Source: Candidatus Stygibacter australis (GTDB lineage Bacteria; Cloacimonadota; Cloacimonadia; Cloacimonadales; TCS61). From it: a DNA stretch of 64,000 nucleotides. The notes under the pieces were generated by a model. That model searched no databases, had not been told where the DNA came from, and saw only the letters and a list, made by a program, of their open reading frames with translations. Location: NCBI GenBank assembly GCA_030765845.1, contig JAVCDJ010000203.1, positions 12,942 to 76,941 of the forward strand. The letters run 5' to 3'. Shown piece after piece: positions 1 through 64,000 of this stretch. Each line of letters opens with the position of its first letter. Position 1 is the stretch's first letter. The translations under genes were made by a program, and so were the position numbers.

Positions 1-1
1 G

Positions 2-3000
2 GGTTCTATTGAAAAAGGTAGTTCTTCATCAGCAAATTTAAACTTAACCTTCACATCAGAAGATTATAAATTGCTGGAGATCAATTATAATGGCAAAGAA
101 TTCACCAAAATAATTGCACCAGGAATAGAGAGTCTGCAGCCTGGAGCTCCTGATCTGCCCACTCAAGCCGTATGGATAGCAATACCTGCAGGCAAACAGG
201 CGGTACTAAGAGCAACAAGTATGGACACCGAAACAGTTCAGATAAGCAATCTGGCACCTGTCCCTCAGCCTGCACCTGAAACTAAAGGTGCACCGGAACC
301 ACAATATCTGATTGATGATACTATTTATGAAAGAGGTGAAATATTTCCTGCAGAACTGGCAGCATTAGAAAAGGAAAGTGATTATCGAGGTCAGAGCTGT
401 GCTATTGTGCGCTTTTATCCCTATCAATACAATCCAGTAAGTGGGGAACTGTTGATTCATCACAGGATCGAGCTGGAAATCTCATTTACCGGAAGCGAAA
501 CAGGGATCATGGGTAACATGTATAACTCCCGGATGGAAGACTTCATTTCCAATAATATGATCAATGGTGCAGAAATACTTGCTGATATAGAAATTATAGA
601 AAATAGAGACTGGCGTAATGAAGGCTGCGATTTGCTGGTTATCTGTCCTGGGATATTTATAGACCAGGCAAATGAGCTTGCTGACTGGAAAGCCCGGAAG
701 GGGATAGCAACTGAAGTAGTAAGTACTGCTGTAGCGGGAGAAACCTGCTATGGTATTGGGAATTTCATTAATCAATATTGCGAAACAAGTGATATTTGTC
801 CGCAGTCAATCATGCTTTTTGGTGATGCGGAATTTATTCCTCCCTGGTATGTACATGAATTTCCCGGTGAAGGCATGGTGGGCACAGATATCTATTATGC
901 TGACCTGGAAATTGAATTTGACTATCTGCTGGATTTCAGTTTTGGCAGACTGCCAGTGGATACTGTAGAAGATGCTCAGCGAGCAGTAGATAGAATAATT
1001 GCTTATGAACAATTCCCACCCACAGACCCGCAATACTATCAAACAGCCTTAATTGCCGGTGCATTTCAGGATGGTGCCTCTGAACCTCCAGACACTTATG
1101 CCAACCGCAGATTTGCCAAAACTTCTGAAGATATCAGAAATTTCCTGGATCAGGAAGGGTACGACCCCCAGAGGGTTTATACCGAATATAATGGATATAA
1201 CAATAGCGAGATATTTCCTACTTACTGGAATCAAAACACCTATATTTTTGAGAATGACACTCCTGGTGGAGAACTTCCAGAAGAACTTCAGAAACCACAA
1301 TTCCCCTGGAACGGTACTGATAATGATGTGCAGACTATCTTGAATAATGGCTGCTTTCTGCTTACTCACCGTGATCATGGAGGTCGAACAGGCTGGGGAG
1401 AACCAAATTACAATAGCAATGATGTGATGCAGCTTGTCAATGGAGCAGAATTACCGATAATATGGTCGATTAATTGCCTTACCGGATATTTTGATAATGA
1501 AACCGATGATAATAGCGGCACAGGAATTACAGATGAGTGCTTTGTAGAGCAATGGTTCCGCAATCCTGATGGTGGAGCAGTGGGAGCAGTGGGTTCTACA
1601 CGCATCAGTTATTCAGGCAATAATGACCGTTTTGTCTGGGGTATGATGGATGCCATCTGGCCCACCTTCCTGGAATGGTGCGGAGCAGATTATCCCGCTA
1701 ATAATGCCGTCTATCAAATGGGTGATGTAGTGAATTATGGCAAAACATATCTAAGTTTAAATTGCACATTTGAAGATTATCTGTTTATTTCATTTGAGGA
1801 ATTTGAATGGTTTGGTGATCCCACCATGGAAATATGGGTACAACAACCCCAGCAGATAATTGCCACCCACGATGCTTCTCTGGAATATGGTGAAGATGAA
1901 TTCATCGTGAATGCCGGAATGCCAGGAGCAGTGTGCACTCTTTGGGATGGAACTCAGGTGATAACAGAAGCGTTCAGTGGACTGGATAATCTGGCAAATC
2001 TGTCTTTGAGTGAATATGATTATATTGATGAGCTGATATTAACCGTGTCAGCAAGTCAATATATACCCTATACTGCTGATATAGAGCTTATGGCTCCCCA
2101 GTCAGGATTTCTGGAACTTACAAGCCTGATCCTTGATGATGCAGCCGGAAATGGTGATGGCATGGCTGATTATAGTGAAACGATATCATTAGGCATGAAC
2201 TTGAATAATATTGGCAATGAAGCTCTTGGCAATTTCGATCTGAATCTAAGTTGTGAGAGTGAATACATAACATTAATAAATGACAATTATGAATTTGAGG
2301 GTACAATTGAACCACAGCAAAATCAGCAGATAATGGCTGCTTTCCAGATCAGCATCGCTGATTATTGTCCTGATGGCGAGATAGTAACATTGCAATTTGA
2401 TTCAGGCAGCAACCAATTCAGTGAAGATATCATACTCCATGCACCTCAACTACTGTCAGGATATTTCAGGATTGATGATATTGCTGGAAATGATAATAAT
2501 GTAGCTGACCCTGGAGAAGAATTAATTTTGAGCCTGAATATTCAGAATACAGGCAGTTCAGCAATTGAAAACGTATCTGTTTTATTACTTAGCTATAACC
2601 CCAGTCTGATAATTTCACCCGCTGAGATCATGATTGATAACCTGTCCGAAGAGCAGATAGTACAGTTTACGGGGACAGTATCAGAAACTGCTCCTATAGG
2701 CACTGAATATCAGTTGCAGGTTTTTGTCTATAGTGGTGAATATAATTATGATCTGATAATGAGTGGCGTGTTTGGATATGCAATAGAAGATTTTGAATCA
2801 GCAGATTTTTCCCTTTTCAACTGGCAAATGAGTGGAGATGAAAACTGGATAATAGATACTGAAGCTGCAAGTGGGAATTATTCAGCCAGAACTGATCTGA
2901 TGGGTGTGAATAGTTACGCCAGATTAAGTATTTCAGGGTTTTTATCAGAAGATGGAGTAATTGGTTTTTACCGCAAATTATATGCCAACATCGAGATCCC

Positions 3001-4219
3001 CAATAATAATGGTGGAGTATTGACTTTTTATATTGATGATGAGGAAATAGACAACTGGGGTGGAAATTCCGACTGGCAGTTTGTCCAGTTTGAGGTAGAT
3101 GCCGGTCCTCATGAATTTATCTGGGAGTTTGAAAAAGATAATGATCCCACTGATGGAACTGATGGTGCCTGGCTGGATAGAATTGAATTCCCTTCCATGA
3201 TCGAGCCTCCTCCTCCTGAATTAACTCTTGATCTGCAGGAAATAGTACTGGAAATCCCTGCTGATACGGTTCAGGAAAGCTATTTCAATATTTCAAACAG
3301 CGGCGCTGGTCAACTTGAATATTTAATATTTTTTGAGAATGATGAACGAGAACTTACTGGTTCACACTTAAGCTTAAGTTCTTATAGCTATACCCCGGGT
3401 CAAAGTTTAGGTTGGTTATTAACTTTGGAAAATAATGGTATTGAAATGGAAGGGATCACTGATTTATTTATTAGTTTCCCTGAACAGATACATGTAAATA
3501 TCGCTACTCCGTTAAATGGTGGTTCTGGTGGCGGTTTGGTGCCTGATGGAGGCACTGGCAGCGGTATCACTCTTAACTGGCATGGTGAAACCGAAGAAGG
3601 ATTTGGAGTTCTGCTGCCCGGAGAAACTGGCGTAGGGGCAGTGAATATAACTTTTGCTGAGGATGCTCCGCTTTCTCTTATCCTGAATGCCCAGATAATT
3701 GGTGATCAGAGCTCTGAGATCGATCAGCAAATAGAAGTGGGTAATCTTGCTAATGAATGGCTTACGATGGATCACAATCAGGGAGTACTGGGCTATCAGG
3801 AAATTGCTCAAATAGGTTTAATGATTGATACCGCTGATATGAATGAGGGTAATTATACTAAGAATCTGAGGATAATAGATAATATGGGAACAGAAACCTT
3901 GCTACCGATATTATTAACGGTAACTGCCTCAGATGAAGAACCTGACAATATTACCACAGTCACCGCACTGCAGAATATCTATCCCAATCCCTTCAATCCC
4001 CTGACCACGATCAGCTTCAGCCTGAAAGAGGAACAAAAGGTCAATATTTCAGTATATAACATAAAGGGTCAGAAAGTAGCCGTTCTGCTGAATGAAACGC
4101 GTCAGCCCGGAAAACACGCCATCCAATGGGAAGCTGATGAATATTCTTCAGGAGTTTATTTCCTCCAGATGAAAACTGTAAATTACCAGAAAATTTCCAA
4201 ACTTCTCCTGCTTAAATAG
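2..4219 (+). CDS. Peptidase C25 (gingipain-like) secreted protein with T9SS-type C-terminal sorting domain; 5' end truncated by window edge
   Basis: The frame is open from nt 2, with no stop before the TTG at 71, so the true start lies upstream. Clan-CD signatures are 'LTHRDHGG' (His-Gly) and 'PIIWSINCLTGYF' (catalytic Cys). A long beta-rich region follows. The last ~80 aa ('IYPNPFNPLTTISFSL...GVYFLQMKT...KLLLLK') fit the T9SS type-A CTD pattern. Confidence 0.85.
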   Translation, partial: GSIEKGSSSSANLNLTFTSEDYKLLEINYNGKEFTKIIAPGIESLQPGAPDLPTQAVWIAIPAGKQAVLRATSMDTETVQISNLAPVPQPAPETKGAPEPQYLIDDTIYERGEIFPAELAALEKESDYRGQSCAIVRFYPYQYNPVSGELLIHHRIELEISFTGSETGIMGNMYNSRMEDFISNNMINGAEILADIEIIENRDWRNEGCDLLVICPGIFIDQANELADWKARKGIATEVVSTAVAGETCYGIGNFINQYCETSDICPQSIMLFGDAEFIPPWYVHEFPGEGMVGTDIYYADLEIEFDYLLDFSFGRLPVDTVEDAQRAVDRIIAYEQFPPTDPQYYQTALIAGAFQDGASEPPDTYANRRFAKTSEDIRNFLDQEGYDPQRVYTEYNGYNNSEIFPTYWNQNTYIFENDTPGGELPEELQKPQFPWNGTDNDVQTILNNGCFLLTHRDHGGRTGWGEPNYNSNDVMQLVNGAELPIIWSINCLTGYFDNETDDNSGTGITDECFVEQWFRNPDGGAVGAVGSTRISYSGNNDRFVWGMMDAIWPTFLEWCGADYPANNAVYQMGDVVNYGKTYLSLNCTFEDYLFISFEEFEWFGDPTMEIWVQQPQQIIATHDASLEYGEDEFIVNAGMPGAVCTLWDGTQVITEAFSGLDNLANLSLSEYDYIDELILTVSASQYIPYTADIELMAPQSGFLELTSLILDDAAGNGDGMADYSETISLGMNLNNIGNEALGNFDLNLSCESEYITLINDNYEFEGTIEPQQNQQIMAAFQISIADYCPDGEIVTLQFDSGSNQFSEDIILHAPQLLSGYFRIDDIAGNDNNVADPGEELILSLNIQNTGSSAIENVSVLLLSYNPSLIISPAEIMIDNLSEEQIVQFTGTVSETAPIGTEYQLQVFVYSGEYNYDLIMSGVFGYAIEDFESADFSLFNWQMSGDENWIIDTEAASGNYSARTDLMGVNSYARLSISGFLSEDGVIGFYRKLYANIEIPNNNGGVLTFYIDDEEIDNWGGNSDWQFVQFEVDAGPHEFIWEFEKDNDPTDGTDGAWLDRIEFPSMIEPPPPELTLDLQEIVLEIPADTVQESYFNISNSGAGQLEYLIFFENDERELTGSHLSLSSYSYTPGQSLGWLLTLENNGIEMEGITDLFISFPEQIHVNIATPLNGGSGGGLVPDGGTGSGITLNWHGETEEGFGVLLPGETGVGAVNITFAEDAPLSLILNAQIIGDQSSEIDQQIEVGNLANEWLTMDHNQGVLGYQEIAQIGLMIDTADMNEGNYTKNLRIIDNMGTETLLPILLTVTASDEEPDNITTVTALQNIYPNPFNPLTTISFSLKEEQKVNISVYNIKGQKVAVLLNETRQPGKHAIQWEADEYSSGVYFLQMKTVNYQKISKLLLLK

Positions 4220-4255
4220 TATTCCTCCTCTGATTATTAGGAAATGTCTTAGAGT

Positions 4256-4305
4256 AGCAACATAGCACGTACTCACATTTTAATGTCACTACGTGCTATG
4301 TTGCT
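4256..4305 (-). repeat. REP-like hairpin element, copy A (inverted orientation relative to copies B and C)
   Basis: Perfect 16-bp arms agcaacatagcacgta / tacgtgctatgttgct flank the 18-nt loop ctcacattttaatgtcac. That loop is the reverse complement of the loop in copy B (22639-22690). The element lies between convergent genes. Confidence 0.7.
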
Positions 4306-4503
4306 TCTCCTTCAGGATACTTTGATGGCTAAATTGCCGTTAATTATATATTTACGTGATAGTGCTTATATTTCTTCGATTTTGGATGTATTATATCATG
4401 AAAAGATGAATATGTTCAGATTATTATCTATAATTAACTACTATATCCAAATAAAAACCTATTATATGATACTATAAGAGATATTAACCTATAGATGTGA
4501 TGT

Positions 4504-5577
4504 TTATGATTGAATGTATTTACCTACGGGGGCAAGATAGACTGTTATTTCATTTTCGCCATCTACTTCTATGAGTTCATCTATGGGCTTCTGGTCGTAG
4601 GCAGCTATACCGCAGGTGCCGGCATTTATTGATTCGCAGGCAAGGTAAAGATTCTGGCAGACATGCCCTGCTTCGATAAGGATGTCCTTTTTGGCTTGCA
4701 GGGTGTAGCGCCATTCCATGCGGTAGGGGATGGCAGTCCAGATGAAGCCGACAGCACAGTGTCCCACAAATTTCTGACCGAAAGCATATTTGGCCATTTT
4801 ATCTTTAAGGTCAGATTCTGATTTGATAAAAAGCAGTTTATGATTAAGTGGCAGATAGCGATAAATGCCCGGTTCAAGAGATTCCACATGATTAATTGCC
4901 AGATAAGTTTCAAAGGGATGCCGTGCTCCTCCTGAGGGTACAGTTCGCAGGGATACAGTATCACGGACAACTTTGTGAACTCCCTGAGTTGACCAAAGCA
5001 GCCAGGCAAGTTCAATAATGGTAAGGGGCTCTTCCGTGAATTTTCTACGACTTTTACGGTTATTAATGCAATCGAGGATATCCGGATTTGCAATAGCAGC
5101 CTTATAGTCAGTGGGCAATTCAATTAAGATGGGGTATGGGGGAAATGGTTTTTGCATGGGAGGGGGAGGAATTTTCAAGTCCTGGTCAGAGATGCTGTAT
5201 TCGCTGCCAGCCTTAAGGAGTTCTCTATATTTGCGAATGCGATCCTGGTCTTTTTCTCGCTGGATTTTCATTTTTTCCACACCGGCAGGATTGTCTGCGA
5301 GGATTTTCTTAATAATATTCTGAGAATTGATAATATCACTCTGCTCATAGGGTTCAAGGCTTTTGAGCTGTTCAGTAAAATACTGTTTATAATGTGCAGG
5401 ATAGACATTATAAAATTCCTTCAGATCTTCTTCAGAAAGCTCATTCAGCAGGATCAAAAATTCCCGCTCATAAATATCATCTTCACCGAATACATCACCG
5501 TAAAATACCTTTTCAGCAAAACCTTTCAGCTTAATTATCTCAGCAAATAAATCATTCATAATATCCTCCATTGCCAT
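4504..5577 (-). CDS. SagB/ThcOx-type nitroreductase-family dehydrogenase with ~160-aa N-terminal extension
   Basis: The C-terminal ~200 aa read 'RKSRRKFTEEPLTIIELAWLLWSTQG...RTVPSGGARHPFETYL...GIYRYLP', typical of the SagB-type nitroreductase fold. The N-terminal part is acidic and helical with a PPPP stretch. Confidence 0.7.
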   Translation of the reverse strand: MAMEDIMNDLFAEIIKLKGFAEKVFYGDVFGEDDIYEREFLILLNELSEEDLKEFYNVYPAHYKQYFTEQLKSLEPYEQSDIINSQNIIKKILADNPAGVEKMKIQREKDQDRIRKYRELLKAGSEYSISDQDLKIPPPPMQKPFPPYPILIELPTDYKAAIANPDILDCINNRKSRRKFTEEPLTIIELAWLLWSTQGVHKVVRDTVSLRTVPSGGARHPFETYLAINHVESLEPGIYRYLPLNHKLLFIKSESDLKDKMAKYAFGQKFVGHCAVGFIWTAIPYRMEWRYTLQAKKDILIEAGHVCQNLYLACESINAGTCGIAAYDQKPIDELIEVDGENEITVYLAPVGKYIQS

Positions 5578-5772
5578 AAAGACAGGAAGTGAGACAGAGT
5601 GTCAAATGAAAATATATGACAAAAGGTAGAGTATTTTATCTAATTACTGCATCTGCTGTGTCTGCTGAGTCCGCTTCAGAATGGAAGCGCAATGATCCTT
5701 TGAGGTAAAATAGCCAAGCAATCTGAAAGATTGCTCTACATGTAGCTTAATCCTCTGGATTAAGTATATATT

Positions 5773-7413
5773 CTATCTCTTCCGATAATATATTATCTGG
5801 CTCGCTACATTGTGATGGGGTGGATAAGTATCAGGATTTTTACCATAATTGCGGTAGGGCATAGGCACGTAATCAAGCCTGAGGGTATCCTGCTCGGTGA
5901 TATAGGGAGTGAGGTCGATTTCCCAGGGAGACACGACGCTTCCGGGTGCCCAGCCGGCACGACTGAATTTCCAGGTGCCTGCCTGGGGACGGCAGGGATT
6001 CAGGTAGCAATCGTCTTTCCAGAGAGTGTTTTCAAATTCATGTCCATTGATTGCAAAGGTACGGGATGCCGGCATGAATTCTGCGGCAATATCTGTATTG
6101 GGGCTCATACCATGACCAGTTACCATCAGTTTCACTTTTGCCTGATCACATTCAGGGGGTAGAGTTTTATAAAGTACTGGAAAATCCAGTTCCATAGGGT
6201 GCTCAGGATCACCGTATTCAAAATTACCAGTCCAGAGATTTTCTATTTTATAGGGTATGAATTCCAGCTTTCCTGGATAAAAATCCAGCCAGGCAGAAAT
6301 GTTCCAACCGGCTTGTTCTTCTGGATTTTCTTTAGTTGCCATCCAGGTATCCACGTGCAATTTACCGGGGACGCTTCCCTTGAATAATGGCAGGAAATCC
6401 GTTACATCCACTTTCCACTGATATGCCTTAAGATAGGGGGTGATAAAACGGCAAATTTCATATGTACCAGTTTCATCTGTCAGTGTGATACCTGCTCCTT
6501 CATCCCAGGGATCCAGTCCACCAGGTGCAGACGCTATGTCCAGGGTGAGAATTACACGCCCGATATCCTCAGGAATAGAGGAAAAATCTGCGGTAAATTC
6601 AGAGTCACGATTACCAGCATGCATAATTTCTCCTGCAAAAAGATAGACTGTAACTGGTGGCTGGGGAAGGTTAGTTATATTATCAGCTTTGATTTCCATT
6701 TTCCCGATATTAACTGGGGAAGTCTGATCTCCATTATAAGCACCGATCAAGGGAGTGAACTTATAGGGCAGCATTTCAGGGATAAAGTAGTCTTCATAGA
6801 TATAGTGATCATCGATACTTAAACTAATCTGAGCACCACCACAAACATAATCAATTTCCAGATGCCAGAGGAAGCTGTTTTCACTATCACCGATCTGGCG
6901 GAATTCAAAATCTGAGAGTTTTTTGATATATTCCACGCCATTCCAGTGCAGAGAGATTTCGCGTTCAGGATTTCCGTAATAATTGCCATATTCATCAAAC
7001 CAGTTGCTGGTGGGAGGATCATAAATATCAATTCCGACGGCAAAAACATCTTTGAAACTGGGATTTTCCCACTGGATAGAGTCATTAATGGCTAAAGTAT
7101 CAGGCAGCAGCAAAATTCCAGCGCCATTGCCACCTTGACGGATGCTAAGATCTATCTCCAGTTCAATATGGCTGTATAATTCGGGAGATTTGATATTCCA
7201 CTGCAGGCTGTTATTCTGCTGACGACCATACCAGCCATTCACCAGCAGGCAATATCCGTCACTCAGCTCTGGAGCAGGTTTGCCACCATGTTGCCGCAGA
7301 ATAATATCCTCTTTCTCCTGATCACTCAGCAGATTATTTTCATATTGCCAGTCGCTGCCAGCTATCAAAAGATTTACTGACATAATAAGCAAAATAAAAC
7401 CGATAATTTTCAT
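5773..7413 (-). CDS. Secreted PNGase F-related (peptide-N-glycosidase F C-terminal-like) protein
   Basis: Signal peptide 'MKIIGFILLIMSVNLLIAGS'. The C-terminal region 'VTGHGMSPNTDIAAEF...INGHEFENTLWKDDCYLNPCRPQAGTWKFSRAGWAPGSVV' fits the pattern I recall for PNGase-F-like domains (TGHG..AEF..W..C..NP..Q.GTW..R.GW.PG). Confidence 0.55.
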   Translation of the reverse strand: MKIIGFILLIMSVNLLIAGSDWQYENNLLSDQEKEDIILRQHGGKPAPELSDGYCLLVNGWYGRQQNNSLQWNIKSPELYSHIELEIDLSIRQGGNGAGILLLPDTLAINDSIQWENPSFKDVFAVGIDIYDPPTSNWFDEYGNYYGNPEREISLHWNGVEYIKKLSDFEFRQIGDSENSFLWHLEIDYVCGGAQISLSIDDHYIYEDYFIPEMLPYKFTPLIGAYNGDQTSPVNIGKMEIKADNITNLPQPPVTVYLFAGEIMHAGNRDSEFTADFSSIPEDIGRVILTLDIASAPGGLDPWDEGAGITLTDETGTYEICRFITPYLKAYQWKVDVTDFLPLFKGSVPGKLHVDTWMATKENPEEQAGWNISAWLDFYPGKLEFIPYKIENLWTGNFEYGDPEHPMELDFPVLYKTLPPECDQAKVKLMVTGHGMSPNTDIAAEFMPASRTFAINGHEFENTLWKDDCYLNPCRPQAGTWKFSRAGWAPGSVVSPWEIDLTPYITEQDTLRLDYVPMPYRNYGKNPDTYPPHHNVASQIIYYRKR

Positions 7414-7450
7414 AATACACTCCTGAAGAACTTATAAAATATTGGGAAAT

Positions 7451-8353
7451 TTATGTCAAATTAAAGAAAAGGTCAGCGCAGGTGATAGCACTATTCCAGC
7501 AGTCCTGTTTATCTTCCAGACACCAGCAGGCGGATAGCACTGATTGGCAGTAAGCCATCATTGCTATCTGCTGAGGATGATAACCCAGGATTTCAGAGAA
7601 TATTGCCAGCCGGGCTTCAATGATACTGTTCAGTTCATGATATTTCAGGAATTGCATGGGGTTATACATAAAGCAGGCAGTTTCATAGAGCGGATTTCCG
7701 ATCACGCCTTTAGGATCAATGATGCGCCATTTATCACCATCACTGAGGATATTATAATGATGCAGATCCCCGTGTAATAGTGCATCATGATCCTTTGCGC
7801 TTTCCAGCTCTTGGAACATTGAGCTGGCATTATGAAGATAACCGGGCGGGATCAAAGGGTCCGGGGACGAAAGAAAATCTGATAATTTACTAAACCAGCC
7901 TTTCAGAGTAGGGAAACTATATTGAGCTTTCTGGGAGGATTTTAAGTCATGGATCAGAGTAGCAGTGATAATATTCTGCTTTTCTTCATCTTCAATGGAA
8001 TGCAAAGGTTTTCCAGGAAATAATCTGGGAAGCAGAATAGCCCCGTTGGGCTTATCAACCGCCAAAGGCTTCAGCAGATGTTCACTTTTTATTTCACTCA
8101 GGGCAGCGATTTCAGAATCGATACCAGACCAGGGACAGCCAATTTTAAGAAAAGCGGATTGGGCATTATTAATCTGGCAAAAAGCAGTAAAATTATAATT
8201 AGAATCTGAGAGTGGAATAATATCACTTAATCCCCATAATTCAGCCAGCTCAGAGATTGTTTCAGGCAGTTCATTCAGCCATTTTTTACCCTTTTCACCA
8301 AAGCGATCTAACACCCATTTGGTAAAAGCAGCTTGATTTATTGAATTTTTCAT
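7451..8353 (-). CDS. Aminoglycoside phosphotransferase (APH)-fold small-molecule kinase, substrate unknown
   Basis: Catalytic loop 'LLHGDLHHYNIL' followed by 'RIIDPKGVIGNPLYE', an APH/choline-kinase-type HGDLHxxN...D motif. Its ATG overlaps the stop of the upstream GHMP kinase as ATGA (8350-8353). Confidence 0.7.
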   Translation of the reverse strand: MKNSINQAAFTKWVLDRFGEKGKKWLNELPETISELAELWGLSDIIPLSDSNYNFTAFCQINNAQSAFLKIGCPWSGIDSEIAALSEIKSEHLLKPLAVDKPNGAILLPRLFPGKPLHSIEDEEKQNIITATLIHDLKSSQKAQYSFPTLKGWFSKLSDFLSSPDPLIPPGYLHNASSMFQELESAKDHDALLHGDLHHYNILSDGDKWRIIDPKGVIGNPLYETACFMYNPMQFLKYHELNSIIEARLAIFSEILGYHPQQIAMMAYCQSVLSACWCLEDKQDCWNSAITCADLFFNLT

Positions 8354-9468
8354 TCTAAGTAATTGACATCCAGACCAGTATGTTGATTGATAAGGAATGT
8401 CTTCCCACCGGATTTTGTGATAGCTGCTGCCACTTCCTGAGGATTTTCCGGTGCATAAACAAAAAGGCAGCCGCCACCGCCTGAACCATTTATTTTACCA
8501 CCATAAGCTCCTGCTTCAAGTGCGGCTGAGAGCATTTTGTTGATCTTTTCAGTGCTTATGCCCAGATATTTATCAAGATAATGATGATGTTTATTGAGCA
8601 GCTTGCCAACCAGGTGGTGATCGGGATTCTCTCTTGAAAGCAATTGATAGGCATCTCGGGTGATATTGCGATTTATCAGCATTGCCTTTGTTGTTTGATA
8701 TTCCTGAGCAGTTAATATTTTTCTAAATTCCGCAAGGTGTTCGTGAGAGAAATCAGCAAAACTGAATTGATTCCCGGTTGCTTTTATTTTGCGAGTTGCA
8801 GCTAGAGCAGGTTCTTTGGTTCTGGCTAAAATCTGTCTGGTATTTTTGGGTTGACCTGAATCCCCCAGCACAAAAGTTCCCAGTTTAGCAGGCAGAATTT
8901 CTATTCGGTTATTATCAGCAAAATCTATATAGATAATATTGCCGAAAGCCGTGGAAAGCTGATCCATCATTCCGCCAGGTTCCTGGAATTCTATCACTTC
9001 TGCCTGATAGGAAAAATGCCCTACTGCCTCTGGCTCTTTCCAGGCCGGAAGCACATAATCCCCAATTTCCAGCAGGAATCTGCACCAGGCATTATTCAAA
9101 GCTGAGGAAGAAGAAGTTCCCGAATTAATGGGAATATTGCCCTGAACCAGGCAATCATACCCTCTGGTAAAGCGAATTCCCTGGCGAAATAGTACATTAT
9201 ATATGCTGCGGAAATAATCACGTTCACAAGTATAGCAAAACTCCTTACCATCAGAAAAATCAAGTATTTGCTCAGCATTGATATCTGGCAAAAGTATCTT
9301 GAAAACCTGATCTTGGCGTGGAGTGCAGGAGATATTTACCCGCAGATCTATAGCCATAGCGATCACAGGCAGTTGCAGATAATCCTGATGTTCACCAAAT
9401 AAACAGATCCTGCCAGGTGCAGAAACCGTGATTTCTTTTGGCAGCTTGTTTTTTAGTTTAAATTCCAC
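8350..9468 (-). CDS. GHMP-family (galactokinase-like) sugar kinase
   Basis: N-terminal 'SAPGRICLFGEHQDYLQLPVIAMAI', GHMP motif II 'NIPINSGTSSSSAL', motif III 'GGKINGSGGGGCLFVYA'. Confidence 0.8.
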   Translation of the reverse strand: MEFKLKNKLPKEITVSAPGRICLFGEHQDYLQLPVIAMAIDLRVNISCTPRQDQVFKILLPDINAEQILDFSDGKEFCYTCERDYFRSIYNVLFRQGIRFTRGYDCLVQGNIPINSGTSSSSALNNAWCRFLLEIGDYVLPAWKEPEAVGHFSYQAEVIEFQEPGGMMDQLSTAFGNIIYIDFADNNRIEILPAKLGTFVLGDSGQPKNTRQILARTKEPALAATRKIKATGNQFSFADFSHEHLAEFRKILTAQEYQTTKAMLINRNITRDAYQLLSRENPDHHLVGKLLNKHHHYLDKYLGISTEKINKMLSAALEAGAYGGKINGSGGGGCLFVYAPENPQEVAAAITKSGGKTFLINQHTGLDVNYLE

Positions 9469-9478
9469 AAATCCCTTA

Positions 9479-18840: not shown

Positions 18841-19743
18841 TTATGAAGATTTTTCTAGTAAAATATTTGATTTACGTGCCATACGCCTTGCTTTATCAGA
18901 GAAGATGATAATACCGGCAATGATAATCGTGATACCAATGATTTCTAATTTTCCTGGTAGATAACCAGGAAGAATGATCATCTGGATAAAAATAGGCATG
19001 GCAATGAAAGTGGCATTAAAATGGGGAATAAATTGCGAAGCATTAACTCTACGGCTGTAGGCATGCTGAGTGATCAGCAACGATGCAGTGGAAGCAGCAA
19101 AACTTAAGAGAAATAAGACCCAGCCCGTTGTATGCATGGGAAATACACCACTATGAAAAGAGAAATTTTGTCCCGTAGCTTTCAAAATGGGATCAAGGCA
19201 GGCGATTAAACCCGCAATCAGACCAGAGATCATAGCATCAATAAAGATATGTTTACTTCTGACTGCTATTTTTAAAAGTATCGGAGTTAGAATAATTACT
19301 GCCAGCAGAAGATAGATAAGATTTGTCAGTTTCACCATTTCCATTACAACAGGTTTTGAATCCCGGGCAGCAATTCCCAGTAAGCAACTGCCGATTATGA
19401 TTATAATGATTCCCAGCCAGTTATGCAATGAAGTTTTTTCATGCATCACATATCGAGTGAATAGCAGCATGGGCAGCATCCCAATACCATACATGGCAGT
19501 GAAATAAGAAATTGTACCATATCTGGCTGCCAGAATCACAAATACCACACAGGCATTGGATAGAACGATACCAAGGATATAGACAAAATCATTACGGGAA
19601 AGCCTTTCATGAGGGGTTTTACCCGAAATATTCACTAGCAGTCGATCATAGGAGTGAATACCTAATCTTTGCAGACTACGGGCAAAATGGAGAATAATTG
19701 AATATATTATTCCCAGACTGATAACGATTAAGTTATTACTCAA
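18841..19743 (-). CDS. Polytopic membrane protein, DMT-superfamily (EamA/NIPA-like) transporter
   Basis: 300 aa with ~9-10 hydrophobic helices in two similar halves. No soluble domain. The family call is tentative. Confidence 0.4.
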   Translation of the reverse strand: MSNNLIVISLGIIYSIILHFARSLQRLGIHSYDRLLVNISGKTPHERLSRNDFVYILGIVLSNACVVFVILAARYGTISYFTAMYGIGMLPMLLFTRYVMHEKTSLHNWLGIIIIIIGSCLLGIAARDSKPVVMEMVKLTNLIYLLLAVIILTPILLKIAVRSKHIFIDAMISGLIAGLIACLDPILKATGQNFSFHSGVFPMHTTGWVLFLLSFAASTASLLITQHAYSRRVNASQFIPHFNATFIAMPIFIQMIILPGYLPGKLEIIGITIIIAGIIIFSDKARRMARKSNILLEKSS

Positions 19744-19893
19744 TAAAACACCTCTTACTAATAAACTTAGAGAAATTAATGATTTACAAAACCAATGATT
19801 TTCTGCTGAAAACGTTGAACAGATACGAGGGATCGTAGTAATGCGTCAAGGATTTTGAGAAGTTAGTAAAACTGATGGTTTATTCCTGAAAAG

Positions 19894-19931
19894 TGTTCGG
19901 TGCTGAACGCGCAGGTGTTCGCTGGCGTACA
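19894..19931 (+). promoter_or_regulatory. Dual palindromic upstream activator sites (putative bEBP binding), cassette 1
   Basis: TGTTCGGTGCTGAACG (19894-19909) and TGTTCGCTGGCGTACA (19916-19931) are 22 bp apart centre to centre. They fit the pattern T-GTWC-N6-GWAC-R. An IHF-like TATCAGtcatTTA lies at 19966-19978. Confidence 0.6.
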
Positions 19932-19983
19932 GTATTAATTGAGAGCTAATTCCTAAGATACTAATTATCAGTCATTTATGGTT

Positions 19984-19999
19984 TGGCACGGTTATTGCA
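19984..19999 (+). promoter_or_regulatory. Sigma-54 (-24/-12) promoter, cassette 1
   Basis: TGGCACGgttaTTGCA is an exact match to the TGGCACG-N4-TTGCW consensus. It lies 35 nt upstream of the smORF A ATG. Confidence 0.8.
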
Positions 20000-20033
20000 T
20001 TAAGATATAGTATAATGTGATGGAGGCAGAAAG

Positions 20034-20105
20034 ATGAAAAAGATGAAAAAGAGTATTTTAGCTAGATGGAATGAAAGAAAAGCAAGATTTGGAGGTACAC
20101 GATGA
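20034..20105 (+). CDS. Micro-protein A (23 aa) MKKMKKSILARWNERKARFGGTR
   Basis: GGAGG at 20022-20026 sits 7 nt before the ATG. The nucleotide sequence is identical in all three cassettes. The stop overlaps the start of smORF B (ATGA). Confidence 0.65.
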   Translation: MKKMKKSILARWNERKARFGGTR

Positions 20106-20167
20106 AGCACACTAAACTCGTAAGTAAGTGGAATGAGCGTCGTAATCGTTATGTAGGAAGGCGGTAA
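20102..20167 (+). CDS. Micro-protein B (21 aa) MKHTKLVSKWNERRNRYVGRR
   Basis: GGAGG at 20091-20095 sits 6 nt before the ATG. It is a paralogue of A (shared xxWNER[KR]xR[FY]xG). Differences between copies are mostly synonymous. Confidence 0.65.
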   Translation: MKHTKLVSKWNERRNRYVGRR

Positions 20168-20194
20168 TGAGACGGGCTCAGAAAATCCCCTAAT

Positions 20195-20227
20195 CCGGTA
20201 AAAATTCTAATTTTTACCGGTTTTTTA
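20195..20227 (+). terminator. Intrinsic terminator, cassette 1
   Basis: A 10-bp stem ccggtaaaaa / tttttaccgg with loop ttctaa, followed by TTTTTT. Confidence 0.8.
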
Positions 20228-20412
20228 TTTCCTAAATAATATTCCAAGATAAGTGCAATTTCATTTAGAGGCAACCTCCCAGTTCTCCTTATCAATTTCA
20301 ATGATTTTCAAATTCATGTAATTTAATTATTCTGTAGAAATAAGAAAGAGATGTAATAACAATTCAAAGATTTTGAGTGATTAGTAAATTATGCCGGATA
20401 ATCCCATAAAAG

Positions 20413-20450
20413 TGTTCGGTGCTGAACGAGCAGGTGTACGCTGGCGTACA
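20413..20450 (+). promoter_or_regulatory. Dual palindromic upstream activator sites, cassette 2
   Basis: TGTTCGGTGCTGAACG (20413-20428) and the perfect 16-bp palindrome TGTACGCTGGCGTACA (20435-20450). An IHF-like TATCAGcagcTTA lies at 20485-20497. Confidence 0.6.
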
Positions 20451-20502
20451 GTATTAATTTTGGGTAAAATCTTAAGATACTAATTATCAGCAGCTTATGG
20501 TT

Positions 20503-20518
20503 TGGCACGGTTCTTGCA
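20503..20518 (+). promoter_or_regulatory. Sigma-54 (-24/-12) promoter, cassette 2
   Basis: TGGCACGgttcTTGCA. Confidence 0.8.
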
Positions 20519-20552
20519 TTAAGATATAGTATAATGTGATGGAGGCAGAAAG

Positions 20553-20624
20553 ATGAAAAAGATGAAAAAGAGTATTTTAGCTAGATGGAATGAAAGAAAA
20601 GCAAGATTTGGAGGTACACGATGA
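20553..20624 (+). CDS. Micro-protein A, copy 2 (23 aa, identical)
   Basis: Same 72-nt sequence and Shine-Dalgarno as copy 1. Confidence 0.65.
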   Translation: MKKMKKSILARWNERKARFGGTR

Positions 20625-20686
20625 AGCACACTAAACTAGTAAGCAAGTGGAATGAGCGTCGTAATCGTTATGTAGGAAGGCGGTAA
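20621..20686 (+). CDS. Micro-protein B, copy 2 (21 aa, identical protein)
   Basis: Differs from copy 1 only by synonymous changes: CTC>CTA (Leu6) and AGT>AGC (Ser8). Confidence 0.65.
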   Translation: MKHTKLVSKWNERRNRYVGRR

Positions 20687-20712
20687 TGAGACGGGCTCAG
20701 AAAATCCCCTAA

Positions 20713-20747
20713 TCCGGTAAAAATTCTAATTTTTACCGGATTTTTTA
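20713..20747 (+). terminator. Intrinsic terminator, cassette 2
   Basis: Stem tccggtaaaaa / tttttaccgga followed by TTTTTT. Confidence 0.8.
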
Positions 20748-21093
20748 TGGTCATATTCTGAGAATATGTGCTTCTAATTTGCCGGCAGATATTGATATTG
20801 CGCAGGTTTGATCTTTAGCTCAATTGTCGCTTCCCGGTTCACTTTATTAATTTCAATGATTTTTACAAACTAATTTCTCAATTTATCATTATTATTGGAT
20901 ACAGCATTTGAGAAAAAACATGAAAAGTCAAGCTCAGCCAGCAAAAAAATAAGCAATTCAAACAATATCCACTTACTCGATGAGATACATCTATTCATGT
21001 TATTGAAATATTCTGAAGAAATAAGAAAGAGATCGTAATGACAGATCAAGGGTTTGAGCGGTAAGACAATTATGACAGTTTATTCCCCTAAAG

Positions 21094-21131
21094 TGTTCGG
21101 TGTTGAACGAGCAGGTGTACGCAGGCGCACA
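21094..21131 (+). promoter_or_regulatory. Dual palindromic upstream activator sites, cassette 3
   Basis: TGTTCGGTGTTGAACG (21094-21109) and TGTACGCAGGCGCACA (21116-21131), with the same 22-bp offset. Confidence 0.55.
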
Positions 21132-21183
21132 GTATTAATTGATGGAAAATCTCTAAGACACTAATTAACAATAACTTATGGTT

Positions 21184-21199
21184 TGGCACGGTTCTTGCA
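21184..21199 (+). promoter_or_regulatory. Sigma-54 (-24/-12) promoter, cassette 3
   Basis: TGGCACGgttcTTGCA. Confidence 0.8.
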
Positions 21200-21233
21200 T
21201 TAGTATATAGTATAATGTGATGGAGGCAAAAAG

Positions 21234-21305
21234 ATGAAAAAGATGAAAAAGAGTATTTTAGCTAGATGGAATGAAAGAAAAGCAAGATTTGGAGGTACAC
21301 GATGA
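21234..21305 (+). CDS. Micro-protein A, copy 3 (23 aa, identical)
   Basis: Same 72-nt sequence as the other copies. The Shine-Dalgarno GGAGG is retained. Confidence 0.65.
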   Translation: MKKMKKSILARWNERKARFGGTR

Positions 21306-21367
21306 AGCACACTAAACTTGTAAGCAAGTGGAATGAGCGTCGTAATCGTTATGCCGGAAAGCGGTAA
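21302..21367 (+). CDS. Micro-protein B, copy 3 (21 aa) MKHTKLVSKWNERRNRYAGKR
   Basis: The Leu6 codon is CTT, a third synonymous variant. There are two conservative replacements near the C-terminus (V18A, R20K). Confidence 0.6.
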   Translation: MKHTKLVSKWNERRNRYAGKR

Positions 21368-21392
21368 TGAGACGGCCCAGAAAAATCCCTAA

Positions 21393-21430
21393 TCCGGTAA
21401 AAATCAATAGTTTTTACCGGATTTTTTTTT
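21393..21430 (+). terminator. Intrinsic terminator, cassette 3
   Basis: Stem tccggtaaaaa / tttttaccgga with loop tcaatag, followed by a T9 run. Confidence 0.8.
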
Positions 21431-21562
21431 GGATAATATGCTGAAATAATATAGTATCTTAATGTGCTGCTGATGAAAAATATCTGAAATTTATTCAATG
21501 TTTATTGACTTATGCCATATAATTTATTCAATTTGCCTGATTAATTACGGAGGAAAAGAAAT

Positions 21563-22528
21563 ATGAAAATTAGCTGGATTTTAATAATATCAATACTGAT
21601 AAACTGGGGAGTGGTTATGGCTGATACAGCAGAAATATTGCCTGGAAGCGGACCAGGAAGTTATGAGATAAAATCAGATACTTCTGAAGTACGACTGAAT
21701 TTTGAATATTTTGGTGAAAATATATTGATTCGCGGGAAAATGCAGGGCAAAGAAGTAAAATTTCTGATTGATAACGGTTCCTTGTGGGATCAAGTCTGGT
21801 TTTATGCTGGTGAGGATGAGACAATTGGCTTGCGGTATAAGGACGATGAGGAGCATTCTGTGACCGGTATCGGAAAAGATGGTGGTTCTTCAATCTATGA
21901 TGGTGAAGATATAGATATAGATTTTGGTGAGATCATCTTCCATGAGCAACCCTGCCTGATATCTCCACCCGAATCAGGATTTGGAGATTATTTTCCCGGT
22001 GTCGCTGGACAGGTATGTTCATTGTTTTTTAAACATTTTGTCGTAAAATTTGATTTTGAGAATATGAAAATTATTCTCACAAAACCAGAGGAATTTGAAT
22101 TTTCCGGCACTGGTGCTGCTCTGCCCATGAGTCCTGTTGGAGGTGATTCATATAGCGTACCATTTAGAATAACTACTGCTGAGGACGTGGAGATAGATAT
22201 CAATCTTGATATTGATCTGGGTACTATTTATAATTTCTACCTGATTGAAAATGAATCTTATGGGATCAAAATACCAGTGGGAGTAGAAAAAACCTTGATC
22301 GGTTATGGAGCCTCAGGAGCATTATATGGTTACCAGGGAGTGCTCAAAAAAGTGCAGCTCGGAGATTTTACGCTGCAGGATATTCCGGCAGAATTTGTGC
22401 AAGCCGATGCTAGTTTAGATAACTCTATAGTTAAGTTAGGCACATTTGGCCTACCATTGATGAAGAGATTTAATATCACTTTTGATTATTTCAATAAAGT
22501 GATGTATTTTGAGAAAAGACCAGAATAA
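21563..22528 (+). CDS. Secreted protein, possible bilobal retropepsin-like aspartyl-protease fold
   Basis: Signal peptide 'MKISWILIISILINWGVVMA'. Two D-x-G-[ST] motifs sit in hydrophobic contexts ('KFLIDNGSLWD', 'DIDLGTIYNF'). The first is DNGS rather than the canonical DTGA/DSGA, so activity is uncertain. Confidence 0.35.
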   Translation: MKISWILIISILINWGVVMADTAEILPGSGPGSYEIKSDTSEVRLNFEYFGENILIRGKMQGKEVKFLIDNGSLWDQVWFYAGEDETIGLRYKDDEEHSVTGIGKDGGSSIYDGEDIDIDFGEIIFHEQPCLISPPESGFGDYFPGVAGQVCSLFFKHFVVKFDFENMKIILTKPEEFEFSGTGAALPMSPVGGDSYSVPFRITTAEDVEIDINLDIDLGTIYNFYLIENESYGIKIPVGVEKTLIGYGASGALYGYQGVLKKVQLGDFTLQDIPAEFVQADASLDNSIVKLGTFGLPLMKRFNITFDYFNKVMYFEKRPE

Positions 22529-22638
22529 TAAACTATTATTTGAAAATATTATCCCTCAATATACCGATAAATATACCCTTATGCTATTAACTGAAATGTT
22601 AAGATCATTATCTGAAGCAAGCAGAAAATCTTCAGGTG

Positions 22639-22690
22639 GAACAACAAAGCACATAGTGACATTAAAATGTGAGTACGTGCTTTGTTGTTC
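22639..22690 (+). repeat. REP-like hairpin element, copy B
   Basis: 14-bp arms gaacaacaaagcac / gtgctttgttgttc around atagtgacattaaaatgtgagtac. The loop core agtgacattaaaatgtgagt is identical to copy A (reverse complement). Confidence 0.7.
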
Positions 22691-22890
22691 AGGTTCATTG
22701 CCGCTTGAGTCTATTATGTGATTCTAACTTACTATTATTATAGTAGTTAAGTGTGGTTTGAAGGATGATCATAGTGAAACAATTATCTTTTAGGTTATTT
22801 ATTTGGCATAATTAACTATTCAGATAAATTTATCTTGACTAATTAGTTAATTTTTCTATTTGTTGTCTCAGATGAATTAAGGAGGCAAAT

Positions 22891-23370
22891 ATGGAAGTAT
22901 TCAGTAAAGTAAACAAAGTTAAATTACCAGAGATGAAGGTTGTGTCATCGCACAGAGTGAGTGAAAATCCTGAGGAAGAGGTGATAGAATTTTTGTGCAG
23001 CTGGATGCAGTCAAAAGGATTTGATCTGGAAAAGCAGCGTGGGTTTGGATTTGATATTCCAGTATCGGATGAGGAATTATCAGCAGGTAAGAGAGGTTAT
23101 GAATATTTGATAACCGTTGATAAGGAAGTGGAATGTGATCCGGGAATAGAGTTTAAGACTATAGCAGCAGATAATTATGCTTTGATGCGGATATCTGAGC
23201 CATTTGAGGCACCTTTTGAAAGGATCGGCAATGGCTGGCGGATACTTGTGGGAGAAGCGAGTAAACTAAAAAATGAAGATAACAGTTGTGATTGCGATGG
23301 CAGGTATTGTCTGGAAGAGGTGATCATTGAGGGTGATGCCACCTATATGGATCTATATTTGCCAATTTAG
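22891..23370 (+). CDS. GyrI-like / effector-binding-domain small protein
   Basis: 159 aa. The size and pattern fit stand-alone GyrI-like ligand-binding domains ('LPEMKVVSSHRV...PEEEVIEFLCSWM...YEYLITV...YALMRISEPF...IGNGWRIL'). The call is by pattern only. Confidence 0.4.
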   Translation: MEVFSKVNKVKLPEMKVVSSHRVSENPEEEVIEFLCSWMQSKGFDLEKQRGFGFDIPVSDEELSAGKRGYEYLITVDKEVECDPGIEFKTIAADNYALMRISEPFEAPFERIGNGWRILVGEASKLKNEDNSCDCDGRYCLEEVIIEGDATYMDLYLPI

Positions 23371-23461
23371 GAGAAGGAATCAACGAATATCGTTAATAAT
23401 AAGCTGAGTGAAGAAAAACCGCTAATATTTAAGTTTATTGGGATAGTTAAATAACTCTCTT

Positions 23462-23648
23462 ATTAACCACCAGTTTCAACTGGTGGACTAGCTGAGCAAT
23501 CACAGAAATTAGTGGCTTCAGCCACTTTGTATGAATTACAGCAATGAAGTTATAATATGTCTTATAATTATATATATCATAACGAGAAGTCACTGAAGTG
23601 ATTAATTATTAGTAAATTACATCTACCACCAATTGAAATTGATGGTTA
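23462..23648. repeat. Nested-palindrome (MITE-like) element
   Basis: Four local palindromes are present: ccaccagtt-tc-aactggtgg (23467-23486), agtggct-tc-agccact (23511-23526), gtcact-ga-agtgat (23589-23602) and ccaccaatt-ga-aattgatgg (23626-23645). The outer pair and the inner pair are also inverted copies of each other (attaaccaccagtttcaactggtgg vs the reverse complement attaaccatcaatttcaattggtgg). Confidence 0.55.
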
Positions 23649-23700
23649 ATGAGATAAAACAGTACTTGACTTTTCATTTAGCAGTTTGAAATAAAGCTTA

Positions 23701-24927
23701 ATGAAAAAGTTTGCAGATTTTATAGCGTTGAGGTATTTGAAGGGACACGGCAGGTTTGTATTGAGTTTTTCAAATTTGTTGAGCTTGATAGGGATTTGTT
23801 TGGGGGTTTTTTCGTTACTTACTGTGATCAGCGTAATGAATGGTTTTGATAGCGATATTCGGCAGCGGATAACCGCTTTCAGGAGCGATGTGAAAATCAG
23901 CCGAACCGGTGGAGAACCACTTTCAAACTATAATGAACTGGCAAAAAAAGTTGAACAATATGATTATATCAGTCATGCTACCCCAATCATCAGTAATGAA
24001 CTTCTTATTCAGAGCCAGGATGGCATTTATGGTGGAGTGTGTATGGGTATAGATTTTGAGAGCTATTCAGCAGGGACGAATCTGAAAGACCGGATCATGA
24101 TAGGCAATCCAGACAGCGAAAGCCTGAATGATAATGGGATAATATTAGGTTTTGATCTGGCAATGAACCTGAATGTATCAGTTCGAGACTATATTCAATT
24201 ATCCGCGCCAGTAGGCACAGAGGCAACGCCTTTTGGTCTGCTTCCACGCAGTCGTCGATTCAAGGTGGTGGGGATCTTCAGTTCGGGAATACCGGATTAT
24301 GATCTACATTACTGTTATTACAGTCTGGGAGCTGGACAATACTTTAGCGGGTCTGGAGATATAGTTGATATGCTTGAAGTGCGGACAGAGAATGCAGACA
24401 GGGCATGGTATTACCGCAAGATGCTGGCAAAGGAACTGGGAGATGAGTATCGGGTGGAAGACTGGAGTGATTATGAGGCAAACCTATTTAATGCCATCAA
24501 GATGGAGAAGGTTTTAATGATCCTGGTATTATCACTGATCATTATTCTGGCAGGATTTAATATGGCAGGAAATCTGAATCGCCTGGTAACAGAAAAGAAG
24601 CGCGATATTGGGATATTGCAGGCATTTGGAGTAAATGGCAAAGTGATCAGGCAAATATTTATTAGTTCCAGTTTTTATATTGGGGTTTCCGGAATATTGC
24701 TCGGACTTGGCATCGCTTATGCTTTTTTGCAATCTCAAATGAAATGGGAATTTATCAAGATCCCGATAAGTGGATTTCCGATCCAGGAATTGCCGGTTGA
24801 TATCCGGCTGGCAGATTTCATTATTATCCCGATTCTGGCATTAGTCATCACGCTATTATCAGCCATGGTACCGGCGGCACGTAGCAGGGAAGTATCAACT
24901 ATAGAAATAATCAGGAACAGGGGATAA
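23701..24927 (+). CDS. LolC/LolE-family lipoprotein-releasing ABC transporter permease (single FtsX module)
   Basis: The N-terminus 'FIALRYLKGHGRF...LLSLIGICLGVFSLLTVISVMNGFDSDIRQRI' is typical of LolC/E. A periplasmic domain follows, then the C-terminal FtsX 3-TM module with 'KRDIGILQAFG'. Confidence 0.8.
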   Translation: MKKFADFIALRYLKGHGRFVLSFSNLLSLIGICLGVFSLLTVISVMNGFDSDIRQRITAFRSDVKISRTGGEPLSNYNELAKKVEQYDYISHATPIISNELLIQSQDGIYGGVCMGIDFESYSAGTNLKDRIMIGNPDSESLNDNGIILGFDLAMNLNVSVRDYIQLSAPVGTEATPFGLLPRSRRFKVVGIFSSGIPDYDLHYCYYSLGAGQYFSGSGDIVDMLEVRTENADRAWYYRKMLAKELGDEYRVEDWSDYEANLFNAIKMEKVLMILVLSLIIILAGFNMAGNLNRLVTEKKRDIGILQAFGVNGKVIRQIFISSSFYIGVSGILLGLGIAYAFLQSQMKWEFIKIPISGFPIQELPVDIRLADFIIIPILALVITLLSAMVPAARSREVSTIEIIRNRG

Positions 24928-25410
24928 ATGATGAACGAAGCAGGATTAAAAGCCCGGGAACTTGGCAGTGATTATTATTTGAAATATGGGATATGTTCGC
25001 AGTGCGTGATCGCATCTGTAATGGAAGTGATGGATATAGATCTGGGAGAATTGCTGAAATCAGCACATTTTCTGGCTGGAGGCGGCTGTCTGATGGGAGA
25101 TGGCAACTGTGGAGCCCTGGCAGCAGGAGAACTTGTATTGGGAGCTTTTCTGGGAAGGACACGGGAAGAATTTGAATTGGGTAAGTTTAAGGAACGTCTA
25201 TTGCCTGGAAAGCAGCTTGTGGAGAAATTTCAGCAGAAATACGGTGGTGTAAGCTGTAATTGGTTCAGGCAGAAGTTTGCTGGAAACGAATTTGATATGT
25301 GGCAGGATGCTCATGTTGATATATATAAGAAAAAGATGAAAGAATCCTGTGCAGAGATAACCGGGACAGTAGCTGAATGGGTTGTGGAGATCATTACTGA
25401 TCTGGAATAA
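24928..25410 (+). CDS. C_GCAxxG_C_C family redox-active protein
   Basis: 'CSQCV...GGGCLMGDGNCGALAAGELVLG...GGVSC' matches the C-GCAxxG-C-C signature. Confidence 0.75.
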   Translation: MMNEAGLKARELGSDYYLKYGICSQCVIASVMEVMDIDLGELLKSAHFLAGGGCLMGDGNCGALAAGELVLGAFLGRTREEFELGKFKERLLPGKQLVEKFQQKYGGVSCNWFRQKFAGNEFDMWQDAHVDIYKKKMKESCAEITGTVAEWVVEIITDLE

Positions 25411-25484
25411 GATATTTTTACTGGTTTCAGAGGACTGAGTGGACATAATGTTGAGATGGAAGCGCGAATAGTTAAGGAGATAAT

Positions 25485-26204
25485 ATGAAAATACAGGTTT
25501 TATATGATAATACAATTTCCGAGAGCGGTTATCTGCCGGGTTGGGGCTTCAGTTGCCTGATTGACGGAAGGATACTTTTTGATACCGGTGAGCATTCAGA
25601 GATACTGTTTCATAATATGGAGATGATGAAGATAAGTGTTGAACAGATCGAGAAGGTGGTGATTTCGCATGATCACTATGACCATCGGGATGGATTGTGG
25701 CAATTGCTGAAACTTAAGAATGGATTGCCAGTTTATATTTGTGAGGGATTCAGCGATGTAACTAAAGCGAAGATCGAAATTCATGGCGGCATATTGCATA
25801 TATTGAATGATAACCTGAGACTGGGTCAGGAAAAGGATATTTTCTTGTTTGGTGGATTTGAATTTGAATATAAGGGTGAGAAAATGGTTGAACAATGCCT
25901 GGTATTAACAACACAAAATGGTGTCACCGTAATAGCTGGCTGTTCTCATCCCGGAATTGTCAAAATGGTCAAGCGTGTTCATCGATTAATGGGAGGAAAG
26001 CCCCTGTATCTGGCAGCGGGAGGATTCCATCTGAAAGACAGCAGTGAACAGGAGATAGAGGAAATAGTGAAAGAGCTGCAAGCTATCGGCATCCAGAAAA
26101 TGGCTCCTACTCATTGCACTGGAGCGATGGCTCAGGACATCTTCAAGTATTATTTTCAGGAAAACTGCTTGAGTCTGGGAGCTGGTAAAGAGCTAATAAT
26201 TTAG
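25485..26204 (+). CDS. MBL-fold metallo-hydrolase
   Basis: 'VVISHDHYDHRDG' (HxHxDH), a later 'GCSHPG', and 'PTHCTG'. Confidence 0.8.
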   Translation: MKIQVLYDNTISESGYLPGWGFSCLIDGRILFDTGEHSEILFHNMEMMKISVEQIEKVVISHDHYDHRDGLWQLLKLKNGLPVYICEGFSDVTKAKIEIHGGILHILNDNLRLGQEKDIFLFGGFEFEYKGEKMVEQCLVLTTQNGVTVIAGCSHPGIVKMVKRVHRLMGGKPLYLAAGGFHLKDSSEQEIEEIVKELQAIGIQKMAPTHCTGAMAQDIFKYYFQENCLSLGAGKELII

Positions 26205-26216
26205 GAAAACAGGATC

Positions 26217-26975
26217 ATGGAAGCAGAATTTAAATCTCTAAACAGCCAAATAGTCAAGTGCGATAGATGCCATCTGGCAGAAACCAGGCAGCATGCTCTT
26301 GCAGGTGAAGGAGATATAAATTCAAGGTTCTTTCTGGTAGCGCTATCACCGGGAGAGCAGGAAGATATCGAAGGCAGAATGTTTATTGGACCTTCCGGCA
26401 GGATGCTGGACAGGCTATTGAATGAGGTGGGAATAAAGCGTGAAATTCTTTATATTTCAAATCTGGTAAAATGCAATTTGCCGCAAAACCGTAAGCCAAA
26501 GATGCTGGAAATAGAAGCATGCTCCAAATATCTGGATGAAGAGCTGGAAATGATCAAACCAGAATTCATTATACCTTTAGGATTTTATGCTACCCGTTAT
26601 ATTTTAGAGAAATACAGGGCAGATCCGCCAAGTGCAAAAGCTGATTATAAAACCTTATATGGTAAACTTATTTATGCAATGGGGCAAAAGATATATCCAC
26701 TCACGCATCCTGCAGCTCTGCTATATAATCCCGATTACTATTCAAAGACTCGGGAAAAATATGGTAAACTGAAAACCTTTCAATTTACCTGCAAATGGTA
26801 TAATTGCTGCCCCATGAAGCGCTTTTATGAGCAGGGAAAATTAGACAGGAAGTGGATAGAACTGTATTGCAGGGGCGACTGGCAAATCTGCAAGCGCTAC
26901 CAGATGGAGGAGAGTAATCAATACCATCCTGATAATATGCTTCCTGATGGCAGTTTGGCGAGGACACTAGAATAA
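26217..26975 (+). CDS. Uracil-DNA glycosylase, family 4, with Cys-rich C-terminal extension
   Basis: 'CDRCHLAETRQHALAGEGD...FFLVALSPGEQEDIEGRMFIGPSGRMLDRLL' is the family-4 UDG motif A/GE-PG-x-E-D region. The last ~60 aa contain 'CKWYNCCPMKRF...LYCRGDWQICKRY'. Confidence 0.75.
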   Translation: MEAEFKSLNSQIVKCDRCHLAETRQHALAGEGDINSRFFLVALSPGEQEDIEGRMFIGPSGRMLDRLLNEVGIKREILYISNLVKCNLPQNRKPKMLEIEACSKYLDEELEMIKPEFIIPLGFYATRYILEKYRADPPSAKADYKTLYGKLIYAMGQKIYPLTHPAALLYNPDYYSKTREKYGKLKTFQFTCKWYNCCPMKRFYEQGKLDRKWIELYCRGDWQICKRYQMEESNQYHPDNMLPDGSLARTLE

Positions 26976-27271
26976 AAATATTTCAATATCCCCGCCAAAT
27001 ATCAAAGTTTACTATTTAACCGGGATATAAACATCAAGCTCAGAATCGGGAGAATTGAAATTGAAACGATGATCATACCATTCAATTTCAGCAGAGGGAG
27101 AGAATTCATATTCAGAGTTTTTGAGCTATTCTGCATAGAGATAGTGATAGGCCTCATGTAGTTTATCGAGAGTTCCTTTATGGTTATCAAATTTGGAGAG
27201 ATGAACTGTCCAGCCATTTCAAAGGTCTATCGACCATTTGAAAGGTTTTATCGCCTGGAAATAGTGATTAT

Positions 27272-27991
27272 TTAATAGGCACCTTTTCCCGTGATAACGG
27301 CGGGAATGGTTTTAAGCAGAATTTTTATATCTTCCCAGAGTGATTGTGAATAGATGTATTGTTTATCGAGTTCAACCTGTTTATTGAAGGGGATATCGCT
27401 TCTGCCTTCCACCTGCCAGATACAGGTAATGCCAGGTTTGATGTGTAGTCTTTTTCTATCTTCCAGAGTATATTGATTTACTTCTTTGGGCAGTGGTGGT
27501 CTGGGACCAACCAGACTCATTTCACCTTTTAGTACATTGATGAACTGGGGTAATTCATCAATACTGAATCTCCTGATGAAATGCCCTACATGGGTAATGC
27601 GGGGATCATGTTTCATTTTGAATATTACGCCACCTTCAGATTCATTTTCAGGAAGTAATTGATCTTTTAATTTCTCTGCCCCCACGACCATGGAACGAAA
27701 TTTGTAGAAATAAAAGGGTTTTCCGTCTTTACCCACTCTTTGCTGAGAATAAATCACTGGACCAGGATTTTCCAGAAAGATAGCAACTCCAGTTAACAAA
27801 AATAAGGGTGAAAGTAAAATAATAGCAATTAAAGAGAGTGTGAAATCAAGAACTCTTTTTAAACCGTAAGAGAAATTGATAAAGGACTGCCAGAAAAGAA
27901 TTTTGTGTATATGGGAAGATTTTTCATGCTTCAGGTTCTCTTCCGAAAATCTGCTGATGATCTTTTCTGTTTCCTTATCCCTTTTTTTCAT
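27272..27991 (-). CDS. Undecaprenyl-phosphate sugar phosphotransferase (bacterial sugar transferase family; initiating enzyme)
   Basis: 'QQRVGKDGKPFYFYKFRSM...DPRITHVGHFIRRFSIDELPQFINVLKGEMSLVGPRPPLP' is the WbaP/EpsL-type catalytic domain. Confidence 0.9.
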   Translation of the reverse strand: MKKRDKETEKIISRFSEENLKHEKSSHIHKILFWQSFINFSYGLKRVLDFTLSLIAIILLSPLFLLTGVAIFLENPGPVIYSQQRVGKDGKPFYFYKFRSMVVGAEKLKDQLLPENESEGGVIFKMKHDPRITHVGHFIRRFSIDELPQFINVLKGEMSLVGPRPPLPKEVNQYTLEDRKRLHIKPGITCIWQVEGRSDIPFNKQVELDKQYIYSQSLWEDIKILLKTIPAVITGKGAY

Positions 27992-28068
27992 TTAATCCTC
28001 ATTTCACTCACGAATTCACTAAATACAATAAATCAAGATTGAGAGTTGTTTTGTCAATTATAATGATT

Positions 28069-29868
28069 TTATTCGAGGATATTAATATTAATGAATTCAT
28101 TGATAAAGCGTTTATCAATCAAGCAGATAGCACTTATGCCAGTTTGCTTGAGAGCATTTATCTGTTCAGGATCAAGTCTTTCTGCTATGATCAGATAGAA
28201 AGAATTATTATCTATAGGAAAACCACAAATAAAATTGATTCGGGGAAAGATGCGTGAAAGGTTTTGAGTGCAGTTTTCTGACTTAGTCGGATTTTCAGTG
28301 ATCAGAGATACAGTAATCTGCTTAGAGGAACAATAATCTGCTATAAGCGGGAACATATCCACAAGACCAGTGTTCCTTTTTCTGATCATTTCGAGAGTAT
28401 TAAGATCGATGATCTGCAGATTCTGGTGTTTTTGAGTCTGTATAATTCTGTGAATCAGCCAGGCAGCAGTTTTTTGGATTTTTCTTACCCGTTTCAGAAA
28501 GAGAGGATTCCCGATTATATAGCGTTTAAACATGCGGCGAGGTTCCATTAGTAGCCTGAAACCCCATTCCAGACCAATATCTCTCAGCCAGCGGGGAGCT
28601 CTTTTAATTCTGCCGGAATAAAAATCAAATAAACCTCCAACTCCAATTACCAGTGAGCAATTCAAATGAGGGAACCATTTTTCTATCCAACGCTCCTGGT
28701 TCGGAGCACCAAAAGCCACCAGCAGTATATCCACCTGGAGATCATTTATCTTTTGAACAATATCAGCACTTTGTGTATCCCAATTAAAATAACCATGCTG
28801 AGTACCTTTGATTTGCAGATTGGGATATTGGCTAATCAGATTTTCTTTCATTTTATCAGCAACTCCCTGCTTTGCACCTAAGAGGAAAAAAGAGAAATCA
28901 TTTGCAGCAGCCAGTTCAACAAGCCGCGGAAGTAGATCAGTACCATTTACATTTTCATTTTTGGGGTAACCCAGCATATCCACTGCGATATTTATACCAA
29001 TACCATCAGCAAATATCCAGTCATCAGGGTTAGATTCAGCCAGGATGACTTTATAATCTGATTCAGCAGGAGAAAAGGTTTTATTGAAGCAGTCAGGATT
29101 AACAAAATATATTTTGCGTCTGGAGGTTGCGTTGCTATCATTTGAGTTATTGATTGTGGATTTGATCAGGTTCAGAGTCTGCTGCATAGAAACATTTCGC
29201 AGTCTCGTATTAAAAAGAAATATCGGATCCATCATACCAGGCAAATACTTAATTTTTTGAAAAATACGGAATGTACCAGCAACCAGAAACCTGACCATAA
29301 GCAGAAATTCTGCCTTGATAAGTTTGAGGAAACTGATAATGCCAGGATAAAGTTCTGCTTTTAGCAATAGGCTACTGACGAATTCCTTATCTGTTTCTTT
29401 AATACCTTCATAGGCTGTTCGAGAAGCAGATCGGATATACCAGAGATTGATAACCCCGGGGGCATAGTCATAAATAAAGGAGTCACCAATTTCTCTTAAA
29501 GTATTAAGACTGTAGCCAATAAGATTTAATTTTCCGCTGAGAACATGATAAAACAGAGCAAAATTGCTTCCGATATTTGAATTAAAATATTTTATGATGA
29601 TCAAGTTTCCCTTTTTACCATAACATTCCTGAGTATTGAACACAGGTTTACCAGTAAATAAAAAGCGGAAAATCAGAATTATATGCAGTATCCAGATAAA
29701 TGGCAAAAAAGGCAGTATAAATAAAATATGCCATAAACGGTGAAAGATATGGAAAAGTGGTAAACGTATATTGTGCGCAAACTGATTGGGTTTTTTATCA
29801 GCAGTCGCTAATTTTTTCAATAATTTTTGAGAGAGTTCTTCCCTTTCATTATTCTTGTTTTTGGGCAC
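28069..29868 (-). CDS. Fusion protein: degenerate sugar-transferase-like N-terminal membrane region, WecB/TagA/CpsF-family glycosyltransferase, and a ~130-aa C-terminal domain
   Basis: The central region 'FFLLGAKQGVADKMKENL...ILLVAFGAPNQERWIEKW...VIGVGGLFDFYSGRIKRAPRWLRDIGLEWGFRLLMEPRRMFKRY' is the TagA/WecG signature. The N-terminal 'FTGKPVFNTQECYGKKGNLIIIKYF' resembles the start of a sugar-transferase domain. Confidence 0.75.
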   Translation of the reverse strand: MPKNKNNEREELSQKLLKKLATADKKPNQFAHNIRLPLFHIFHRLWHILFILPFLPFIWILHIILIFRFLFTGKPVFNTQECYGKKGNLIIIKYFNSNIGSNFALFYHVLSGKLNLIGYSLNTLREIGDSFIYDYAPGVINLWYIRSASRTAYEGIKETDKEFVSSLLLKAELYPGIISFLKLIKAEFLLMVRFLVAGTFRIFQKIKYLPGMMDPIFLFNTRLRNVSMQQTLNLIKSTINNSNDSNATSRRKIYFVNPDCFNKTFSPAESDYKVILAESNPDDWIFADGIGINIAVDMLGYPKNENVNGTDLLPRLVELAAANDFSFFLLGAKQGVADKMKENLISQYPNLQIKGTQHGYFNWDTQSADIVQKINDLQVDILLVAFGAPNQERWIEKWFPHLNCSLVIGVGGLFDFYSGRIKRAPRWLRDIGLEWGFRLLMEPRRMFKRYIIGNPLFLKRVRKIQKTAAWLIHRIIQTQKHQNLQIIDLNTLEMIRKRNTGLVDMFPLIADYCSSKQITVSLITENPTKSENCTQNLSRIFPRINFICGFPIDNNSFYLIIAERLDPEQINALKQTGISAICLIDKRFINEFININILE

Positions 29869-31003
29869 TGGAATTTATTTCCTCAAATGACTTGATGATC
29901 ATCCGGGCATGCTTTTCCCAACTGAACTGTTTTACTTGTCTGTAGCCATTTTCTATCATGGCTTTTTGCATCTTATCGCTGCTTATTACCCGCCATATAG
30001 TTTCCCTGATCGATAATACGGAATATGGATCAAAAAGGGCTACTGCTTCACCACCAATTTCAGGTAATGAAGATGTGTTTGAGCACACAACCGGTGCACC
30101 GCAAGCCATAGCTTCAATGAGTGGGATCCCAAAACCTTCATAGAGTGAGGGAAAAATGTATAAGCTGCATTGCTGGTATAATTTCGGTAATATCTCACTA
30201 TCCACAAATCCCGTGAGATGAATACGCTCTTTATCAGGAGAATTTTCGAGGTGCTCCATTATCTTTTCACTTCCTGACCAGCTTTTTCCCGGAAGCACTA
30301 GATCATATCTGTCTCTTAAATCCTGGGGAAGGTCTTCATAAGCCTTGATCAGTCTTAGATGGTTTTTGCCCGGGTGCTCAATTCTGGCAATATAGAGGAA
30401 GTATTTCTTTTGAATACCCAACGGTTTGAGACTTGTTTTGGGAGTCGGTACAAAGCGCTGACTGTCATAGCCATTATAATTAACTTCAATTGCTTCAGGA
30501 GGTAATTTATAATATTTGATAAGGTCTTCTTTGGTATTTTTACTTATAGCCAGAATTTTATCTACTTTCTTTACAAAATAAGGGATCACTTTTTTGATAT
30601 AAAACATGCGAAGAGCATCATACTTAGCAGGAATATGGAATTGAGATAGATCATGAAAAGTTACTATTGCAGGTACTGGTAAATTTGCAATAAGCCGACG
30701 GTTTGCAGCAGGTAGAAAAACAAAATCGTAAGATTTCAGATCAAATTTCCGGGGAAGAGTATAGAGATGCCAGAGCATGTTACGAACCGGATTTTTTAAT
30801 TTATCAGAGATAGGGATCAAATTAAGATTAGAGCTGGAAACAGGGAATCTATCAATATCGCTTTCCAGAATGATCAGATCAATTTTATGATCTTGAGAAA
30901 GGACCTTAATGACATTATTCAGATAATCCGAAACTCCGGATTTTCCTTCATCATAAGCCATTCCGCTGACAAAGATACGGTAGCTGTGTGATTTATTTTT
31001 CAT
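29849..31003 (-). CDS. Glycosyltransferase family 4 (GT-B)
   Basis: 'LYIFPSLYEGFGIPLIEAMACGAPVVCSNTSSLPE'. The ORF-track start at 31042 is GTG. The ATG at 31003 ('MKNKSHSYRIFV') is preferred, but the start is uncertain. Confidence 0.85.
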   Translation of the reverse strand: MKNKSHSYRIFVSGMAYDEGKSGVSDYLNNVIKVLSQDHKIDLIILESDIDRFPVSSSNLNLIPISDKLKNPVRNMLWHLYTLPRKFDLKSYDFVFLPAANRRLIANLPVPAIVTFHDLSQFHIPAKYDALRMFYIKKVIPYFVKKVDKILAISKNTKEDLIKYYKLPPEAIEVNYNGYDSQRFVPTPKTSLKPLGIQKKYFLYIARIEHPGKNHLRLIKAYEDLPQDLRDRYDLVLPGKSWSGSEKIMEHLENSPDKERIHLTGFVDSEILPKLYQQCSLYIFPSLYEGFGIPLIEAMACGAPVVCSNTSSLPEIGGEAVALFDPYSVLSIRETIWRVISSDKMQKAMIENGYRQVKQFSWEKHARMIIKSFEEINSSAQKQE

Positions 31004-31901
31004 AACGCGAGAGCACATTGCTTTGACCAATACTGGTATCACTACTGCCAGTTTTTTGCCTTAGATTGCCCAGTTTCAGTCCTTTATAATAAGCATAGTT
31101 ATAGATGAAACTGCGGGGAAAGGAACCCATGGATTCTCTAAAATTCAATTTTGGTAAAAGATATAATAAATCTCGCAGTGTTTGCCTGATCATACCGGAA
31201 ATCATACCGATTATAGAAGGTTTTCGGTAATATATAAAGGAGTCTGCTTCCCCTTCCACAAATTTTCTGCCATAGATTTGCTTGAGTGTATAGTTATGTG
31301 AATGCATAATAATAGCATCCGGCACATATTTGATCTGCATACCGTTTTTTACAGCCCATTCACCCCATTCAGTGTCTTCTGAAGCCCAGGCATCAGTATA
31401 AAAATGATGCTTCTCCCAGGCACTCTTACGCATAGCAGCCATAGGTAATGAGAGCCTGATCCATTCTGGAGTTCGTTCAGCATCAGGAAAACTAAGGTTA
31501 TAATCACGACGAACCCAGTCGAAAGCCTCTGGTCTGGGAATTTGGCGTGTGAGAGCAGCGTCAATGGACGGGTCATCAAAAGCATCTACGAGTCTCTGCA
31601 ATGTGTGAAGACTGAGTGGAACTCCATCTGAATTCTGAAATACTATAATATCTGCTTTCGCTTGTTCAATTGCCATATTAAGTACGGATCCGGGATAATA
31701 TGCTTTGGATTCTATCTGGATAAGACGGCAGGGAAACTGGTTAACAATTTCCAGAGTTCTATCCGTCGAGCCGGAATCAACCACCAGCAATTCAAAATCC
31801 TGAAATGTTTGAGAATACAAAGCTGCCAAAGCCTGAGCGATCACCCAGTCTGAGTTTTTGCTCCTCATTATAACAGTCACTTGTGGTTGATTTTCTGGCA
31901 T
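30993..31901 (-). CDS. Glycosyltransferase family 2
   Basis: 'VTVIMRSKNSDWVIAQALAALYSQTFQDFELLVVDSGSTDRT' plus a 'FQNSDG' DxD-like motif. Confidence 0.85.
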   Translation of the reverse strand: MPENQPQVTVIMRSKNSDWVIAQALAALYSQTFQDFELLVVDSGSTDRTLEIVNQFPCRLIQIESKAYYPGSVLNMAIEQAKADIIVFQNSDGVPLSLHTLQRLVDAFDDPSIDAALTRQIPRPEAFDWVRRDYNLSFPDAERTPEWIRLSLPMAAMRKSAWEKHHFYTDAWASEDTEWGEWAVKNGMQIKYVPDAIIMHSHNYTLKQIYGRKFVEGEADSFIYYRKPSIIGMISGMIRQTLRDLLYLLPKLNFRESMGSFPRSFIYNYAYYKGLKLGNLRQKTGSSDTSIGQSNVLSRYEK

Positions 31902-31904
31902 AAG

Positions 31905-32723
31905 TTATTTATCCTGCATGGGCAGCAATTCACTCATAAATACAGTTTTATGATCTGCCAGCCAGGGCAGCAATTTATCTTTAAAGGAATGAAATTTATC
32001 ACTTAAATAAAGTGTAATGGGGTGGATGATCATATTGGATATTACTCCATTTGCCTCATTATGCTTCAATCCAGCCAGAACAATGTCTGTCCATTCTTCG
32101 ACATAATAGGAATCGGGACCAAAATCATCGCTCCAGTTATAGCGTTTTTGCCACCACTCAATCCACTGGGGAGTTCGTTCTGCATGGATAAGATGTTCAT
32201 GATCAGGAATGATATTCAAGGGGAAATTATATATCCCGCTGGGATGTGCGATCAACCCATTGGAATTCTTTTTTACCCCATCAGAACATATCCTGATGCC
32301 TAAATCAGCTAATACTTTTTCAGTATTGGGCCCGTGCATATACATGTGATTACGCCAGACCGCTATTTTTTTACCAGTTTTTTGCTGGATGATCTCAATA
32401 GTTTTTTGAGCATCTCTCTTTTGACAGATATAGGGTCCATTATAATTACCAGTAAATTTATTCCAGACACGATGGCCAAAAGAGGGTTTAAAGGCATTAA
32501 AATTATGACCTCCAATCTCTACGGAACTGCTTCTGCAAATAGGTTCAAGATCATGCCATTCTTCTGCAAATGACCTGCCGGTAATAAAAAACGTGACCTT
32601 TATCCCTGCTTCTTCCAGCAGTTTGAGATAAATTTCTGCTATCTGGATCTCAGGAATATCACTGTGTTTCTGATTCCCGGTTCCCAGCGTCATATGATGG
32701 AGATCACCACTAAGACAAATCAT
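31905..32723 (-). CDS. Putative polysaccharide deacetylase / carbohydrate esterase-like protein
   Basis: 'GDLHHM...VTFFITGRSF...EIGGHNF' resembles metal-dependent deacetylase motifs. The location in the EPS operon is consistent. The call is weak. Confidence 0.35.
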   Translation of the reverse strand: MICLSGDLHHMTLGTGNQKHSDIPEIQIAEIYLKLLEEAGIKVTFFITGRSFAEEWHDLEPICRSSSVEIGGHNFNAFKPSFGHRVWNKFTGNYNGPYICQKRDAQKTIEIIQQKTGKKIAVWRNHMYMHGPNTEKVLADLGIRICSDGVKKNSNGLIAHPSGIYNFPLNIIPDHEHLIHAERTPQWIEWWQKRYNWSDDFGPDSYYVEEWTDIVLAGLKHNEANGVISNMIIHPITLYLSDKFHSFKDKLLPWLADHKTVFMSELLPMQDK

Positions 32724-32734
32724 CTTTACCTTTA

Positions 32735-33958
32735 TTATTTCAGTTTGATCTGAAATTTCTTCAATAGGTGTGAGAAATTAGTATCCATATATTCTCCCCA
32801 TTTTTTGAGGTAGGCACTGCGCAGATCTTCAAAATTAAAATTCTGCACCTGCAAAAATCCTCTGGCGATCTTTCGGTAGTCCTGGTTTCTTAAATTATAA
32901 GCTATCAGGGGATATATCAGTGGTAATACACCTTTATCTCCTAAAAATTTATAACCCATTCTTATACTCATCGGTGCCTTTCCCGGAAATTCAGACTGCA
33001 TATTTGAATAGTTAAGCAACCGCTTTCCCCAGGCTTTAATACCCAGTCCTGCTTCACTCATGCCATGGGCTAAAGCAAAATTAATATAATTATCCCAATT
33101 AAGTTTTTTGCGGTGCAGGCGTCTTGATTCGCAGGAAAGATTAATTTTCTGTAATAATTGTTTAACTTCTTTCATCCATTGAGTAAGGTCCTTAATCAGG
33201 AATGGCTCATAATCAGGTTGAAATCTGAAATTCATGGCATCATCATAGAGTTTCTTAAATTCAGGGTCCAAATCCCTTCGATCCTGCATCCTTTTCTGCT
33301 TCTCAATATAGCTCCAGTCATATTCACCTAAGAAAAATAGCAGGCAATCACCATAGCCAATGATACTTTTAACAGTATGCCTGATAATCACTTTCTTTAG
33401 CTCAATATCAAGGGTGCTCTGCTGCTTGATAATCAGGTCATTGATGATCAATAATGTACCGCGGTTAACCAGCAGATTTCGCGCATCCCAGGCAGGAATT
33501 TTTTTCATCACGAATTGTGAGCAAGACATGATAATATCTGTATTTCCCAGCAGCACTTTATGCCCAAATTTCATATCATACCAGATCATCCGGCAGGAAG
33601 AACTTTTGAGCTTACTGGCATTGATCACACTGGTATCAATGCCCACCCCAATCCTTTCAATCAATTGTTGCAGAGCTTCATCGATCTTGACTTTCATCTC
33701 ATCTGCTTTATCTGCCTTGACATCATTAGCCACAAGCATCAGATCAAAATTGTTATGTGGTCGCTCCTGTCCATTTACAATTACCACTCCACCTTCTCCA
33801 CGTCCATAACCACCGAGCATATAAAGACATTTATAATGTTTCTCTGGAATTGTATCAGCAATTACGGTGACTATTTCTTCCACCATGCGAGTAATGAGCA
33901 CTTCTACTTTCTGACTACCCTTAGCAGTGAATCTACCCCAATTTTTACTGTCTATCAT
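32735..33958 (-). CDS. Pol-beta-superfamily nucleotidyltransferase-like protein
   Basis: 'LYMLGGYGRGEGGVV...NNFDLMLV' fits the G[GS]x9-13DxD minimal nucleotidyltransferase motif. A long helical C-terminal region follows. Confidence 0.45.
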   Translation of the reverse strand: MIDSKNWGRFTAKGSQKVEVLITRMVEEIVTVIADTIPEKHYKCLYMLGGYGRGEGGVVIVNGQERPHNNFDLMLVANDVKADKADEMKVKIDEALQQLIERIGVGIDTSVINASKLKSSSCRMIWYDMKFGHKVLLGNTDIIMSCSQFVMKKIPAWDARNLLVNRGTLLIINDLIIKQQSTLDIELKKVIIRHTVKSIIGYGDCLLFFLGEYDWSYIEKQKRMQDRRDLDPEFKKLYDDAMNFRFQPDYEPFLIKDLTQWMKEVKQLLQKINLSCESRRLHRKKLNWDNYINFALAHGMSEAGLGIKAWGKRLLNYSNMQSEFPGKAPMSIRMGYKFLGDKGVLPLIYPLIAYNLRNQDYRKIARGFLQVQNFNFEDLRSAYLKKWGEYMDTNFSHLLKKFQIKLK

Positions 33959-35121
33959 AGTTTGCTCCCTTTAACAAATTCTTTAAAATATGTCTGCAGA
34001 GATCCGAGGTGCTCTGCAGCAGTAAATTTTTCTTTATAAATTTCATTACCCGTTTCTCCCATTCTGGCAGCTTTCTGCCTATCAGAAAGGAGTTTATCAA
34101 TTTTTGCCGCCAGTTTGTTTGCCTGATTGGATGGAACCAGATAGCCATTCACTCCATCGGTTAACCATTGACTGATCCCTCCCACGTTTGAGGCAATAAC
34201 CGGTTTTGACCAGCTCATAGCTTCCAAACCTGATAATCCAAAGGTCTCAGGTACTCTACTGGGCATTATCACGCATGTGCAATTACTGTACAGGTTTTTT
34301 AATTTCTGCTGCTCGACAAATCCTAAAAAGGTAACTTTTTTTTCCAAACCCAGTTTAAAAGCCAATTTCTTAAATTTTTCTGCCTGCCTGCCACTGCCGG
34401 CGATCATAAGAGAAATATCATGTTCTAACAAAGTCATTGCTTTCAATAAAATATCAATCCCTTTTCCCCGCACAAGTTGACCTGTAAATAGGAGATAGTT
34501 ATCATCTGCTGGATCATAGTTTTCTGTATGCTTCCAGGAATATAACGGATTCACGAGTATCTTACTGGTGCTAAAGCCATGATCGATAAGATGCGATTTC
34601 ATATATTCTGAAGCAACCACAAAGCCATTAAGTTTTTTATTAATATTCTGCTCAGCACGCAGCTTATTCAGGCTGGATATTTTTACAGGGAATATTCCCC
34701 TGCCCCTGCCAATGAATCCCAGACAGGGATAACATCTTATACCACTTGGTTTGGTGCAGGTTCTGTGACTGATAGTTTTATATTTATGTTCTCTCAAGCA
34801 GAATAATTTATGATCATGAAAGAAGCGTACCACTGGTTTACCGGTACTAATCAAGTCTTTTATTGCTTCTTTTCCTTCAAGACGATGCACATAGATAATA
34901 TCGGGATCGATTTCCTTCACCTGTCTAGATAGCACAACACGCGGAAATGCAGCATCAAAGGCGTTTGTAAAAACAGGTTCAGTCCATCCATCAACATCAT
35001 AAATAAGAGTATTGGAATAACCTGTTTTTGAAAGCTGACGGGCAGTATGATAGATATAGCTTTCACAACCTCCCGTAAAATCTGCTCTAGAATTTATCCA
35101 CAATATTTTTATCTTATTCAT
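33955..35121 (-). CDS. Glycosyltransferase family 4 (GT-B)
   Basis: 'VIMPSRVPETFGLSGLEAMSWSKPVIASNVGGISQWL'. Confidence 0.85.
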   Translation of the reverse strand: MNKIKILWINSRADFTGGCESYIYHTARQLSKTGYSNTLIYDVDGWTEPVFTNAFDAAFPRVVLSRQVKEIDPDIIYVHRLEGKEAIKDLISTGKPVVRFFHDHKLFCLREHKYKTISHRTCTKPSGIRCYPCLGFIGRGRGIFPVKISSLNKLRAEQNINKKLNGFVVASEYMKSHLIDHGFSTSKILVNPLYSWKHTENYDPADDNYLLFTGQLVRGKGIDILLKAMTLLEHDISLMIAGSGRQAEKFKKLAFKLGLEKKVTFLGFVEQQKLKNLYSNCTCVIMPSRVPETFGLSGLEAMSWSKPVIASNVGGISQWLTDGVNGYLVPSNQANKLAAKIDKLLSDRQKAARMGETGNEIYKEKFTAAEHLGSLQTYFKEFVKGSKL

Positions 35122-36289
35122 GATACTTTTTCCACCAGTTTTCCAGCATTACCTTCAAAGTAGTGCTGACATTATTATCCAGGTACAGTTCCCGGCACTT
35201 AAAATGCAGTTTCTGACCCAGGCTTTCTCTAAGTAATTCATTATTAAGCAGTAAATTAAATTCTTCTGCCAGTTTCTCTGCGTCTTTTTCAATAATTATC
35301 TCTTCACCAGTTAACTGGAAGCCCTCCATGCCAATAGGAGTGGTTATTACTGCCTTATACTGGTTTGCCACTTCCAATATTCGCGTTCTGGTTCCAGAGG
35401 CTATTCTTAGAGGCAGGAATATAAAAAGACTATTGGCAATTTCCTCCTGTATATCTTCAACTTCACCGATATAACGCAATCTTCCTTTATTTGCAAAGTA
35501 CTCCTTAAAGCGATCATGCCAACCTCTTCCGGCAATATCCAGAAAAAGATCCCTTCTTTCAAGTTCTTGTTCTATCAAAGGGTATATATCCTGACTGATA
35601 TATTTCAGAGCATCTGCATTGGCTGCTGAGGTGAGAGTGCCAAAAAATAATATCCGATCCTGTTTCTGACTGGATAATGCTTCTCTGGTTTCCATCACAT
35701 TGGGCAATACTGCAAAATTATCTGCCTTTTCCAGTTTCAATCTATGCTGTACCATCTCTTTTTCCAGATAATTAGTGAATAAGAATAGATATTTTCTCTG
35801 GAAGAACTTCTGCTCAAACCACCTTTGTTTGGTGCTTTCTATCAGATAATAGCGGTTTTTAAGAACAGGAGCCTGCTTCCAGGACAAATGTGAAAGTCGA
35901 CTCAGCAGCATATCAATATCAAACACAATTGCAGAGCAGTAAGGTTCTGCCAATTTAGCCAATTTTGCAGGAGAGGCAAACCTGATAAATATCAGATCAT
36001 ATTTATTATTCTTAATGATTTCGATAAATTTTGCTTTTACTTTATCAGAGAAACGGAAGATCATCACGGGGTGAAATGCACGACGATCAATTTCAGCCTG
36101 AATCTGATAATGATCATTCATATTTCCAGGCAAGCCTTTAGCTTCTGGAATGCCGGTTCGAATCAGTTCCAGCCAGTCTACCTCATATTGACTTATCAGA
36201 GTATTCCAGATGAATTTACTCCGGTTTGCTCCTCCATCATTTATTCCCACAAAAGGGATATCAATATATAAGATCTTTTTCATACTCAA
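35114..36289 (-). CDS. Glycosyltransferase, GT-B fold (GT1/GT4-like), divergent
   Basis: The size, operon context and C-terminal 'FIFLPLRIASGTRTRILEVANQYKAVITTPIGMEGF' fit a GT-B nucleotide-sugar binding region. Confidence 0.5.
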   Translation of the reverse strand: MSMKKILYIDIPFVGINDGGANRSKFIWNTLISQYEVDWLELIRTGIPEAKGLPGNMNDHYQIQAEIDRRAFHPVMIFRFSDKVKAKFIEIIKNNKYDLIFIRFASPAKLAKLAEPYCSAIVFDIDMLLSRLSHLSWKQAPVLKNRYYLIESTKQRWFEQKFFQRKYLFLFTNYLEKEMVQHRLKLEKADNFAVLPNVMETREALSSQKQDRILFFGTLTSAANADALKYISQDIYPLIEQELERRDLFLDIAGRGWHDRFKEYFANKGRLRYIGEVEDIQEEIANSLFIFLPLRIASGTRTRILEVANQYKAVITTPIGMEGFQLTGEEIIIEKDAEKLAEEFNLLLNNELLRESLGQKLHFKCRELYLDNNVSTTLKVMLENWWKKYHE

Positions 36290-37524
36290 TACTTGAAATT
36301 CTCTATGATTTCACCATAATAATCCAAAAGTTTCGCTGTCACTGAAGTCCATGAATATTCTGCTTTCACCTCAGTCAAAGCATTTTGCTTCAATTCTTTC
36401 ATTAATCCCGGATTATCTACAAGCTGCCGATATTTCTTTTCCAGATCATCGAGACTTCCATCAAATACCAGTCCTGTTCTTTCATTCTGCACAAGGCGCT
36501 TCAATCCTCCCACACCGGAAGTGATAACGGGCAATCCGCTTGCCCAGGCTTCCAAAACTACAATCCCAAAAGGCTCATGAATGGATGGCAGGATAAACAC
36601 GTTTGCTGCCTGATATGCTTTTACAAGGTCTTTTGAATCAGATTCAAGACCGGGGATTATAGTTACCTGCTTATCCAAAGAATATGTTTTGATCAAATCC
36701 TTGAGTTTCTCATAATAAGTTTCTGAAGTTACTGGTCCCAATAATACCAAATAGACTTTTTCTTCTTTGCCACGCAGACGTTCAATAAGCTCAATTAAAA
36801 TAGCCTGATTTTTCTGATAGTCAATTCTGGAAAGACAGAGGATCATCTTAGCATCTTCAGCTATCTGGTATTTCTCCCTAAAATCATTTTCGGCAAGGGG
36901 TTTGAATTTTTCTATATCAACGCCATTTGGCAGATAATAAACAAGTTTTTCAGGATATTTATTCCTGGTGATCTCATATTCATTATAGCCCACACAAATG
37001 ATAGCGTCAGCATCAGTGAGATACCTGTCCTTCTGGATCATCAGATCAATCAATTTCCCATAATTGAAAGTATTTTTATAAGGCTCAATCATCAGCTTCA
37101 TTTCCTCAGCCGGCACGTCAAAATGCCCTCCATGAAATGAAACCAGATATGGTATCTTTCTCTTCCGTGCTGCCAGACGCACACTGGCTGCTATTCTATT
37201 CATGGTATGGCAGTGGATAATATCCAGATCCTTCTTGTCCCGCATATATTTATATAAACACCAGGAATAAGGATTTCCACCTTTTTTATCAAGAGTCTTT
37301 TTCTTAATACTGGTAAGGTTCAAATAAGGATAAAAATAATTAAATCTGCGGATTGGTATTTCATTTCTAACCTCATTATGCTTCTGGGCTAGCGCCTGGG
37401 TAGCTAATATTTCCACGGGATTGCCTGTCCGATTTAATTCCTGAGAAGTATTCCAGACCACGGTTTCCGTACCACCCCATTCACAAAAAGCAAAACGCCT
37501 GATCACCTGCAGACTATTGATCAT
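36286..37524 (-). CDS. Glycosyltransferase family 4 (GT-B)
   Basis: 'VFILPSIHEPFGIVVLEAWASGLPVITSGVGGLKRLV'. Confidence 0.85.
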   Translation of the reverse strand: MINSLQVIRRFAFCEWGGTETVVWNTSQELNRTGNPVEILATQALAQKHNEVRNEIPIRRFNYFYPYLNLTSIKKKTLDKKGGNPYSWCLYKYMRDKKDLDIIHCHTMNRIAASVRLAARKRKIPYLVSFHGGHFDVPAEEMKLMIEPYKNTFNYGKLIDLMIQKDRYLTDADAIICVGYNEYEITRNKYPEKLVYYLPNGVDIEKFKPLAENDFREKYQIAEDAKMILCLSRIDYQKNQAILIELIERLRGKEEKVYLVLLGPVTSETYYEKLKDLIKTYSLDKQVTIIPGLESDSKDLVKAYQAANVFILPSIHEPFGIVVLEAWASGLPVITSGVGGLKRLVQNERTGLVFDGSLDDLEKKYRQLVDNPGLMKELKQNALTEVKAEYSWTSVTAKLLDYYGEIIENFKY

Positions 37525-39542
37525 GATTCAGATCTCTCAAAATTCATAATGAATTTGGTTTCATTCACACCTACGATTCGTTTTTGAACTATCTCATCTG
37601 CCAGTTGGTGAATTACATATATAGAATTCTCTTCATTATCCATTTTCTGGCTAAAATCTATTTCTGTTACCTGCCTGGGCAATTCCCATACTGATCCTTT
37701 ATCCCAGAAGGTTAATTCAAGTTTATTTTCATAAATCCTTAAACGAATAACAATAACGCTTTCTCTACCCTTCTCTGAGATATGAGCCAGGATTTTATTT
37801 AGAAATTCATTTACCAGCAGTTCAGTAGGGAATGCCAGATCATCAAGGTCTCTGGCTTTCAGAAATTCTTCACATCGTTTTCCCACTTCTCCACTATTTA
37901 CTTTTACGGGATTGATTATATAGTAACGGATTTTGTCATTCTGGTCACGTCTGAGATTCAAGGAAAGTATCGTAAAATCATCAGTACTGATATCAAATCC
38001 ATTTTCCTCGATTATATTCTTCAATACATAGGGCACCATCACAGTACTATTATCAGGAGTAACTTTGGTAAGCATCTTTGTAATACCATCAATTCCCAGT
38101 TCTTCCTGCTCCTTATTTTCACACTCAAACATCCCATCCGTATAAAAAAGATAGCTTGTATGCTCATCAAGTTTAAGGATATCTTCTTCTTCTTTGGTAT
38201 ATTCAAAATCAGCTACCCAGCCAATAGGGATTGATCCGTTAGAATTTATTATTGCCACGTCTCCATTTGATTTATTAAAACTGATAATAGGAGGATGCCC
38301 GGCATTATAATAGATAAATTCCTTTTTGTCAGGATCCACCACTCCCAGTAGCAGAGTAAGATAATTGTTTTGAAAAACGTCTCTGGATAATAAAAGATTA
38401 AGCTGATTGACGATCTCACTGGGATGCAGATAAGCCACTACGTTATCCACCAGCATTTTAATTGTAGCCTTCACTGCTGTCATCATCAGAGCGCTCTGCA
38501 CTCCATGACCGGAAATGTCTCCTATATAGATCACATATCTGCCATCTTTCAGGGGGATTAAATCAAAAAGATCTCCACCTACATTGGTTGATGGAGTATA
38601 ATTATTGGAAAAAAGCAGCTTCTCTTCAACACAAAGCCAGTCTGGTAAAAAAAATGTCTGAACTGATGCAGCTGTCTCCAATTCGCTTATCAGTGAATTA
38701 TACAGATGGTCTCGATCTCTTTGTGATTCCACCCTGTCATTGATATCATTAATCACTACAATGAATTTGGATACCTGGTTTTCTGTTGATAAGATCATGG
38801 ATACTGAAATTTCTGCCCAGAATTTCTTTCCTCCCGGCAGAAATATCTCTTCCTCTGATCGGAAACTTAATTCTGATCCATCATGATAGGCTTCGGTTGA
38901 AACCTTAAGATGATTGATCGTAAAGCTGTCATCAGCAAAATATTCATTAAAATAATGCGATAAAACTGTAAATTCTTCCTCATCAAACATGGACGCAAGC
39001 GCTTGATTGGAAAATATTATCCGCAGATCAGTATCTATAATTCCCATGCCCACAACCACATTCTCAAATAATGCCTGCAATTGCACCTGGCTTTCACGCA
39101 GGTTGCGTTCTGCCACTTGACGGCGTGCCGCTTCTTCTATTGCTTTCTGCTGCAAATGCATCTGCTCATATATCTTACTCACAATAGCAAATAGATCGCG
39201 ATTATCCACCGGTTTTAGGACAAATTTATCTACACCAATATCAATTGCTTTTAAAAAATATTCTGACTCGCTATGGGCGGAAGTAATAATGATCTGAACA
39301 TCTGAATTCAATCTCTTGATATTTGAGATCATTTCCAGACCATCCATGTGAGGCATTCTAATATCTGAGATCACTAAATCTGGCTTATGCTCTTGAAAAA
39401 CAGCTAAACCTTCCCTACCGTCTGATGCTACATAAACATCTGTAATCCTGCGTCTTAGCATCTCATAGATAGTGTTGCGTACTACGTCTTCATCTTCAAC
39501 GTAAAGTACACATAGTTTCAACTTCTCAAATTTAGCACTCAA
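37521..39542 (-). CDS. Response regulator: REC, PAS, PP2C/SpoIIE phosphatase and RsbW-like HATPase domains
   Basis: REC: 'VLYVEDEDVVRN...KPDLVISDIRMPHMDGLE...KPV'. PAS-like region at ~aa 150-280. SpoIIE: 'VGGDLFDLIPLKDGRYVIYIGDISGHGVQSALMM...YTDG'. C-terminal 'LLVNEFLNKILAHI...IRLRIYENKLELTFWDKG' resembles an anti-sigma kinase. Confidence 0.85.
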   Translation of the reverse strand: MSAKFEKLKLCVLYVEDEDVVRNTIYEMLRRRITDVYVASDGREGLAVFQEHKPDLVISDIRMPHMDGLEMISNIKRLNSDVQIIITSAHSESEYFLKAIDIGVDKFVLKPVDNRDLFAIVSKIYEQMHLQQKAIEEAARRQVAERNLRESQVQLQALFENVVVGMGIIDTDLRIIFSNQALASMFDEEEFTVLSHYFNEYFADDSFTINHLKVSTEAYHDGSELSFRSEEEIFLPGGKKFWAEISVSMILSTENQVSKFIVVINDINDRVESQRDRDHLYNSLISELETAASVQTFFLPDWLCVEEKLLFSNNYTPSTNVGGDLFDLIPLKDGRYVIYIGDISGHGVQSALMMTAVKATIKMLVDNVVAYLHPSEIVNQLNLLLSRDVFQNNYLTLLLGVVDPDKKEFIYYNAGHPPIISFNKSNGDVAIINSNGSIPIGWVADFEYTKEEEDILKLDEHTSYLFYTDGMFECENKEQEELGIDGITKMLTKVTPDNSTVMVPYVLKNIIEENGFDISTDDFTILSLNLRRDQNDKIRYYIINPVKVNSGEVGKRCEEFLKARDLDDLAFPTELLVNEFLNKILAHISEKGRESVIVIRLRIYENKLELTFWDKGSVWELPRQVTEIDFSQKMDNEENSIYVIHQLADEIVQKRIVGVNETKFIMNFERSES

Positions 39543-39733
39543 AATTAATTTCGCCCCTCATAAATTTACGTAATTAACACACTGCTATTATTAAAGTCAA
39601 TCACTTTTTTTATTAGCCTTTTTGTTTTACCCGCATTTTTATTACTCTTATGCCTCGATTAATATTATTTCCTTGACCGACATTTACCTTCTTTTAGTTT
39701 ATGAATTTAAGAATATCTTAATTGGTGGTAGCA

Positions 39734-40555
39734 ATGTTTTCTTTTAAAATCAGATTTTTTGCTTTGATCAGTATGGCAGCGCTATGTCTTATATCTGCCT
39801 GCACTCCCTATAAGCTCATTGAGAAGATTCCGGCAGGTACCCACAGAAAAAGGATCGTTTTCCGTTCTGAACCAACACCTACGGACATTTTCATCAATGA
39901 TAATTACCTCGGGAGAACCCCCATAAAGACGGATATCTGGTATATTGGCGAGAGATTTCTGAATGTGAAAGCTCAACCCTTATATCCCTCTCAATATCCC
40001 CAGAATATCGTTCTCAAGGTTCCTCGAGTTCCTGATAAAATGACTATCTTTATGGATTATAACCCCACGAAAGATTTTGAGTTTAAACAAAAAGAAGGCG
40101 GTATTGCTGGAGTGGATGCTGGTGAAGATCCCTATGCTGTGGAAGAATTTTCTGTTGCCAGCTTTAAAGATACTATTATTATCAAAGAACCAATACCCCT
40201 GCCTATTATTTATTTTGATTTTGATAAAAAATATGTTCCTGAAAAGGAAAAGGATAAATTGTATCCAATTGTAGAACTTCTGCTAAAAAATCCTGATTAT
40301 AAGATTTCCATCCATGGACATGCTGATGAACGTGGAACTGTGGTGTATAATAAAGTGCTCTCCACTGATAGAGCTCTATCTGTATTTGAATTTCTGAAGG
40401 ATTCTGATATTGATCCTGACCGGATGAGGATCTATGGGCATGGTGAACTCACTATTATTGAAAGAGAAGGCTACAGACTGGAATATCAGAATGATCGCGT
40501 AGTCACATTCCGTCTGCATTATAAGGTATTTGAAGAGCCCAGTATGGATGATTAA
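39734..40555 (+). CDS. OmpA-family lipoprotein with PEGA-like N-terminal domain
   Basis: Lipobox 'LISAC'. 'IFINDNYLGRTP' is PEGA-like. The OmpA C-terminal domain reads 'IYFDFDKKYV...ISIHGHADERGTVVYNKVLSTDRALSVFEFL'. The ATG at 39734 is preferred over the TTG at 39722. Confidence 0.85.
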   Translation: MFSFKIRFFALISMAALCLISACTPYKLIEKIPAGTHRKRIVFRSEPTPTDIFINDNYLGRTPIKTDIWYIGERFLNVKAQPLYPSQYPQNIVLKVPRVPDKMTIFMDYNPTKDFEFKQKEGGIAGVDAGEDPYAVEEFSVASFKDTIIIKEPIPLPIIYFDFDKKYVPEKEKDKLYPIVELLLKNPDYKISIHGHADERGTVVYNKVLSTDRALSVFEFLKDSDIDPDRMRIYGHGELTIIEREGYRLEYQNDRVVTFRLHYKVFEEPSMDD

Positions 40556-40561
40556 AGCCGG

Positions 40562-41446
40562 TTATTTGCGCACTACGCTATAGCCGCGCTCCCGCAGCAG
40601 ATTCACAATACCATCTTCGCCCAGATAATGACCTGAGCCAACTACTATAAAGTACTCTTTTTTATTATCTCCAGTTAAATACTGCTCTATCTTATCAGTC
40701 ATATTAAGGTTACGCTCAGTGAACAGCTTATCATAATATCCAGTTAACTCAGGATTCTCTTTTATTTCTTCATTCATCAGGCGATACATGGTGCTGTCAT
40801 CTCCAGCTATCCAGCTTTGCATCAGTTCTTCCACTTCCTGGTTAAATTCTTCCCGCTTATCGATCAGTTCCTTCAAATATTCTATCTGAATGTGCTCATC
40901 CATGCCGCTTAACATCTCAAACTGAGCTTCGGCGGTTTCCAACTGCTGTATTTCCTTATGTCCCTTTGCCTTCTGAGCAAAATAAAGGTCTGTCCCACCT
41001 TCAGCGGTATAGCCCAGTTCACTCACCCGCACACTGGAAAGCGTCATCGTCATATACCAGGGTTTCTGGTTTTTCACCGATTCCACGGTGTATTTATATT
41101 CAGCCAGTTCAGAACCTAATTTCTCATAATATTCTTCACCTAAATCCGTCTTCAGACTATCTCCCTCTGGATATAAACCCCTGGTATTGATGAGTTCCTG
41201 GATTTTGTTCATATCTATTTTATTGATATCAAATTCCAGCACCAATATTTCAGACTCCTCAAATGCCTGCTCGATCTCTTCCCGCAGAGGATAGTAATCC
41301 GGTCTCATCAAATGAACTGAACCGCACAAATTAACGGTTATATCTCCCTTTTCCACCTGCCAGAAAAAATTACTGTACTCCCCTGAATAAGCAAACGTAG
41401 CTATCATCAATATGATAATTATGAATATTATCCCTGATCTTCTCAT
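40562..41446 (-). CDS. TraB/GumN family protein
   Basis: 'FFWQVEKGDITVNLCGSVHLMRPDYYPL' and the C-terminal 'FIVVGSGHYLGEDGIVNLLRERGYSV' fit the family. The ATG at 41446 has a perfect AGGAGG 4 nt upstream, so it is preferred over the ORF-track start at 41488. Confidence 0.8.
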   Translation of the reverse strand: MRRSGIIFIIIILMIATFAYSGEYSNFFWQVEKGDITVNLCGSVHLMRPDYYPLREEIEQAFEESEILVLEFDINKIDMNKIQELINTRGLYPEGDSLKTDLGEEYYEKLGSELAEYKYTVESVKNQKPWYMTMTLSSVRVSELGYTAEGGTDLYFAQKAKGHKEIQQLETAEAQFEMLSGMDEHIQIEYLKELIDKREEFNQEVEELMQSWIAGDDSTMYRLMNEEIKENPELTGYYDKLFTERNLNMTDKIEQYLTGDNKKEYFIVVGSGHYLGEDGIVNLLRERGYSVVRK

Positions 41447-41533
41447 GCTACCTCCTAATTTCTCCCCACATTCATTATCCACTTCCAAATGTCAATTCCT
41501 TTCAAAAAATGAACAACCCCGCCAAGTCAGATG

Positions 41534-41679
41534 TGCACCGCTGGCGTATTCCGCAAGTGGGGCGCAGATGACGACCGCAATCAACCAATCCATGAAAATA
41601 GCTAAGGTGGAAAATATAGATTGCTGCTGAAAACTGCCCGTAGTTCTCGCCCCACTTCCGGAGTACCGTTAGCGGTGCA
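41534..41679 (+). other. GC-rich 146-nt imperfect hairpin (30-bp basal stem); candidate structured ncRNA or miniature inverted-repeat element
   Basis: The arms 41534-41564 and 41648-41679 pair over about 30 positions with one bulge and one mismatch. Three pairs are G-T, which can pair only if the plus strand is the RNA. An inner gcaatc/gattgc stem lies at 41577-82 / 41619-24. The element is much more GC-rich than its surroundings. Confidence 0.4.
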
Positions 41680-41860
41680 GGTCCTATTAATTTTGGAAAT
41701 TATCAAATGTTCGCTCTAATCAAAGATGTTTTTGTGAAACATGCTCCCCCAAATCAGACATTTTCAGCTAAAATCCATCAAAATATGACCTTTAGGGCAT
41801 TTAAGACCTATAACTACTATAAATAATATTCACTTAGCCCCTAAAGTGGATTTGAGGAGG

Positions 41861-41910
41861 AACAACAAAGAACATAGTGACATTTTTTTGTGAGATAGTG
41901 CTTTGTTGTT
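41861..41910 (+). repeat. REP-like hairpin element, copy C (degenerate)
   Basis: Arms aacaacaaagaac / gtgctttgttgtt (one mismatch) flank atagtgacatttttttgtgagata. The left flank ..aggagg.. is shared with copies A and B. Confidence 0.55.
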
Positions 41911-42066
41911 ACACATTAAGGGTGGGTAATGGGCGGGTGTGGTACAGGTGTTTTAGGGGATAATAGCTGAAAATTGGTGAGAATTGGGGTGGGAAAATGG
42001 ACTTTATAGACATGATGGATGAAGTGGACGTAAGGTTATGATTTTATCCTAAAATGAGATTTCGGG

Positions 42067-42104
42067 TGTACGCTGGCGAACAGTGTTCTGTTCACAGGCG
42101 TACA
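42067..42104 (+). promoter_or_regulatory. Dual palindromic upstream activator sites for the adaptor/ABC/FtsX operon
   Basis: TGTACGCTGGCGAACA (42067-42082) matches the cassette-2 palindrome at 15 of 16 positions. TGTTCACAGGCGTACA lies at 42089-42104. The 22-bp offset is the same as in the cassettes. Confidence 0.6.
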
Positions 42105-42140
42105 GTCCGGGGGATAGTGAAAATATGATAAATTTATGTA

Positions 42141-42153
42141 TATCAGGCGTTTA
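42141..42153 (+). promoter_or_regulatory. IHF-like site (WATCAR-N4-TTR)
   Basis: TATCAGgcgtTTA lies just upstream of the -24 element. The same motif and position occur in cassettes 1 and 2. Confidence 0.35.
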
Positions 42154-42159
42154 TGAGAG

Positions 42160-42175
42160 TGGTACGCAAATTGCA
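42160..42175 (+). promoter_or_regulatory. Sigma-54 (-24/-12) promoter of the exporter operon
   Basis: TGGTACGcaaaTTGCA (GG-N10-GC spacing intact), 38 nt upstream of the ATG at 42213. Confidence 0.7.
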
Positions 42176-42212
42176 TTAGAATTAAGTAAAAAAAGCACTG
42201 TGGGGAAATTTC

Positions 42213-43466
42213 ATGGATAGAAAAATTGAGAAGAAGAAATGGACGACAAAGAAGATAATTCTGCTGGTTGTGGCAGTGGTAGTTATTGGCTTAGTGTTAT
42301 ACAGCGCAATCTGGGGAGATCATCGGAGTAAATTCAATGTTCAGACTGACCGTATAACTATTGAAGAAGTAGTGGAAGATTATTTTCAGGATTATATCAC
42401 AGTAACCGGTCGGGTGGTACCGAGCCGGACAGTTTATCTTGATGCCATGGAAGGTGGCAGGGTAGAAGAAGTGTTTTTGGAAGAAGGCTCATTAGTAGAA
42501 GAAGGTGATATAATATTGCGGTTAAGCAATGCGAATCTATATTTGAGCATAATGAACCGTGAAGCAGATCTGGCAGATCAGATCAATAATCTGCGTAGCA
42601 CACGATTATCTATGGAACAGAACAAACTGAGCCTGCGTCAGCAGCTTTTGGAAGTAAATTATCAGCTTGAGCAGCAGCAGCGAGATTATGCCCAGAAGCA
42701 GAAGCTATATGAGCAGGAATTCATTTCAGAAGAGGATTATTTACGCTCCCAGGAAGCATATCAATATTCTTTACAGCGTCAAAGTCTGGTGGTTGAGAGC
42801 CAGAAAACGGATTCCTTATTCCGGGCAATTCAGATCGAGCAGCTTGAGAATTCAGTTACCAATATGGAAGAGAATCTGGGCATGGTCCGAGATAAACTGG
42901 AGAATTTGAATGTACGCGCACCTATTAGTGGACAGCTTGTATCTTTGAATGCAGAGATAGGAGAAGCTAAATCCCAGGGACAGAGATTGGGTGAAATTAA
43001 TGTAGTAGGATCTTATAAGATCAATATGGATGTAGATGAGCATTATATTTCACGGATAAATCGAGATTTAATGGGTGAATTTGAATTTGCAGGAGGTACC
43101 TATCAATTAAAGGTAAGCAAGATCTATCCAGAAGTTCAGAACGGCAGGTTTAGTGTGGATCTGGAATTTTCTGGTGAAGAATACCCCGAGAATTTACGAA
43201 CGGGCCAGACTTTTAGAATTAAATTGGAATTAGGCGAATCGAGTATGGCACTATTATTACCTCGAGGTGGTTTTTATCAAAGTACTGGAGGGCAGTATGT
43301 GTTTGTGATCAATCCCGATGGCAAGAGTGCGGATCAGCGGGAGATAAGATTAGGCAGAATGAATCCGCGCTATTATGAAGTTCTGGAAGGACTGGAAGCT
43401 GGAGAAAGAGTTATCATATCAAGTTATACAAATTTTGGCAGAGCCGAAAAATTAATATTAAAATAA
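42213..43466 (+). CDS. HlyD/MacA-type periplasmic adaptor (membrane fusion protein)
   Basis: N-terminal TM anchor. Lipoyl-like 'VEEGDIILRL'. A long coiled-coil hairpin at aa ~110-225. 'VRAPISGQLVSLNAEIGE' and a C-terminal beta-barrel region. Confidence 0.85.
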   Translation: MDRKIEKKKWTTKKIILLVVAVVVIGLVLYSAIWGDHRSKFNVQTDRITIEEVVEDYFQDYITVTGRVVPSRTVYLDAMEGGRVEEVFLEEGSLVEEGDIILRLSNANLYLSIMNREADLADQINNLRSTRLSMEQNKLSLRQQLLEVNYQLEQQQRDYAQKQKLYEQEFISEEDYLRSQEAYQYSLQRQSLVVESQKTDSLFRAIQIEQLENSVTNMEENLGMVRDKLENLNVRAPISGQLVSLNAEIGEAKSQGQRLGEINVVGSYKINMDVDEHYISRINRDLMGEFEFAGGTYQLKVSKIYPEVQNGRFSVDLEFSGEEYPENLRTGQTFRIKLELGESSMALLLPRGGFYQSTGGQYVFVINPDGKSADQREIRLGRMNPRYYEVLEGLEAGERVIISSYTNFGRAEKLILK

Positions 43467-43479
43467 AACTGGAGGAACA

Positions 43480-44169
43480 ATGATCAAGACAAACAATTTA
43501 ATGAAGGTGTATCGTACAGACGAAGTGGAAACCCTGGCATTGAATAACGTGAATATTCACGTGGAAGCAGGAGAATTTGTGGCAATAATGGGACCCTCAG
43601 GTTGTGGGAAATCCACATTACTGAATGTGATCGGACTTTTGGATAATCCCACAGACGGTGAGTATTTCTTTAATAGTACCGATGTGGCAAAGTTCAAGGA
43701 ACGTCAGCGTACTAATATGCGTAAATCAAATGTAGGCTTTATCTTTCAGAGTTTTAATCTGATTGATGAGCTTACTGTTTATGAGAATGTGGAGCTGCCT
43801 TTATTATATCTTAAGATGGCGGCAAGTGAACGTAAGGCAAGAGTAAATGAGGTATTGGATAGAATGAAGATAGCTCATAGAGCCAAGCATTTTCCGCAGC
43901 AGCTTTCTGGTGGACAGCAGCAGCGCGTGGCAGTTGCCCGTGCCGTGATCACTAATCCCAAGCTGATACTTGCAGATGAGCCTACTGGAAATCTGGATAG
44001 TGCCAATGGAGAAGAAGTGATGGATATGCTTACACAGTTAAATGAAGCCGGAACTACCATTGTGATGGTAACTCACTCACCTACAGATGCAGAATATGCA
44101 CACCGGATCATCCAATTATTTGATGGTCACATAGTAACCGAGAATATCAAAAAAGAATTTCATTTATAA
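43480..44169 (+). CDS. ABC transporter ATP-binding protein (MacB/LolD-type), copy 1
   Basis: Walker A 'GPSGCGKST', signature '[14 protein letters not shown]', Walker B '[11 protein letters not shown]', H-loop 'VTHS'. Confidence 0.95.
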
Positions 44170-44204
44170 AAACCGATCGGGAGAGTAGAAATAAGGAGAA
44201 TCTA

Positions 44205-46625
44205 ATGTTCTGGAATTATCTCAAAATAGCAGTACGCAATTTAATGCGTAAGAAATTTTATACCATAATCAACATTGCCGGGCTGGCAATAGGGATTTGC
44301 TGTGCTATCATGATCGGGCTTTATGTACAGAATGAGCTTTCTTATGATAAGTATAACGAAGATTATGAGCGCATTTACCGGTTGGAATCACATTTCACGA
44401 TCAATGAAACGGATGATCTTTTTGCGGTAACAGCAATACCTTTGGCTCCGGCAATCAAGCTCGAATTTCCCGAAGATGTTGAGCAATATTGCCGTTACCG
44501 TGCTATGGACAACAATCTTTTTCAGATTGATAACAAGAAGTATTTTGAAGACAATGTTCACTATGCTGATTCTACGGTATTTGAGATATTTTCCTATGAA
44601 TTTTTACGCGGTGAACCATCAGAAGCGCTTGATGACCCCAATGAAATCGTGCTTACTGAAAGCTTTGCCAGACGCATTTTTGGTACACAAGATCCATTAG
44701 GCGAATATCTGGAGACAGGATACGGTTTTGGATTTACCGTTACGGGTGTGATCAAGGATCTGCCGCAAAACAGTCATTTGAACTTTGAGGCTCTTGCTTC
44801 CATGGTAACACTGGCTCAATTTTATGGAGCAGAAACATTTCACAGTCTGGATCCCAATCTTTTCTGGAATGTGGGATTTTACTCATTTATAAAACTAACA
44901 GAGGGCGGATCAATTGACAACATCATGCGAGGTTATCCTGCCTTTAATGAAAAATACATCAAAGCGTTAGGAGAAACCCTCAATGCCAAATTCCAGTTAA
45001 TGGCGCAGCGACTGGATAAAGTGCATTTGAATTCCAAACTGAAATATGAGCTACCTACCGGTAATATGGGGTATGTTTTTATCTTTGGCATTGTAGCACT
45101 TTTTCTATTATTGATAGGCTGCATAAACTACATGAATATGGCGACAGCGCAATCATCAGGACGTGCAACAGAAGTGGGAATCCGCAAAGTAGCAGGAGCG
45201 CAGAGAGGTTCATTGCAAATGCAATTCCTGCTGGAATCAGTAGTGATCAGCATATTTGCTTATGTGTTGGCAGTATTAGCAGTGGAATTGCTCTTGCCGA
45301 CATTTAATGAGCTTGCCGGAAGAGAACTCAGCTTAAACATTGGTGAAAACCTTAATTATTATGGGTTATTTCTGTTGGTGAGCGTAGTGGTGGGATTAGT
45401 ATCGGGTAGTTATCCAGCATTTTACCTATCATCGTTTGTACCCGTGGAAGTACTTAAAGGAAAATTGAGCAAGGGAAGTACAACCTTACGTAAGCTTTTG
45501 GTAGTAGTGCAATTTTCCATATCTATCATCATGATAATCTGTACTCTGGGAGTGGTAAGTCAGCTTAAATTCATGCAGAATACTGATCTGGGATTTGATA
45601 AAGATAATATAGTGGTTTTGACAATTAGAGATACAACGGGAGCCAGAAATCTGGCAACCTTTAGAGATGAGCTTTTGCAGCATCCGAAGATATTGAAAGC
45701 CGGCACATCATCAAGCATACCAGGTAGTGGATATGGTATCATTGTGCAGCGTTTTGAAACAGATGAAGGTGAGATGAGTGAGAAAGCCATCAACTTTGTG
45801 ATGGTTGATGAGAATTATCTGGATGTGATGGATATAAAGATACTATTGGGTAGAGAATTTGATCCTGAACTGGCAACCGATCTGGAAGAAGCCTGCCTGA
45901 TAAATCAAAGCTGTGCAGAAAATCTGGGCTGGGGTGAAAATGCCATTGGCAAGAAACTTGATTTCGGAGCCGCACCAGACGGAACAGCAACCAGAAATAC
46001 ACGCGTGATTGGAGTAGTGAAAGATTTTCATTACACATCTCTGCACAATCTGATTGATCCACTCATATTAATGCTTTCTGATGAGCCATTACAGACAATA
46101 ACGTTACGGATAGATCAAAGTGATCTGGAATCTACCCTGAGTTTTATGGAAGAGAAATGGAACGAATTTTGCCCGACATTTCCTTTCAGCTACGAATTTA
46201 TGGATGACAACCTGAGAGCACAATATGAAGCAGAAGAAAAGACCAGCCGTGTATTTAGTTATTTCACCATTATCTGCATTTTCATTGCCTGTCTGGGACT
46301 TCTGGGCTTAACAGCTTATGCCACGGAGCAAAGGATCAGAGAGATCAGCATCCGTAAAGTACTGGGTGCCACAGAGAAATCAATCGTATATCTGCTAACC
46401 AGCAATTTTGCCATCCTGGTGATAATTTCCAATGTAATAGCCTGGCCTGTTGCCTGGTGGGGAATGAAAAATTGGTTGGAGAATTTTGCCTATAGTACAA
46501 AACTTTCACCACTTATATATGTCGCAGCAGGATTGATAGCATTAATAATTGCCATATTGACAATAAGCATCAGAGCAATACATGCCGCAAGGACAAATCC
46601 GGCAGATGCTTTGAAATACGAATAG
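44205..46625 (+). CDS. Double-FtsX (MacB-like) ABC permease, paralogue 1
   Basis: 806 aa. N-terminus 'NYLKIAVRNLMRKKFYTIINIAGLAIG'. Two periplasmic domains are each followed by an FtsX 3-TM module ('EVGIRKVAGA', 'EISIRKVLGA'). C-terminus 'NPADALKYE'. Confidence 0.9.
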   Translation: MFWNYLKIAVRNLMRKKFYTIINIAGLAIGICCAIMIGLYVQNELSYDKYNEDYERIYRLESHFTINETDDLFAVTAIPLAPAIKLEFPEDVEQYCRYRAMDNNLFQIDNKKYFEDNVHYADSTVFEIFSYEFLRGEPSEALDDPNEIVLTESFARRIFGTQDPLGEYLETGYGFGFTVTGVIKDLPQNSHLNFEALASMVTLAQFYGAETFHSLDPNLFWNVGFYSFIKLTEGGSIDNIMRGYPAFNEKYIKALGETLNAKFQLMAQRLDKVHLNSKLKYELPTGNMGYVFIFGIVALFLLLIGCINYMNMATAQSSGRATEVGIRKVAGAQRGSLQMQFLLESVVISIFAYVLAVLAVELLLPTFNELAGRELSLNIGENLNYYGLFLLVSVVVGLVSGSYPAFYLSSFVPVEVLKGKLSKGSTTLRKLLVVVQFSISIIMIICTLGVVSQLKFMQNTDLGFDKDNIVVLTIRDTTGARNLATFRDELLQHPKILKAGTSSSIPGSGYGIIVQRFETDEGEMSEKAINFVMVDENYLDVMDIKILLGREFDPELATDLEEACLINQSCAENLGWGENAIGKKLDFGAAPDGTATRNTRVIGVVKDFHYTSLHNLIDPLILMLSDEPLQTITLRIDQSDLESTLSFMEEKWNEFCPTFPFSYEFMDDNLRAQYEAEEKTSRVFSYFTIICIFIACLGLLGLTAYATEQRIREISIRKVLGATEKSIVYLLTSNFAILVIISNVIAWPVAWWGMKNWLENFAYSTKLSPLIYVAAGLIALIIAILTISIRAIHAARTNPADALKYE

Positions 46626-46637
46626 GAATATAAAATC

Positions 46638-49070
46638 ATGATACTGAATTATCTAAAAATTGCTTACCGGAATATACTCCGTCAGAAGTTTTATTCACTG
46701 CTGAATATAGCGGGACTGGCTATCAGCATCACCTGTTGTATTTTGATCAGTCTTTATATTCAGGAAGAAGTATCATACGATAAATTTCAGCCAGGTGGAG
46801 AACGTATTTATCGTTTGGTTAACCGGAATAATATGGGGGGGAAGATCGATACTTACTGCAATGCCCCACGACCTATAACCCCTCAAATGAAAGAAATATA
46901 TCCAGAAATAGAAGCAGTAACACGGGTGAGGGGAGCAAATGGATTATACACTCATTCAGCAAATATCTCCTATGAGCAGAATCTGATAGCTTCAGAAAAG
47001 GTATATATTGTGGACTCGACTTTTTTTGATGTTTTTGCCACGGAATTTATTGCTGGTAACCCAAAGGATGGTTTAACCGGAGAAGTTGGAATACTCATCT
47101 CTGAGAGCCTGGCAAAGAAATTGTTTGGATCAGAAGAAGCATTGGGTAAAACCATGCTCTTAGATGAACAATTTCCGATAACTGTTAAAGCAGTATTCAA
47201 AGATCAGCCGGGACGGAGTCATTTTGAATATGAAGCTCTTTTACCCTGGAGGTTAGCTTATAGACAGGGAGAGGAAATTGCCTGGTATGGCTGGCAGGTA
47301 TATCATTATCTAAAATTGTATGAAGGTGCTGATGCAAAAGAGCTTCAGGCAAAATTCCCTCAATTTTTCACTGATTATATGAAAGAGAAATATGATACTC
47401 TGGATGGTACGTCAGAGCTGTCTCTGCAGCCTCTTAAAGATATTCATCTGAAATCAAATCTTATCTGGGAAATGGTTCCTAATGGCAATCTTAATAATTT
47501 ATATATTATGGCATCCATAGGATTATTCTTATTGATAATTGCCTGTATTAATTATGTGAATCTGGCAACAGCCAGATCAGTAAGGCGAGCCAGAGAAGTG
47601 GGGCTCAGGAAATTATTCGGTTCTCCACGAGGACTATTGATCCGCCAGTTTTTAGTGGAATCTATCATTTTATCATTGATTGCTTCTCTGGTTGCACTGG
47701 TCATTGCAGAATTATTATTACCAGTATTTAATAGTATTGCTGTACGGGACATCAGTTTAAATTTATTAAATAATCATGTTCTGATCCTGGGGATTATTGG
47801 ATTAGGAATATTTGTGGGACTTCTGGCAGGAATATATCCGGCATTAGTGTTGTCAAATTTTAGCATTGTGGAAGCAATAAAATCAAGATCAGAAAATGGC
47901 ACAGGTGGTATGGTGCTGCGTAAGATATTAATAGTTATGCAGTTTGCAATTTCAATCACCCTTATCATTTCCACTCTTATTTTGGTTGAGCAGATGAAAT
48001 TTGCCCGGGATATTGATATGGGGTTCAATAAGGAAAATGTGCTGGCAGTTACCGTGCGCGATACACTGGTAGCCAGGAATCTCCAAGTGATCAAACAGGA
48101 ACTCAGAGATAATCCTGAGATAATCTCAGCAGCTTGTTCATTAAATATGCCAGGCACTACTTTTAACCGTTTTCCAGCAACTATTGAAAATAATGAGGGA
48201 GGTTTTAGTCAGACGAGTTGCCAATTCATGCAGATAGATTATGATTTTATTCCCACGATGGATATGACTATAGTTGAAGGCAGAAACTATCAGCGTGATC
48301 AGGAAGAGAATCGTTTTTCAGTGATATTAGTAAATGAAGCTTTAGTGAGAAAATTTGGCTGGGATAACCCAATCGGAAAGCGTGTATTTCTTTATACAGA
48401 TAGCTTAGGCACTGCATTTTATCAGGAAGTGATTGGAGTAGTAAAAGATTTTCATCCCAATTCCGTGCGGCAGGAGATCAGTCCTATGATAATATATCTG
48501 ATCAATGATAATCTGGAAGCACGCAGCGGAGGAAATCTGAATCTGTTTATCCGTTTAAAAGGTGAGAATCTGCATCAGACAATGACTGATATCAAAGATA
48601 TCATTCAGCAATATAATCCTGATGATCCATTTCAGTATGTATTTCTGGATGAACATCTGAGCCGGATGTATGAAGGGGAAGAAAGATTGATCCAGCTTTT
48701 CAGTTATTTTACTATGATGATCATCTTTATAGCCTGTCTGGGATTATTTGGACTGGCATCATTCACGGCAGAAAAGCGAAGAAGAGAAATCGGTATTCGC
48801 AAAGTGCTGGGTGCCACTATCCGTCAGATAGTGCTTTTATTATCAACAGAATTTTCACGCTGGGTGCTATTGGCAAACGTAATCGCCTGGCCCCTTGCCT
48901 GGTATTTCATGAATAAATGGTTAGAGAATTTTGCCTACCACATCCAGATAACTCTTCTTAATTTCATCATCGCCGGTCTGGCAGCCTTAGTGATAGCATT
49001 ATTTACGGTAAGTTTTCAGGCATTAAGGGCAGCAATGAGCAATCCGATAAAATCAATCAGGTATGAGTAA
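46638..49070 (+). CDS. Double-FtsX (MacB-like) ABC permease, paralogue 2
   Basis: 810 aa with the same architecture. 'NYLKIAYRNILRQKFYSLLNIAGLAIS', 'EIGIRKVLGA', C-terminus 'NPIKSIRYE'. Confidence 0.9.
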   Translation: MILNYLKIAYRNILRQKFYSLLNIAGLAISITCCILISLYIQEEVSYDKFQPGGERIYRLVNRNNMGGKIDTYCNAPRPITPQMKEIYPEIEAVTRVRGANGLYTHSANISYEQNLIASEKVYIVDSTFFDVFATEFIAGNPKDGLTGEVGILISESLAKKLFGSEEALGKTMLLDEQFPITVKAVFKDQPGRSHFEYEALLPWRLAYRQGEEIAWYGWQVYHYLKLYEGADAKELQAKFPQFFTDYMKEKYDTLDGTSELSLQPLKDIHLKSNLIWEMVPNGNLNNLYIMASIGLFLLIIACINYVNLATARSVRRAREVGLRKLFGSPRGLLIRQFLVESIILSLIASLVALVIAELLLPVFNSIAVRDISLNLLNNHVLILGIIGLGIFVGLLAGIYPALVLSNFSIVEAIKSRSENGTGGMVLRKILIVMQFAISITLIISTLILVEQMKFARDIDMGFNKENVLAVTVRDTLVARNLQVIKQELRDNPEIISAACSLNMPGTTFNRFPATIENNEGGFSQTSCQFMQIDYDFIPTMDMTIVEGRNYQRDQEENRFSVILVNEALVRKFGWDNPIGKRVFLYTDSLGTAFYQEVIGVVKDFHPNSVRQEISPMIIYLINDNLEARSGGNLNLFIRLKGENLHQTMTDIKDIIQQYNPDDPFQYVFLDEHLSRMYEGEERLIQLFSYFTMMIIFIACLGLFGLASFTAEKRRREIGIRKVLGATIRQIVLLLSTEFSRWVLLANVIAWPLAWYFMNKWLENFAYHIQITLLNFIIAGLAALVIALFTVSFQALRAAMSNPIKSIRYE

Positions 49071-49084
49071 ATGAGGGAAATATT

Positions 49085-51457
49085 ATGATATTCAGTATAA
49101 TCAAGACAGCGATCAGGCATTTATATAAGAGAAAAGCGTTTTCTTTGATCAATATACTGGGACTGGCTATAGGAATGAGCTGCTGTATATTCATATTGCT
49201 CTGGGTGAGTGATGAGCTTAGTTATGACAGATTTCATCCTAATTTTGAGAATATCTATCGCGTGGCAGAAAATCAGAAACAGGGAGATGACCCCTTTCCT
49301 GTAGGTGTCACTCCTGCTCCCTTAGGTCCTGCAATGGTAGAAAGTTTTCCTGAGATAATTAACAGTGTGCGTATTCAATATGGCGTAAGCGGATTAATAA
49401 AATACGATGATAAATTGTTTCGTGAATCAGATATTATTCTTACCGATCCGTCATTTTTTGAGGTATTTAATTTTCCACTGTTGAAAGGTGATAAAAGTCA
49501 GGTGCTGGCAGAGAATAGCTCATTTGTGATCACTGAATCCATTGCCAAAAAGTATTTTGGAGACGAAGACCCCATTGGTAAAGTGTTAAATTTTAATAAT
49601 GCTATCGATCAAACAGTAACTGGTGTGATGGCAGATCCCCCTGCAAACACCCATCTTCAATTCGATATAATAGCTCCATTTAAAATTCTGGAACAGTTTG
49701 GTGCTGATCTTGAAACCAGTTGGGGCAGTAATTCATATATTACTTATGTGGAACTGGCAGATAAGGTGCCATATAAGGAATTGAACGCAAAAATTGAGGA
49801 TTTTCTATCTGAACATGATCCTGGATATTATGTGGAATTGCATTTGCAGCCACTTAAAGACATGCACTTGAAATCTAATTATACTGCAGACTGGAGTGGG
49901 CATGGCAGTGAGTTGTACGTTAAGATGTTTTCATTAATTGCTGTATTTATCCTGGTGATCGCCTGCATTAATTTCATGAATTTATCTACTGCCCAGTCAC
50001 CATTAAGAGCACGCGAGATTGGCATTAGAAAAGTTGCAGGTGCAAATCGCAGTTTGCTTATCTGGCAGTTTTTGGGTGAATCTTTGCTGATAGCGTTCCT
50101 GGCACTGTGTATTGGTATTGTCATAGTAGAAATTCTCCTGCCTTATTACAATACTTTTACCGGCAAGGAGATGAGCCTTGATCTTACGGGTAACTGGAGA
50201 TTATTAACTGGTATTATATTAATTGCTTTGATCACAGGATTTGTAGCTGGCAGTTATCCAGCTCTGGTATTATCAGGATTTAAGCCCGTACAGGTATTAA
50301 AAGGCAAAGTAAGCAGCAGTAAAGGTGGAGCGATATTTAGAAAGGTGTTAGTGATCTTTCAGTTCACACTTTCCATAGCTTTGATCTCAAGCACTATGAT
50401 AATATTTAAGCAGATAAATCTCATACGCAATATTGATCTGGGCTATAATAAAGATCAGATCATTAAAATAAATCAGAATACAAGTTTGAGACCCCAGTTT
50501 GAGGCATTTAAAGCAGAATTATTAAGTAACCCCAGGATAAAATCACTTACTACCTCCAGCGGACGACCTACAGATATTTATAACTCCGGGTATGGATTAA
50601 GTTGGGAAGGGATGCCGGATTCCGAAGATAGAAGACATCTAGTGCATACTCTTAATGTGGGTCCGGGTTTTTTTGAGACATTTGATATCAAGATCAAAGA
50701 AGGCAGAGCTTTTTCTAGTGAAATTACATCTGATACTTTGAATTATATCTGTAATAGTGAAGTGCTTAAGATAATCGGAAAAGATAATCCTCTGGGAATC
50801 GGGATATCATATTATCGTGAGGAAGAAGGGGAATTAATCGGAATAGTAGAAGATTTTCATTTTAAATCTTTGCACAGTAAAATAGAACCTTTAATAATCT
50901 CATTTGCAGATAAAAATGTACATGATCAGATATTCATCAGGATGCAGACAGGTGATATGGAAGCAACTTTATCTGATATAAAAACATTATGGGAAAAATA
51001 CAGTGATGATTATCCTTTTGAATACAGGTTCCTGGATGAATATTATGATCGATTATACAAGGCCGAATTCCGGATGAGCAAATTGTTCAACCTGTTTGCT
51101 GTCCTGGCAATTCTGATTTCCTGTCTGGGTCTCTTTGGGCTGGTTTCTTATACAACAACCTGCCGGATCAGGGAGATAGGTATCAGAAAAGTAATGGGAG
51201 CAAGCGTCGCGAACATTCTGGTGCTGCTATCAAGCAGATTCCTGATATTAGTTATATTCTCAAACCTTCTGGCAGGAGCACTTTCCTGGTATTATATGAC
51301 GAAATGGTTAGATAATTTTGCTTATAGAATAGATGCCGGGATATTGAATTTTATCTATGCTGGTCTAATTGCTCTGGGGGTTGCCTTGATCACTTTGAGC
51401 TGGCATACGCTTAAAGCAGCAAACGCTAATCCCATAAGATCATTAAGGTACGAGTAG
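49085..51457 (+). CDS. Double-FtsX (MacB-like) ABC permease, paralogue 3
   Basis: 790 aa. 'AIRHLYKRKAFSLINILGLAIG', 'EIGIRKVMGA', C-terminus 'NPIRSLRYE'. Confidence 0.9.
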   Translation: MIFSIIKTAIRHLYKRKAFSLINILGLAIGMSCCIFILLWVSDELSYDRFHPNFENIYRVAENQKQGDDPFPVGVTPAPLGPAMVESFPEIINSVRIQYGVSGLIKYDDKLFRESDIILTDPSFFEVFNFPLLKGDKSQVLAENSSFVITESIAKKYFGDEDPIGKVLNFNNAIDQTVTGVMADPPANTHLQFDIIAPFKILEQFGADLETSWGSNSYITYVELADKVPYKELNAKIEDFLSEHDPGYYVELHLQPLKDMHLKSNYTADWSGHGSELYVKMFSLIAVFILVIACINFMNLSTAQSPLRAREIGIRKVAGANRSLLIWQFLGESLLIAFLALCIGIVIVEILLPYYNTFTGKEMSLDLTGNWRLLTGIILIALITGFVAGSYPALVLSGFKPVQVLKGKVSSSKGGAIFRKVLVIFQFTLSIALISSTMIIFKQINLIRNIDLGYNKDQIIKINQNTSLRPQFEAFKAELLSNPRIKSLTTSSGRPTDIYNSGYGLSWEGMPDSEDRRHLVHTLNVGPGFFETFDIKIKEGRAFSSEITSDTLNYICNSEVLKIIGKDNPLGIGISYYREEEGELIGIVEDFHFKSLHSKIEPLIISFADKNVHDQIFIRMQTGDMEATLSDIKTLWEKYSDDYPFEYRFLDEYYDRLYKAEFRMSKLFNLFAVLAILISCLGLFGLVSYTTTCRIREIGIRKVMGASVANILVLLSSRFLILVIFSNLLAGALSWYYMTKWLDNFAYRIDAGILNFIYAGLIALGVALITLSWHTLKAANANPIRSLRYE

Positions 51458-51463
51458 GCAGCC

Positions 51464-53866
51464 ATGTTCAGGAATTATCTGTTAACTGCGCTCCGAAATA
51501 TCAGAAGAAATAAGCTTCTGACGGTGATCAATGTTACAGGTCTCACTCTTTGTTTTGTTTGTGTATTTTTAATCGCCGTTTATTGCCTGAATGAATGCTG
51601 TTACGATAAATATAACAAAAATTCACAGGATATCTACAGGGTGATCAGATCCTATGAATCTGCTGATGGGGTGCTCAGATACGAAGGTAATTGTCCTGAC
51701 AGAATTGGAAGGGATTTCCAGTTGTCATATCCTGATCAGGTTTCATCAGTAAGTAGATTATGGAATTACTGGGGACTGGGTTTTAATATTCAGTATAATG
51801 ACGTGCTCTATCAGGAGAAGAATCTATTTTATGCCGATAAAGGTATATTTGATATTTTTGATATTGAAGTATTAGCTGGTGATGTTTCAGGATCATTTGA
51901 TCAACCAGGTCAAGTGGCAATATCGGAAACAACAGCAAAGGTTTATTTCAATGGTGAAGATGCGGTTGGTAAATCGCTGAAAGTCAATAATGGTTATGAT
52001 CTAACCGTTTGCGCCGTAATAAGTGATCTCCCCCGACAATCGCATCTTCACTTAGATTTTATTGCTTCATTTTCTACGTTGGAAAGTCAACCCTGGAATA
52101 GATATTTAGGGTCACTCGATAGTGACTTCTGCTATGTTTACTTATTAGCAAACAGTGGTAGTCAGGAGCTGGAAATAGCTTTTGACAGTTATTGCCAAAA
52201 CCACATACCAGCAGAATATAGAGATCAGAATAAATTACTGCTTCAGCCTTTAGAAAAGATTCACCTTGATAATAAACTGGTGGATGAAATAGAAACTGGG
52301 GGAAACCGGAAGCAGTTATTTATTCTGAGATTCATCGCCATGTTTCTGCTTCTGATCACTACAATAAATTATATAAATCTAAGCCTGGCATCCAGTAGCA
52401 GAAGGCTTCATGAAATCAATCTTTATCGGGTAAATGGAGCCAGCAGAATTCAAATTATCTGGCAATTCCTGATTGAAGCTTTAATAATATGTACATTTTC
52501 ACTCCTGGCAGCAATGACGATCATTGAATCATCATTACCAGTGATCAGCAGATATGTTGGCATATATTATCAAAATTCTCAGATCTGGAGTCTGAGATCA
52601 GTTCTGCAGCTTATCAGCACGGGATATTTTATCAGTATTTTAATTAGTATCTATCCAGCTATAATAATCTCTCGGCTGAGTCAGAGTGAGTTCATAAATT
52701 TCCAAATAGTAACATCAAAAAGCCTTATCTGGAAGAAATTGCTGGTGATCACTCAGTTGATGATAACAACAATTCTGATCACCAGTTCATTGGTAATCTC
52801 CAAACAGGTCAATTTTCTGGAGAATTTTGATACCAATTATGATAAAGATAATCTTGTCATCCTGCCGGTGAATAATACGCCCATAGCAGATGAGAAATAT
52901 CAGGCATTCAAAGATGATATACTCTCTAATGGTAAAGTTGAGAGTGTTTGTGGAATGCGTACTATAGCGGGTATGAATCATATCAGTGAGGGTTTTTCAA
53001 TCACAGAAGATTTTTCTGAACAATCAAAAGTACCTTTCCTTCTGGTGAGAGATGATTTTCCGGCAACATTTGGGCTAAATATTGTTGCCGGGCGTAACTT
53101 TGTAACTGGAGATAAAGGCGATATAGATTCAGGAGTTTTAATAAATGAAGAATATGCGCAGGTCTTGGGATATGAGCCAGATGAAGCGATAGGCAGAAAC
53201 CTGTATCATCAAGGTTGGGGCAAATTGACTATCATTGGAATCGTGAAAGATTTCAATTTTGAATCTTTGCACCGCGATATCAAACCTTTGGTGATCAAGC
53301 AGATATGGGAAAGCAGGTATTCATCATTAACTGATTATATTGCCATCAGGACTACTGTGAATGAAACAACTAAGATCATCCCCTATTTAGAGGAAACCTG
53401 GGAGAAATCCGCTCCGGAAAGCGCTTTTGAGTTTATGACGTTAAGAACTGGTTTGAGTGGAAATTATGAGAATGAAAGAATTACGGGAAAGATCACGGTT
53501 ATATTTACTTATATTGCCATTATCACAGCAAGTTTTGGTCTTCTGGGTTTGATGCTGTTGATCACAGAAAATCGCAGGCGCGAGATCGGGATCAGAAAAT
53601 CGCTGGGAGCAGGTATTTATAGTCTGATAATGCTTGTTATCACAGAACAGCTCAATCTTACTCTATTAGCATTTATTTTAGCTATACCGGCTGCCTTGAT
53701 ATTTTTAAACCAATGGCTGGCAAATTTCGCCTACAGAACGTCAATATCGCTTGAATCAATTTTAACTGCAGGTTTAGTGATATTATTGATTTGTATCTTT
53801 ACGATAAGTATTCAGATATTAAAGGCAAGTCATACAAATCCTGCTGATATTTTACGAAATGAATAG
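51464..53866 (+). CDS. Double-FtsX (MacB-like) ABC permease, paralogue 4 (most divergent)
   Basis: 800 aa. 'NYLLTALRNIRRNKLLTVINVTGLTL', 'EIGIRKSLGA', C-terminus 'NPADILRNE'. Confidence 0.85.
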   Translation: MFRNYLLTALRNIRRNKLLTVINVTGLTLCFVCVFLIAVYCLNECCYDKYNKNSQDIYRVIRSYESADGVLRYEGNCPDRIGRDFQLSYPDQVSSVSRLWNYWGLGFNIQYNDVLYQEKNLFYADKGIFDIFDIEVLAGDVSGSFDQPGQVAISETTAKVYFNGEDAVGKSLKVNNGYDLTVCAVISDLPRQSHLHLDFIASFSTLESQPWNRYLGSLDSDFCYVYLLANSGSQELEIAFDSYCQNHIPAEYRDQNKLLLQPLEKIHLDNKLVDEIETGGNRKQLFILRFIAMFLLLITTINYINLSLASSSRRLHEINLYRVNGASRIQIIWQFLIEALIICTFSLLAAMTIIESSLPVISRYVGIYYQNSQIWSLRSVLQLISTGYFISILISIYPAIIISRLSQSEFINFQIVTSKSLIWKKLLVITQLMITTILITSSLVISKQVNFLENFDTNYDKDNLVILPVNNTPIADEKYQAFKDDILSNGKVESVCGMRTIAGMNHISEGFSITEDFSEQSKVPFLLVRDDFPATFGLNIVAGRNFVTGDKGDIDSGVLINEEYAQVLGYEPDEAIGRNLYHQGWGKLTIIGIVKDFNFESLHRDIKPLVIKQIWESRYSSLTDYIAIRTTVNETTKIIPYLEETWEKSAPESAFEFMTLRTGLSGNYENERITGKITVIFTYIAIITASFGLLGLMLLITENRRREIGIRKSLGAGIYSLIMLVITEQLNLTLLAFILAIPAALIFLNQWLANFAYRTSISLESILTAGLVILLICIFTISIQILKASHTNPADILRNE

Positions 53867-53875
53867 GAGTGCATT

Positions 53876-56290
53876 ATGTTCAAAAATTATGTAAAAATTG
53901 CTATAAGAAATATTCTAAGAAATAAACTTTATTCTCTTATCAATATATTGGGACTTACTATTGGGATAACTGCCTGTTTACTTATTATGTTATTTATCAA
54001 TTATGAGTATTCTTATGAAAATATGTTTTCCAAAGCGGACAGGATATATCGCGTACTTACCATTGATGCAGCACTGGGTACAAATAAGCAGAGGGTGGGT
54101 ATCACAATGCCTCCTTTGGGAACTGTTCTGACGGATAACTTTCCTGAAATTGAAGCTGCTACGCGAGTATCCGGTGGACGCAGAACGTTGATGCAAATCG
54201 GAGACGAACAAGGGATTTATGCTGAAAAAATGAGAGCAGCAGACACCAATTTCTTTGCAATATTCGATTTTAAATTATTGAAAGGGGATATTCAAACGGC
54301 ACTTTCCGAACCTTACAATTTAGTTTTAACCACTAAAATGGCTAATTCATTATTCGGTGATAAAGAGGTGATGGGAAAGTCTGTGAAAGCTGCTGGAATA
54401 GAAATGACAGTGACTGGAATAATGTCAGATTTACCGGCTAATACTCATTTCACCTTTGATGCCCTGGCTTCGATTTCAACTTTTGCAGCTCTGGCAAAAG
54501 CACAACAACCGGAAAACAGCACCAGACCTATCTGGCTGGAAGAGTGGCAGATGATTGCAATGCCCACTTATATGCTGGCTGCCCCCAAAGCTGATCTAAC
54601 TGGTCTTGATGAGCGAATTACAGCTTTAACCAGAGAATATGATGTGGGAGAAAATTTCACTATTACCCTGCAGGCTCTCAATGATGTCCATCTTCATTCC
54701 ACAGACGTTATCTTTGATAGAATCGCTAATAAAGGAGATATTAAAAATATTTACATTTTTGCTATAATTGCTCTTTTGATTTTGGTCATTGCAACAGTGA
54801 ACTATATGAATCTTTCAACTGCCTGCAGTTTGCAGCGCTCCCGTGAAGTAGGCATCCGAAAAGTTGTGGGATCTCAAATCAGCCAGCTCCGTATGCAGTT
54901 TCTGGGTGAATCACTGGGAATCACACTGCTATCGATATTGCTGGCAATCCCTTTACTGGAACTTACAATACCTTTTTTGAACAGTATCTCTGGTTCTCAG
55001 ATTATCATGGGTGGTGAAGAGTTACAATTGATAGGTTATTCCATGCTGGCGATCTGTATTTTGATCGGTATTCTGGCAGGATTATACCCGGCATTTGTGT
55101 TATCCCGCTATAAACCGGTTCAGGTTCTAATGGGGGCATTTAAATCACAGGATAAAGGTGTTTTACTGCGTCGTATATTGGTGATATTTCAGTTCACCCT
55201 TTCCATTGCCATGATCGGACTAACGGTGATCATTCAGCAGCAGATGCATTATATCTCACAAAAAGATATTGGATATAATAGAGAGCAGGTTGCTGTTTTC
55301 GAAATGTCTGGCAGACCAATGTATAATCAAGCAGATAATTTCAGTGCTTCTCTGCGTGAATTCAGCGGGATCAAAAGTGTTGGATCAGCGAGTAATATAC
55401 CAGGACGTACTTTTAGCCGAACAGGTCTTCTTCCAGAAGGGTCTGCTTCTGATGATATCTGGATTTGGAGCAGATTAAATATTAAACCTGATTTCATATC
55501 AGCACTTGATATGCAGATTATAGAAGGTAGAAACTTCCGGTCTGAAAATGAAGATTCTGATGAAAACAGCGTCCTGATCAACGAGACAGCTGTTCAGCAA
55601 ATAGGCTGGGAAAATCCAATCGGTATGATGATCTATAGAGAATCTGGTGATTCTGTAGGCGTGGAGGTTATTGGAGTAGTTAAGGATTTTCATTTTATTA
55701 CAATGCATCAAAACATCGAGCCAGTAATAATTTATCCTCTTTTAAATAATCCCGCAAGCTTTATTGCAGCAAAAATTGAAAAGGGCAGAATAAATGAAGC
55801 GTTGGAATATATGGAAACAAAATGGCAGGAATTTTTCCCCGATTATCCATTTAGCTTCATTTTTCTGGATGATGAATTCAATGCCTTATATTCGAGAGAC
55901 CAGAATACCGGCACAGTTGTGAAAATATTCTCTCTTCTGACCATTTTTGTTGCCTGTCTTGGATTACTGGGACTTTCCAGTCATTCTATCAGTCAGCGCC
56001 GCAAAGAGATAGGAATTCGCAAAGTACTTGGTGCCACTACGGGAGAAATGACCCGGCTTCTACTATTAAATTTTATCCAGTGGGTAGCTCTGGCAAATAT
56101 TTTTGCCATTCCCCTTGGCTGGTATGTAGCCAGGCAGTGGTTAAAGAATTTTGCTTACCATATAGATCCCGGGATCCTCACTTTTATCATTTCAGGAGCC
56201 ATAGCTGTGCTCATTGCAATGATAGCAATTATATTCCAAACAGTAAGAACTGCAAATGCAAATCCAGCCGATGCTTTGAAATATGAATAG
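53876..56290 (+). CDS. Double-FtsX (MacB-like) ABC permease, paralogue 5
   Basis: 804 aa. 'NYVKIAIRNILRNKLYSLINILGLTIG', 'EIGIRKVLGA', C-terminus 'NPADALKYE'. Confidence 0.9.
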   Translation: MFKNYVKIAIRNILRNKLYSLINILGLTIGITACLLIMLFINYEYSYENMFSKADRIYRVLTIDAALGTNKQRVGITMPPLGTVLTDNFPEIEAATRVSGGRRTLMQIGDEQGIYAEKMRAADTNFFAIFDFKLLKGDIQTALSEPYNLVLTTKMANSLFGDKEVMGKSVKAAGIEMTVTGIMSDLPANTHFTFDALASISTFAALAKAQQPENSTRPIWLEEWQMIAMPTYMLAAPKADLTGLDERITALTREYDVGENFTITLQALNDVHLHSTDVIFDRIANKGDIKNIYIFAIIALLILVIATVNYMNLSTACSLQRSREVGIRKVVGSQISQLRMQFLGESLGITLLSILLAIPLLELTIPFLNSISGSQIIMGGEELQLIGYSMLAICILIGILAGLYPAFVLSRYKPVQVLMGAFKSQDKGVLLRRILVIFQFTLSIAMIGLTVIIQQQMHYISQKDIGYNREQVAVFEMSGRPMYNQADNFSASLREFSGIKSVGSASNIPGRTFSRTGLLPEGSASDDIWIWSRLNIKPDFISALDMQIIEGRNFRSENEDSDENSVLINETAVQQIGWENPIGMMIYRESGDSVGVEVIGVVKDFHFITMHQNIEPVIIYPLLNNPASFIAAKIEKGRINEALEYMETKWQEFFPDYPFSFIFLDDEFNALYSRDQNTGTVVKIFSLLTIFVACLGLLGLSSHSISQRRKEIGIRKVLGATTGEMTRLLLLNFIQWVALANIFAIPLGWYVARQWLKNFAYHIDPGILTFIISGAIAVLIAMIAIIFQTVRTANANPADALKYE

Positions 56291-56298
56291 AAATTATT

Positions 56299-58677
56299 AT
56301 GTTTAAGAAATACTTTTTACTTGCATTAAGGGGAATTTCCAGAAACAGGAGTTACTCCTTTATCAATATTCTGGGATTTGCTCTGGGACTTTATGTCTGC
56401 ATAATCATCAGTCTTTATGTTCTTGATGATCTCACCTTTGATCATCAATTTGAAGAACCGGAGAATATCTATAGAATAGTATCTAATGATAATTCCAAGG
56501 ACTGGATATCCGCTGTCACAGTGGGACCTTTATATGGGTTTCTGGAAGAAAACGTACCGGAAGTGGTGGCAGCAACGCGGATTGGACGCTATGGTGTACG
56601 CCTGCTCAGAAATGATATTGAACAACCAGATTCCATGGCAATTTTCCGTAGAGCATTACTCACCGATAGTGATTATTTCAGGGTATTTCGACCAGAAATT
56701 ATCAGTGGTGAGAAAGAAAATCCTCTCTCCGATCCTAATGCTGTATATCTTACAGAAGCTACTGCTGAAGCAATATATGGTGATGAAGATCCAGTTGGAA
56801 AGAGCATTGAGATCAGTTTTATAGAGAATGGCTATGTGGCTGGAATTGTAAAAGAGCCCCCTTTAAACACTCATATGCGGTACGGTGTAATAATTACAAT
56901 GGATCCTTCATTTAACCCGCTCTGGTGGGATTCATGGGAAAATCTCACCCTTACAGGATATGTGAGAGTGCAGGATAATATCGACGTTAAATCAATGGAA
57001 CAAAAAATCGTTGATGTAGCCAGGCAAAATGGGATGACCACTATGTTCACGCCAGTAATGCAGCCATTACTGGAGATGCATCTTAAATCTTCTGAACTGA
57101 GGTATGATGCCTTTAATCTGAATAAAAGTGATGCCTCTATCCCTTACAGCCTTATCATCATTGCAATCCTTGTTTTGATAGTTGCCTCCATAAATTTCAT
57201 CAATCTATCCACAGCAAAATCTTCTAATCGAGGTAAGGAAATAGGTGTCAGAAAGGTTCTTGGTGCTGATAAATTCCAATTATCAATGCAGTTTCTAACA
57301 GAATCAATCCTATATACAATTCTGGCAATGATCATAGCTCTGGGAGCCGTAGAAATCTCCTTATCATGGCTACAGCCATTCTTAAACAAACCTCTTGAAT
57401 TTAACATCATCCAGAATCCATTCACTATTCCTTTTGCAATGTTAGCAGCGATCTTTATTGGTGTAATTTCTGGTTTATATCCCTCAATGGTGTTATCATC
57501 ATTTAAGCCTATCAGTACTCTCAAAGGTGAATTTAAATCCGGTAAGAAGGGTATTGTCATGCGCCGGATTCTGGTTATCGGGCAATTTTCGATTTCTATT
57601 GCTTTAATCCTGGCAGTGCTCGTAGTTATTAGTCAATTAAAATATATGCAGAAAATCAATCTTGGTTATAATAAGGAAAGTGTTCTGGTAATCAGGACCC
57701 GGGACGTGAGAATTGATTTGGAATCAGATATATTCAAAGAGAGAGTGATGGAACTACCAGCAGTAAGCAATTCTGCCAGACTGCGTCAGCTGCCTGGTAA
57801 CACATTACCTACTGCTGAGGTATATTTTGATTATCGCACAGATGAAATTGGCATAATGACTGATGAGATATTTGTTGATGAGAATTTCATTGATGCGCTT
57901 GACGTGGATTTGATCACAGGTAGAAATTTTATCAGAGGATCTCAAGCTGACTCAGCATCTTCAATATTGATGAATGAAACTGCCTTTAAAATGACGGGCT
58001 GGGATAATATTGATGGTCATAAAATAATCTGGGTTCCCGCTGATGGTGTAGATGTGGAACTTAATGTAATTGGTGTGATCAAAGACATTCATCTTGGAGA
58101 AGCAAAAAATGTGATCGAACCCATGATCATTCATTATAACCCGCGAAGTGATTTCCTGTTGGTTCGCACAAATGACATTGAACTGGCAGCCTCTCAAATT
58201 GAATTAGTGTCCAATGAGTTTTTACCGGAACGTGATTTTGATTACTTCCCGCTTAATGATATATTTATGATGCAATTCAGGGAAGAAGACAGCTTTGCGC
58301 AGAAGATAGCAGTTTTTGCTATTATCGCAATTTTGATCGCCTGTCTGGGATTATTTGCCCTGGCAGCATTCATCACAGAAAAAAGAACCCGTGAAATTGG
58401 AATACGTAAGGTGCTTGGCTCTCCCATCTGGTCTATAGTTGTATTATTAACCAGTGATTTTATAAAATGGGTGCTGATCGCAAATCTGATCGCCTGGCCC
58501 CTTGCCTGGTATGCTATGAGTGCCTGGCTGCAGAATTTTGCCTATAGAACGCCATTGAATCCCCTCTTATTTGTTGTCGCGGGTTTCGCAGCGTTGATCA
58601 TTGCCATTATAACTGTAGGTTTTCATACTCTCAAAGCAGCAAACCAGAATCCAGCGAATATAATGAAATATGAATAG
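56299..58677 (+). CDS. Double-FtsX (MacB-like) ABC permease, paralogue 6
   Basis: 792 aa. 'LALRGISRNRSYSFINILGFALG', 'EIGIRKVLGS', C-terminus 'NPANIMKYE'. Confidence 0.9.
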   Translation: MFKKYFLLALRGISRNRSYSFINILGFALGLYVCIIISLYVLDDLTFDHQFEEPENIYRIVSNDNSKDWISAVTVGPLYGFLEENVPEVVAATRIGRYGVRLLRNDIEQPDSMAIFRRALLTDSDYFRVFRPEIISGEKENPLSDPNAVYLTEATAEAIYGDEDPVGKSIEISFIENGYVAGIVKEPPLNTHMRYGVIITMDPSFNPLWWDSWENLTLTGYVRVQDNIDVKSMEQKIVDVARQNGMTTMFTPVMQPLLEMHLKSSELRYDAFNLNKSDASIPYSLIIIAILVLIVASINFINLSTAKSSNRGKEIGVRKVLGADKFQLSMQFLTESILYTILAMIIALGAVEISLSWLQPFLNKPLEFNIIQNPFTIPFAMLAAIFIGVISGLYPSMVLSSFKPISTLKGEFKSGKKGIVMRRILVIGQFSISIALILAVLVVISQLKYMQKINLGYNKESVLVIRTRDVRIDLESDIFKERVMELPAVSNSARLRQLPGNTLPTAEVYFDYRTDEIGIMTDEIFVDENFIDALDVDLITGRNFIRGSQADSASSILMNETAFKMTGWDNIDGHKIIWVPADGVDVELNVIGVIKDIHLGEAKNVIEPMIIHYNPRSDFLLVRTNDIELAASQIELVSNEFLPERDFDYFPLNDIFMMQFREEDSFAQKIAVFAIIAILIACLGLFALAAFITEKRTREIGIRKVLGSPIWSIVVLLTSDFIKWVLIANLIAWPLAWYAMSAWLQNFAYRTPLNPLLFVVAGFAALIIAIITVGFHTLKAANQNPANIMKYE

Positions 58678-58685
58678 GAGATATA

Positions 58686-59351
58686 ATGCTTAAAATGCAG
58701 AAAGTTTTTAAATACTACGTTAATAAATACCGGCGTGAGTATATCCTCAGGGATATAGACCTGGAAGTGAAGCAGGGAGAATTTATAACTGTGATGGGAC
58801 CATCCGGGGCAGGAAAATCTACTTTGCTTTACCTTTTGGGAATGCTGGAATCTATTGATGAAGGTGAATACCTCTATAAGGATATTCCCATCCATTCCTA
58901 CAATGACAAAAAACGTACAGAGATCCATAAACACGAAATTGGCTTTGTATTTCAGCAATATCATCTGATAGACGAGCTCACAGTTTATGAAAATATTGAA
59001 ATTCCCCTCTTGTACCAAAAAGTGAAATCCGCTGAACGAAAAAGCCTGGTCTGTGATATCCTTGATAAATTCAATATTGTTGCTAAAAAAGACCTTTTCC
59101 CCAATCAGCTTTCTGGAGGACAGCAGCAATTGGTGGGTATCTGCCGGGCTATTATCGGGAAACCAGACCTGCTGCTGGCTGATGAACCTACCGGAAATCT
59201 CAATTCTGAGCAGGGTCTGGAAATTATGGAAGCATTAAAGAAGATGAACCAGCAAGGGACGACTATCATTCAAGTCACACATTCCCGTGAGAAAGCTGCT
59301 TTTGGTGATAGGATCATTAACCTTCTGGATGGCATGATCCAGCCAGATTAA
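58686..59351 (+). CDS. ABC transporter ATP-binding protein (MacB/LolD-type), copy 2
   Basis: Walker A 'GPSGAGKST', signature 'LSGGQQQLVGICRA', Walker B '[11 protein letters not shown]', 'VTHS'. Confidence 0.95.
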   Translation: MLKMQKVFKYYVNKYRREYILRDIDLEVKQGEFITVMGPSGAGKSTLLYLLGMLESIDEGEYLYKDIPIHSYNDKKRTEIHKHEIGFVFQQYHLIDELTVYENIEIPLLYQKVKSAERKSLVCDILDKFNIVAKKDLFPNQLSGGQQQLVGICRAIIGKPDLLLADEPTGNLNSEQGLEIMEALKKMNQQGTTIIQVTHSREKAAFGDRIINLLDGMIQPD

Positions 59352-59366
59352 TAGCTGGAGATAAAT

Positions 59367-61094
59367 ATGAAAAAGTATCTTGTGCTCGGATTGGTTATCA
59401 TGTTTTACCTATGCCTTTCTGCTCAGGATAATTTCCTGATTGTTGCTGATCAATACTGGGAGGACAATCCTTCTTTAAATGATTTCTGTGACTGGAAAAC
59501 GGAAAAGGGATTTGCTATTACCAGCCTTTTTTGTGAATCTGAAAGCACAATTGAAGAAATTGATTCCTGGGTTGAAGAACAGTATTTTCTTCTGGAGCCT
59601 GCTCCAAAGTTTCTTCTGCTGATTGGTGATGCCACTGGAGATTACAGCATTCCCACTCAGTCGGAAGGTTTGCCGAATGGTCCTGGAGATATCCATTCTG
59701 ACCTGATATATGGAGTAATTGGTGAAGTAACTGACCTTAATAGAATTCCTGATATTTATGTTGGCAGATTTCCTTGCAGCAATGGAATAGAATTATCTGC
59801 TCTGGTAAACAAAACTATCTGGTATGAAAAAGATCAGTACCTGAATGCTGCTGATCTCTCCTATCTGTCAAATGCTCTGGGGGTTTCCAATAATAGTCCA
59901 GATTATGCTGATCATCGGAATGCTGTGATCAATTATGGCTGGGACTGGTATTTTAACGATACATACTATAATCCCTATACTTATGAAACAAATGGAATAA
60001 ATGGCATCAGCATGTTGTATCCCCATGCGGATACTTTAGCATTGGTGCAGGATATAAAAAATGAAATTAATTCTGGAACTGGTTTTTATTACTATATAGG
60101 TAATTCTGATGCCTTTCGATTTAAGTATCCAGATTTCACAATTGCGGACCTGGAAGAATTGGATAACTATCAAAAATACCCAATTGTGATGGGTGGGGGC
60201 TGATGCTCGGCAACATTCCTTGAGAATGATTGCTTCGGTGAAGCATTTATTAATCTGCCTGATAAAGGTGGTGTTGCCTATATAGGTAACACCACCAGAA
60301 CTTATCTAAATGTAAACTGGAAAATAGCTACCGGGAATAATGATCCCTTCCTGCCCCTTACTCCAGATCAAATGGGACTTTTTGATGCCCTGATGCACCC
60401 GGAATATGATAATCTGGGTAGGATCATTAATGAAATGCGTCATGCTGTAGAAGGAGTCAATGGTATTGATGAAAGCCTTAAAACGAGACATATTTATTCG
60501 CTTACGCTGCTTGGTGATCCTTCTTTGACGCCATGTCTGGGTATTCCACAGGAGCTGGATGTACAATATAACTATTTCATTGACCAAAGCTTATTTTTTG
60601 ATCTTACTACAGAGCCTAATGCCCTTTTTGCTCTATCAGACAGTGAAGGGAATCTGATTTATGCAGAAAAGGCTGATGCGAATGGCTCAGGATTTGTTAT
60701 ACTGGAAGATTTCAATGAAAATTTTCTCAGGTTGACGATCACTGCCAAAAACAGGATACCCTACTTTGCAAATATTTATCTTACTCATAATGATAGCAGC
60801 AATATTGCTCCTGCTTCCACTCGCTGCTGTAATTATCCTAATCCCTTTAATCAATCAACCACTATCTACCGGATGAATGAGCATACCAGGCGTCAGGAAA
60901 ACGACAAAATTCATTATCAGATATTTAACCTGAAGTGTGAAAAAGTTAATGAGTTCTGGCTTTCAGACAGCAAACCGGAATACTGCTGGGATGCCAGAAA
61001 TGAGCAGGGAGAAATCCTCCCATCCGGCATTTACCTGATCAAGGCAGATGATCATGAAAATGAAACTGCTGGAAAACTGCTTTTACTAAAATGA
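59367..61094 (+). pseudogene. C25 (gingipain-like) peptidase homologue with T9SS-type CTD, interrupted by one in-frame TGA (60201-60203)
   Basis: ORFs 59367-60203 and 60372-61094 are in the same frame (offset 1005 = 335 codons). The 168 nt between them read through as 'CSATFLENDCFGEAFINLPDKGGVAYIGNTTRTY...'. This is collinear with 'CLTGYF...ECFVEQWFRNPDGGAVGAVGSTRISY' of the C25 protein at 2-4219. Signal peptide at the N-terminus; CTD 'YPNPFNQSTTIY...GIYLIKAD...KLLLLK'. Confidence 0.6.
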
Positions 61095-61107
61095 TCTGGA
61101 GCAGATT

Positions 61108-63441
61108 ATGCTGAAAAATTATTTGAAGATAGCTTTAAGACATTTGCAGAAACATAAGGGATATTCTTTGATCAATATTCTGGGTCTGGCTCTGGGTATG
61201 ACAGTTAGTCTCCTGCTGTTGCTCTGGGTCCAAGATGAACTGCTGTTTGATAAATTCCATCAGGATATTGAAAATATTTACCAGATTTCCATGTATGATG
61301 AGCAAAGTGCTTCTCCTTCCGGAGGTAGAACTATACCCCTCAAAATGGTACCAGTTCTAAGAGATAATTATCCCGAGATAAAAAATGCAGCCCGGTATCG
61401 GTTTTTTAATAATCTTGCACTTAATTATAACGACAAAGATTTTAATGAAAGTAACGTGATGGCGACGGAGCCAAATTTCTTTGAGATGTTTGATGTGGAG
61501 TTTATCAGAGGAGATGCCGCAACTGCGTTGTCTGATCCCAGTTCTATTATTCTCACCAGCAGTTCTGCACATAAAATTTTTGGTAATGAATCTCCTATGG
61601 GAAAAGCTATCATAGTCAATAATGACAGTCCCTTTACTGTTACAGGGATCATTAAAGATTTTCCTGTTCAATCAAGCTTGAATATTGATTATATCATTTC
61701 TTTTGCTGTGATGGGTGAAAGAGCTGATACCTGGAGCTGGGAATGCTCCGGCTTTGTGCAATTGTATCCTAATACTGATTATGAAAAATTTGCACCAAAG
61801 ATCAAAACTGCTCTGGTTGATCATAGCCCCAGGGAGATAGATCAGGATATGCTCTACCTGCAACTATTTAGTCATGTGCATCTCTATTCCCCCTTAGATA
61901 CTCCAGACGGTTTGATTATGGTTTATGTTCTTAGTGGCATAGCAATCCTCATTCTCCTCATTGCCTGTATCAATTTTATGAACCTGGCAAATGCCCGTTA
62001 TGCCCTGCGCACCAAAGAAATTGGTGTAAGGAAAATAATGGGGGCTCAGAGGAAACAGATCATAATGCAGTTCCTCTCAGAATCAATGTTAATCACCTGT
62101 ATTGCCATGCTTCTTTCTATCGCCCTGGTTGAACTCCTATTGCCTCAATTCAATCTATTAACTGCCAAAAATACCTCCATTACTATCTCAAATCTCCTAT
62201 TCATCATTGGCTTTCCTCTAATTGTGCTATTTACAGGGATTTTTGCCGGAACATATCCTGCCTTTTTCCTCTCATCTTATTCACCTGTTCAGATCTTCTG
62301 TCATAAATTCAGCTCGGATTCCATGAAATCTTTCCGTAAATTACTGGTAGTTTTCCAATTCACGATCTCCATTATTCTCATTATTCTATCTTTTGCAATT
62401 TATCAGCAAATCAATTATATCAATAAAAAAGACCTGGGTATTAATACAGATTATGTGATTCATCTGCCTATGCGAAATGAACAATATCAAAAGTATGATA
62501 CTATCAAAGAAGAACTGCTCAAAAATAGAAATGTATTGGCTGTAACCACTTCCACTTCTCTTCCCTCACAAGTGGGAAACGTAAACCCCGTCACCTGGGA
62601 AGGAAAACCAAATGACGATAGAGTGATTTTTCGCTTCTATAACACTGATAATGATTTCTTTAAGCTCTTTCAGATTCCATTTGTTGCCGGTAATGGTTTT
62701 ACTCTGGATAAAGCAGTTCATCCGGAAATTGAATACGTGGTTAATGAAACTGCGGTCAAATTAATGGAAATGAAAGACCCGATTGGTAAAAAATTCAGCA
62801 TGTTCGGCCATGATGGTTATATAGTGGGAGTTATCAAGGATTTCCATAATACCTCACTTTCAGGGGAAATAAGACCTCTTCTCATCTCGCAGCTTAGTTG
62901 GTTCAGAAGTATTATCATGATCAGAATTGCTCCTGAAGATATGAATTCCACCATTAAATACATCGAAAATTCCATGGCTGAAACCTGTCCCGGCTTCCCC
63001 TTCTCATACACTTTTCTGGATGAAAGTATTGCCAGAATGTATTATGATACCAGACGTACTCATTCTATTATTTTATATTTCACTTGCCTGGCTGTTTTTA
63101 TCTCCTGCCTGGGATTATTTGGTTTGTCATCTTTTATGACAGAAAGACGTGCCAAAGAGATCAGTATCAGAAAGATCTTAGGCTCGAGTACTAATAACCT
63201 CATATTCCAACTCACCAGCAGTTTCCTTCGCTGGGTGGCTATCGCAGCCATTATTGCTATTCCAGTTGCCATGTATCTGGCAAATCTCTTCCTAAAGCAA
63301 TTCGTCTATCACTATGATCTTACTATCCTTGATTTTGTGATCCCAATTGCTTTGCAATTCCTGCTGGCTGTTGTCACAGTTGGCTATCAAACTCTTCGGG
63401 CTGCACACTCGAATCCCGCTGATATATTAAAATACGAGTAG
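61108..63441 (+). CDS. Double-FtsX (MacB-like) ABC permease, paralogue 7
   Basis: 777 aa. 'NYLKIALRHLQKHKGYSLINILGLALG', 'EISIRKILGS', C-terminus 'NPADILKYE'. Confidence 0.9.
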   Translation: MLKNYLKIALRHLQKHKGYSLINILGLALGMTVSLLLLLWVQDELLFDKFHQDIENIYQISMYDEQSASPSGGRTIPLKMVPVLRDNYPEIKNAARYRFFNNLALNYNDKDFNESNVMATEPNFFEMFDVEFIRGDAATALSDPSSIILTSSSAHKIFGNESPMGKAIIVNNDSPFTVTGIIKDFPVQSSLNIDYIISFAVMGERADTWSWECSGFVQLYPNTDYEKFAPKIKTALVDHSPREIDQDMLYLQLFSHVHLYSPLDTPDGLIMVYVLSGIAILILLIACINFMNLANARYALRTKEIGVRKIMGAQRKQIIMQFLSESMLITCIAMLLSIALVELLLPQFNLLTAKNTSITISNLLFIIGFPLIVLFTGIFAGTYPAFFLSSYSPVQIFCHKFSSDSMKSFRKLLVVFQFTISIILIILSFAIYQQINYINKKDLGINTDYVIHLPMRNEQYQKYDTIKEELLKNRNVLAVTTSTSLPSQVGNVNPVTWEGKPNDDRVIFRFYNTDNDFFKLFQIPFVAGNGFTLDKAVHPEIEYVVNETAVKLMEMKDPIGKKFSMFGHDGYIVGVIKDFHNTSLSGEIRPLLISQLSWFRSIIMIRIAPEDMNSTIKYIENSMAETCPGFPFSYTFLDESIARMYYDTRRTHSIILYFTCLAVFISCLGLFGLSSFMTERRAKEISIRKILGSSTNNLIFQLTSSFLRWVAIAAIIAIPVAMYLANLFLKQFVYHYDLTILDFVIPIALQFLLAVVTVGYQTLRAAHSNPADILKYE

Positions 63442-63451
63442 AGGTTATAAA

Positions 63452-64000
63452 ATGTTAGTAAATTATTTACGTATCGCATTCAGAAATATCTGGAGGCAGA
63501 AAACATATTCTGCCATAAATATCGGTGGCTTTGCCATTGGCCTGGCTGTATGTCTGATCATTTCATTTTATGTGATTGATGATCTCACTTATGATCATTT
63601 CCACAAAGATGCCGAAAATATCTATCACCTGCTGACAGTTGATAATTCTGAGGATGAAGGAGCTCTCAGTTATTCAATTACAGCCGGACCTCTTGTTGCA
63701 GGTATGGCAGATGCTGTTCCAGAAATCATAGCTGCCACGCGAATCACCGCAATGGGAATAAATCTACCTTTGCCGGGAAATGAAAATGAGACTGATGAAG
63801 AAACTACGATCGCTGCCAGAGTTCTTTTGGCAGACAGCAGTTTTTTTGATGTTTTCAGTTTTGAAATACTTGCTTCTGACCAGAATCATCCGCTAAGTGA
63901 TCTTAGAGGTGTCTATATATCTGAATCTTTTGCTGAAATGCTGTATCCTGAAGGTGACGCTGTGGGAAAACCTCTCGTTAACCCTCAAATGGAAGATGCT
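63452..64000 (+). CDS. Double-FtsX (MacB-like) ABC permease, paralogue 8 (3' end beyond window)
   Basis: It is absent from the ORF track because no stop is reached. The ATG at 63452 lies 10 nt after the previous stop. It translates 'MLVNYLRIAFRNIWRQKTYSAINIGGFAIGLAVCLIISFYVIDDLTYDHFHKDAENIYHL...', the family N-terminal signature, and is open to nt 64000. Confidence 0.85.
   Translation, partial: MLVNYLRIAFRNIWRQKTYSAINIGGFAIGLAVCLIISFYVIDDLTYDHFHKDAENIYHLLTVDNSEDEGALSYSITAGPLVAGMADAVPEIIAATRITAMGINLPLPGNENETDEETTIAARVLLADSSFFDVFSFEILASDQNHPLSDLRGVYISESFAEMLYPEGDAVGKPLVNPQMEDA

What the first reader, a model, noticed from the sequence alone, without database searches (positions are those of the whole stretch)
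19776..21430. Three tandem sigma-54-driven cassettes, each encoding two overlapping 21-23 aa cationic 'WNER' micro-proteins (unannotated)
All three units have the same parts in the same order. These are two 16-bp palindromic sites 22 bp apart, a spacer of exactly 52 nt, and a consensus TGGCACG-N4-TTGCA promoter. A ~24-nt leader with GGAGG then precedes smORF A (MKKMKKSILARWNERKARFGGTR). An ATGA stop/start overlap, with a second GGAGG inside A, leads into smORF B (MKHTKLVSKWNERRNRYVGRR). A 10-11-bp hairpin plus T-run closes each unit. A and B are paralogues of each other (x-W-N-E-R-[KR]-x-R-[FY]-x-G), so the locus carries six copies of one peptide motif. The variation pattern looks like coding constraint. 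smORF A is identical in nucleotide sequence in all three copies. In smORF B the Leu6 codon is CTC, CTA and CTT in the three copies, and Ser8 is AGT, AGC and AGC. Only two conservative replacements occur (V18A, R20K in copy 3). By contrast, the UAS-promoter spacer and the inter-cassette DNA differ by many substitutions and a ~160-bp indel. I do not recognise the peptides as any known family. They have no signal peptide and are extremely basic. Dedicated sigma-54 control of amplified micro-protein genes is unusual.
Basis: partly seen in the sequence, partly recalled or inferred. Interest (0 to 1): 0.88.

Follow-up and report, generated by a model that had tools for sequence, protein, structure and literature searches.

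The report
Sigma-54-driven tandem micro-protein gene cassettes
Three tandem mini-operons in an uncultivated Antarctic-lake bacterium (Candidatus Stygibacter australis, Cloacimonadota) each encode two roughly 20-residue, strongly basic peptides from an undescribed, phylum-restricted family that is switched on by sigma-54 enhancers; their function is unknown.

Summary
Three direct repeats (19877-20230, 20396-20749, 21077-21429) each carry two TGT-N10-ACA palindromes, a 52-nt spacer, TGGCACG-N4-TTGCA, GGAGG-ATG smORF A (23 aa), an ATGA junction, smORF B (21 aa) and an intrinsic terminator.

The coding interpretation holds. A genome scan and a metagenome scan recovered about 23 related loci, those with a taxonomic label all Cloacimonadota. 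They carry 1-3 tandem smORFs with the consensus M-K-K-x-x-[FL]-[VI]-x-[KR]-W-[NQY]-[ED]-R-[RK]-x-R-[YF]. Nucleotides diverge while frame, Shine-Dalgarno sites and start/stop overlaps are kept. A -24/-12 promoter sits 50-55 nt before the first ATG, although the metagenome search pattern did not contain it.

No Pfam, NCBIfam, PDB, Rfam or protein-database relative exists, and the exact peptides are absent from 15 billion predicted proteins.

There are two functional leads. The same enhancer pair and sigma-54 promoter drive the HlyD-ABC-6xMacB/FtsX operon at 42067-58677. The family is also linked twice, independently, to TldD/PmbA peptidase genes.

Peptide chemistry resembles arginine-rich nucleic-acid binders, not membrane-active peptides. 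My best guess (about 0.4) is a mass-produced cytoplasmic effector of an envelope or peptide-antibiotic stress regulon. Export is the main rival.

The parts
19894..19931 (+). Cassette 1 enhancer: two 16-bp TGT-N10-ACA palindromes (19894-19909, 19916-19931)
   Evidence: the same pair lies upstream of the HlyD operon here and in L155-L157
19966..19978 (+). IHF-like site TATCAGTCATTTA (WATCARNNNNTTR) 5 nt upstream of the -24 element
   Evidence: the same offset occurs in cassette 2 (20485-20497) and at the HlyD promoter (42141-42153). The motif is not enriched window-wide.
19984..19999 (+). Cassette 1 sigma-54 promoter TGGCACGGTTATTGCA
20034..20105 (+). smORF A1, 23 aa MKKMKKSILARWNERKARFGGTR, GGAGG 7 nt upstream
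20102..20167 (+). smORF B1, 21 aa MKHTKLVSKWNERRNRYVGRR, ATGA overlap with A1
20195..20227 (+). Cassette 1 intrinsic terminator (11-bp stem plus T-run)
   Evidence: compensatory pairs across homologues
20413..20450 (+). Cassette 2 enhancer pair
20503..20518 (+). Cassette 2 sigma-54 promoter TGGCACGGTTCTTGCA
20553..20624 (+). smORF A2 (identical to A1)
20621..20686 (+). smORF B2 (same peptide as B1, two synonymous changes)
20711..20748 (+). Cassette 2 terminator
21094..21131 (+). Cassette 3 enhancer pair
21184..21199 (+). Cassette 3 sigma-54 promoter
21234..21305 (+). smORF A3 (identical to A1)
21302..21367 (+). smORF B3, MKHTKLVSKWNERRNRYAGKR
   Evidence: the same variant occurs in L082 and L144
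21391..21432 (+). Cassette 3 terminator
42067..42175 (+). Same regulatory module upstream of the efflux operon: two TGT-N10-ACA sites (42067-42082, 42089-42104), an IHF-like site, and TGGTACGCAAATTGCA (42160-42175)
   Evidence: conserved in L155, L156, L157
42213..58677 (+). Co-regulated operon: HlyD-type adaptor, ABC ATPase, and a run of six similarly sized (790-810 aa) ORFs called MacB/FtsX permeases (only the first was scanned here)
   Evidence: only 44205-46625 was scanned against Pfam, and the other five are inferred from ORF size and from gene calls at the orthologous loci

Best explanation
**What it is (shown, about 0.9).** Each cassette is an autonomous sigma-54-dependent mini-operon. 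It belongs to an undescribed family of 19-26-aa arginine/lysine-rich micro-proteins that was found only in Cloacimonadota. The consensus is M-K-K-x-x-[FL]-[VI]-x-[KR]-W-[NQY]-[ED]-R-[RK]-x-R-[YF].

**How it is expressed (inferred from conserved cis-elements, about 0.75).**
1. An NtrC-type enhancer-binding response regulator binds the two TGT-N10-ACA sites.
2. An IHF-like bend brings it to sigma-54 holoenzyme at TGGCACG-N4-TTGCA.
3. A bicistronic mRNA of about 200 nt is made and ended by the hairpin plus T-run.
4. Ribosomes load at GGAGG-7-ATG. They then re-initiate at the ATGA junction with help from a GGAGG inside A, so A and B are made together.
5. Triplication triples the dose.

The same enhancer and promoter drive the HlyD-ABC-6xMacB/FtsX efflux operon. 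In a relative (L156) that operon sits next to its likely regulator pair: a sigma-54 response regulator and a histidine kinase with two N-terminal predicted transmembrane helices and almost no loop between them. This makes a Bce-like envelope or peptide-antibiotic stress module.

**What the peptides do (inference, about 0.4).** They stay in the cytoplasm, because they have no signal peptide and are far too hydrophilic to insert into membranes. They bind a polyanionic or acidic partner stoichiometrically; candidates are RNA, the ribosome, DNA or an acidic protein. Binding would use a helix face carrying [FL]6, W10, R13, R16 and Y17. They act as a mass-produced, short-lived output of that stress response. 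TldD/PmbA, a protease of unfolded peptides, would reset their level.
For: **Anatomy.**

**Family and coding.**
- 4 loci came from GTDB genomes.
- 19 of 23 metagenome hits are true family members.
- Alignments show codon turnover with the peptide kept.
- pN/pS is below 1 in frame only.

**Not an RNA gene.**
- The RNA fold z-score is -0.23.
- Only the terminator shows covariation.
- Rfam gives nothing.

**Promoter.**
- -24/-12 is the main conserved upstream block in 19 unique sequences.
- It is present in every cassette that has upstream sequence, although it was absent from the search pattern.
- Palindrome pairs lie upstream in all groups.

**Regulon.**
- The same UAS pair plus promoter lies at 42067-42175.
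- It also lies upstream of HlyD orthologues at 89%, 65% and 61% identity.
- The adjacent bEBP has ESELFGH..GAFTDA, and the adjacent kinase has two N-terminal hydrophobic segments judged by eye to be transmembrane helices.

**Chemistry.** GRAVY is -1.3 to -2.2 and net charge is +5 to +10. This is like lambda N, Rev, penetratin and bTHX, and unlike PSMs or magainin (the reference sequences were recalled from memory).

**TldD/PmbA link.**
- Group U cassettes sit directly upstream of one TldD/PmbA pair.
- A sigma-70-type smORF-tetR-pmbA-tldD operon with a family member as its first gene occurs in three Stygibacter-clade contigs, including this one about 9.7 kb past the window end.
- The two peptidase pairs are only 24% identical.
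- TldD/E processively trims unfolded peptides (PMC5810440).
- Neither peptidase has an N-terminus resembling a signal peptide on inspection of the first 70 residues.
Against: - There is no direct evidence for transcription, translation, localisation or a binding partner.
- rpoN was not verified in this genome, and no bEBP lies in the window.
- The link to the efflux operon holds only for Stygibacter-type cassettes and L140. Groups T and U use a different enhancer, TTATCA-N3-TGATAA, so co-regulation with MacB pumps is not a family-wide trait.
- Tandem multi-paralogue peptide operons co-regulated with an ABC exporter are more typical of secreted peptides.
- smORF A in the S group shows no synonymous variation at all. 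This hints at an extra nucleotide-level constraint.
- A sigma-70-like TTGGCA-17-TATAGT overlaps the promoter in this lineage.
Confidence: 0.5

Rival explanations
1. Leaderless exported peptides, acting as a bacteriocin, a signal or an auto-inducer. The cationic peptides leave the cell through the co-regulated HlyD-ABC-MacB/FtsX-OEP pump. They are sensed by the pump-coupled intramembrane kinase in a nisin-like positive feedback loop. TldD/PmbA and GyrI/Cass2-like proteins act in processing or self-protection.
For: - The enhancer is shared with the tripartite ABC exporter operon.
- An OEP gene ends the cluster.
- The paralogous peptide genes are tandem and translationally coupled, and they are amplified.
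- The family is linked to TldD/PmbA, which matures microcin B17.
- A Cass2/GyrI-like gene lies downstream in S-type loci.
- From memory: the PSM-alpha/Pmt system, aureocin A70 and the darobactin DarBCD system are precedents.
Against: - The peptides are extremely hydrophilic with a low hydrophobic moment, unlike membrane-active secreted peptides.
- Selection is purifying rather than diversifying.
- No exporter lies next to most cassettes.
- T and U cassettes use another enhancer.
- From memory: MacB pumps are thought to take substrates from the periplasm.
- TldD/PmbA shows no signal-peptide-like N-terminus, so it is probably cytoplasmic.
Confidence: 0.25
2. Cis-acting translated leaders. Translation of the smORFs, and of a terminal mini-ORF whose stop abuts the terminator stem, modulates terminator read-through into downstream genes.
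For: - In all S and T cassettes an ATG with an SD-like sequence follows the last stop.
- In 9 T-type sequences it opens a 7-9-codon ORF that ends 0-5 nt before the hairpin.
- U cassettes always precede tldD/pmbA on the same strand.
Against: - Downstream genes are not conserved, and some are convergent.
- In S-type cassettes the mini-ORF frame and length are not kept: 8, 11, 24, 25 and 29 codons.
- Terminators are strong and show compensatory changes.
- Conservation of the whole peptide, and paralogy between the cistrons, are not needed for attenuation.
Confidence: 0.08
3. RiPP precursors of the MccB17 or darobactin type. Unidentified enzymes would modify them, TldD/PmbA would trim them, and the ABC pump would export them.
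For: - TldD/PmbA adjacency occurs in two architectures.
- TldD/E acts as a leader peptidase in several RiPP pathways (titles and abstracts listed).
- The peptides carry a W-N core, and a MacB-type exporter is part of the regulon (from memory, as in the darobactin system).
Against: - No radical-SAM, YcaO, MNIO or other modifying enzyme lies near any cassette.
- The peptides have no leader/core split; the whole 20 aa is conserved.
- They contain no Cys and little Ser or Gly.
Confidence: 0.06
4. Non-coding or dual-function sigma-54-dependent sRNAs, like the Qrr or GlmY multi-copy sRNAs. On this reading the ORFs are incidental, or secondary to a base-pairing role.
For: - The transcription units are short, multi-copy, sigma-54-driven and terminator-ended.
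- smORF A in the S group has zero synonymous variation across 8 copies.
Against: - Frames, start codons, SDs and junctions are kept across very different nucleotide sequences.
- Substitution is biased to third codon positions.
- No structure exists beyond the terminator.
- Rfam gives no match.
Confidence: 0.04

Closest known systems
Staphylococcal PSM-alpha operon with the Pmt exporter, and leaderless multi-peptide bacteriocin operons such as aureocin A70 (recalled from memory)
   Same: Several roughly 20-30-aa peptides are encoded in tandem on one short transcript. Each has its own ribosome-binding site and none has a signal peptide. A response regulator controls them, and an ABC exporter is functionally tied to them.
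   Different: - Those peptides are hydrophobic amphipathic helices (GRAVY above 0). These are strongly hydrophilic and carry +5 to +10 charge.
- Those systems are Gram-positive and sigma-70/AgrA-driven. This one is sigma-54/bEBP-driven in a diderm.
- No sequence similarity exists.
Bce-type peptide-antibiotic sensing and detoxification modules (BceRS-BceAB; from memory)
   Same: An FtsX-type ABC transporter operon is controlled by an adjacent two-component system whose kinase appears to lack an extracytoplasmic sensor domain (L156).
   Different: - The regulator here is an NtrC-type sigma-54 activator, not an OmpR type.
- The pump is a HlyD/MacB/OEP tripartite system with up to 6-9 permease paralogues.
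- No Bce regulon is known to include micro-protein genes.
Arginine-rich-motif peptides and tiny basic ribosomal proteins (lambda N, HIV Rev ARM, bTHX; from memory)
   Same: They match in length, charge and hydropathy, and in having a single conserved Trp or Tyr within an Arg-rich helix.
   Different: No homology was found. No RNA target has been identified. These peptides are free-standing gene products, not parts of larger proteins.
Microcin B17 with TldD/TldE (PMC5810440)
   Same: A small peptide gene is genetically linked to the TldD/PmbA heterodimeric peptidase. GyrI-like genes and an ABC exporter lie nearby.
   Different: No McbBCD-type modification genes are present. There is no Gly/Ser/Cys-rich core. 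The peptides are about 20 aa, not 69 aa.
Qrr and other multi-copy sigma-54-dependent sRNAs (from memory)
   Same: They are short, terminator-ended, multi-copy transcription units driven by a bEBP and sigma-54.
   Different: Here the conserved feature is a reading frame, not an RNA structure or seed.
Drosophila tarsal-less/polished-rice polycistronic smORF transcript (from memory; reviews listed)
   Same: One short transcript encodes several copies of one micro-peptide motif.
   Different: It is eukaryotic, its peptides are 11 aa, and its chemistry and regulation are unrelated.

Membership tests
Sigma-54 (RpoN)-dependent promoter with enhancer | -24 GG and -12 GC elements at fixed spacing, close to TGGCACG-N4-TTGCW | tested here: met
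   There are three exact matches in the window. The element is the main block conserved at 90% or more in 19 unique upstream regions. It was found without being part of the search pattern.
Sigma-54 (RpoN)-dependent promoter with enhancer | Upstream activator sites (inverted repeats) roughly 70-160 bp upstream | tested here: met
   The S group has two TGT-N10-ACA sites. The T and U groups have TTATCA-N3-TGATAA sites, two 30 bp apart in most cassettes and one perfect site in a few.
Sigma-54 (RpoN)-dependent promoter with enhancer | Cognate bEBP with an AAA+ sigma-54 interaction domain | tested here: inconclusive
   No bEBP lies in the window. An REC-Sigma54_activat-HTH_8 regulator (ESELFGH, GAFTDA) lies next to the orthologous efflux operon, which has the same sites, in L156.
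Sigma-54 (RpoN)-dependent promoter with enhancer | rpoN present in the genome, and a transcription start about 12 nt after the -12 GC | not testable with these tools
   The whole genome and transcript data were not available.
Translated bacterial small-protein genes | Reading frame, start codon and Shine-Dalgarno site kept across diverged orthologues and paralogues | tested here: met
   This holds for more than 55 smORFs in about 30 cassettes. The exceptions are one frameshift fusion (P0001) and one ATA in place of ATG (L148).
Translated bacterial small-protein genes | Purifying selection at the codon level | tested here: met
   pN/pS is 0.16-0.65 in frame, against about 0.05-4 (mostly 0.5-4) in shifted frames. 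This also holds for smORFs that did not match the search pattern. The exception is S-group smORF A, which has 0 synonymous and 3 non-synonymous variable sites.
Translated bacterial small-protein genes | Peptide or ribosome footprint detected | not testable with these tools
   No data are available.
Sigma-54-dependent sRNA (Qrr/GlmY-like) | Conserved secondary structure or seed, independent of reading frame | tested here: not met
   The fold z-score is -0.23. Only the terminator helix covaries. Rfam gives nothing at gathering score, and only sub-threshold matches (21.6-23.5 bits against gathering scores of 42-70) overlapping the terminator regions.
PSM / leaderless bacteriocin | Amphipathic, largely hydrophobic helix | tested here: not met
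   GRAVY is -1.3 to -2.2 and mean Eisenberg hydrophobicity is -0.45 to -0.87.
PSM / leaderless bacteriocin | Dedicated exporter or immunity genes in the same locus | tested here: inconclusive
   An enhancer is shared with an ABC pump 22 kb away. However, no exporter lies next to the cassettes in most loci.
RiPP precursor (MccB17-/darobactin-like) | Modifying enzyme encoded nearby | tested here: not met
   Pfam scans of neighbours in the window and in more than 10 related loci found none.
RiPP precursor (MccB17-/darobactin-like) | Leader plus core architecture | tested here: not met
   The peptides are 19-26 aa in total, and conservation spans the whole peptide.
Type I toxin-antitoxin repeat cassettes (ldr/ibs-like) | Small hydrophobic membrane toxin with an antisense RNA | tested here: not met
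   The peptides are hydrophilic. Sigma-70-like sites are not above shuffled expectation on either strand.
Arginine-rich-motif RNA binders / tiny ribosomal proteins | Arg-rich helix with an aromatic residue, and a defined RNA partner | tested here: inconclusive
   The composition fits. There is no homology to known members. The RNA partner cannot be tested here.

The most novel reading that the evidence does not exclude
The peptides and the MacB-type pump form a self-sensing circuit in a diderm. Leaderless arginine-rich peptides are expelled by the HlyD-ABC-MacB-OEP machine. The pump-coupled intramembrane kinase reads the flux and, through a sigma-54 activator, induces both more peptide and more pump. 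TldD/PmbA acts as the cytoplasmic safety valve. This would be an auto-inducing peptide or bacteriocin system of a kind unknown in Gram-negative, uncultivated FCB-group bacteria.
Probability: 0.12. Interest if true: 0.85.

Novelty: new variant of a known kind. Interest (0 to 1): 0.62.

Why it matters
- Genes of 19-26 codons are invisible to standard annotation. None of these peptides is in a collection of 15 billion predicted proteins.
- This is a whole family with strong comparative support, a dedicated sigma-54/enhancer architecture, copy-number amplification, and two recurring functional links: a MacB-type efflux regulon and TldD/PmbA peptidases.
- It adds a micro-protein output to sigma-54 regulons. 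It also gives a concrete handle on the physiological substrates of TldD/PmbA and on the large, uncharacterised FtsX/MacB arrays of FCB-group bacteria.
- It shows that promoter-anchored and motif-anchored DNA scans can recover such families from metagenomes of uncultivated phyla.

Tried and rejected
- **2xWNER DNA pattern in viral contigs.** It gave 75 hits, all low-complexity or chance.
- **Pfam and NCBIfam scans of ten peptides at E up to 10.** Nothing meaningful was found.
- **Profile search of the PDB.** The only hit was a 9-residue chance match to mL51.
- **Profile search of 5.8 billion proteins.** All seven hits are mis-called or extended ORFs of the same family.
- **phmmer of the natural A-B fusion P0001 against 1.84 billion representatives.** It found only itself and a satellite-repeat artefact.
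- **Rfam at gathering and at E-value thresholds.** Only weak terminator-like matches appeared.
- **Conserved gene neighbourhood across groups.** None exists apart from TldD/PmbA.
- **RiPP idea.** No modifying enzyme lies nearby.
- **Type I toxin idea.** The peptides are not hydrophobic, and there is no antisense promoter signal above chance.
- **T/U-type enhancer TTATCA-N3-TGATAA in the window.** Only 3 one-mismatch hits were found, not significant and not near promoters.
- **Literature searches for the family, or for sigma-54-controlled micro-proteins in Cloacimonadota.** Nothing relevant was found.
- **First palindrome search.** It used the wrong spacer (N6) and found nothing. It was corrected.

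Full report
**1. The observation**

The region holds three direct copies of a roughly 355-nt unit (19877-20230, 20396-20749, 21077-21429). They are 90-93% identical and spaced 519 and 681 nt apart.
- two 16-bp TGT-N10-ACA palindromes, 22 bp start-to-start;
- exactly 52 nt of spacer;
- a perfect TGGCACG-N4-TTGCA;
- GGAGG, 7 nt, then ATG of smORF A (23 aa);
- an ATGA stop/start overlap, with a second GGAGG 6 nt before the ATG of smORF B (21 aa);
- a hairpin of 11-14 pairs followed by a T-run.

The stated codon differences are all present. In B, Leu6 is CTC/CTA/CTT and Ser8 is AGT/AGC/AGC. Copy 3 carries V18A and R20K, and A is identical in all copies.

The features are not chance:
- The palindrome pattern gives 8 hits against 2.2 expected, and 0 of 100 shuffles reach 8.
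- Terminator-like sites number 5 against 0.8 expected.
- The only three exact sigma-54 consensus matches in 64 kb are these.

**2. Source organism**

The HlyD-type protein at 42213-43466 is 100% identical to a protein of a Candidatus Stygibacter australis MAG. A 168,477-nt ENA contig (k141_452396) overlaps the window end base for base. Stygibacter is a Cloacimonadota genus described from Ace Lake, Antarctica (PMC8542988).

**3. Are the smORFs genes?**

Inside the window the evidence is thin. There are six substitutions, and the promoter and leader are as conserved as smORF A. I therefore looked for relatives.

A promoter-plus-WNER pattern against one genome per GTDB species gave 56 hits. Four are real, all in Cloacimonadota:
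- two contigs of Ca. Stygibacter frigidus with near-identical A/B pairs;
- one MAG with three consecutive smORFs: MKKREFVLRWNERRERYTRS, MKKTNLVSKWQERRERYKGGNK and MKGTSFITRWYERRTRYAGR;
- one MAG with two: MRRREFLKKWNERKARFVK and MKKQNLIDIWNGRRTRYTRR.

A second pattern encoded only the peptide motif and contained no promoter. Run against JGI metagenomes it gave 23 loci, of which 19 are family members.

Together the cassettes fall into three groups:
- **S**: the window type, with two smORFs.
- **T**: three smORFs.
- **U**: two smORFs, the second often starting with GTG.

Across the groups the nucleotides are largely different. Each cistron nevertheless keeps its start codon, a Shine-Dalgarno sequence at 5-8 nt, the frame, the length (19-23 aa) and mostly ATGA junctions. 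Arginine codons switch between AGA and CGN.

Codon-level results:
- Over all unique smORFs, pairwise differences by codon position are 0.39, 0.36 and 0.55.
- pN/pS is 0.49 in frame, against 1.07-1.14 in the shifted frames.
- Within groups pN/pS is 0.16-0.65. This includes smORFs that could not have been selected by the search pattern.

Evidence against an RNA gene:
- The transcript has no unusual fold; the z-score is -0.23.
- The only helix with compensatory changes is the terminator, in 5 of 8 pairs.
- Rfam has nothing.

I conclude that these are protein-coding genes.

Two blemishes are on record. S-group smORF A has three non-synonymous and no synonymous variable sites in eight copies. One metagenomic variant fuses A and B through a 1-nt change in an A-run (P0001).

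**4. Is the promoter sigma-54?**

I aligned 19 unique upstream regions from all groups. Upstream of the Shine-Dalgarno region the one conserved block is TGG-AC followed, after five variable bases, by TTGC; otherwise only scattered single positions and the ATG reach 90%. The element lies 50-55 nt before the first ATG in every cassette that has upstream sequence, including those found with a promoter-free pattern.

Every group also has palindromes, usually paired, upstream:
- S (and L140) has TGT-N10-ACA sites, 22 bp apart, about 52 nt from the promoter.
- T and U have TTATCA-N3-TGATAA sites, usually two 30 bp apart, about 115-160 nt upstream.

An E. coli-type -35/-10 (TTGGCA-17-TATAGT) overlaps the promoter in the S lineage only. 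It is not conserved in T or U.

rpoN itself could not be checked. However, a canonical enhancer-binding response regulator exists in the phylum. It has REC, Sigma54_activat with ESELFGH and GAFTDA, and HTH_8.

**5. The regulon**

The same two palindromes, an IHF-like WATCARNNNNTTR at the same offset, and TGGTACGCAAATTGCA lie at 42067-42175. They sit directly upstream of an operon that encodes a HlyD adaptor, an ABC ATPase and six roughly 800-aa ORFs, of which the first was confirmed as a MacB/FtsX permease and the rest are inferred from size and orthologous gene calls.

Orthologous operons with 89%, 65% and 61% HlyD identity carry the same site pair and a -24/-12 promoter.

In Ca. Tenebribacter davisii (L156) the operon is divergent from a sigma-54 response regulator and a histidine kinase. 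The kinase N-terminus has two hydrophobic segments, judged by eye to be transmembrane, with almost no loop between them. From memory, this layout recalls Bce-type peptide-antibiotic modules, where the kinase senses through the FtsX-type transporter.

So in Stygibacter the peptide cassettes are wired to the regulator of this pump. This does not hold for the T and U cassettes, whose enhancer differs.

**6. Other context**

Gene neighbours are otherwise not conserved, with one exception: TldD/PmbA.
- All U cassettes with downstream sequence sit just upstream of a TldD/PmbA pair.
- A fourth subfamily ('D') is the first gene of a sigma-70-type, operator-bearing smORF-tetR-pmbA-tldD operon. It occurs in three Stygibacter-clade contigs. 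One is this very contig, about 9.7 kb beyond the window end, next to the OEP gene that closes the pump cluster.
- The D peptides are MTKNFTQTWNERRTRYTDVGRHQVS, MKTNWTKTWADRRTRYTDVGRHYHFL and MKTSFTKTWAERRVRYTSFGSN.
- The two peptidase pairs are only about 24% identical, so the association arose twice.
- TldD/E is a cytoplasmic 'pencil sharpener' that processively trims unfolded peptides (PMC5810440). The first 70 residues of the proteins here do not look like signal peptides.

Relatives at 85-90% identity have one cassette at this locus. The triplication is therefore recent and specific to this genome.

**7. What the peptides look like**

- Net charge is +5 to +10 and R+K content is 30-48% (20-23% and a net charge of +3 to +4 in the D-type peptides). 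GRAVY is -1.3 to -2.2.
- There is no Cys, almost no Pro, and no hydrophobic stretch.
- The invariant or near-invariant residues are M1, W10, R13 and R16, with [FL]6 and [YF]17. On a helix these fall on one face.
- They group with lambda N, the Rev ARM, penetratin and bTHX, and not with PSMs, delta-toxin or magainin (the reference sequences were recalled from memory).
- No homologue exists in Pfam, NCBIfam, the PDB, 5.8 billion proteins or 1.84 billion representatives. The exact peptides are unannotated everywhere.

**8. Interpretation**

- **Shown:** this is a phylum-restricted family of translated-looking micro-protein genes, organised as autonomous, often tandemly repeated mini-operons of enhancer, sigma-54 promoter, smORFs and terminator.
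- **Inferred with good support:** in Stygibacter they belong to the regulon of the two-component system that controls a MacB-type tripartite pump.
- **Inferred weakly (about 0.4):** the peptides act in the cytoplasm as abundant, short-lived binders of a polyanionic or acidic partner during an envelope or peptide-antibiotic stress response, with TldD/PmbA controlling their level.
- **Main rival (about 0.25):** they are leaderless exported peptides handled by the pump.
- **Minor rivals:** translated attenuator leaders, RiPP precursors and sRNAs remain possible but have specific evidence against them.

**9. Novelty**

The components are all known: sigma-54 enhancers, small proteins and polycistronic peptide operons. 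The family, its sigma-54 architecture, and its links to MacB pumps and TldD/PmbA appear undescribed in the libraries and literature searched. I rate it a new variant of a known kind. It is of solid but not exceptional interest, because the function is still open and the hosts are uncultivated.

Noticed in passing
window 20167-20193, 20686-20712, 21367-21444; also L081, L133, L140, L142, L143, L147, L148, L152: In every S and T cassette an ATG lies 2-6 nt after the last smORF's stop. An SD-like GGAGG/GGAAGG formed by the last codons precedes it. In T cassettes it opens a 7-9-codon ORF of non-conserved sequence that ends 0-5 nt before the terminator stem. In S cassettes the length varies (8-29 codons), and in window copy 3 it is frameshifted. 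It could be a back-up stop, a vestige of the ATGA junction, or a ribosome-terminator coupling device.
   Followed up: partly
L158 9203-9280 (same contig, about 9.7 kb beyond window position 64000); L155 5450-5370 (minus strand); L159 9199-9267: A fourth, less basic subfamily of the peptide (22-26 aa) is the first gene of a smORF-tetR-pmbA-tldD operon. The operon has a sigma-70-like TTGACA/TATTTA promoter and a palindromic operator TTACAC-N5-GTGTAA. In L158 the gene caller's TetR start overlaps the smORF and is probably called too far upstream.
   Followed up: partly
L154 526-900 (and L153 2752-2820): A family member (MKRENFITKWNERRERYDKRGA) has no sigma-54 promoter. It sits 33 nt after tRNA-Leu(taa). 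An overlapping GTG-started hydrophobic ORF of roughly 60 aa follows, then tRNA-Trp. The organism is unknown and very AT-rich.
   Followed up: partly
window 20034-20105 and orthologues in L082, L127, L132, L144, L145: smORF A of the Stygibacter group shows no synonymous variation in eight copies from several genomes. The adjacent smORF B shows many synonymous changes. This suggests an extra nucleotide-level constraint, such as an unstructured A-rich initiation region, the internal SD, or gene conversion.
   Followed up: partly
window 8353-18884 and 21449-22358: Relatives at 85-90% identity join the APH-like kinase gene directly to the EamA-like gene, and the single cassette directly to window position 22359. 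The window genome therefore carries a roughly 10.5-kb insertion (GHMP kinase, a 1279-aa AAA/TPR protein, a phospholipase C-like protein, a 1309-aa protein, PAP2). It also carries extra sequence that forms most of the Asp-protease-like ORF at 21563-22528.
   Followed up: partly
window 41530-41700; L155 about 9700-9830: A non-coding block upstream of the HlyD enhancer is conserved between two Stygibacter species (…GTAGTTCTCGCCCC…CTTCCGGAGTACCGTTAGCGGTGCARGTCC…). In the window an imperfect inverted copy (TGCACCGCTGGCGTATTCCG) lies about 110 nt upstream of it. A G-rich irregular stretch lies at 41920-42000. There is no Rfam hit.
   Followed up: no
L081 7003-7025, and the same position in L133, L143, L148, L152: T-group cassettes carry a further conserved inverted repeat, GTGTATTA-N6/7-TAATACAC, between the enhancer and the -24 element. 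It may be a second regulator or bending-protein site.
   Followed up: no
window 19983-20011, 20502-20530, 21183-21211: A good E. coli-type sigma-70 promoter match (TTGGCA-17-TATAGT, 10 of 12) overlaps each sigma-54 promoter. It is not conserved in the T and U groups.
   Followed up: yes
L148 about 1275-1343; P0001: One T-type cassette has ATA in place of the middle smORF's ATG. One metagenomic S-type variant fuses A and B into a 44-aa ORF through a 1-nt change in an A-run. These are possible pseudogenisation or sequencing errors.
   Followed up: no
window 42213-63441 continuing into L158 14389-21332: The pump cluster is very large. It has six similarly sized permease-sized ORFs (one Pfam-confirmed) after HlyD and the ABC ATPase, then a second ABC ATPase, two T9SS-type proteins, three more MacB/FtsX permeases, an 89-aa ORF and an OEP (TolC-like) gene. 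It ends convergently with the tldD operon.
   Followed up: partly

Follow-up and report, generated by a model that had tools for sequence, protein, structure and literature searches.

The window, a stretch of 64,000 nucleotides from Candidatus Stygibacter australis, contains a MacB-type exporter operon and, separately, three tandem cassettes of very small genes. The source organism is an uncultured Antarctic-lake bacterium of the Cloacimonadota, and the HlyD protein of the window has a 100% identical counterpart in the NCBI MAG 'Candidatus Stygibacter australis'. The region at 42067–42175, in front of the HlyD gene, carries the following elements, each of which lies where the sequence-only reading had placed it.

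42067–42082, no strand assigned: UAS site 1, palindrome TGTACGCTGGCGAACA, at -93 from the TGG of the -24 element
42089–42104, no strand assigned: UAS site 2, palindrome TGTTCACAGGCGTACA, at -71 from the TGG of the -24 element
42141–42153, forward strand: IHF-like consensus match TATCAGGCGTTTA, within the A+T-rich spacer, matching WATCAR-N4-TTR
42160–42175, forward strand: sigma-54 -24/-12 element TGGTACGCAAATTGCA, recognized by a strict pattern and by alignment to Cloacimonadota HlyD promoters

The two UAS sites are offset by 22 bp, as had been read, and together form an inverted repeat with 17-nt arms; they are tandem dyad-symmetric sites at the distance of ~80–150 bp 5' of the promoter that is expected of a bEBP enhancer. 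The GG and GC of the promoter element are 10 nt apart, near the consensus TGGCAC-N5-TTGCW, but the -24 element reads TGGTAC rather than TGGCAC, which counts against a sigma-54 promoter. The element is separated by 37 nt from the HlyD start codon (ATG at 42213), and standard -12 spacing predicts a start site at ~42186 and a 5' UTR of ~27 nt. Two further measurements of the earlier reading were reproduced: site 1 and the cassette-2 palindrome TGTACGCTGGCGTACA have one mismatch over 16 positions, and site 2 is followed after 55 nt by the -24 element, compared with 52 nt in the cassettes. Within the window, the exporter operon is composed of the following genes.

42213–43466, forward strand: HlyD-type membrane fusion (adaptor) protein, the first gene of the operon (Pfam HlyD_3, HlyD_D23)
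43480–44169, forward strand: ABC ATPase (Pfam ABC_tran)
44205–58677, forward strand: six consecutive MacB-type permeases of ~790–810 aa (Pfam for the first one, gene tables)
58686–59351, forward strand: second ABC ATPase (Pfam)
59367–61094, forward strand: intra-operon insert, with a C25 peptidase fragment gene and a gene with a T9SS sorting tail (Pfam)
61108–64000, forward strand: seventh MacB permease (61108–63441) and the start of the eighth (Pfam, gene tables)

Each of the six consecutive permeases is a duplicated MacB_PCD+FtsX unit, and the permease paralogs are 25–43% identical to one another, with intergenic gaps of 6–35 nt. The insert is missing from the contig of another strain (L003), in which the ATPase gene lies directly 5' of the MacB gene. 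A locus that extends past the window end (L001), and whose overlap with the window is identical in sequence, adds a ninth permease, an 89-aa gene and, at the end of the operon, an outer-membrane factor (OEP, PF02321). The operon of ~27 kb, with HlyD, two ABC ATPases, nine MacB-type permeases and the outer-membrane factor, thus unites the adaptor, ATPase, MacB_PCD+FtsX permease and outer-membrane factor by which a MacB-type tripartite exporter is recognized. In NCBIfam, the best matches are DarC for the adaptor and DarB for the permease, but the scores stay below the equivalog cut-offs (DarC, 205.6 vs 450 bits; DarB, 176.7 vs 700; ADOP, 302 vs 622). A darobactin-like RiPP system, to which these matches and a W-N-x-x-K-x-x-F pattern might point, was considered and rejected on these sub-cut-off scores and on the lack of a radical SAM gene and a leader peptide. 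The cassettes are arranged as follows.

19894–20228, forward strand: cassette 1, with UAS at 19894–19909 and 19916–19931, an IHF-like match at 19966–19978 and the -24/-12 element at 19984–19999
20034–20105, forward strand: cassette 1 ORF1, 23 aa (MKKMKKSILARWNERKARFGGTR)
20102–20167, forward strand: cassette 1 ORF2, 21 aa (MKHTKLVSKWNERRNRYVGRR)
20195–20220, forward strand: cassette 1 terminator hairpin
20413–20750, forward strand: cassette 2, with UAS at 20413–20428 and 20435–20450, an IHF-like match at 20485–20497 and the -24/-12 element at 20503–20518
20553–20624 and 20621–20686, forward strand: cassette 2 ORFs, with the terminator at 20711–20742
21094–21431, forward strand: cassette 3, with UAS at 21094–21109 and 21116–21131, the -24/-12 element at 21184–21199 and no IHF-like match
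21234–21305 and 21302–21367, forward strand: cassette 3 ORFs, with the terminator at 21391–21423

Chance is excluded as the source of the palindromes and promoter elements in the window. TGTWC-N6-GWACA is matched four times, vs 0.10 expected, and TGTWCG-N4-CGWACA with up to two mismatches eight times, vs 2.2 expected, these eight being the sites of the four modules; TGGYACG-N4-TTGCA is also matched four times, vs 0.01 expected, and a site pair lies 5' of every match. The sequence-only reading had taken the four occurrences of the module as too many for chance, and the counts bear this out, but the tandem cassettes are paralogous copies of one ~355-nt unit, 89–95% identical to cassette 1 by blastn, and therefore only two of the four occurrences are independent. 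When the cassette and exporter promoters are locally aligned, the UAS alone aligns (score 31 vs 19.6 ± 2.5 in shuffles); no similarity exists between the transcribed parts. As the likeness is limited to functional blocks, it points to shared constraint rather than to a recent copy. A cassette origin as a recent copy of the HlyD promoter and 5' coding end was rejected, since DNA similarity does not extend beyond the UAS. The micro-proteins resemble the N-terminal tail of HlyD, MDRKIEKKKW (W at position 10), which is a weak idea, and descent from it was rejected.

The arrangement in front of the HlyD gene recurs in other genomes. Across 16 promoters of HlyD operons (15 from genomes other than that of the window), the palindromes lie at -89 to -93 and -68 to -71 from the -24 TGG, the exceptions in geometry being L178, with a single site at -104, and L009, in which no -24/-12 element was called. 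Eleven of the Cloacimonadota genomes were chosen by the motif itself, and the unbiased test is provided by five loci fetched by HlyD homology (L174, L175, L177, L178 and L179), in each of which one or more palindromes and a -24/-12 element occupy the corresponding position. Footprinting of the HlyD upstream regions of these 11 Cloacimonadota and the window reveals conservation of the site pair, a ~50-nt spacer, TTTGGCAC-N5-TTTGC, the Shine-Dalgarno sequence and the ATG; the exporter -24/-12 element aligns with TGGCAC-N5-TTTGC in the 11 promoters. Wherever the start codon is reliably placed, the distance from the -12 GC to the ATG is 34–44 nt, and this range, like the palindrome positions above, applies to the HlyD promoters and to all cassettes. 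The sequence-only reading had named random, non-promoter placement of the motif as the outcome that would speak against it. In a scan of 185,579 species genomes, the dual-site pattern was found at 43 loci, vs ~2 expected by chance (our own rough estimate), of which 22 adjoin HlyD/ABC/MacB genes and 16 adjoin an NtrC-type response regulator. Sigma-54 promoters 5' of FtsX/MacB permeases (COG0577) have been reported independently by a computational survey (PMC12316311).

The regulator at the latter 16 loci is a protein of 450–458 aa, with Response_reg, Sigma54_activat and HTH_8 domains; the kinase encoded alongside it spans the membrane with two helices and exposes hardly any external loop. A regulator of this REC/Sigma54_activat/HTH_8 type is also adjacent at L178 and L179, which were obtained by homology; such regulators are usually divergent. 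By tblastn, at least 13 loci of other genomes (8 Cloacimonadota, Sphingomonas, 3 Gammaproteobacteria and Sphingobacterium) have the site pair in the region that separates a regulator–kinase operon from a divergently oriented HlyD-ABC(-MacB) operon, and three more show the same divergent layout, truncated by the end of the locus. Across phyla, the regulators are 45–56% identical and have in common a C-terminal helix-turn-helix, GNIS-AA-ELGLTRAxLYRR, which fits the conserved operator. At E <= 1e-120, at least 7,945 homologs occur in Cloacimonadota, Bacteroidota, Acidobacteriota and Proteobacteria, and the regulator passes no NCBIfam equivalog cut-off, those of NtrC, AtoC, ZraR and PEP-CTERM PrsR included. 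This family is the likely activator of the exporter promoter, judging from gene neighbourhood and operator conservation.

That the activator would be encoded outside the window, as was originally proposed, agrees with the searches of the window: neither tblastn with relaxed thresholds nor Pfam profiles run on its larger ORFs found a cognate regulator or kinase. None was found in L001 (9 kb past the window), in L174 and L175, or in the ORF-free stretch at 41489–42066 either, and among the best 120 homologs of the Cloacimonadota regulator there is no protein named Stygibacter. A literature search found no paper on the TGTNCG-N4-CGNACA operator or its two-component system, and the published description of Stygibacter mentions neither. 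The exporter operon and the micro-protein cassettes are probably under the control of one and the same two-component regulator; of the earlier proposal of a single activator, the part that stands is the common two-UAS sigma-54 promoter, while co-expression is what we infer.

The IHF-like site that had been read next to the -24 element fares differently at different promoters. WATCAR-N4-TTR is matched between UAS and promoter at the exporter (42141–42153) and in cassettes 1 and 2 (19966–19978 and 20485–20497), but it is missing from cassette 3 and from the close relative L067, as well as from the closest orthologous exporter promoters (L174, L175) and from the 11 other Cloacimonadota HlyD promoters, which keep just an A+T-rich spacer in its place. 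Its 16 matches across the window, vs 13.9 expected, represent no enrichment, and no IHF or HU gene was seen within the window. The consensus match itself thus holds at three promoters, and a role of IHF at the exporter and cassette promoters is unsupported.

The micro-proteins look protein-coding. Both ORFs of a cassette begin with ATG preceded by GGAGG at 6–7 nt and overlap as ATGA, and Shine-Dalgarno sequences are used by 23 of 40 genes of the organism; the ORF1 and ORF2 peptides are paralogs (K..L..[KR]WNER[KR].R[FY].G.R) whose shared arginines are encoded by AGA in one case and CGT in the other, and three of the five variable sites of ORF2 are third codon positions. Compared with L067, a relative with ~88% identity, variable columns make up 3–19% of the UAS, the -24/-12 element and the ORFs but 33–53% of the flanks. 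Translation of the peptides nevertheless has to be weighed against another reading, in which the cassettes are tandem sigma-54-dependent small regulatory RNA genes, similar to Qrr or GlmY, and the output of the regulon is riboregulation. Such genes are known, among them Qrr1–5, which work with LuxO, and GlmY, for which GlrR, IHF and an overlapping sigma-70 promoter are described; the cassette unit is likewise a ~220-nt transcript with a strong intrinsic terminator, and nucleotide conservation in the ORF region exceeds coding needs, with no synonymous change in ORF1 across four copies and an equally conserved 5' UTR. However, the translation signals and codon usage described above speak for coding, the transcript is not structured apart from the terminator (z = -0.23), the cassette has no Rfam match, and complementarity to the HlyD leader is not significant (49 of 300 shuffles are as good). 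With these three results negative, the cassette RNA was rejected both as a structured sRNA and as an antisense regulator of the HlyD leader, and riboregulation as the output is regarded as improbable.

Less probable still is that the modules are relics of a two-component system that was lost in Stygibacter, with transcription being constitutive or of the sigma-70 type. The HlyD operons of the window, L174 and L175 have no adjacent regulator or kinase, unlike those of most other genomes, and a sigma-70-like match, TTGGCA-17-TATAGT (10 of 12 positions), overlaps each cassette promoter. Yet the sites and the -24/-12 element keep the same spacing in the window, L174 (89% HlyD identity) and L175 (74%), in intergenic DNA that is otherwise not alignable, and every cassette copy as well as L067 has kept them although the flanking DNA has diverged; that a lineage-specific gene has recruited the module also speaks for an active regulator. 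The palindromes could, at the far end of the scale, be operators of an unrelated regulator such as a repressor, the -24/-12 likeness being fortuitous and transcription of the sigma-70 type. Palindromes of 16 bp are typical for many dimeric regulators, and a weak sigma-70-like ATGAGA-18-TAGAAT (9 of 12) overlaps the exporter promoter, although such matches occur at the chance level (2 vs 2.1 expected). This is very improbable in view of the fixed distance of the -24/-12 element in at least 16 promoters, the sigma-54 activator as the sole regulator gene consistently adjacent across phyla, and the position of the sites at ~-85/-107, which is too distal for a classical repressor operator.

With a probability of roughly three in four, the region at 42067–42175 is an enhancer-dependent sigma-54 promoter under an NtrC-family regulator, in a regulon that comprises the exporter and the cassettes. 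The operator would consist of two TGTNCG-N4-CGNACA palindromes, two helical turns apart and centred ~85 and ~107 bp 5' of the predicted start. Upon an inducing signal, a phosphorylated NtrC-family response regulator (REC, sigma-54 AAA+, HTH_8) would bind the palindrome pair, loop over the A+T-rich spacer, and open the closed sigma-54 complex at TGGTAC-N5-TTGCA to drive the ~27-kb exporter operon. The regulator would belong to a widespread two-component system that is usually divergent from and adjoining the exporter operon, with the regulator and kinase genes of the Stygibacter lineage presumably encoded elsewhere in the genome. The operator and promoter, with their geometry kept, appear to have been recruited by a cassette that was amplified in tandem and would encode two very basic micro-proteins, of 23 and 21 aa, with coupled translation. 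As operator, promoter and geometry are the same at the cassettes, the exporter and the micro-proteins should be induced together.

The proposed promoter resembles that of NtrB/NtrC at glnAp2, with tandem palindromic activator sites ~100 bp 5' of a GG-N10-GC promoter and an activator that is a REC, AAA+, HTH_8 response regulator with a partner kinase; unlike there, the operator is TGTNCG-N4-CGNACA and the targets are micro-protein genes and an efflux operon rather than genes of nitrogen assimilation. In GlrK/GlrR (QseE/QseF) at glmY and LuxO at qrr, sigma-54 activators also drive very small, terminator-bounded genes, which in the case of qrr exist in several paralogous copies, as do the cassettes; at glmY, TGTC-N10-GACA sites and IHF sites accompany a sigma-70 promoter that overlaps perfectly, and the cassettes too carry an overlapping sigma-70-like match. 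In contrast to these systems, the small genes here look protein-coding, the operator sequence differs and a role of IHF is not supported. ZraSR–zraP and PspF–pspA similarly place a small protein gene of an envelope-related response under a sigma-54 activator, and zraP is divergently transcribed from its regulator genes, but the micro-proteins are unrelated in sequence to ZraP or Psp, and the main target here is the exporter.

On the transporter side, the BceRS–BceAB systems of Firmicutes also have a two-component system adjoining an FtsX/MacB-superfamily ABC transporter that it induces, and a kinase with two membrane helices and almost no external loop. The Bce kinase senses through the transporter, and only by analogy might the kinase here sense through the pump; the regulator here is a sigma-54 activator whereas theirs is OmpR-type, and the transporter here is of the tripartite Gram-negative type, with an HlyD adaptor and an outer-membrane factor. 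The exporter has the components of MacAB–TolC and of DarBCD (darobactin), namely an adaptor, a separate or fused ABC ATPase, a MacB_PCD+FtsX permease and an outer-membrane factor, but its permeases are duplicated (~800 aa) and form nine diverged paralogs, and unlike DarBCD it is accompanied by neither a radical SAM maturase nor a precursor gene with a leader peptide.

As far as found, the micro-proteins are limited to this species and one close relative. They have no Pfam or NCBIfam match, their exact sequences are not in a 15-billion-protein collection, and no homolog was found in the 43 genome loci with the dual-site pattern or in L174 and L175; in a metagenome scan for two WNER patterns, L067 was the sole genuine case among at least 120 loci listed. 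Both peptides are very hydrophilic, with mean Eisenberg hydrophobicity of -0.5 and -0.7, and have a low overall hydrophobic moment, which rules against an amphipathic antimicrobial peptide. Their strong hydrophilicity and lack of an export signal speak weakly against a function as cargo of a MacB-type pump; their role as cargo, co-factors or modulators of the exporter, as had been suggested, is speculation. A broader reading, which we think unlikely, is that the kinase and the sigma-54 response regulator form a very widespread sensing module that turns on MacB-type efflux pumps, that tiny-protein pairs were recruited to it repeatedly in separate lineages, and that the micro-proteins act with the pump or sensor; besides the leaderless basic 21/23-aa peptides of Stygibacter, two 54-aa peptides with hydrophobic N-termini in Hymenobacteraceae, as in Pontibacter, are counted as another recruited pair in that reading. 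If it were true, the micro-proteins would be modulators, feedback connectors or substrates rather than unrelated passengers.

Overall, the promoter itself is of an already-known type, and the micro-protein cassettes are the lineage-specific twist. For FtsX/MacB exporters, whose earlier link to sigma-54 was statistical promoter enrichment alone (PMC12316311), the analysis names a candidate family of regulators and a concrete operator, TGTNCG-N4-CGNACA in pairs at -90/-68 relative to the -24 element, in a system that is common in gut, soil and aquatic bacteria and has cultured carriers such as Sphingobacterium endophyticum, Pontibacter rufus and Ferrimonas pelagia. In Stygibacter, a lineage-specific, unannotated micro-protein pair appears to have been wired into an ancient regulon, and its predicted co-induction with the efflux array would provide the first functional handle on these proteins.

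The exporter operon of Candidatus Stygibacter australis is preceded by two palindromic upstream activating sites (UAS) and a predicted sigma-54 promoter in the textbook NtrC arrangement, and the sequences, positions and 22-bp offset that a sequence-only reading had given for these elements were confirmed. The two sites combined form an inverted repeat with 17-nt arms.

Elements of the exporter promoter and units of the micro-protein cassettes
42067-42082, UAS site 1, TGTACGCTGGCGAACA, palindrome
42089-42104, UAS site 2, TGTTCACAGGCGTACA, palindrome, offset from site 1 by 22 bp
42141-42153, IHF-like sequence TATCAGGCGTTTA, inside the A+T-rich spacer downstream of the UAS pair
42160-42175, -24/-12 element TGGTACGCAAATTGCA
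42213, HlyD start codon
about 19877-20230, cassette unit 1, ~355 nt, tandem copy
about 20396-20749, cassette unit 2, ~355 nt, tandem copy
about 21077-21430, cassette unit 3, ~355 nt, tandem copy

Every cassette unit carries a site pair and a -24/-12 element, followed by two ORFs and a strong hairpin terminator. In the window, TGTWC-N6-GWACA matches four times versus 0.10 expected, and TGTWCG-N4-CGWACA with at most two mismatches matches just eight times in 64 kb, each match being a site of one of the four modules. TGGYACG-N4-TTGCA likewise matches four times versus 0.01 expected, always 52-55 nt 3' of a site pair, which bears out the near-equal geometry proposed for exporter and cassettes. The argument that four modules would hardly arise by chance stands insofar as the motifs lie well beyond chance, but not in its count: the cassettes are tandem copies of one unit (89-95% identity to cassette 1 by blastn, 90-93% by ungapped comparison), so only two occurrences of the module in the window count as independent.

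Local alignment of a cassette with the exporter upstream region found the UAS alone to be significantly similar, the transcribed parts being unrelated. When the cassettes are compared with that of L067, a ~88%-identical relative with a single cassette, 3-19% of columns vary in the sites, -24/-12 element, 5' UTR and ORFs, 35% in the UAS-to-promoter spacer, and 33-53% in the flanks. Because they vary far less than the flanks, the shared elements look selected, and this is the main support for a common regulator. Cassette number differs by sample (three in the window and in L047, two in L048, one in L067), and a 168-kb contig, L049, begins within cassette 2, so assemblies break at the repeat. A sigma-70-like TTGGCA-17-TATAGT (10/12) overlaps each cassette -24/-12 element (19983-20011, 20502-20530 and 21183-21211), recalling the dual sigma-54/sigma-70 promoter of glmY; among small-gene targets, the nearest analogies to the cassettes are glmY, under GlrR, and the qrr genes, under LuxO.

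The IHF-like sequence, which had been counted as part of the module, did not hold up. WATCAR-N4-TTR is matched at an equal relative position in the exporter promoter and cassettes 1 and 2, but the window shows no enrichment of it, cassette 3 and L067 have lost it, and it is absent from the closest HlyD ortholog loci (L174 and L175) and the other Cloacimonadota promoters, where only an A+T-rich spacer is kept. One Hymenobacteraceae promoter (L018) has a match, with 28 of 37 positions identical to 42141-42177 by our own hand count. An IHF role is unsupported, though it may still exist.

The dual-site pattern (both sites, 22-bp offset) was scanned over 185,579 species, one genome each, and found at 43 loci, against about two by chance in our rough calculation. 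The motif does not fall at random, non-promoter places: HlyD, ABC or MacB genes adjoin 22 of the 43 loci, and 16 adjoin a 450-458-aa Response_reg/Sigma54_activat/HTH_8 protein followed by a histidine kinase. By tblastn, in 13 loci (eight Cloacimonadota, Sphingomonas, three Gammaproteobacteria and Sphingobacterium) the site pair lies in the intergenic region separating the HlyD operon from a divergent regulator-kinase operon, and the same layout, ended by the locus edge, occurs in a further three Cloacimonadota loci and one further Gammaproteobacterium. An alignment of the HlyD upstream regions of 11 other Cloacimonadota with the window showed a footprint of both sites, a ~50-nt spacer, TTTGGCAC-N5-TTTGC and the ribosome-binding site in otherwise diverged DNA, together with a conserved HlyD protein start, MDRKIEKKKW. 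As these 11 loci had been chosen by the motif, five HlyD orthologs (89, 74, 61, 59 and 55% identity) were fetched by protein homology alone; each of the five has one or more palindromes and a -24/-12 element at corresponding positions, and two again have the divergent regulator and kinase.

Across the HlyD promoters, site 1 lies at -89 to -93 and site 2 at -68 to -71 from the TGG, with 34-44 nt between the -12 GC and the ATG in promoters whose start codon can be placed reliably; two loci depart from this, L178, a homology-derived locus with a lone site at -104, and L009, for which no -24/-12 element was called. The cassettes match this geometry (-90, -68 and 36 nt). A TTGACG hexamer abuts the site pair on the regulator side in the loci L009, L010, L012, L016, L020, L041, L042, L044 and L045, which suggests that the regulator operon of other Cloacimonadota may be autoregulated from a sigma-70-type promoter.

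The regulators adjoining HlyD operons across phyla are likely the candidate activator family for the site pair. They are 45-56% identical across phyla and have in common a DNA-reading C-terminus, GNIS-AA-ELGLTRAxLYRR. They pass no NCBIfam equivalog cut-off (best, PEP-CTERM PrsR, 403 versus 503 bits), the nearest relatives of solved structure are generic members of the NtrC family, and the regulator family has at least 7,945 homologs at E <= 1e-120, all named merely sigma-54-dependent regulators. The partner kinase (genes beside the regulator in L016 and L014) has two membrane helices in its first ~52 residues, and its external loop is about six residues long, a predicted topology of the same intramembrane-sensing type as BceS. 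Bce-type kinases of such build sense through the transporter, and BceRS-BceAB is the closest analogy for the pairing of sensor and pump; by this analogy only, the partner kinase may sense through the pump. The activator is not encoded in the window, as had been proposed: Pfam found no sigma-54 activator among the larger ORFs, and a tblastn search of the window and the 9 kb beyond it found no regulator. In the window, L174 and L175, which make up the Stygibacter lineage here, regulator genes do not lie beside the operon, and tblastn found no regulator or kinase remnant there, 41489-42066 included. This 580-nt stretch, which contains several G-runs (GGGTGGG, GGGCGGG) and lacks a convincing ORF, occupies the place of the divergent regulator-kinase operon of other Cloacimonadota.

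The cassette ORFs look protein-coding. The two ORFs (MKKMKKSILARWNERKARFGGTR and MKHTKLVSKWNERRNRYVGRR) start with ATG, are each preceded by a properly spaced GGAGG and overlap by ATGA, and their products are paralogs at the protein level with differing arginine codons; these features and the mostly synonymous substitutions of ORF2 count for coding. Shine-Dalgarno sequences occur in over half of the genes of this organism. Apart from its terminator the cassette transcript shows no structure (z = -0.23), and it has neither an Rfam match nor meaningful complementarity to the HlyD leader, three results that count against an RNA function. ORF1 has no synonymous change among the compared copies, so the RNA itself may be under some constraint, or gene conversion may have acted between the copies. 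The micro-proteins are very hydrophilic (net charge +8 and +7), with neither signal nor membrane segment, properties that do not fit classical membrane-active peptides. MacB takes its substrates from the periplasmic side, which, given these properties, argues weakly against the micro-proteins as cargo of a MacB-type pump. The core of darobactin is WNWSKSF, and a micro-protein W-N-x-x-K-x-x-F is loosely similar; a darobactin-like reading was rejected, and with no radical SAM gene or leader peptide the likeness is probably coincidence. The micro-proteins have no family match and are not present in the protein collection; among the metagenome matches listed, they occur only in this species (three, two or one copies by sample) and in L067.

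A parallel occurs in Hymenobacteraceae, where the same site pair and sigma-54 promoter precede two tandem paralogous 54-aa proteins with a hydrophobic N-terminus, a YPNLLPEV motif and no family match.

Pairs of 54-aa proteins
L038 (Pontibacter rufus), about 2190-2810 (+)
L018 (Hymenobacteraceae MAG), reverse strand, about 230-600 nt downstream of its UAS

Pairs of small proteins may thus recur as outputs of this regulon.

The NCBI MAG 'Candidatus Stygibacter australis' contains an identical HlyD protein; this Cloacimonadota bacterium was described from Ace Lake in Antarctica (PMC8542988). The operon comprises HlyD, an ABC ATPase, six MacB-type duplicated permeases, a second ATPase and three further permeases, the nine permeases being 25-43% identical among themselves; beyond the window, in L001 (identical across the overlap), it goes on with an 89-aa gene and an outer-membrane factor, for a total of ~27 kb, of which >21 kb is visible in the window. 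The best NCBIfam matches of the adaptor and permease (42213-46625), far below cut-off, are DarC and DarB, subunits of the darobactin exporter. A C25-peptidase fragment gene and a T9SS C-terminal sorting domain gene (59367-61094) separate the second ATPase from the seventh permease; they are missing in another strain's contig, L003, in which the next permease gene directly follows the ATPase gene.

Further genes of the window
14232-18161 (-), upstream of the cassettes, 1309-aa ORF without Pfam match
9479-13318 (-), upstream of the cassettes, 1279-aa AAA_16/TPR protein; this gene and the 1309-aa ORF are bordered by a zinc phospholipase C-like gene and a PAP2 gene
37521-39542 (-), partner-switching type regulator in which a response-regulator receiver is joined to PAS, SpoIIE phosphatase and HATPase_c_2 domains; it adjoins a polysaccharide-synthesis cluster and has no relation to the sigma-54 module

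A 2025 computational survey (PMC12316311) reported sigma-54 promoters in front of COG0577 permeases in Gammaproteobacteria, Opitutia and Bacteroidia; a literature search turned up no account of the operator, of the regulator family or of the micro-proteins. That the exporter operon and the cassettes would form one shared regulon is well supported by sequence and comparative evidence, and the finding is of moderate interest for its lineage-specific micro-protein output and for the breadth of an uncharacterised sensor-pump module.

Follow-up and report, generated by a model that had tools for sequence, protein, structure and literature searches.

An operon of about 27.7 kb, comprising 15 co-directional genes, was found at the end of the 64,000-nucleotide stretch of DNA analysed here (the window), which comes from Candidatus Stygibacter australis, an uncultured, Antarctic-lake bacterium of the Cloacimonadota. 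It has a predicted sigma-54 promoter at its front and a terminator at its end. The first gene encodes an adaptor (a membrane fusion protein of the HlyD type; 42213..43466, 417 aa, Pfam HlyD_3 and HlyD_D23) and is followed by those for ABC ATPase-1 (43480..44169, 229 aa, ABC_tran), the six permeases P1 (44205..46625, 806 aa), P2 (46638..49070, 810 aa), P3 (49085..51457, 790 aa), P4 (51464..53866, 800 aa), P5 (53876..56290, 804 aa) and P6 (56299..58677, 792 aa), ABC ATPase-2 (58686..59351, 221 aa, ABC_tran), a gingipain-family (C25) protein (59367..61094, 575 codons, Peptidase_C25 profile), the permease P7 (61108..63441, 777 aa) and the N-terminal 182 codons of P8 (63452..64000), which runs off the window. 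Permeases were assigned by Pfam, with NCBIfam in addition for P1, P2, P6 and P7. The genes listed in the first-pass annotation were all where it had placed them, on the + strand and separated by gaps of 6-35 nt.

The rest of the operon was recovered from an ENA contig (ERZ27315495 k141_452396, hereafter L001) that is 100% identical to the window across a 12,893-nt overlap (window position = L001 position + 51107). It carries P8 in full (L001 12345-14735, 796 aa), P9 (L001 14746-17157, 803 aa), a gene for an 89-aa protein (L001 17198-17467), an OEP (TolC-like) gene (L001 17484-18728, 414 aa, Pfam OEP) and, 3' of this, a strong terminator (L001 18789-18809). Eight permeases start within the window, in keeping with the earlier count of at least eight, and the true total is nine; two ATPases and one adaptor had also been counted correctly, but an outer-membrane factor and the 89-aa protein belong to the operon as well, beyond the window. 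Terminator-like sites inside the operon are not above chance (18, compared to 12.8 +/- 3.6), and the whole array is probably a single transcript.

The sigma-54 (-24/-12) promoter, TGGTACGCAAATTGCA (42160..42175, + strand), lies 37 nt before the adaptor start codon and has the GG-N10-GC spacing canonical for sigma-54; the pattern TGGYAC-N5-TTGCW has 4 matches in the window against 0.13 expected. Upstream of it, a motif search found two adjacent copies of the palindrome TGTWCGC-TG-GCGWACA (42067..42104, + strand), so that both the promoter elements and an upstream site are present. The palindrome occurs at five distinct places in the window, where 0.05 matches would be expected, and all five lie 55-95 nt upstream of sigma-54 promoter matches, making the pair before the operon a candidate upstream activator site at which a sigma-54 enhancer-binding protein would bind. 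At a related locus in a distant Cloacimonadota genome (L083) the same palindrome is flanked by the adaptor gene on one side and by the gene of a Sigma54_activat response regulator on the other; no sigma-54 activator gene was found in the window, and one is adjacent only in that related locus. The strict sigma-54 pattern was found in only 1 of 80 related loci, suggesting either that sigma-54 control is not general to such arrays or that the operon starts were not captured. A SpoIIE-domain regulator encoded upstream was considered as a regulator of the operon, but it is only 27% identical to the product of the SpoIIE gene beside the L083 operon and we make no regulatory claim for it. An Rfam scan of 41000-64000 and 19700-21600 returned nothing meaningful.

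Each permease (777-810 aa) contains the Pfam domains MacB_PCD and FtsX twice, with 8 hydrophobic helices and no linker helices. The AlphaFold2 model of P1 (pLDDT 83.7, pTM 0.75) shows two FtsX-type units, and on this model each permease is a fused pseudo-dimer in which both FtsX units, with 8 TM helices between them, carry a periplasmic domain of their own, the two domains being unlike. Structural hallmarks of the Type VII ABC class are seen in it: the four-helix FtsX unit, whose TM1 and TM2 are separated by a large periplasmic domain, occurs twice per permease, a cytoplasmic coupling helix is predicted between TM2 and TM3 (residues 317-329 and 711-719 in the P1 model), and the ABC ATPases are canonical. 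Three shared permease motifs had been reported from the sequence and all are present in our alignment of the paralogues, but the one described as a linker, EIGIRKVLGA, is not a linker and falls in the model in a cytoplasmic coupling helix after TM6. Among the nine paralogues identity reaches 68% in coupling helix 2, 54% in the C-terminal helix and 48% in coupling helix 1, so that the predicted ATPase-docking elements, at 48-68% compared to 27% for the periplasmic domains, are the most conserved permease segments.

The periplasmic domains are indeed more diverged than the TM segments (27% against 35-46% identity, with whole-protein identity among the paralogues only 25-44%), as the first-pass annotation had noticed in proposing a diversification of recognition modules. 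Divergence along the proteins is therefore not uniform, yet the attractive idea of periplasmic hypervariability is unsupported and is corrected here. The ratio of periplasmic to TM identity is 0.65-0.67 within the array compared to 0.62-0.63 when two proteins of that overall identity are taken from different genomes (from a comparison set of 198 homologues), and dN/dS against the orthologous array of a sister species (L004) is close to 0.1 throughout, at 0.10-0.11 for the periplasmic and 0.06-0.105 for the membrane parts. The periplasmic divergence is a constraint profile common to the whole family. For every paralogue there are homologues in other phyla at least as similar to it as the adjacent members of the array are; the paralogues did not arise by local amplification and are ancient, as old as the splits between phyla. 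P1 orthologues across the Cloacimonadota are 57-77% identical and of nearly constant length (about 806 aa, range 805-808).

Gene content varies among close relatives, and single copies have been lost or broken in individual strains. The sister-species array L004 is without P9, a variant contig (L003) is without P6 and the C25 gene so that the end of P5 joins ATPase-2 directly, and strain L085 has a nonsense codon at residue 55 of P3. This variation, with the premature stop in one strain, could suggest that the array consists of redundant duplicates which have no functions of their own and are partly in decay, but we regard this as extremely unlikely. Every permease copy has a dN/dS of 0.08-0.13 against L004 at a dS of 0.5-1.3 (P2 0.114, P3 0.099, P4, the most divergent paralogue, 0.129, P5 0.077, P6 0.085 and P7 0.076), showing that all copies, like the other genes of the operon, are under purifying selection and largely refuting both this reading and any long-term decay of the copies; the reading also fits poorly with paralogues of such low identity and apparent age, and with window reading frames which are all intact apart from an in-frame TGA in the C25 gene (discussed below).

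The operon is ordinary in kind, as such arrays are common in the FCB group; comparable ones were found at 29 of 77 related loci. The first-pass annotation was right that they occur in FCB genomes and are functionally uncharacterised, our literature search having found no functional study of such permease arrays. Duplicated MacB-like permease arrays are among the largest unexplained paralogue families in the genomes of the FCB group and Acidobacteria, and the best model for the permeases is that of the ADOP family (TIGR03434). Like ADOPs, the proteins are duplicated permeases of about 800 aa with two FtsX units, but P1, P2, P6 and P7, the four which the model scan covered, scored 230-313 bits against a cutoff of 622.3. 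The ADOP family takes its name from orphan permeases that have no ATPase gene beside them. Here two ATPase genes lie inside the array, and adaptor and outer-membrane factor genes are within the operon too. Similar arrays are present in the culturable Mucilaginibacter, Adhaeribacter and Psychroflexus. Dyadobacter has 28-33 ADOP copies, and the GI-43 island of Psychroflexus torquis resembles the present locus in having eight to ten tandem ADOP paralogues together with other transporter genes, a cluster which is highly translated (PMC3914696). Among FCB arrays elsewhere only some have an adaptor gene within 10 kb, suggesting that adaptor dependence may not hold for every paralogue. The present operon is compact and runs complete from promoter to terminator, with genes for the adaptor, both ATPases, all nine permeases, the accessory protein and the duct, and together with natural variants that are without single permeases it makes the question of many permeases on one engine and duct concretely testable.

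MacAB-TolC of E. coli, a Type VII ABC system, is the obvious comparison. It too combines an ABC ATPase with a permease of FtsX fold that carries a periplasmic core domain, and it likewise has an adaptor and a duct of the TolC type; structures of MacB and MacA are matched here by sequence and fold (the adaptor matching those of MacA and MexC). MacB is a homodimer of 4-TM subunits with the ATPase fused to them, whereas here each permease joins two units in one chain, the ATPases are encoded separately and there are nine alternative permeases. YbbP of the E. coli YbbAP-TesA system (PDB 9GE6-9GE8) was the best full-length match in a Foldseek search with the P1 model (9GE6, E 5e-19), followed by MacB, with LolCDE, BceAB and HrtBA also found. 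Like the present permeases, YbbP is a double permease in one chain that has two periplasmic domains, and its ATPase is a protein of its own. It however has 10 TM helices, of which two are linkers, compared to 8 and no linker helices here, identity is 13%, and YbbAP partners a hydrolase and is without adaptor or outer-membrane factor. Docking of an adaptor is not known from the structure of any fused-permease Type VII system, a point against the efflux reading proposed next.

With an adaptor (42213-43466) and a TolC-like factor (L001 17484-18728) encoded together with the transporter, as in tripartite pumps, we on balance favour the reading that the locus is a single sigma-54-dependent operon for a tripartite Type VII (MacB-class) ABC efflux system whose shared parts serve nine alternative permeases. 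The two soluble ATPases, the single adaptor and the single TolC-like factor would then serve all nine, a complete transporter consisting of one permease and two ATPase subunits. If they work like MacB, LolCDE and YbbAP, the coupling and stalk helices would relay the effect of cytoplasmic ATP binding and hydrolysis to the periplasmic domains. These may take up substrates either from the periplasm or from the inner membrane's outer leaflet and drive them into the duct formed by adaptor and outer-membrane factor. Nine old, individually conserved pairs of periplasmic domains could in this way give nine substrate ranges on a shared engine and duct. A shared engine is plausible because the docking helices are the most conserved parts of the permeases and because the nine permeases have a single adaptor and a single outer-membrane factor between them; we infer the sharing of ATPases, adaptor and duct, and likewise the direction of transport and the substrates. 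The earlier suggestion that one ATPase works with alternative permeases gains from the same conservation of the docking helices, and sharing of the ATPases among the permeases is plausible from the sequences.

The accompanying suggestion, that the second ATPase in mid-operon reflects a fusion of two modules, did not hold up. The adaptor gene is at the start and the outer-membrane factor gene at the end, and the L083 operon, a version that shares the adaptor and the 89-aa protein but has just two permeases, is flanked by orthologues of both ATPases (76% identity for ATPase-1 and 61% for ATPase-2), from which the two-ATPase layout is ancestral and there was no recent fusion. The 89-aa protein is strongly conserved, and its AlphaFold2 model is poor (pLDDT 57.6). 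It is possible, if doubtful, that ATPase-1 and ATPase-2 form an obligate heterodimer, one for each half of the asymmetric fused permease, rather than each serving the permease block that follows it. The co-occurrence of both in so minimal an operon as that of L083 would fit such an arrangement, as would their identity to each other of only 47% when each is strongly conserved (ATPase-2 has a dN/dS of 0.036 against L004) and the unequal conservation of the two permease coupling helices (48% against 68%). Both ATPases have intact Walker A and B, LSGGQ and H-loop motifs, however, which rules out a heterodimer with a degenerate site and counts against an obligate one; several FCB arrays elsewhere show a single ATPase within 10 kb, and YbbAP has two ATPases, as a homodimer, per fused permease (PMC12646458).

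The best named models for the adaptor and both ATPases are those of the DarBCD system (NCBIfam NF038008, NF038010 and NF038007), which also has a duplicated permease of about 780 aa. DarBCD, the darobactin exporter, is a tripartite ABC trans-envelope exporter (PMC8442675). All scores fall below the equivalog cutoffs, placing the operon outside DarBCD proper: DarB gave 125-177 bits (cutoff 700), DarC 206 bits for the adaptor, matched over its full length (cutoff 450), and DarD 248-287 bits (cutoff 375), the highest being for ATPase-1. This likeness bears on whether the operon could be a dedicated exporter or immunity system, of the DarBCD type, for a self-made product such as the tiny cationic peptides encoded at 20.0-21.4 kb in the window, where three tandem two-peptide units are preceded by the same palindrome and sigma-54 promoter as the operon. 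We consider this very unlikely, as the peptides lack a signal or leader sequence whereas MacB-type pumps take periplasmic substrates, their units are some 21 kb from the operon, and nine permeases (compared to the one of DarBCD) would be excessive for one product. Furthermore, no radical-SAM gene or RiPP precursor, or other maturation gene nearby, was found in Pfam scans of the window open reading frames and of the genes downstream of the operon. The WNER tiny peptides, when sought in all fetched related loci, were found in the window only.

The newest item in the operon is the C25-like gene, a candidate selenoprotein gene with a conserved in-frame TGA at its catalytic cysteine position and a SECIS-like hairpin. 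The first-pass gene list had missed a 240-aa open reading frame (60372-61094) which continues the C25 gene in frame past a single TGA (60201-60203). The protein read through this TGA would have a signal peptide, a C25 domain and a T9SS C-terminal sorting domain and covers the C25 profile from 2 to 373 of 374, and the full profile is recovered only by read-through. Like the gingipains Kgp and RgpB it thus matches a full-length C25 profile and has a T9SS C-terminal domain, and it aligns to Kgp (4RBM) through the active-site region; unlike them it is without a propeptide domain. In the alignment to Kgp the TGA falls on the second Cys of the NCC motif, the catalytic Cys477, and it also aligns with Cys in P0001, P0003 and a window paralogue (71-4219). 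L004 has the TGA too, as does a homologue of 62% identity at another locus (L091). The position of the catalytic His is occupied by Asn in all three, so that the His-Cys dyad of active C25 peptidases is replaced by Asn and a TGA codon, the latter probably specifying selenocysteine as residue U279.

From the TGA to the next ATG there are 56 codons, over which dN/dS is 0.072 against L004 and 19 of 23 differences are at third positions; together with the profile coverage this indicates that translation continues past the UGA. A predicted SECIS-like hairpin with a GGU loop (60224..60250, + strand) follows, its loop starting 33 nt after the TGA; bSECISearch expects 16-37 nt between the UGA and the SECIS loop. 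Between the window and L004 there are zero substitutions at +7 to +47 after the TGA, although dS is 0.67, and in L091 a U.U mismatch of the hairpin is replaced by an A-U pair, strengthening it; no Rfam family matches the hairpin. A UGA aligned with Cys, continuation past it and a downstream stem-loop, features by which bacterial selenoproteins are recognised, are thus all seen here, and the two open reading frames are one gene, probably with selenocysteine at the nucleophile position. Genome-wide reassignment of TGA was rejected as an explanation, since 7 of 39 window genes end in TGA and open reading frames are otherwise intact. Within the window there is no tRNA-Sec, SelA, SelB or SelD gene; a Cloacimonetes-type tRNA-Sec has been described (PMC5330540). 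A literature search found no report of a C25 selenoprotein, and a metagenome scan for C25 relatives gave a single locus. P0002 and P0004 resembled shortened Sec homologues, but the sequence of their tails looked out of frame and they were not used. If true, a secreted gingipain-like protein with a Sec nucleophile would be a new family in the bacterial selenoproteome and would raise the question of a role for a Sec/Asn active site on the cell surface.

More speculatively, the efflux reading might be extended to that of a plug-in machine, with a common engine and duct (adaptor, TolC-like factor, ATPase pair and 89-aa protein) and interchangeable permeases gained, lost or swapped between strains, switched on by a sigma-54 activator together with the tiny cationic peptides, and including the first Sec-containing member of C25, with a Sec nucleophile and Asn for His; we put this forward only tentatively.

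The C25 gene lies directly before the P7 orthologue in L004 and, as the 62% identical homologue, likewise in L091, and this bears on a different role for the permeases. Some or all of them could be mechanotransducers or extractors for periplasmic partners, as in FtsEX-EnvC, LolCDE-LolA and YbbAP-TesA, with P7 for example acting on the C25-like protein. Such a role would agree with this conserved gene order, with the best fold match being YbbP, itself part of a hydrolase-partnered extractor, and with the presence of a thioesterase gene inside the Psychroflexus torquis ADOP cluster. We think it unlikely, since an adaptor gene first and a TolC-like gene last are the hallmark of an efflux duct and the T9SS sorting domain would destine the C25 protein for the cell surface; moreover, L003 has lost the C25 gene yet keeps P7.

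Within the window, the genes of the operon lie on the + strand from 42213 to its end, with gaps of only 6-35 nt between them in the ORF map. A HlyD-type adaptor (42213-43466) is followed by an ABC ATPase (ATPase-1, 43480-44169), six permeases of 790-810 amino acids each (P1-P6, 44205-58677), a second ATPase (ATPase-2, 58686-59351), a Peptidase_C25 gene (59367-61094), permease P7 (777 amino acids, 61108-63441) and the start of P8 (63452 onward), which leaves the window. This order was correctly read by the first-pass annotation, and the permease motifs that it quoted were found in the paralogue alignment. The last 12,893 nt of the window are 100% identical to ENA contig ERZ27315495 k141_452396 (L001), which completes P8 (796 amino acids) and adds P9 (803 amino acids), an 89-amino-acid ORF and an OEP/TolC-like gene (414 amino acids) with a strong intrinsic terminator 61 nt 3' of it; the extension reached the end of the operon, and the permeases number nine rather than the eight first claimed. 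Convergent with this end, on the - strand, are a TetR gene and then two PmbA/TldD-family metalloprotease genes (L001 19070-22334), with a strong terminator of their own. P1 and the 89-amino-acid protein have identical counterparts among the NCBI proteins of the Candidatus Stygibacter australis MAG. The genus, which belongs to the Cloacimonadota, was described from Ace Lake in Antarctica (PMC8542988), in a paper that does not mention the operon locus.

A domain scan showed two copies of MacB_PCD plus FtsX in each permease, and hydropathy predicted eight membrane-spanning helices with two domains in the periplasm, in agreement with an AlphaFold2 model of P1 built from a 44-sequence alignment (pLDDT 83.7, pTM 0.75), which also places one coupling helix after TM2, another after TM6 and a short helix at the C-terminus. 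The best full-length Foldseek match of this model was E. coli YbbP (9GE6/9GE7, E 5e-19), followed by MacB, a pneumococcal homologue, a Porphyromonas periplasmic domain, LolCDE, BceAB and HrtBA. Of the ten helices of YbbP, two are linkers (PMC12646458), whereas the window permeases are a direct 4+4 fusion. Among NCBIfam models the permeases were closest to ADOP (230-313 bits against a cutoff of 622) and DarB, the adaptor to DarC and both ATPases to DarD, all scoring below the cutoffs. Apart from the array, the window holds a single-unit permease of 408 amino acids (MacB_PCD plus FtsX; 23701-25410, +) with a C_GCAxxG_C_C redox-protein gene directly 3' of it.

Mean identity among the nine paralogues was 27% in both periplasmic domains compared to 35-46% in the transmembrane helices; coupling helix 1 stood at 48%, coupling helix 2 at 68% and the C-terminal helix at 54%. 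The periplasmic domains are thus highly diverged, as had been claimed, but the diversification read into this did not hold up. When 198 full-length homologues from 77 loci were fitted to the paralogue alignment, the ratio of periplasmic to transmembrane identity in the window array (0.65-0.67) was no lower than that of different-genome pairs at equal overall identity (0.62-0.63), and in a comparison with L004, the Cloacimonadota MAG of a related species whose syntenic array shares 83% of its nucleotides, dN/dS was 0.10-0.11 for the periplasmic domains against 0.06-0.105 for the membrane parts; the periplasmic domains are therefore of old origin and unlike one another, but not hypervariable. 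For every paralogue, Bacteroidota, KSB1, Calditrichia or Ignavibacteria supply homologues at least as close to it as its array neighbours are; the array is thus an assembly of ancient family members and did not arise by recent amplification. Simple redundancy of the permeases is largely refuted, being contradicted by the dN/dS of 0.08-0.13 found for every permease compared with L004; the same values speak against decay of the copies, all of which, judged by these substitution patterns, are maintained by selection.

Operons of this kind are ordinary for the FCB group. In 29 of the 77 loci at least four full-length permease genes lie within 10 kb; their sources include Mucilaginibacter, Adhaeribacter, Cytophagia, Cyclobacteriaceae and KSB1. 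Psychroflexus torquis has a 42-kb cluster of eight to ten ADOP paralogues with other transporter genes, reported as highly translated (PMC3914696), and Dyadobacter genomes carry 28-33 copies (PMC11573002). The literature yielded no functional study of such arrays, which bears out the first-pass view of them as known but uncharacterised, and the present example is unusually complete and tractable.

Relatives differ in which permeases they carry. The L004 array has P1-P8 without P9 (L004 19542-19560); in the L003 strain (1-940) the end of P5 abuts ATPase-2, which abuts P7, so that P6 and the C25 gene are missing, and identity breaks in mosaic fashion at the junction, from 87-90% on one side to 99.9% on the other; and in a 99.86% identical strain (L085, 12873-13040) P3 is interrupted at residue 55 by a stop codon. 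Individual permeases come and go. A minimal version in a distant Cloacimonadota member (L083) runs from an adaptor through an orthologue of ATPase-1 (76%), one permease, the 89-amino-acid protein and a second permease to an ATPase-2 orthologue (61%), and as both ATPases already have orthologues in this two-permease operon, the two-ATPase layout is ancestral and not the fusion of two modules that had been suggested. We propose that the operon encodes a tripartite efflux system of the Type VII ABC class, with nine alternative fused permeases that would draw on one adaptor, one outer-membrane duct and one pool of ATPases; mechanotransmission would let them extract substrates from the periplasm or the outer leaflet. 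The basis for this is that there is only one adaptor and one duct, that the ATPase-docking parts are strongly conserved and that permeases are gained and lost in plug-in fashion. The two ATPases are 47% identical, and in both the Walker A, Walker B, signature and H-loop motifs are intact; as a rival to a shared pool, they might act as an ATPase-1/ATPase-2 heterodimer.

The most novel element of the locus, passed over by the first-pass annotation, is a probable selenocysteine gingipain homologue. ORFs 59367-60203 and 60372-61094 are in the same frame with a single TGA (60201-60203) between them, and in the read-through product of 575 residues a signal peptide and a T9SS sorting domain accompany a complete C25 domain (profile positions 2-373 of 374). 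At the position of the TGA, Kgp has the second Cys of its NCC motif, the catalytic Cys477, and other homologues also align a Cys there, among them a C25 paralogue of 1382 amino acids in the window (71-4219, +; propeptide, catalytic domain with an ordinary Cys, T9SS sorting domain); the TGA gene has Asn at the catalytic His position. Over the 56 codons from the TGA to the next ATG there are 23 nucleotide differences from L004, 19 of them at third positions, giving a dN/dS of 0.072, so these codons are translated. Positions +7 to +47 after the TGA have no substitutions in this comparison, and a GGU-loop hairpin lies at 60224-60250, its loop 33 nt past the TGA. The gene is kept in L004 and, as a 62% identical homologue, in L091, which retains the TGA, the Asn, the hairpin (a mismatch having become a pair) and the P7-like gene that comes after it; the gene is absent from L003. 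Of 39 window genes, 7 use TGA as an ordinary stop, and a Cloacimonetes-type tRNA-Sec is known (PMC5330540). The C25-like gene is thus a strong candidate selenoprotein, and as no selenoprotein of family C25 was found reported in the literature, it may be the first of the gingipain family. As a rival to efflux through a shared engine, the permeases may serve periplasmic partner enzymes.

The 89-amino-acid protein, whose gene separates the OEP gene from the last permease (L001 17198-17467; roughly 68305-68574 in window numbering, past the window's end), is cytoplasmic, has no Pfam match and gave a poor AlphaFold2 model, and its dN/dS against L004 (0.022) is the minimum of the operon. It has 521 homologues, the best 120 of which share 63-93% identity and have only Cloacimonadota or FCB-group MAGs as named sources; in all three contexts examined (the window operon, L081/L082 and L083/L084) its gene is part of such an array.

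The start codon of the adaptor gene has a canonical sigma-54 promoter (TGGTACGCAAATTGCA) 37 nt 5' of it, and in the window this pattern occurs four times compared to 0.13 expected matches. Two copies of a palindrome, TGTWCGC-TG-GCGWACA, lie 56-93 nt upstream of this promoter; the window holds five distinct sites (0.05 matches expected), every one with a sigma-54 promoter downstream (5/5). Terminator-like sites within the operon were not above chance, and we infer one inducible transcript. The palindrome recurs at L083 together with a sigma-54-like promoter, in the stretch that separates the adaptor gene from a divergent response regulator (Sigma54_activat and HTH_8 domains), which is encoded with a histidine kinase and a SpoIIE phosphatase (L083 708-4912, -), and a regulator of this type is the likely activator of the window operon, for which no activator gene was found within the window. 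A fused response-regulator, PAS, SpoIIE phosphatase and HATPase_c_2 protein is encoded on the opposite strand 2.7 kb upstream of the operon (37521-39542, -), and its link to the operon is unproven because it is only 27% identical to the L083 SpoIIE gene.

Three tandem repeat units (19835-21460, +; spacing 519 and 681 nt) each consist of the palindrome TGTWCGCTGGCGWACA, a perfect sigma-54 promoter (19984, 20503 and 21184), two Shine-Dalgarno-led ORFs and a terminator. The ORFs encode tiny basic peptides, MKKMKKSILARWNERKARFGGTR and MKHTKLVSKWNERRNRYVGRR, and differences between the three copies of the second are mostly synonymous. The units and the operon are probably members of one sigma-54 regulon; as a further rival reading, the array might be a dedicated exporter for such co-regulated peptides. 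On the - strand at 9479-18161 are two very large ORFs, one of 1279 amino acids with AAA_16 and TPR domains and one of 1309 amino acids without clear family, with a zinc phospholipase C-like gene between them.
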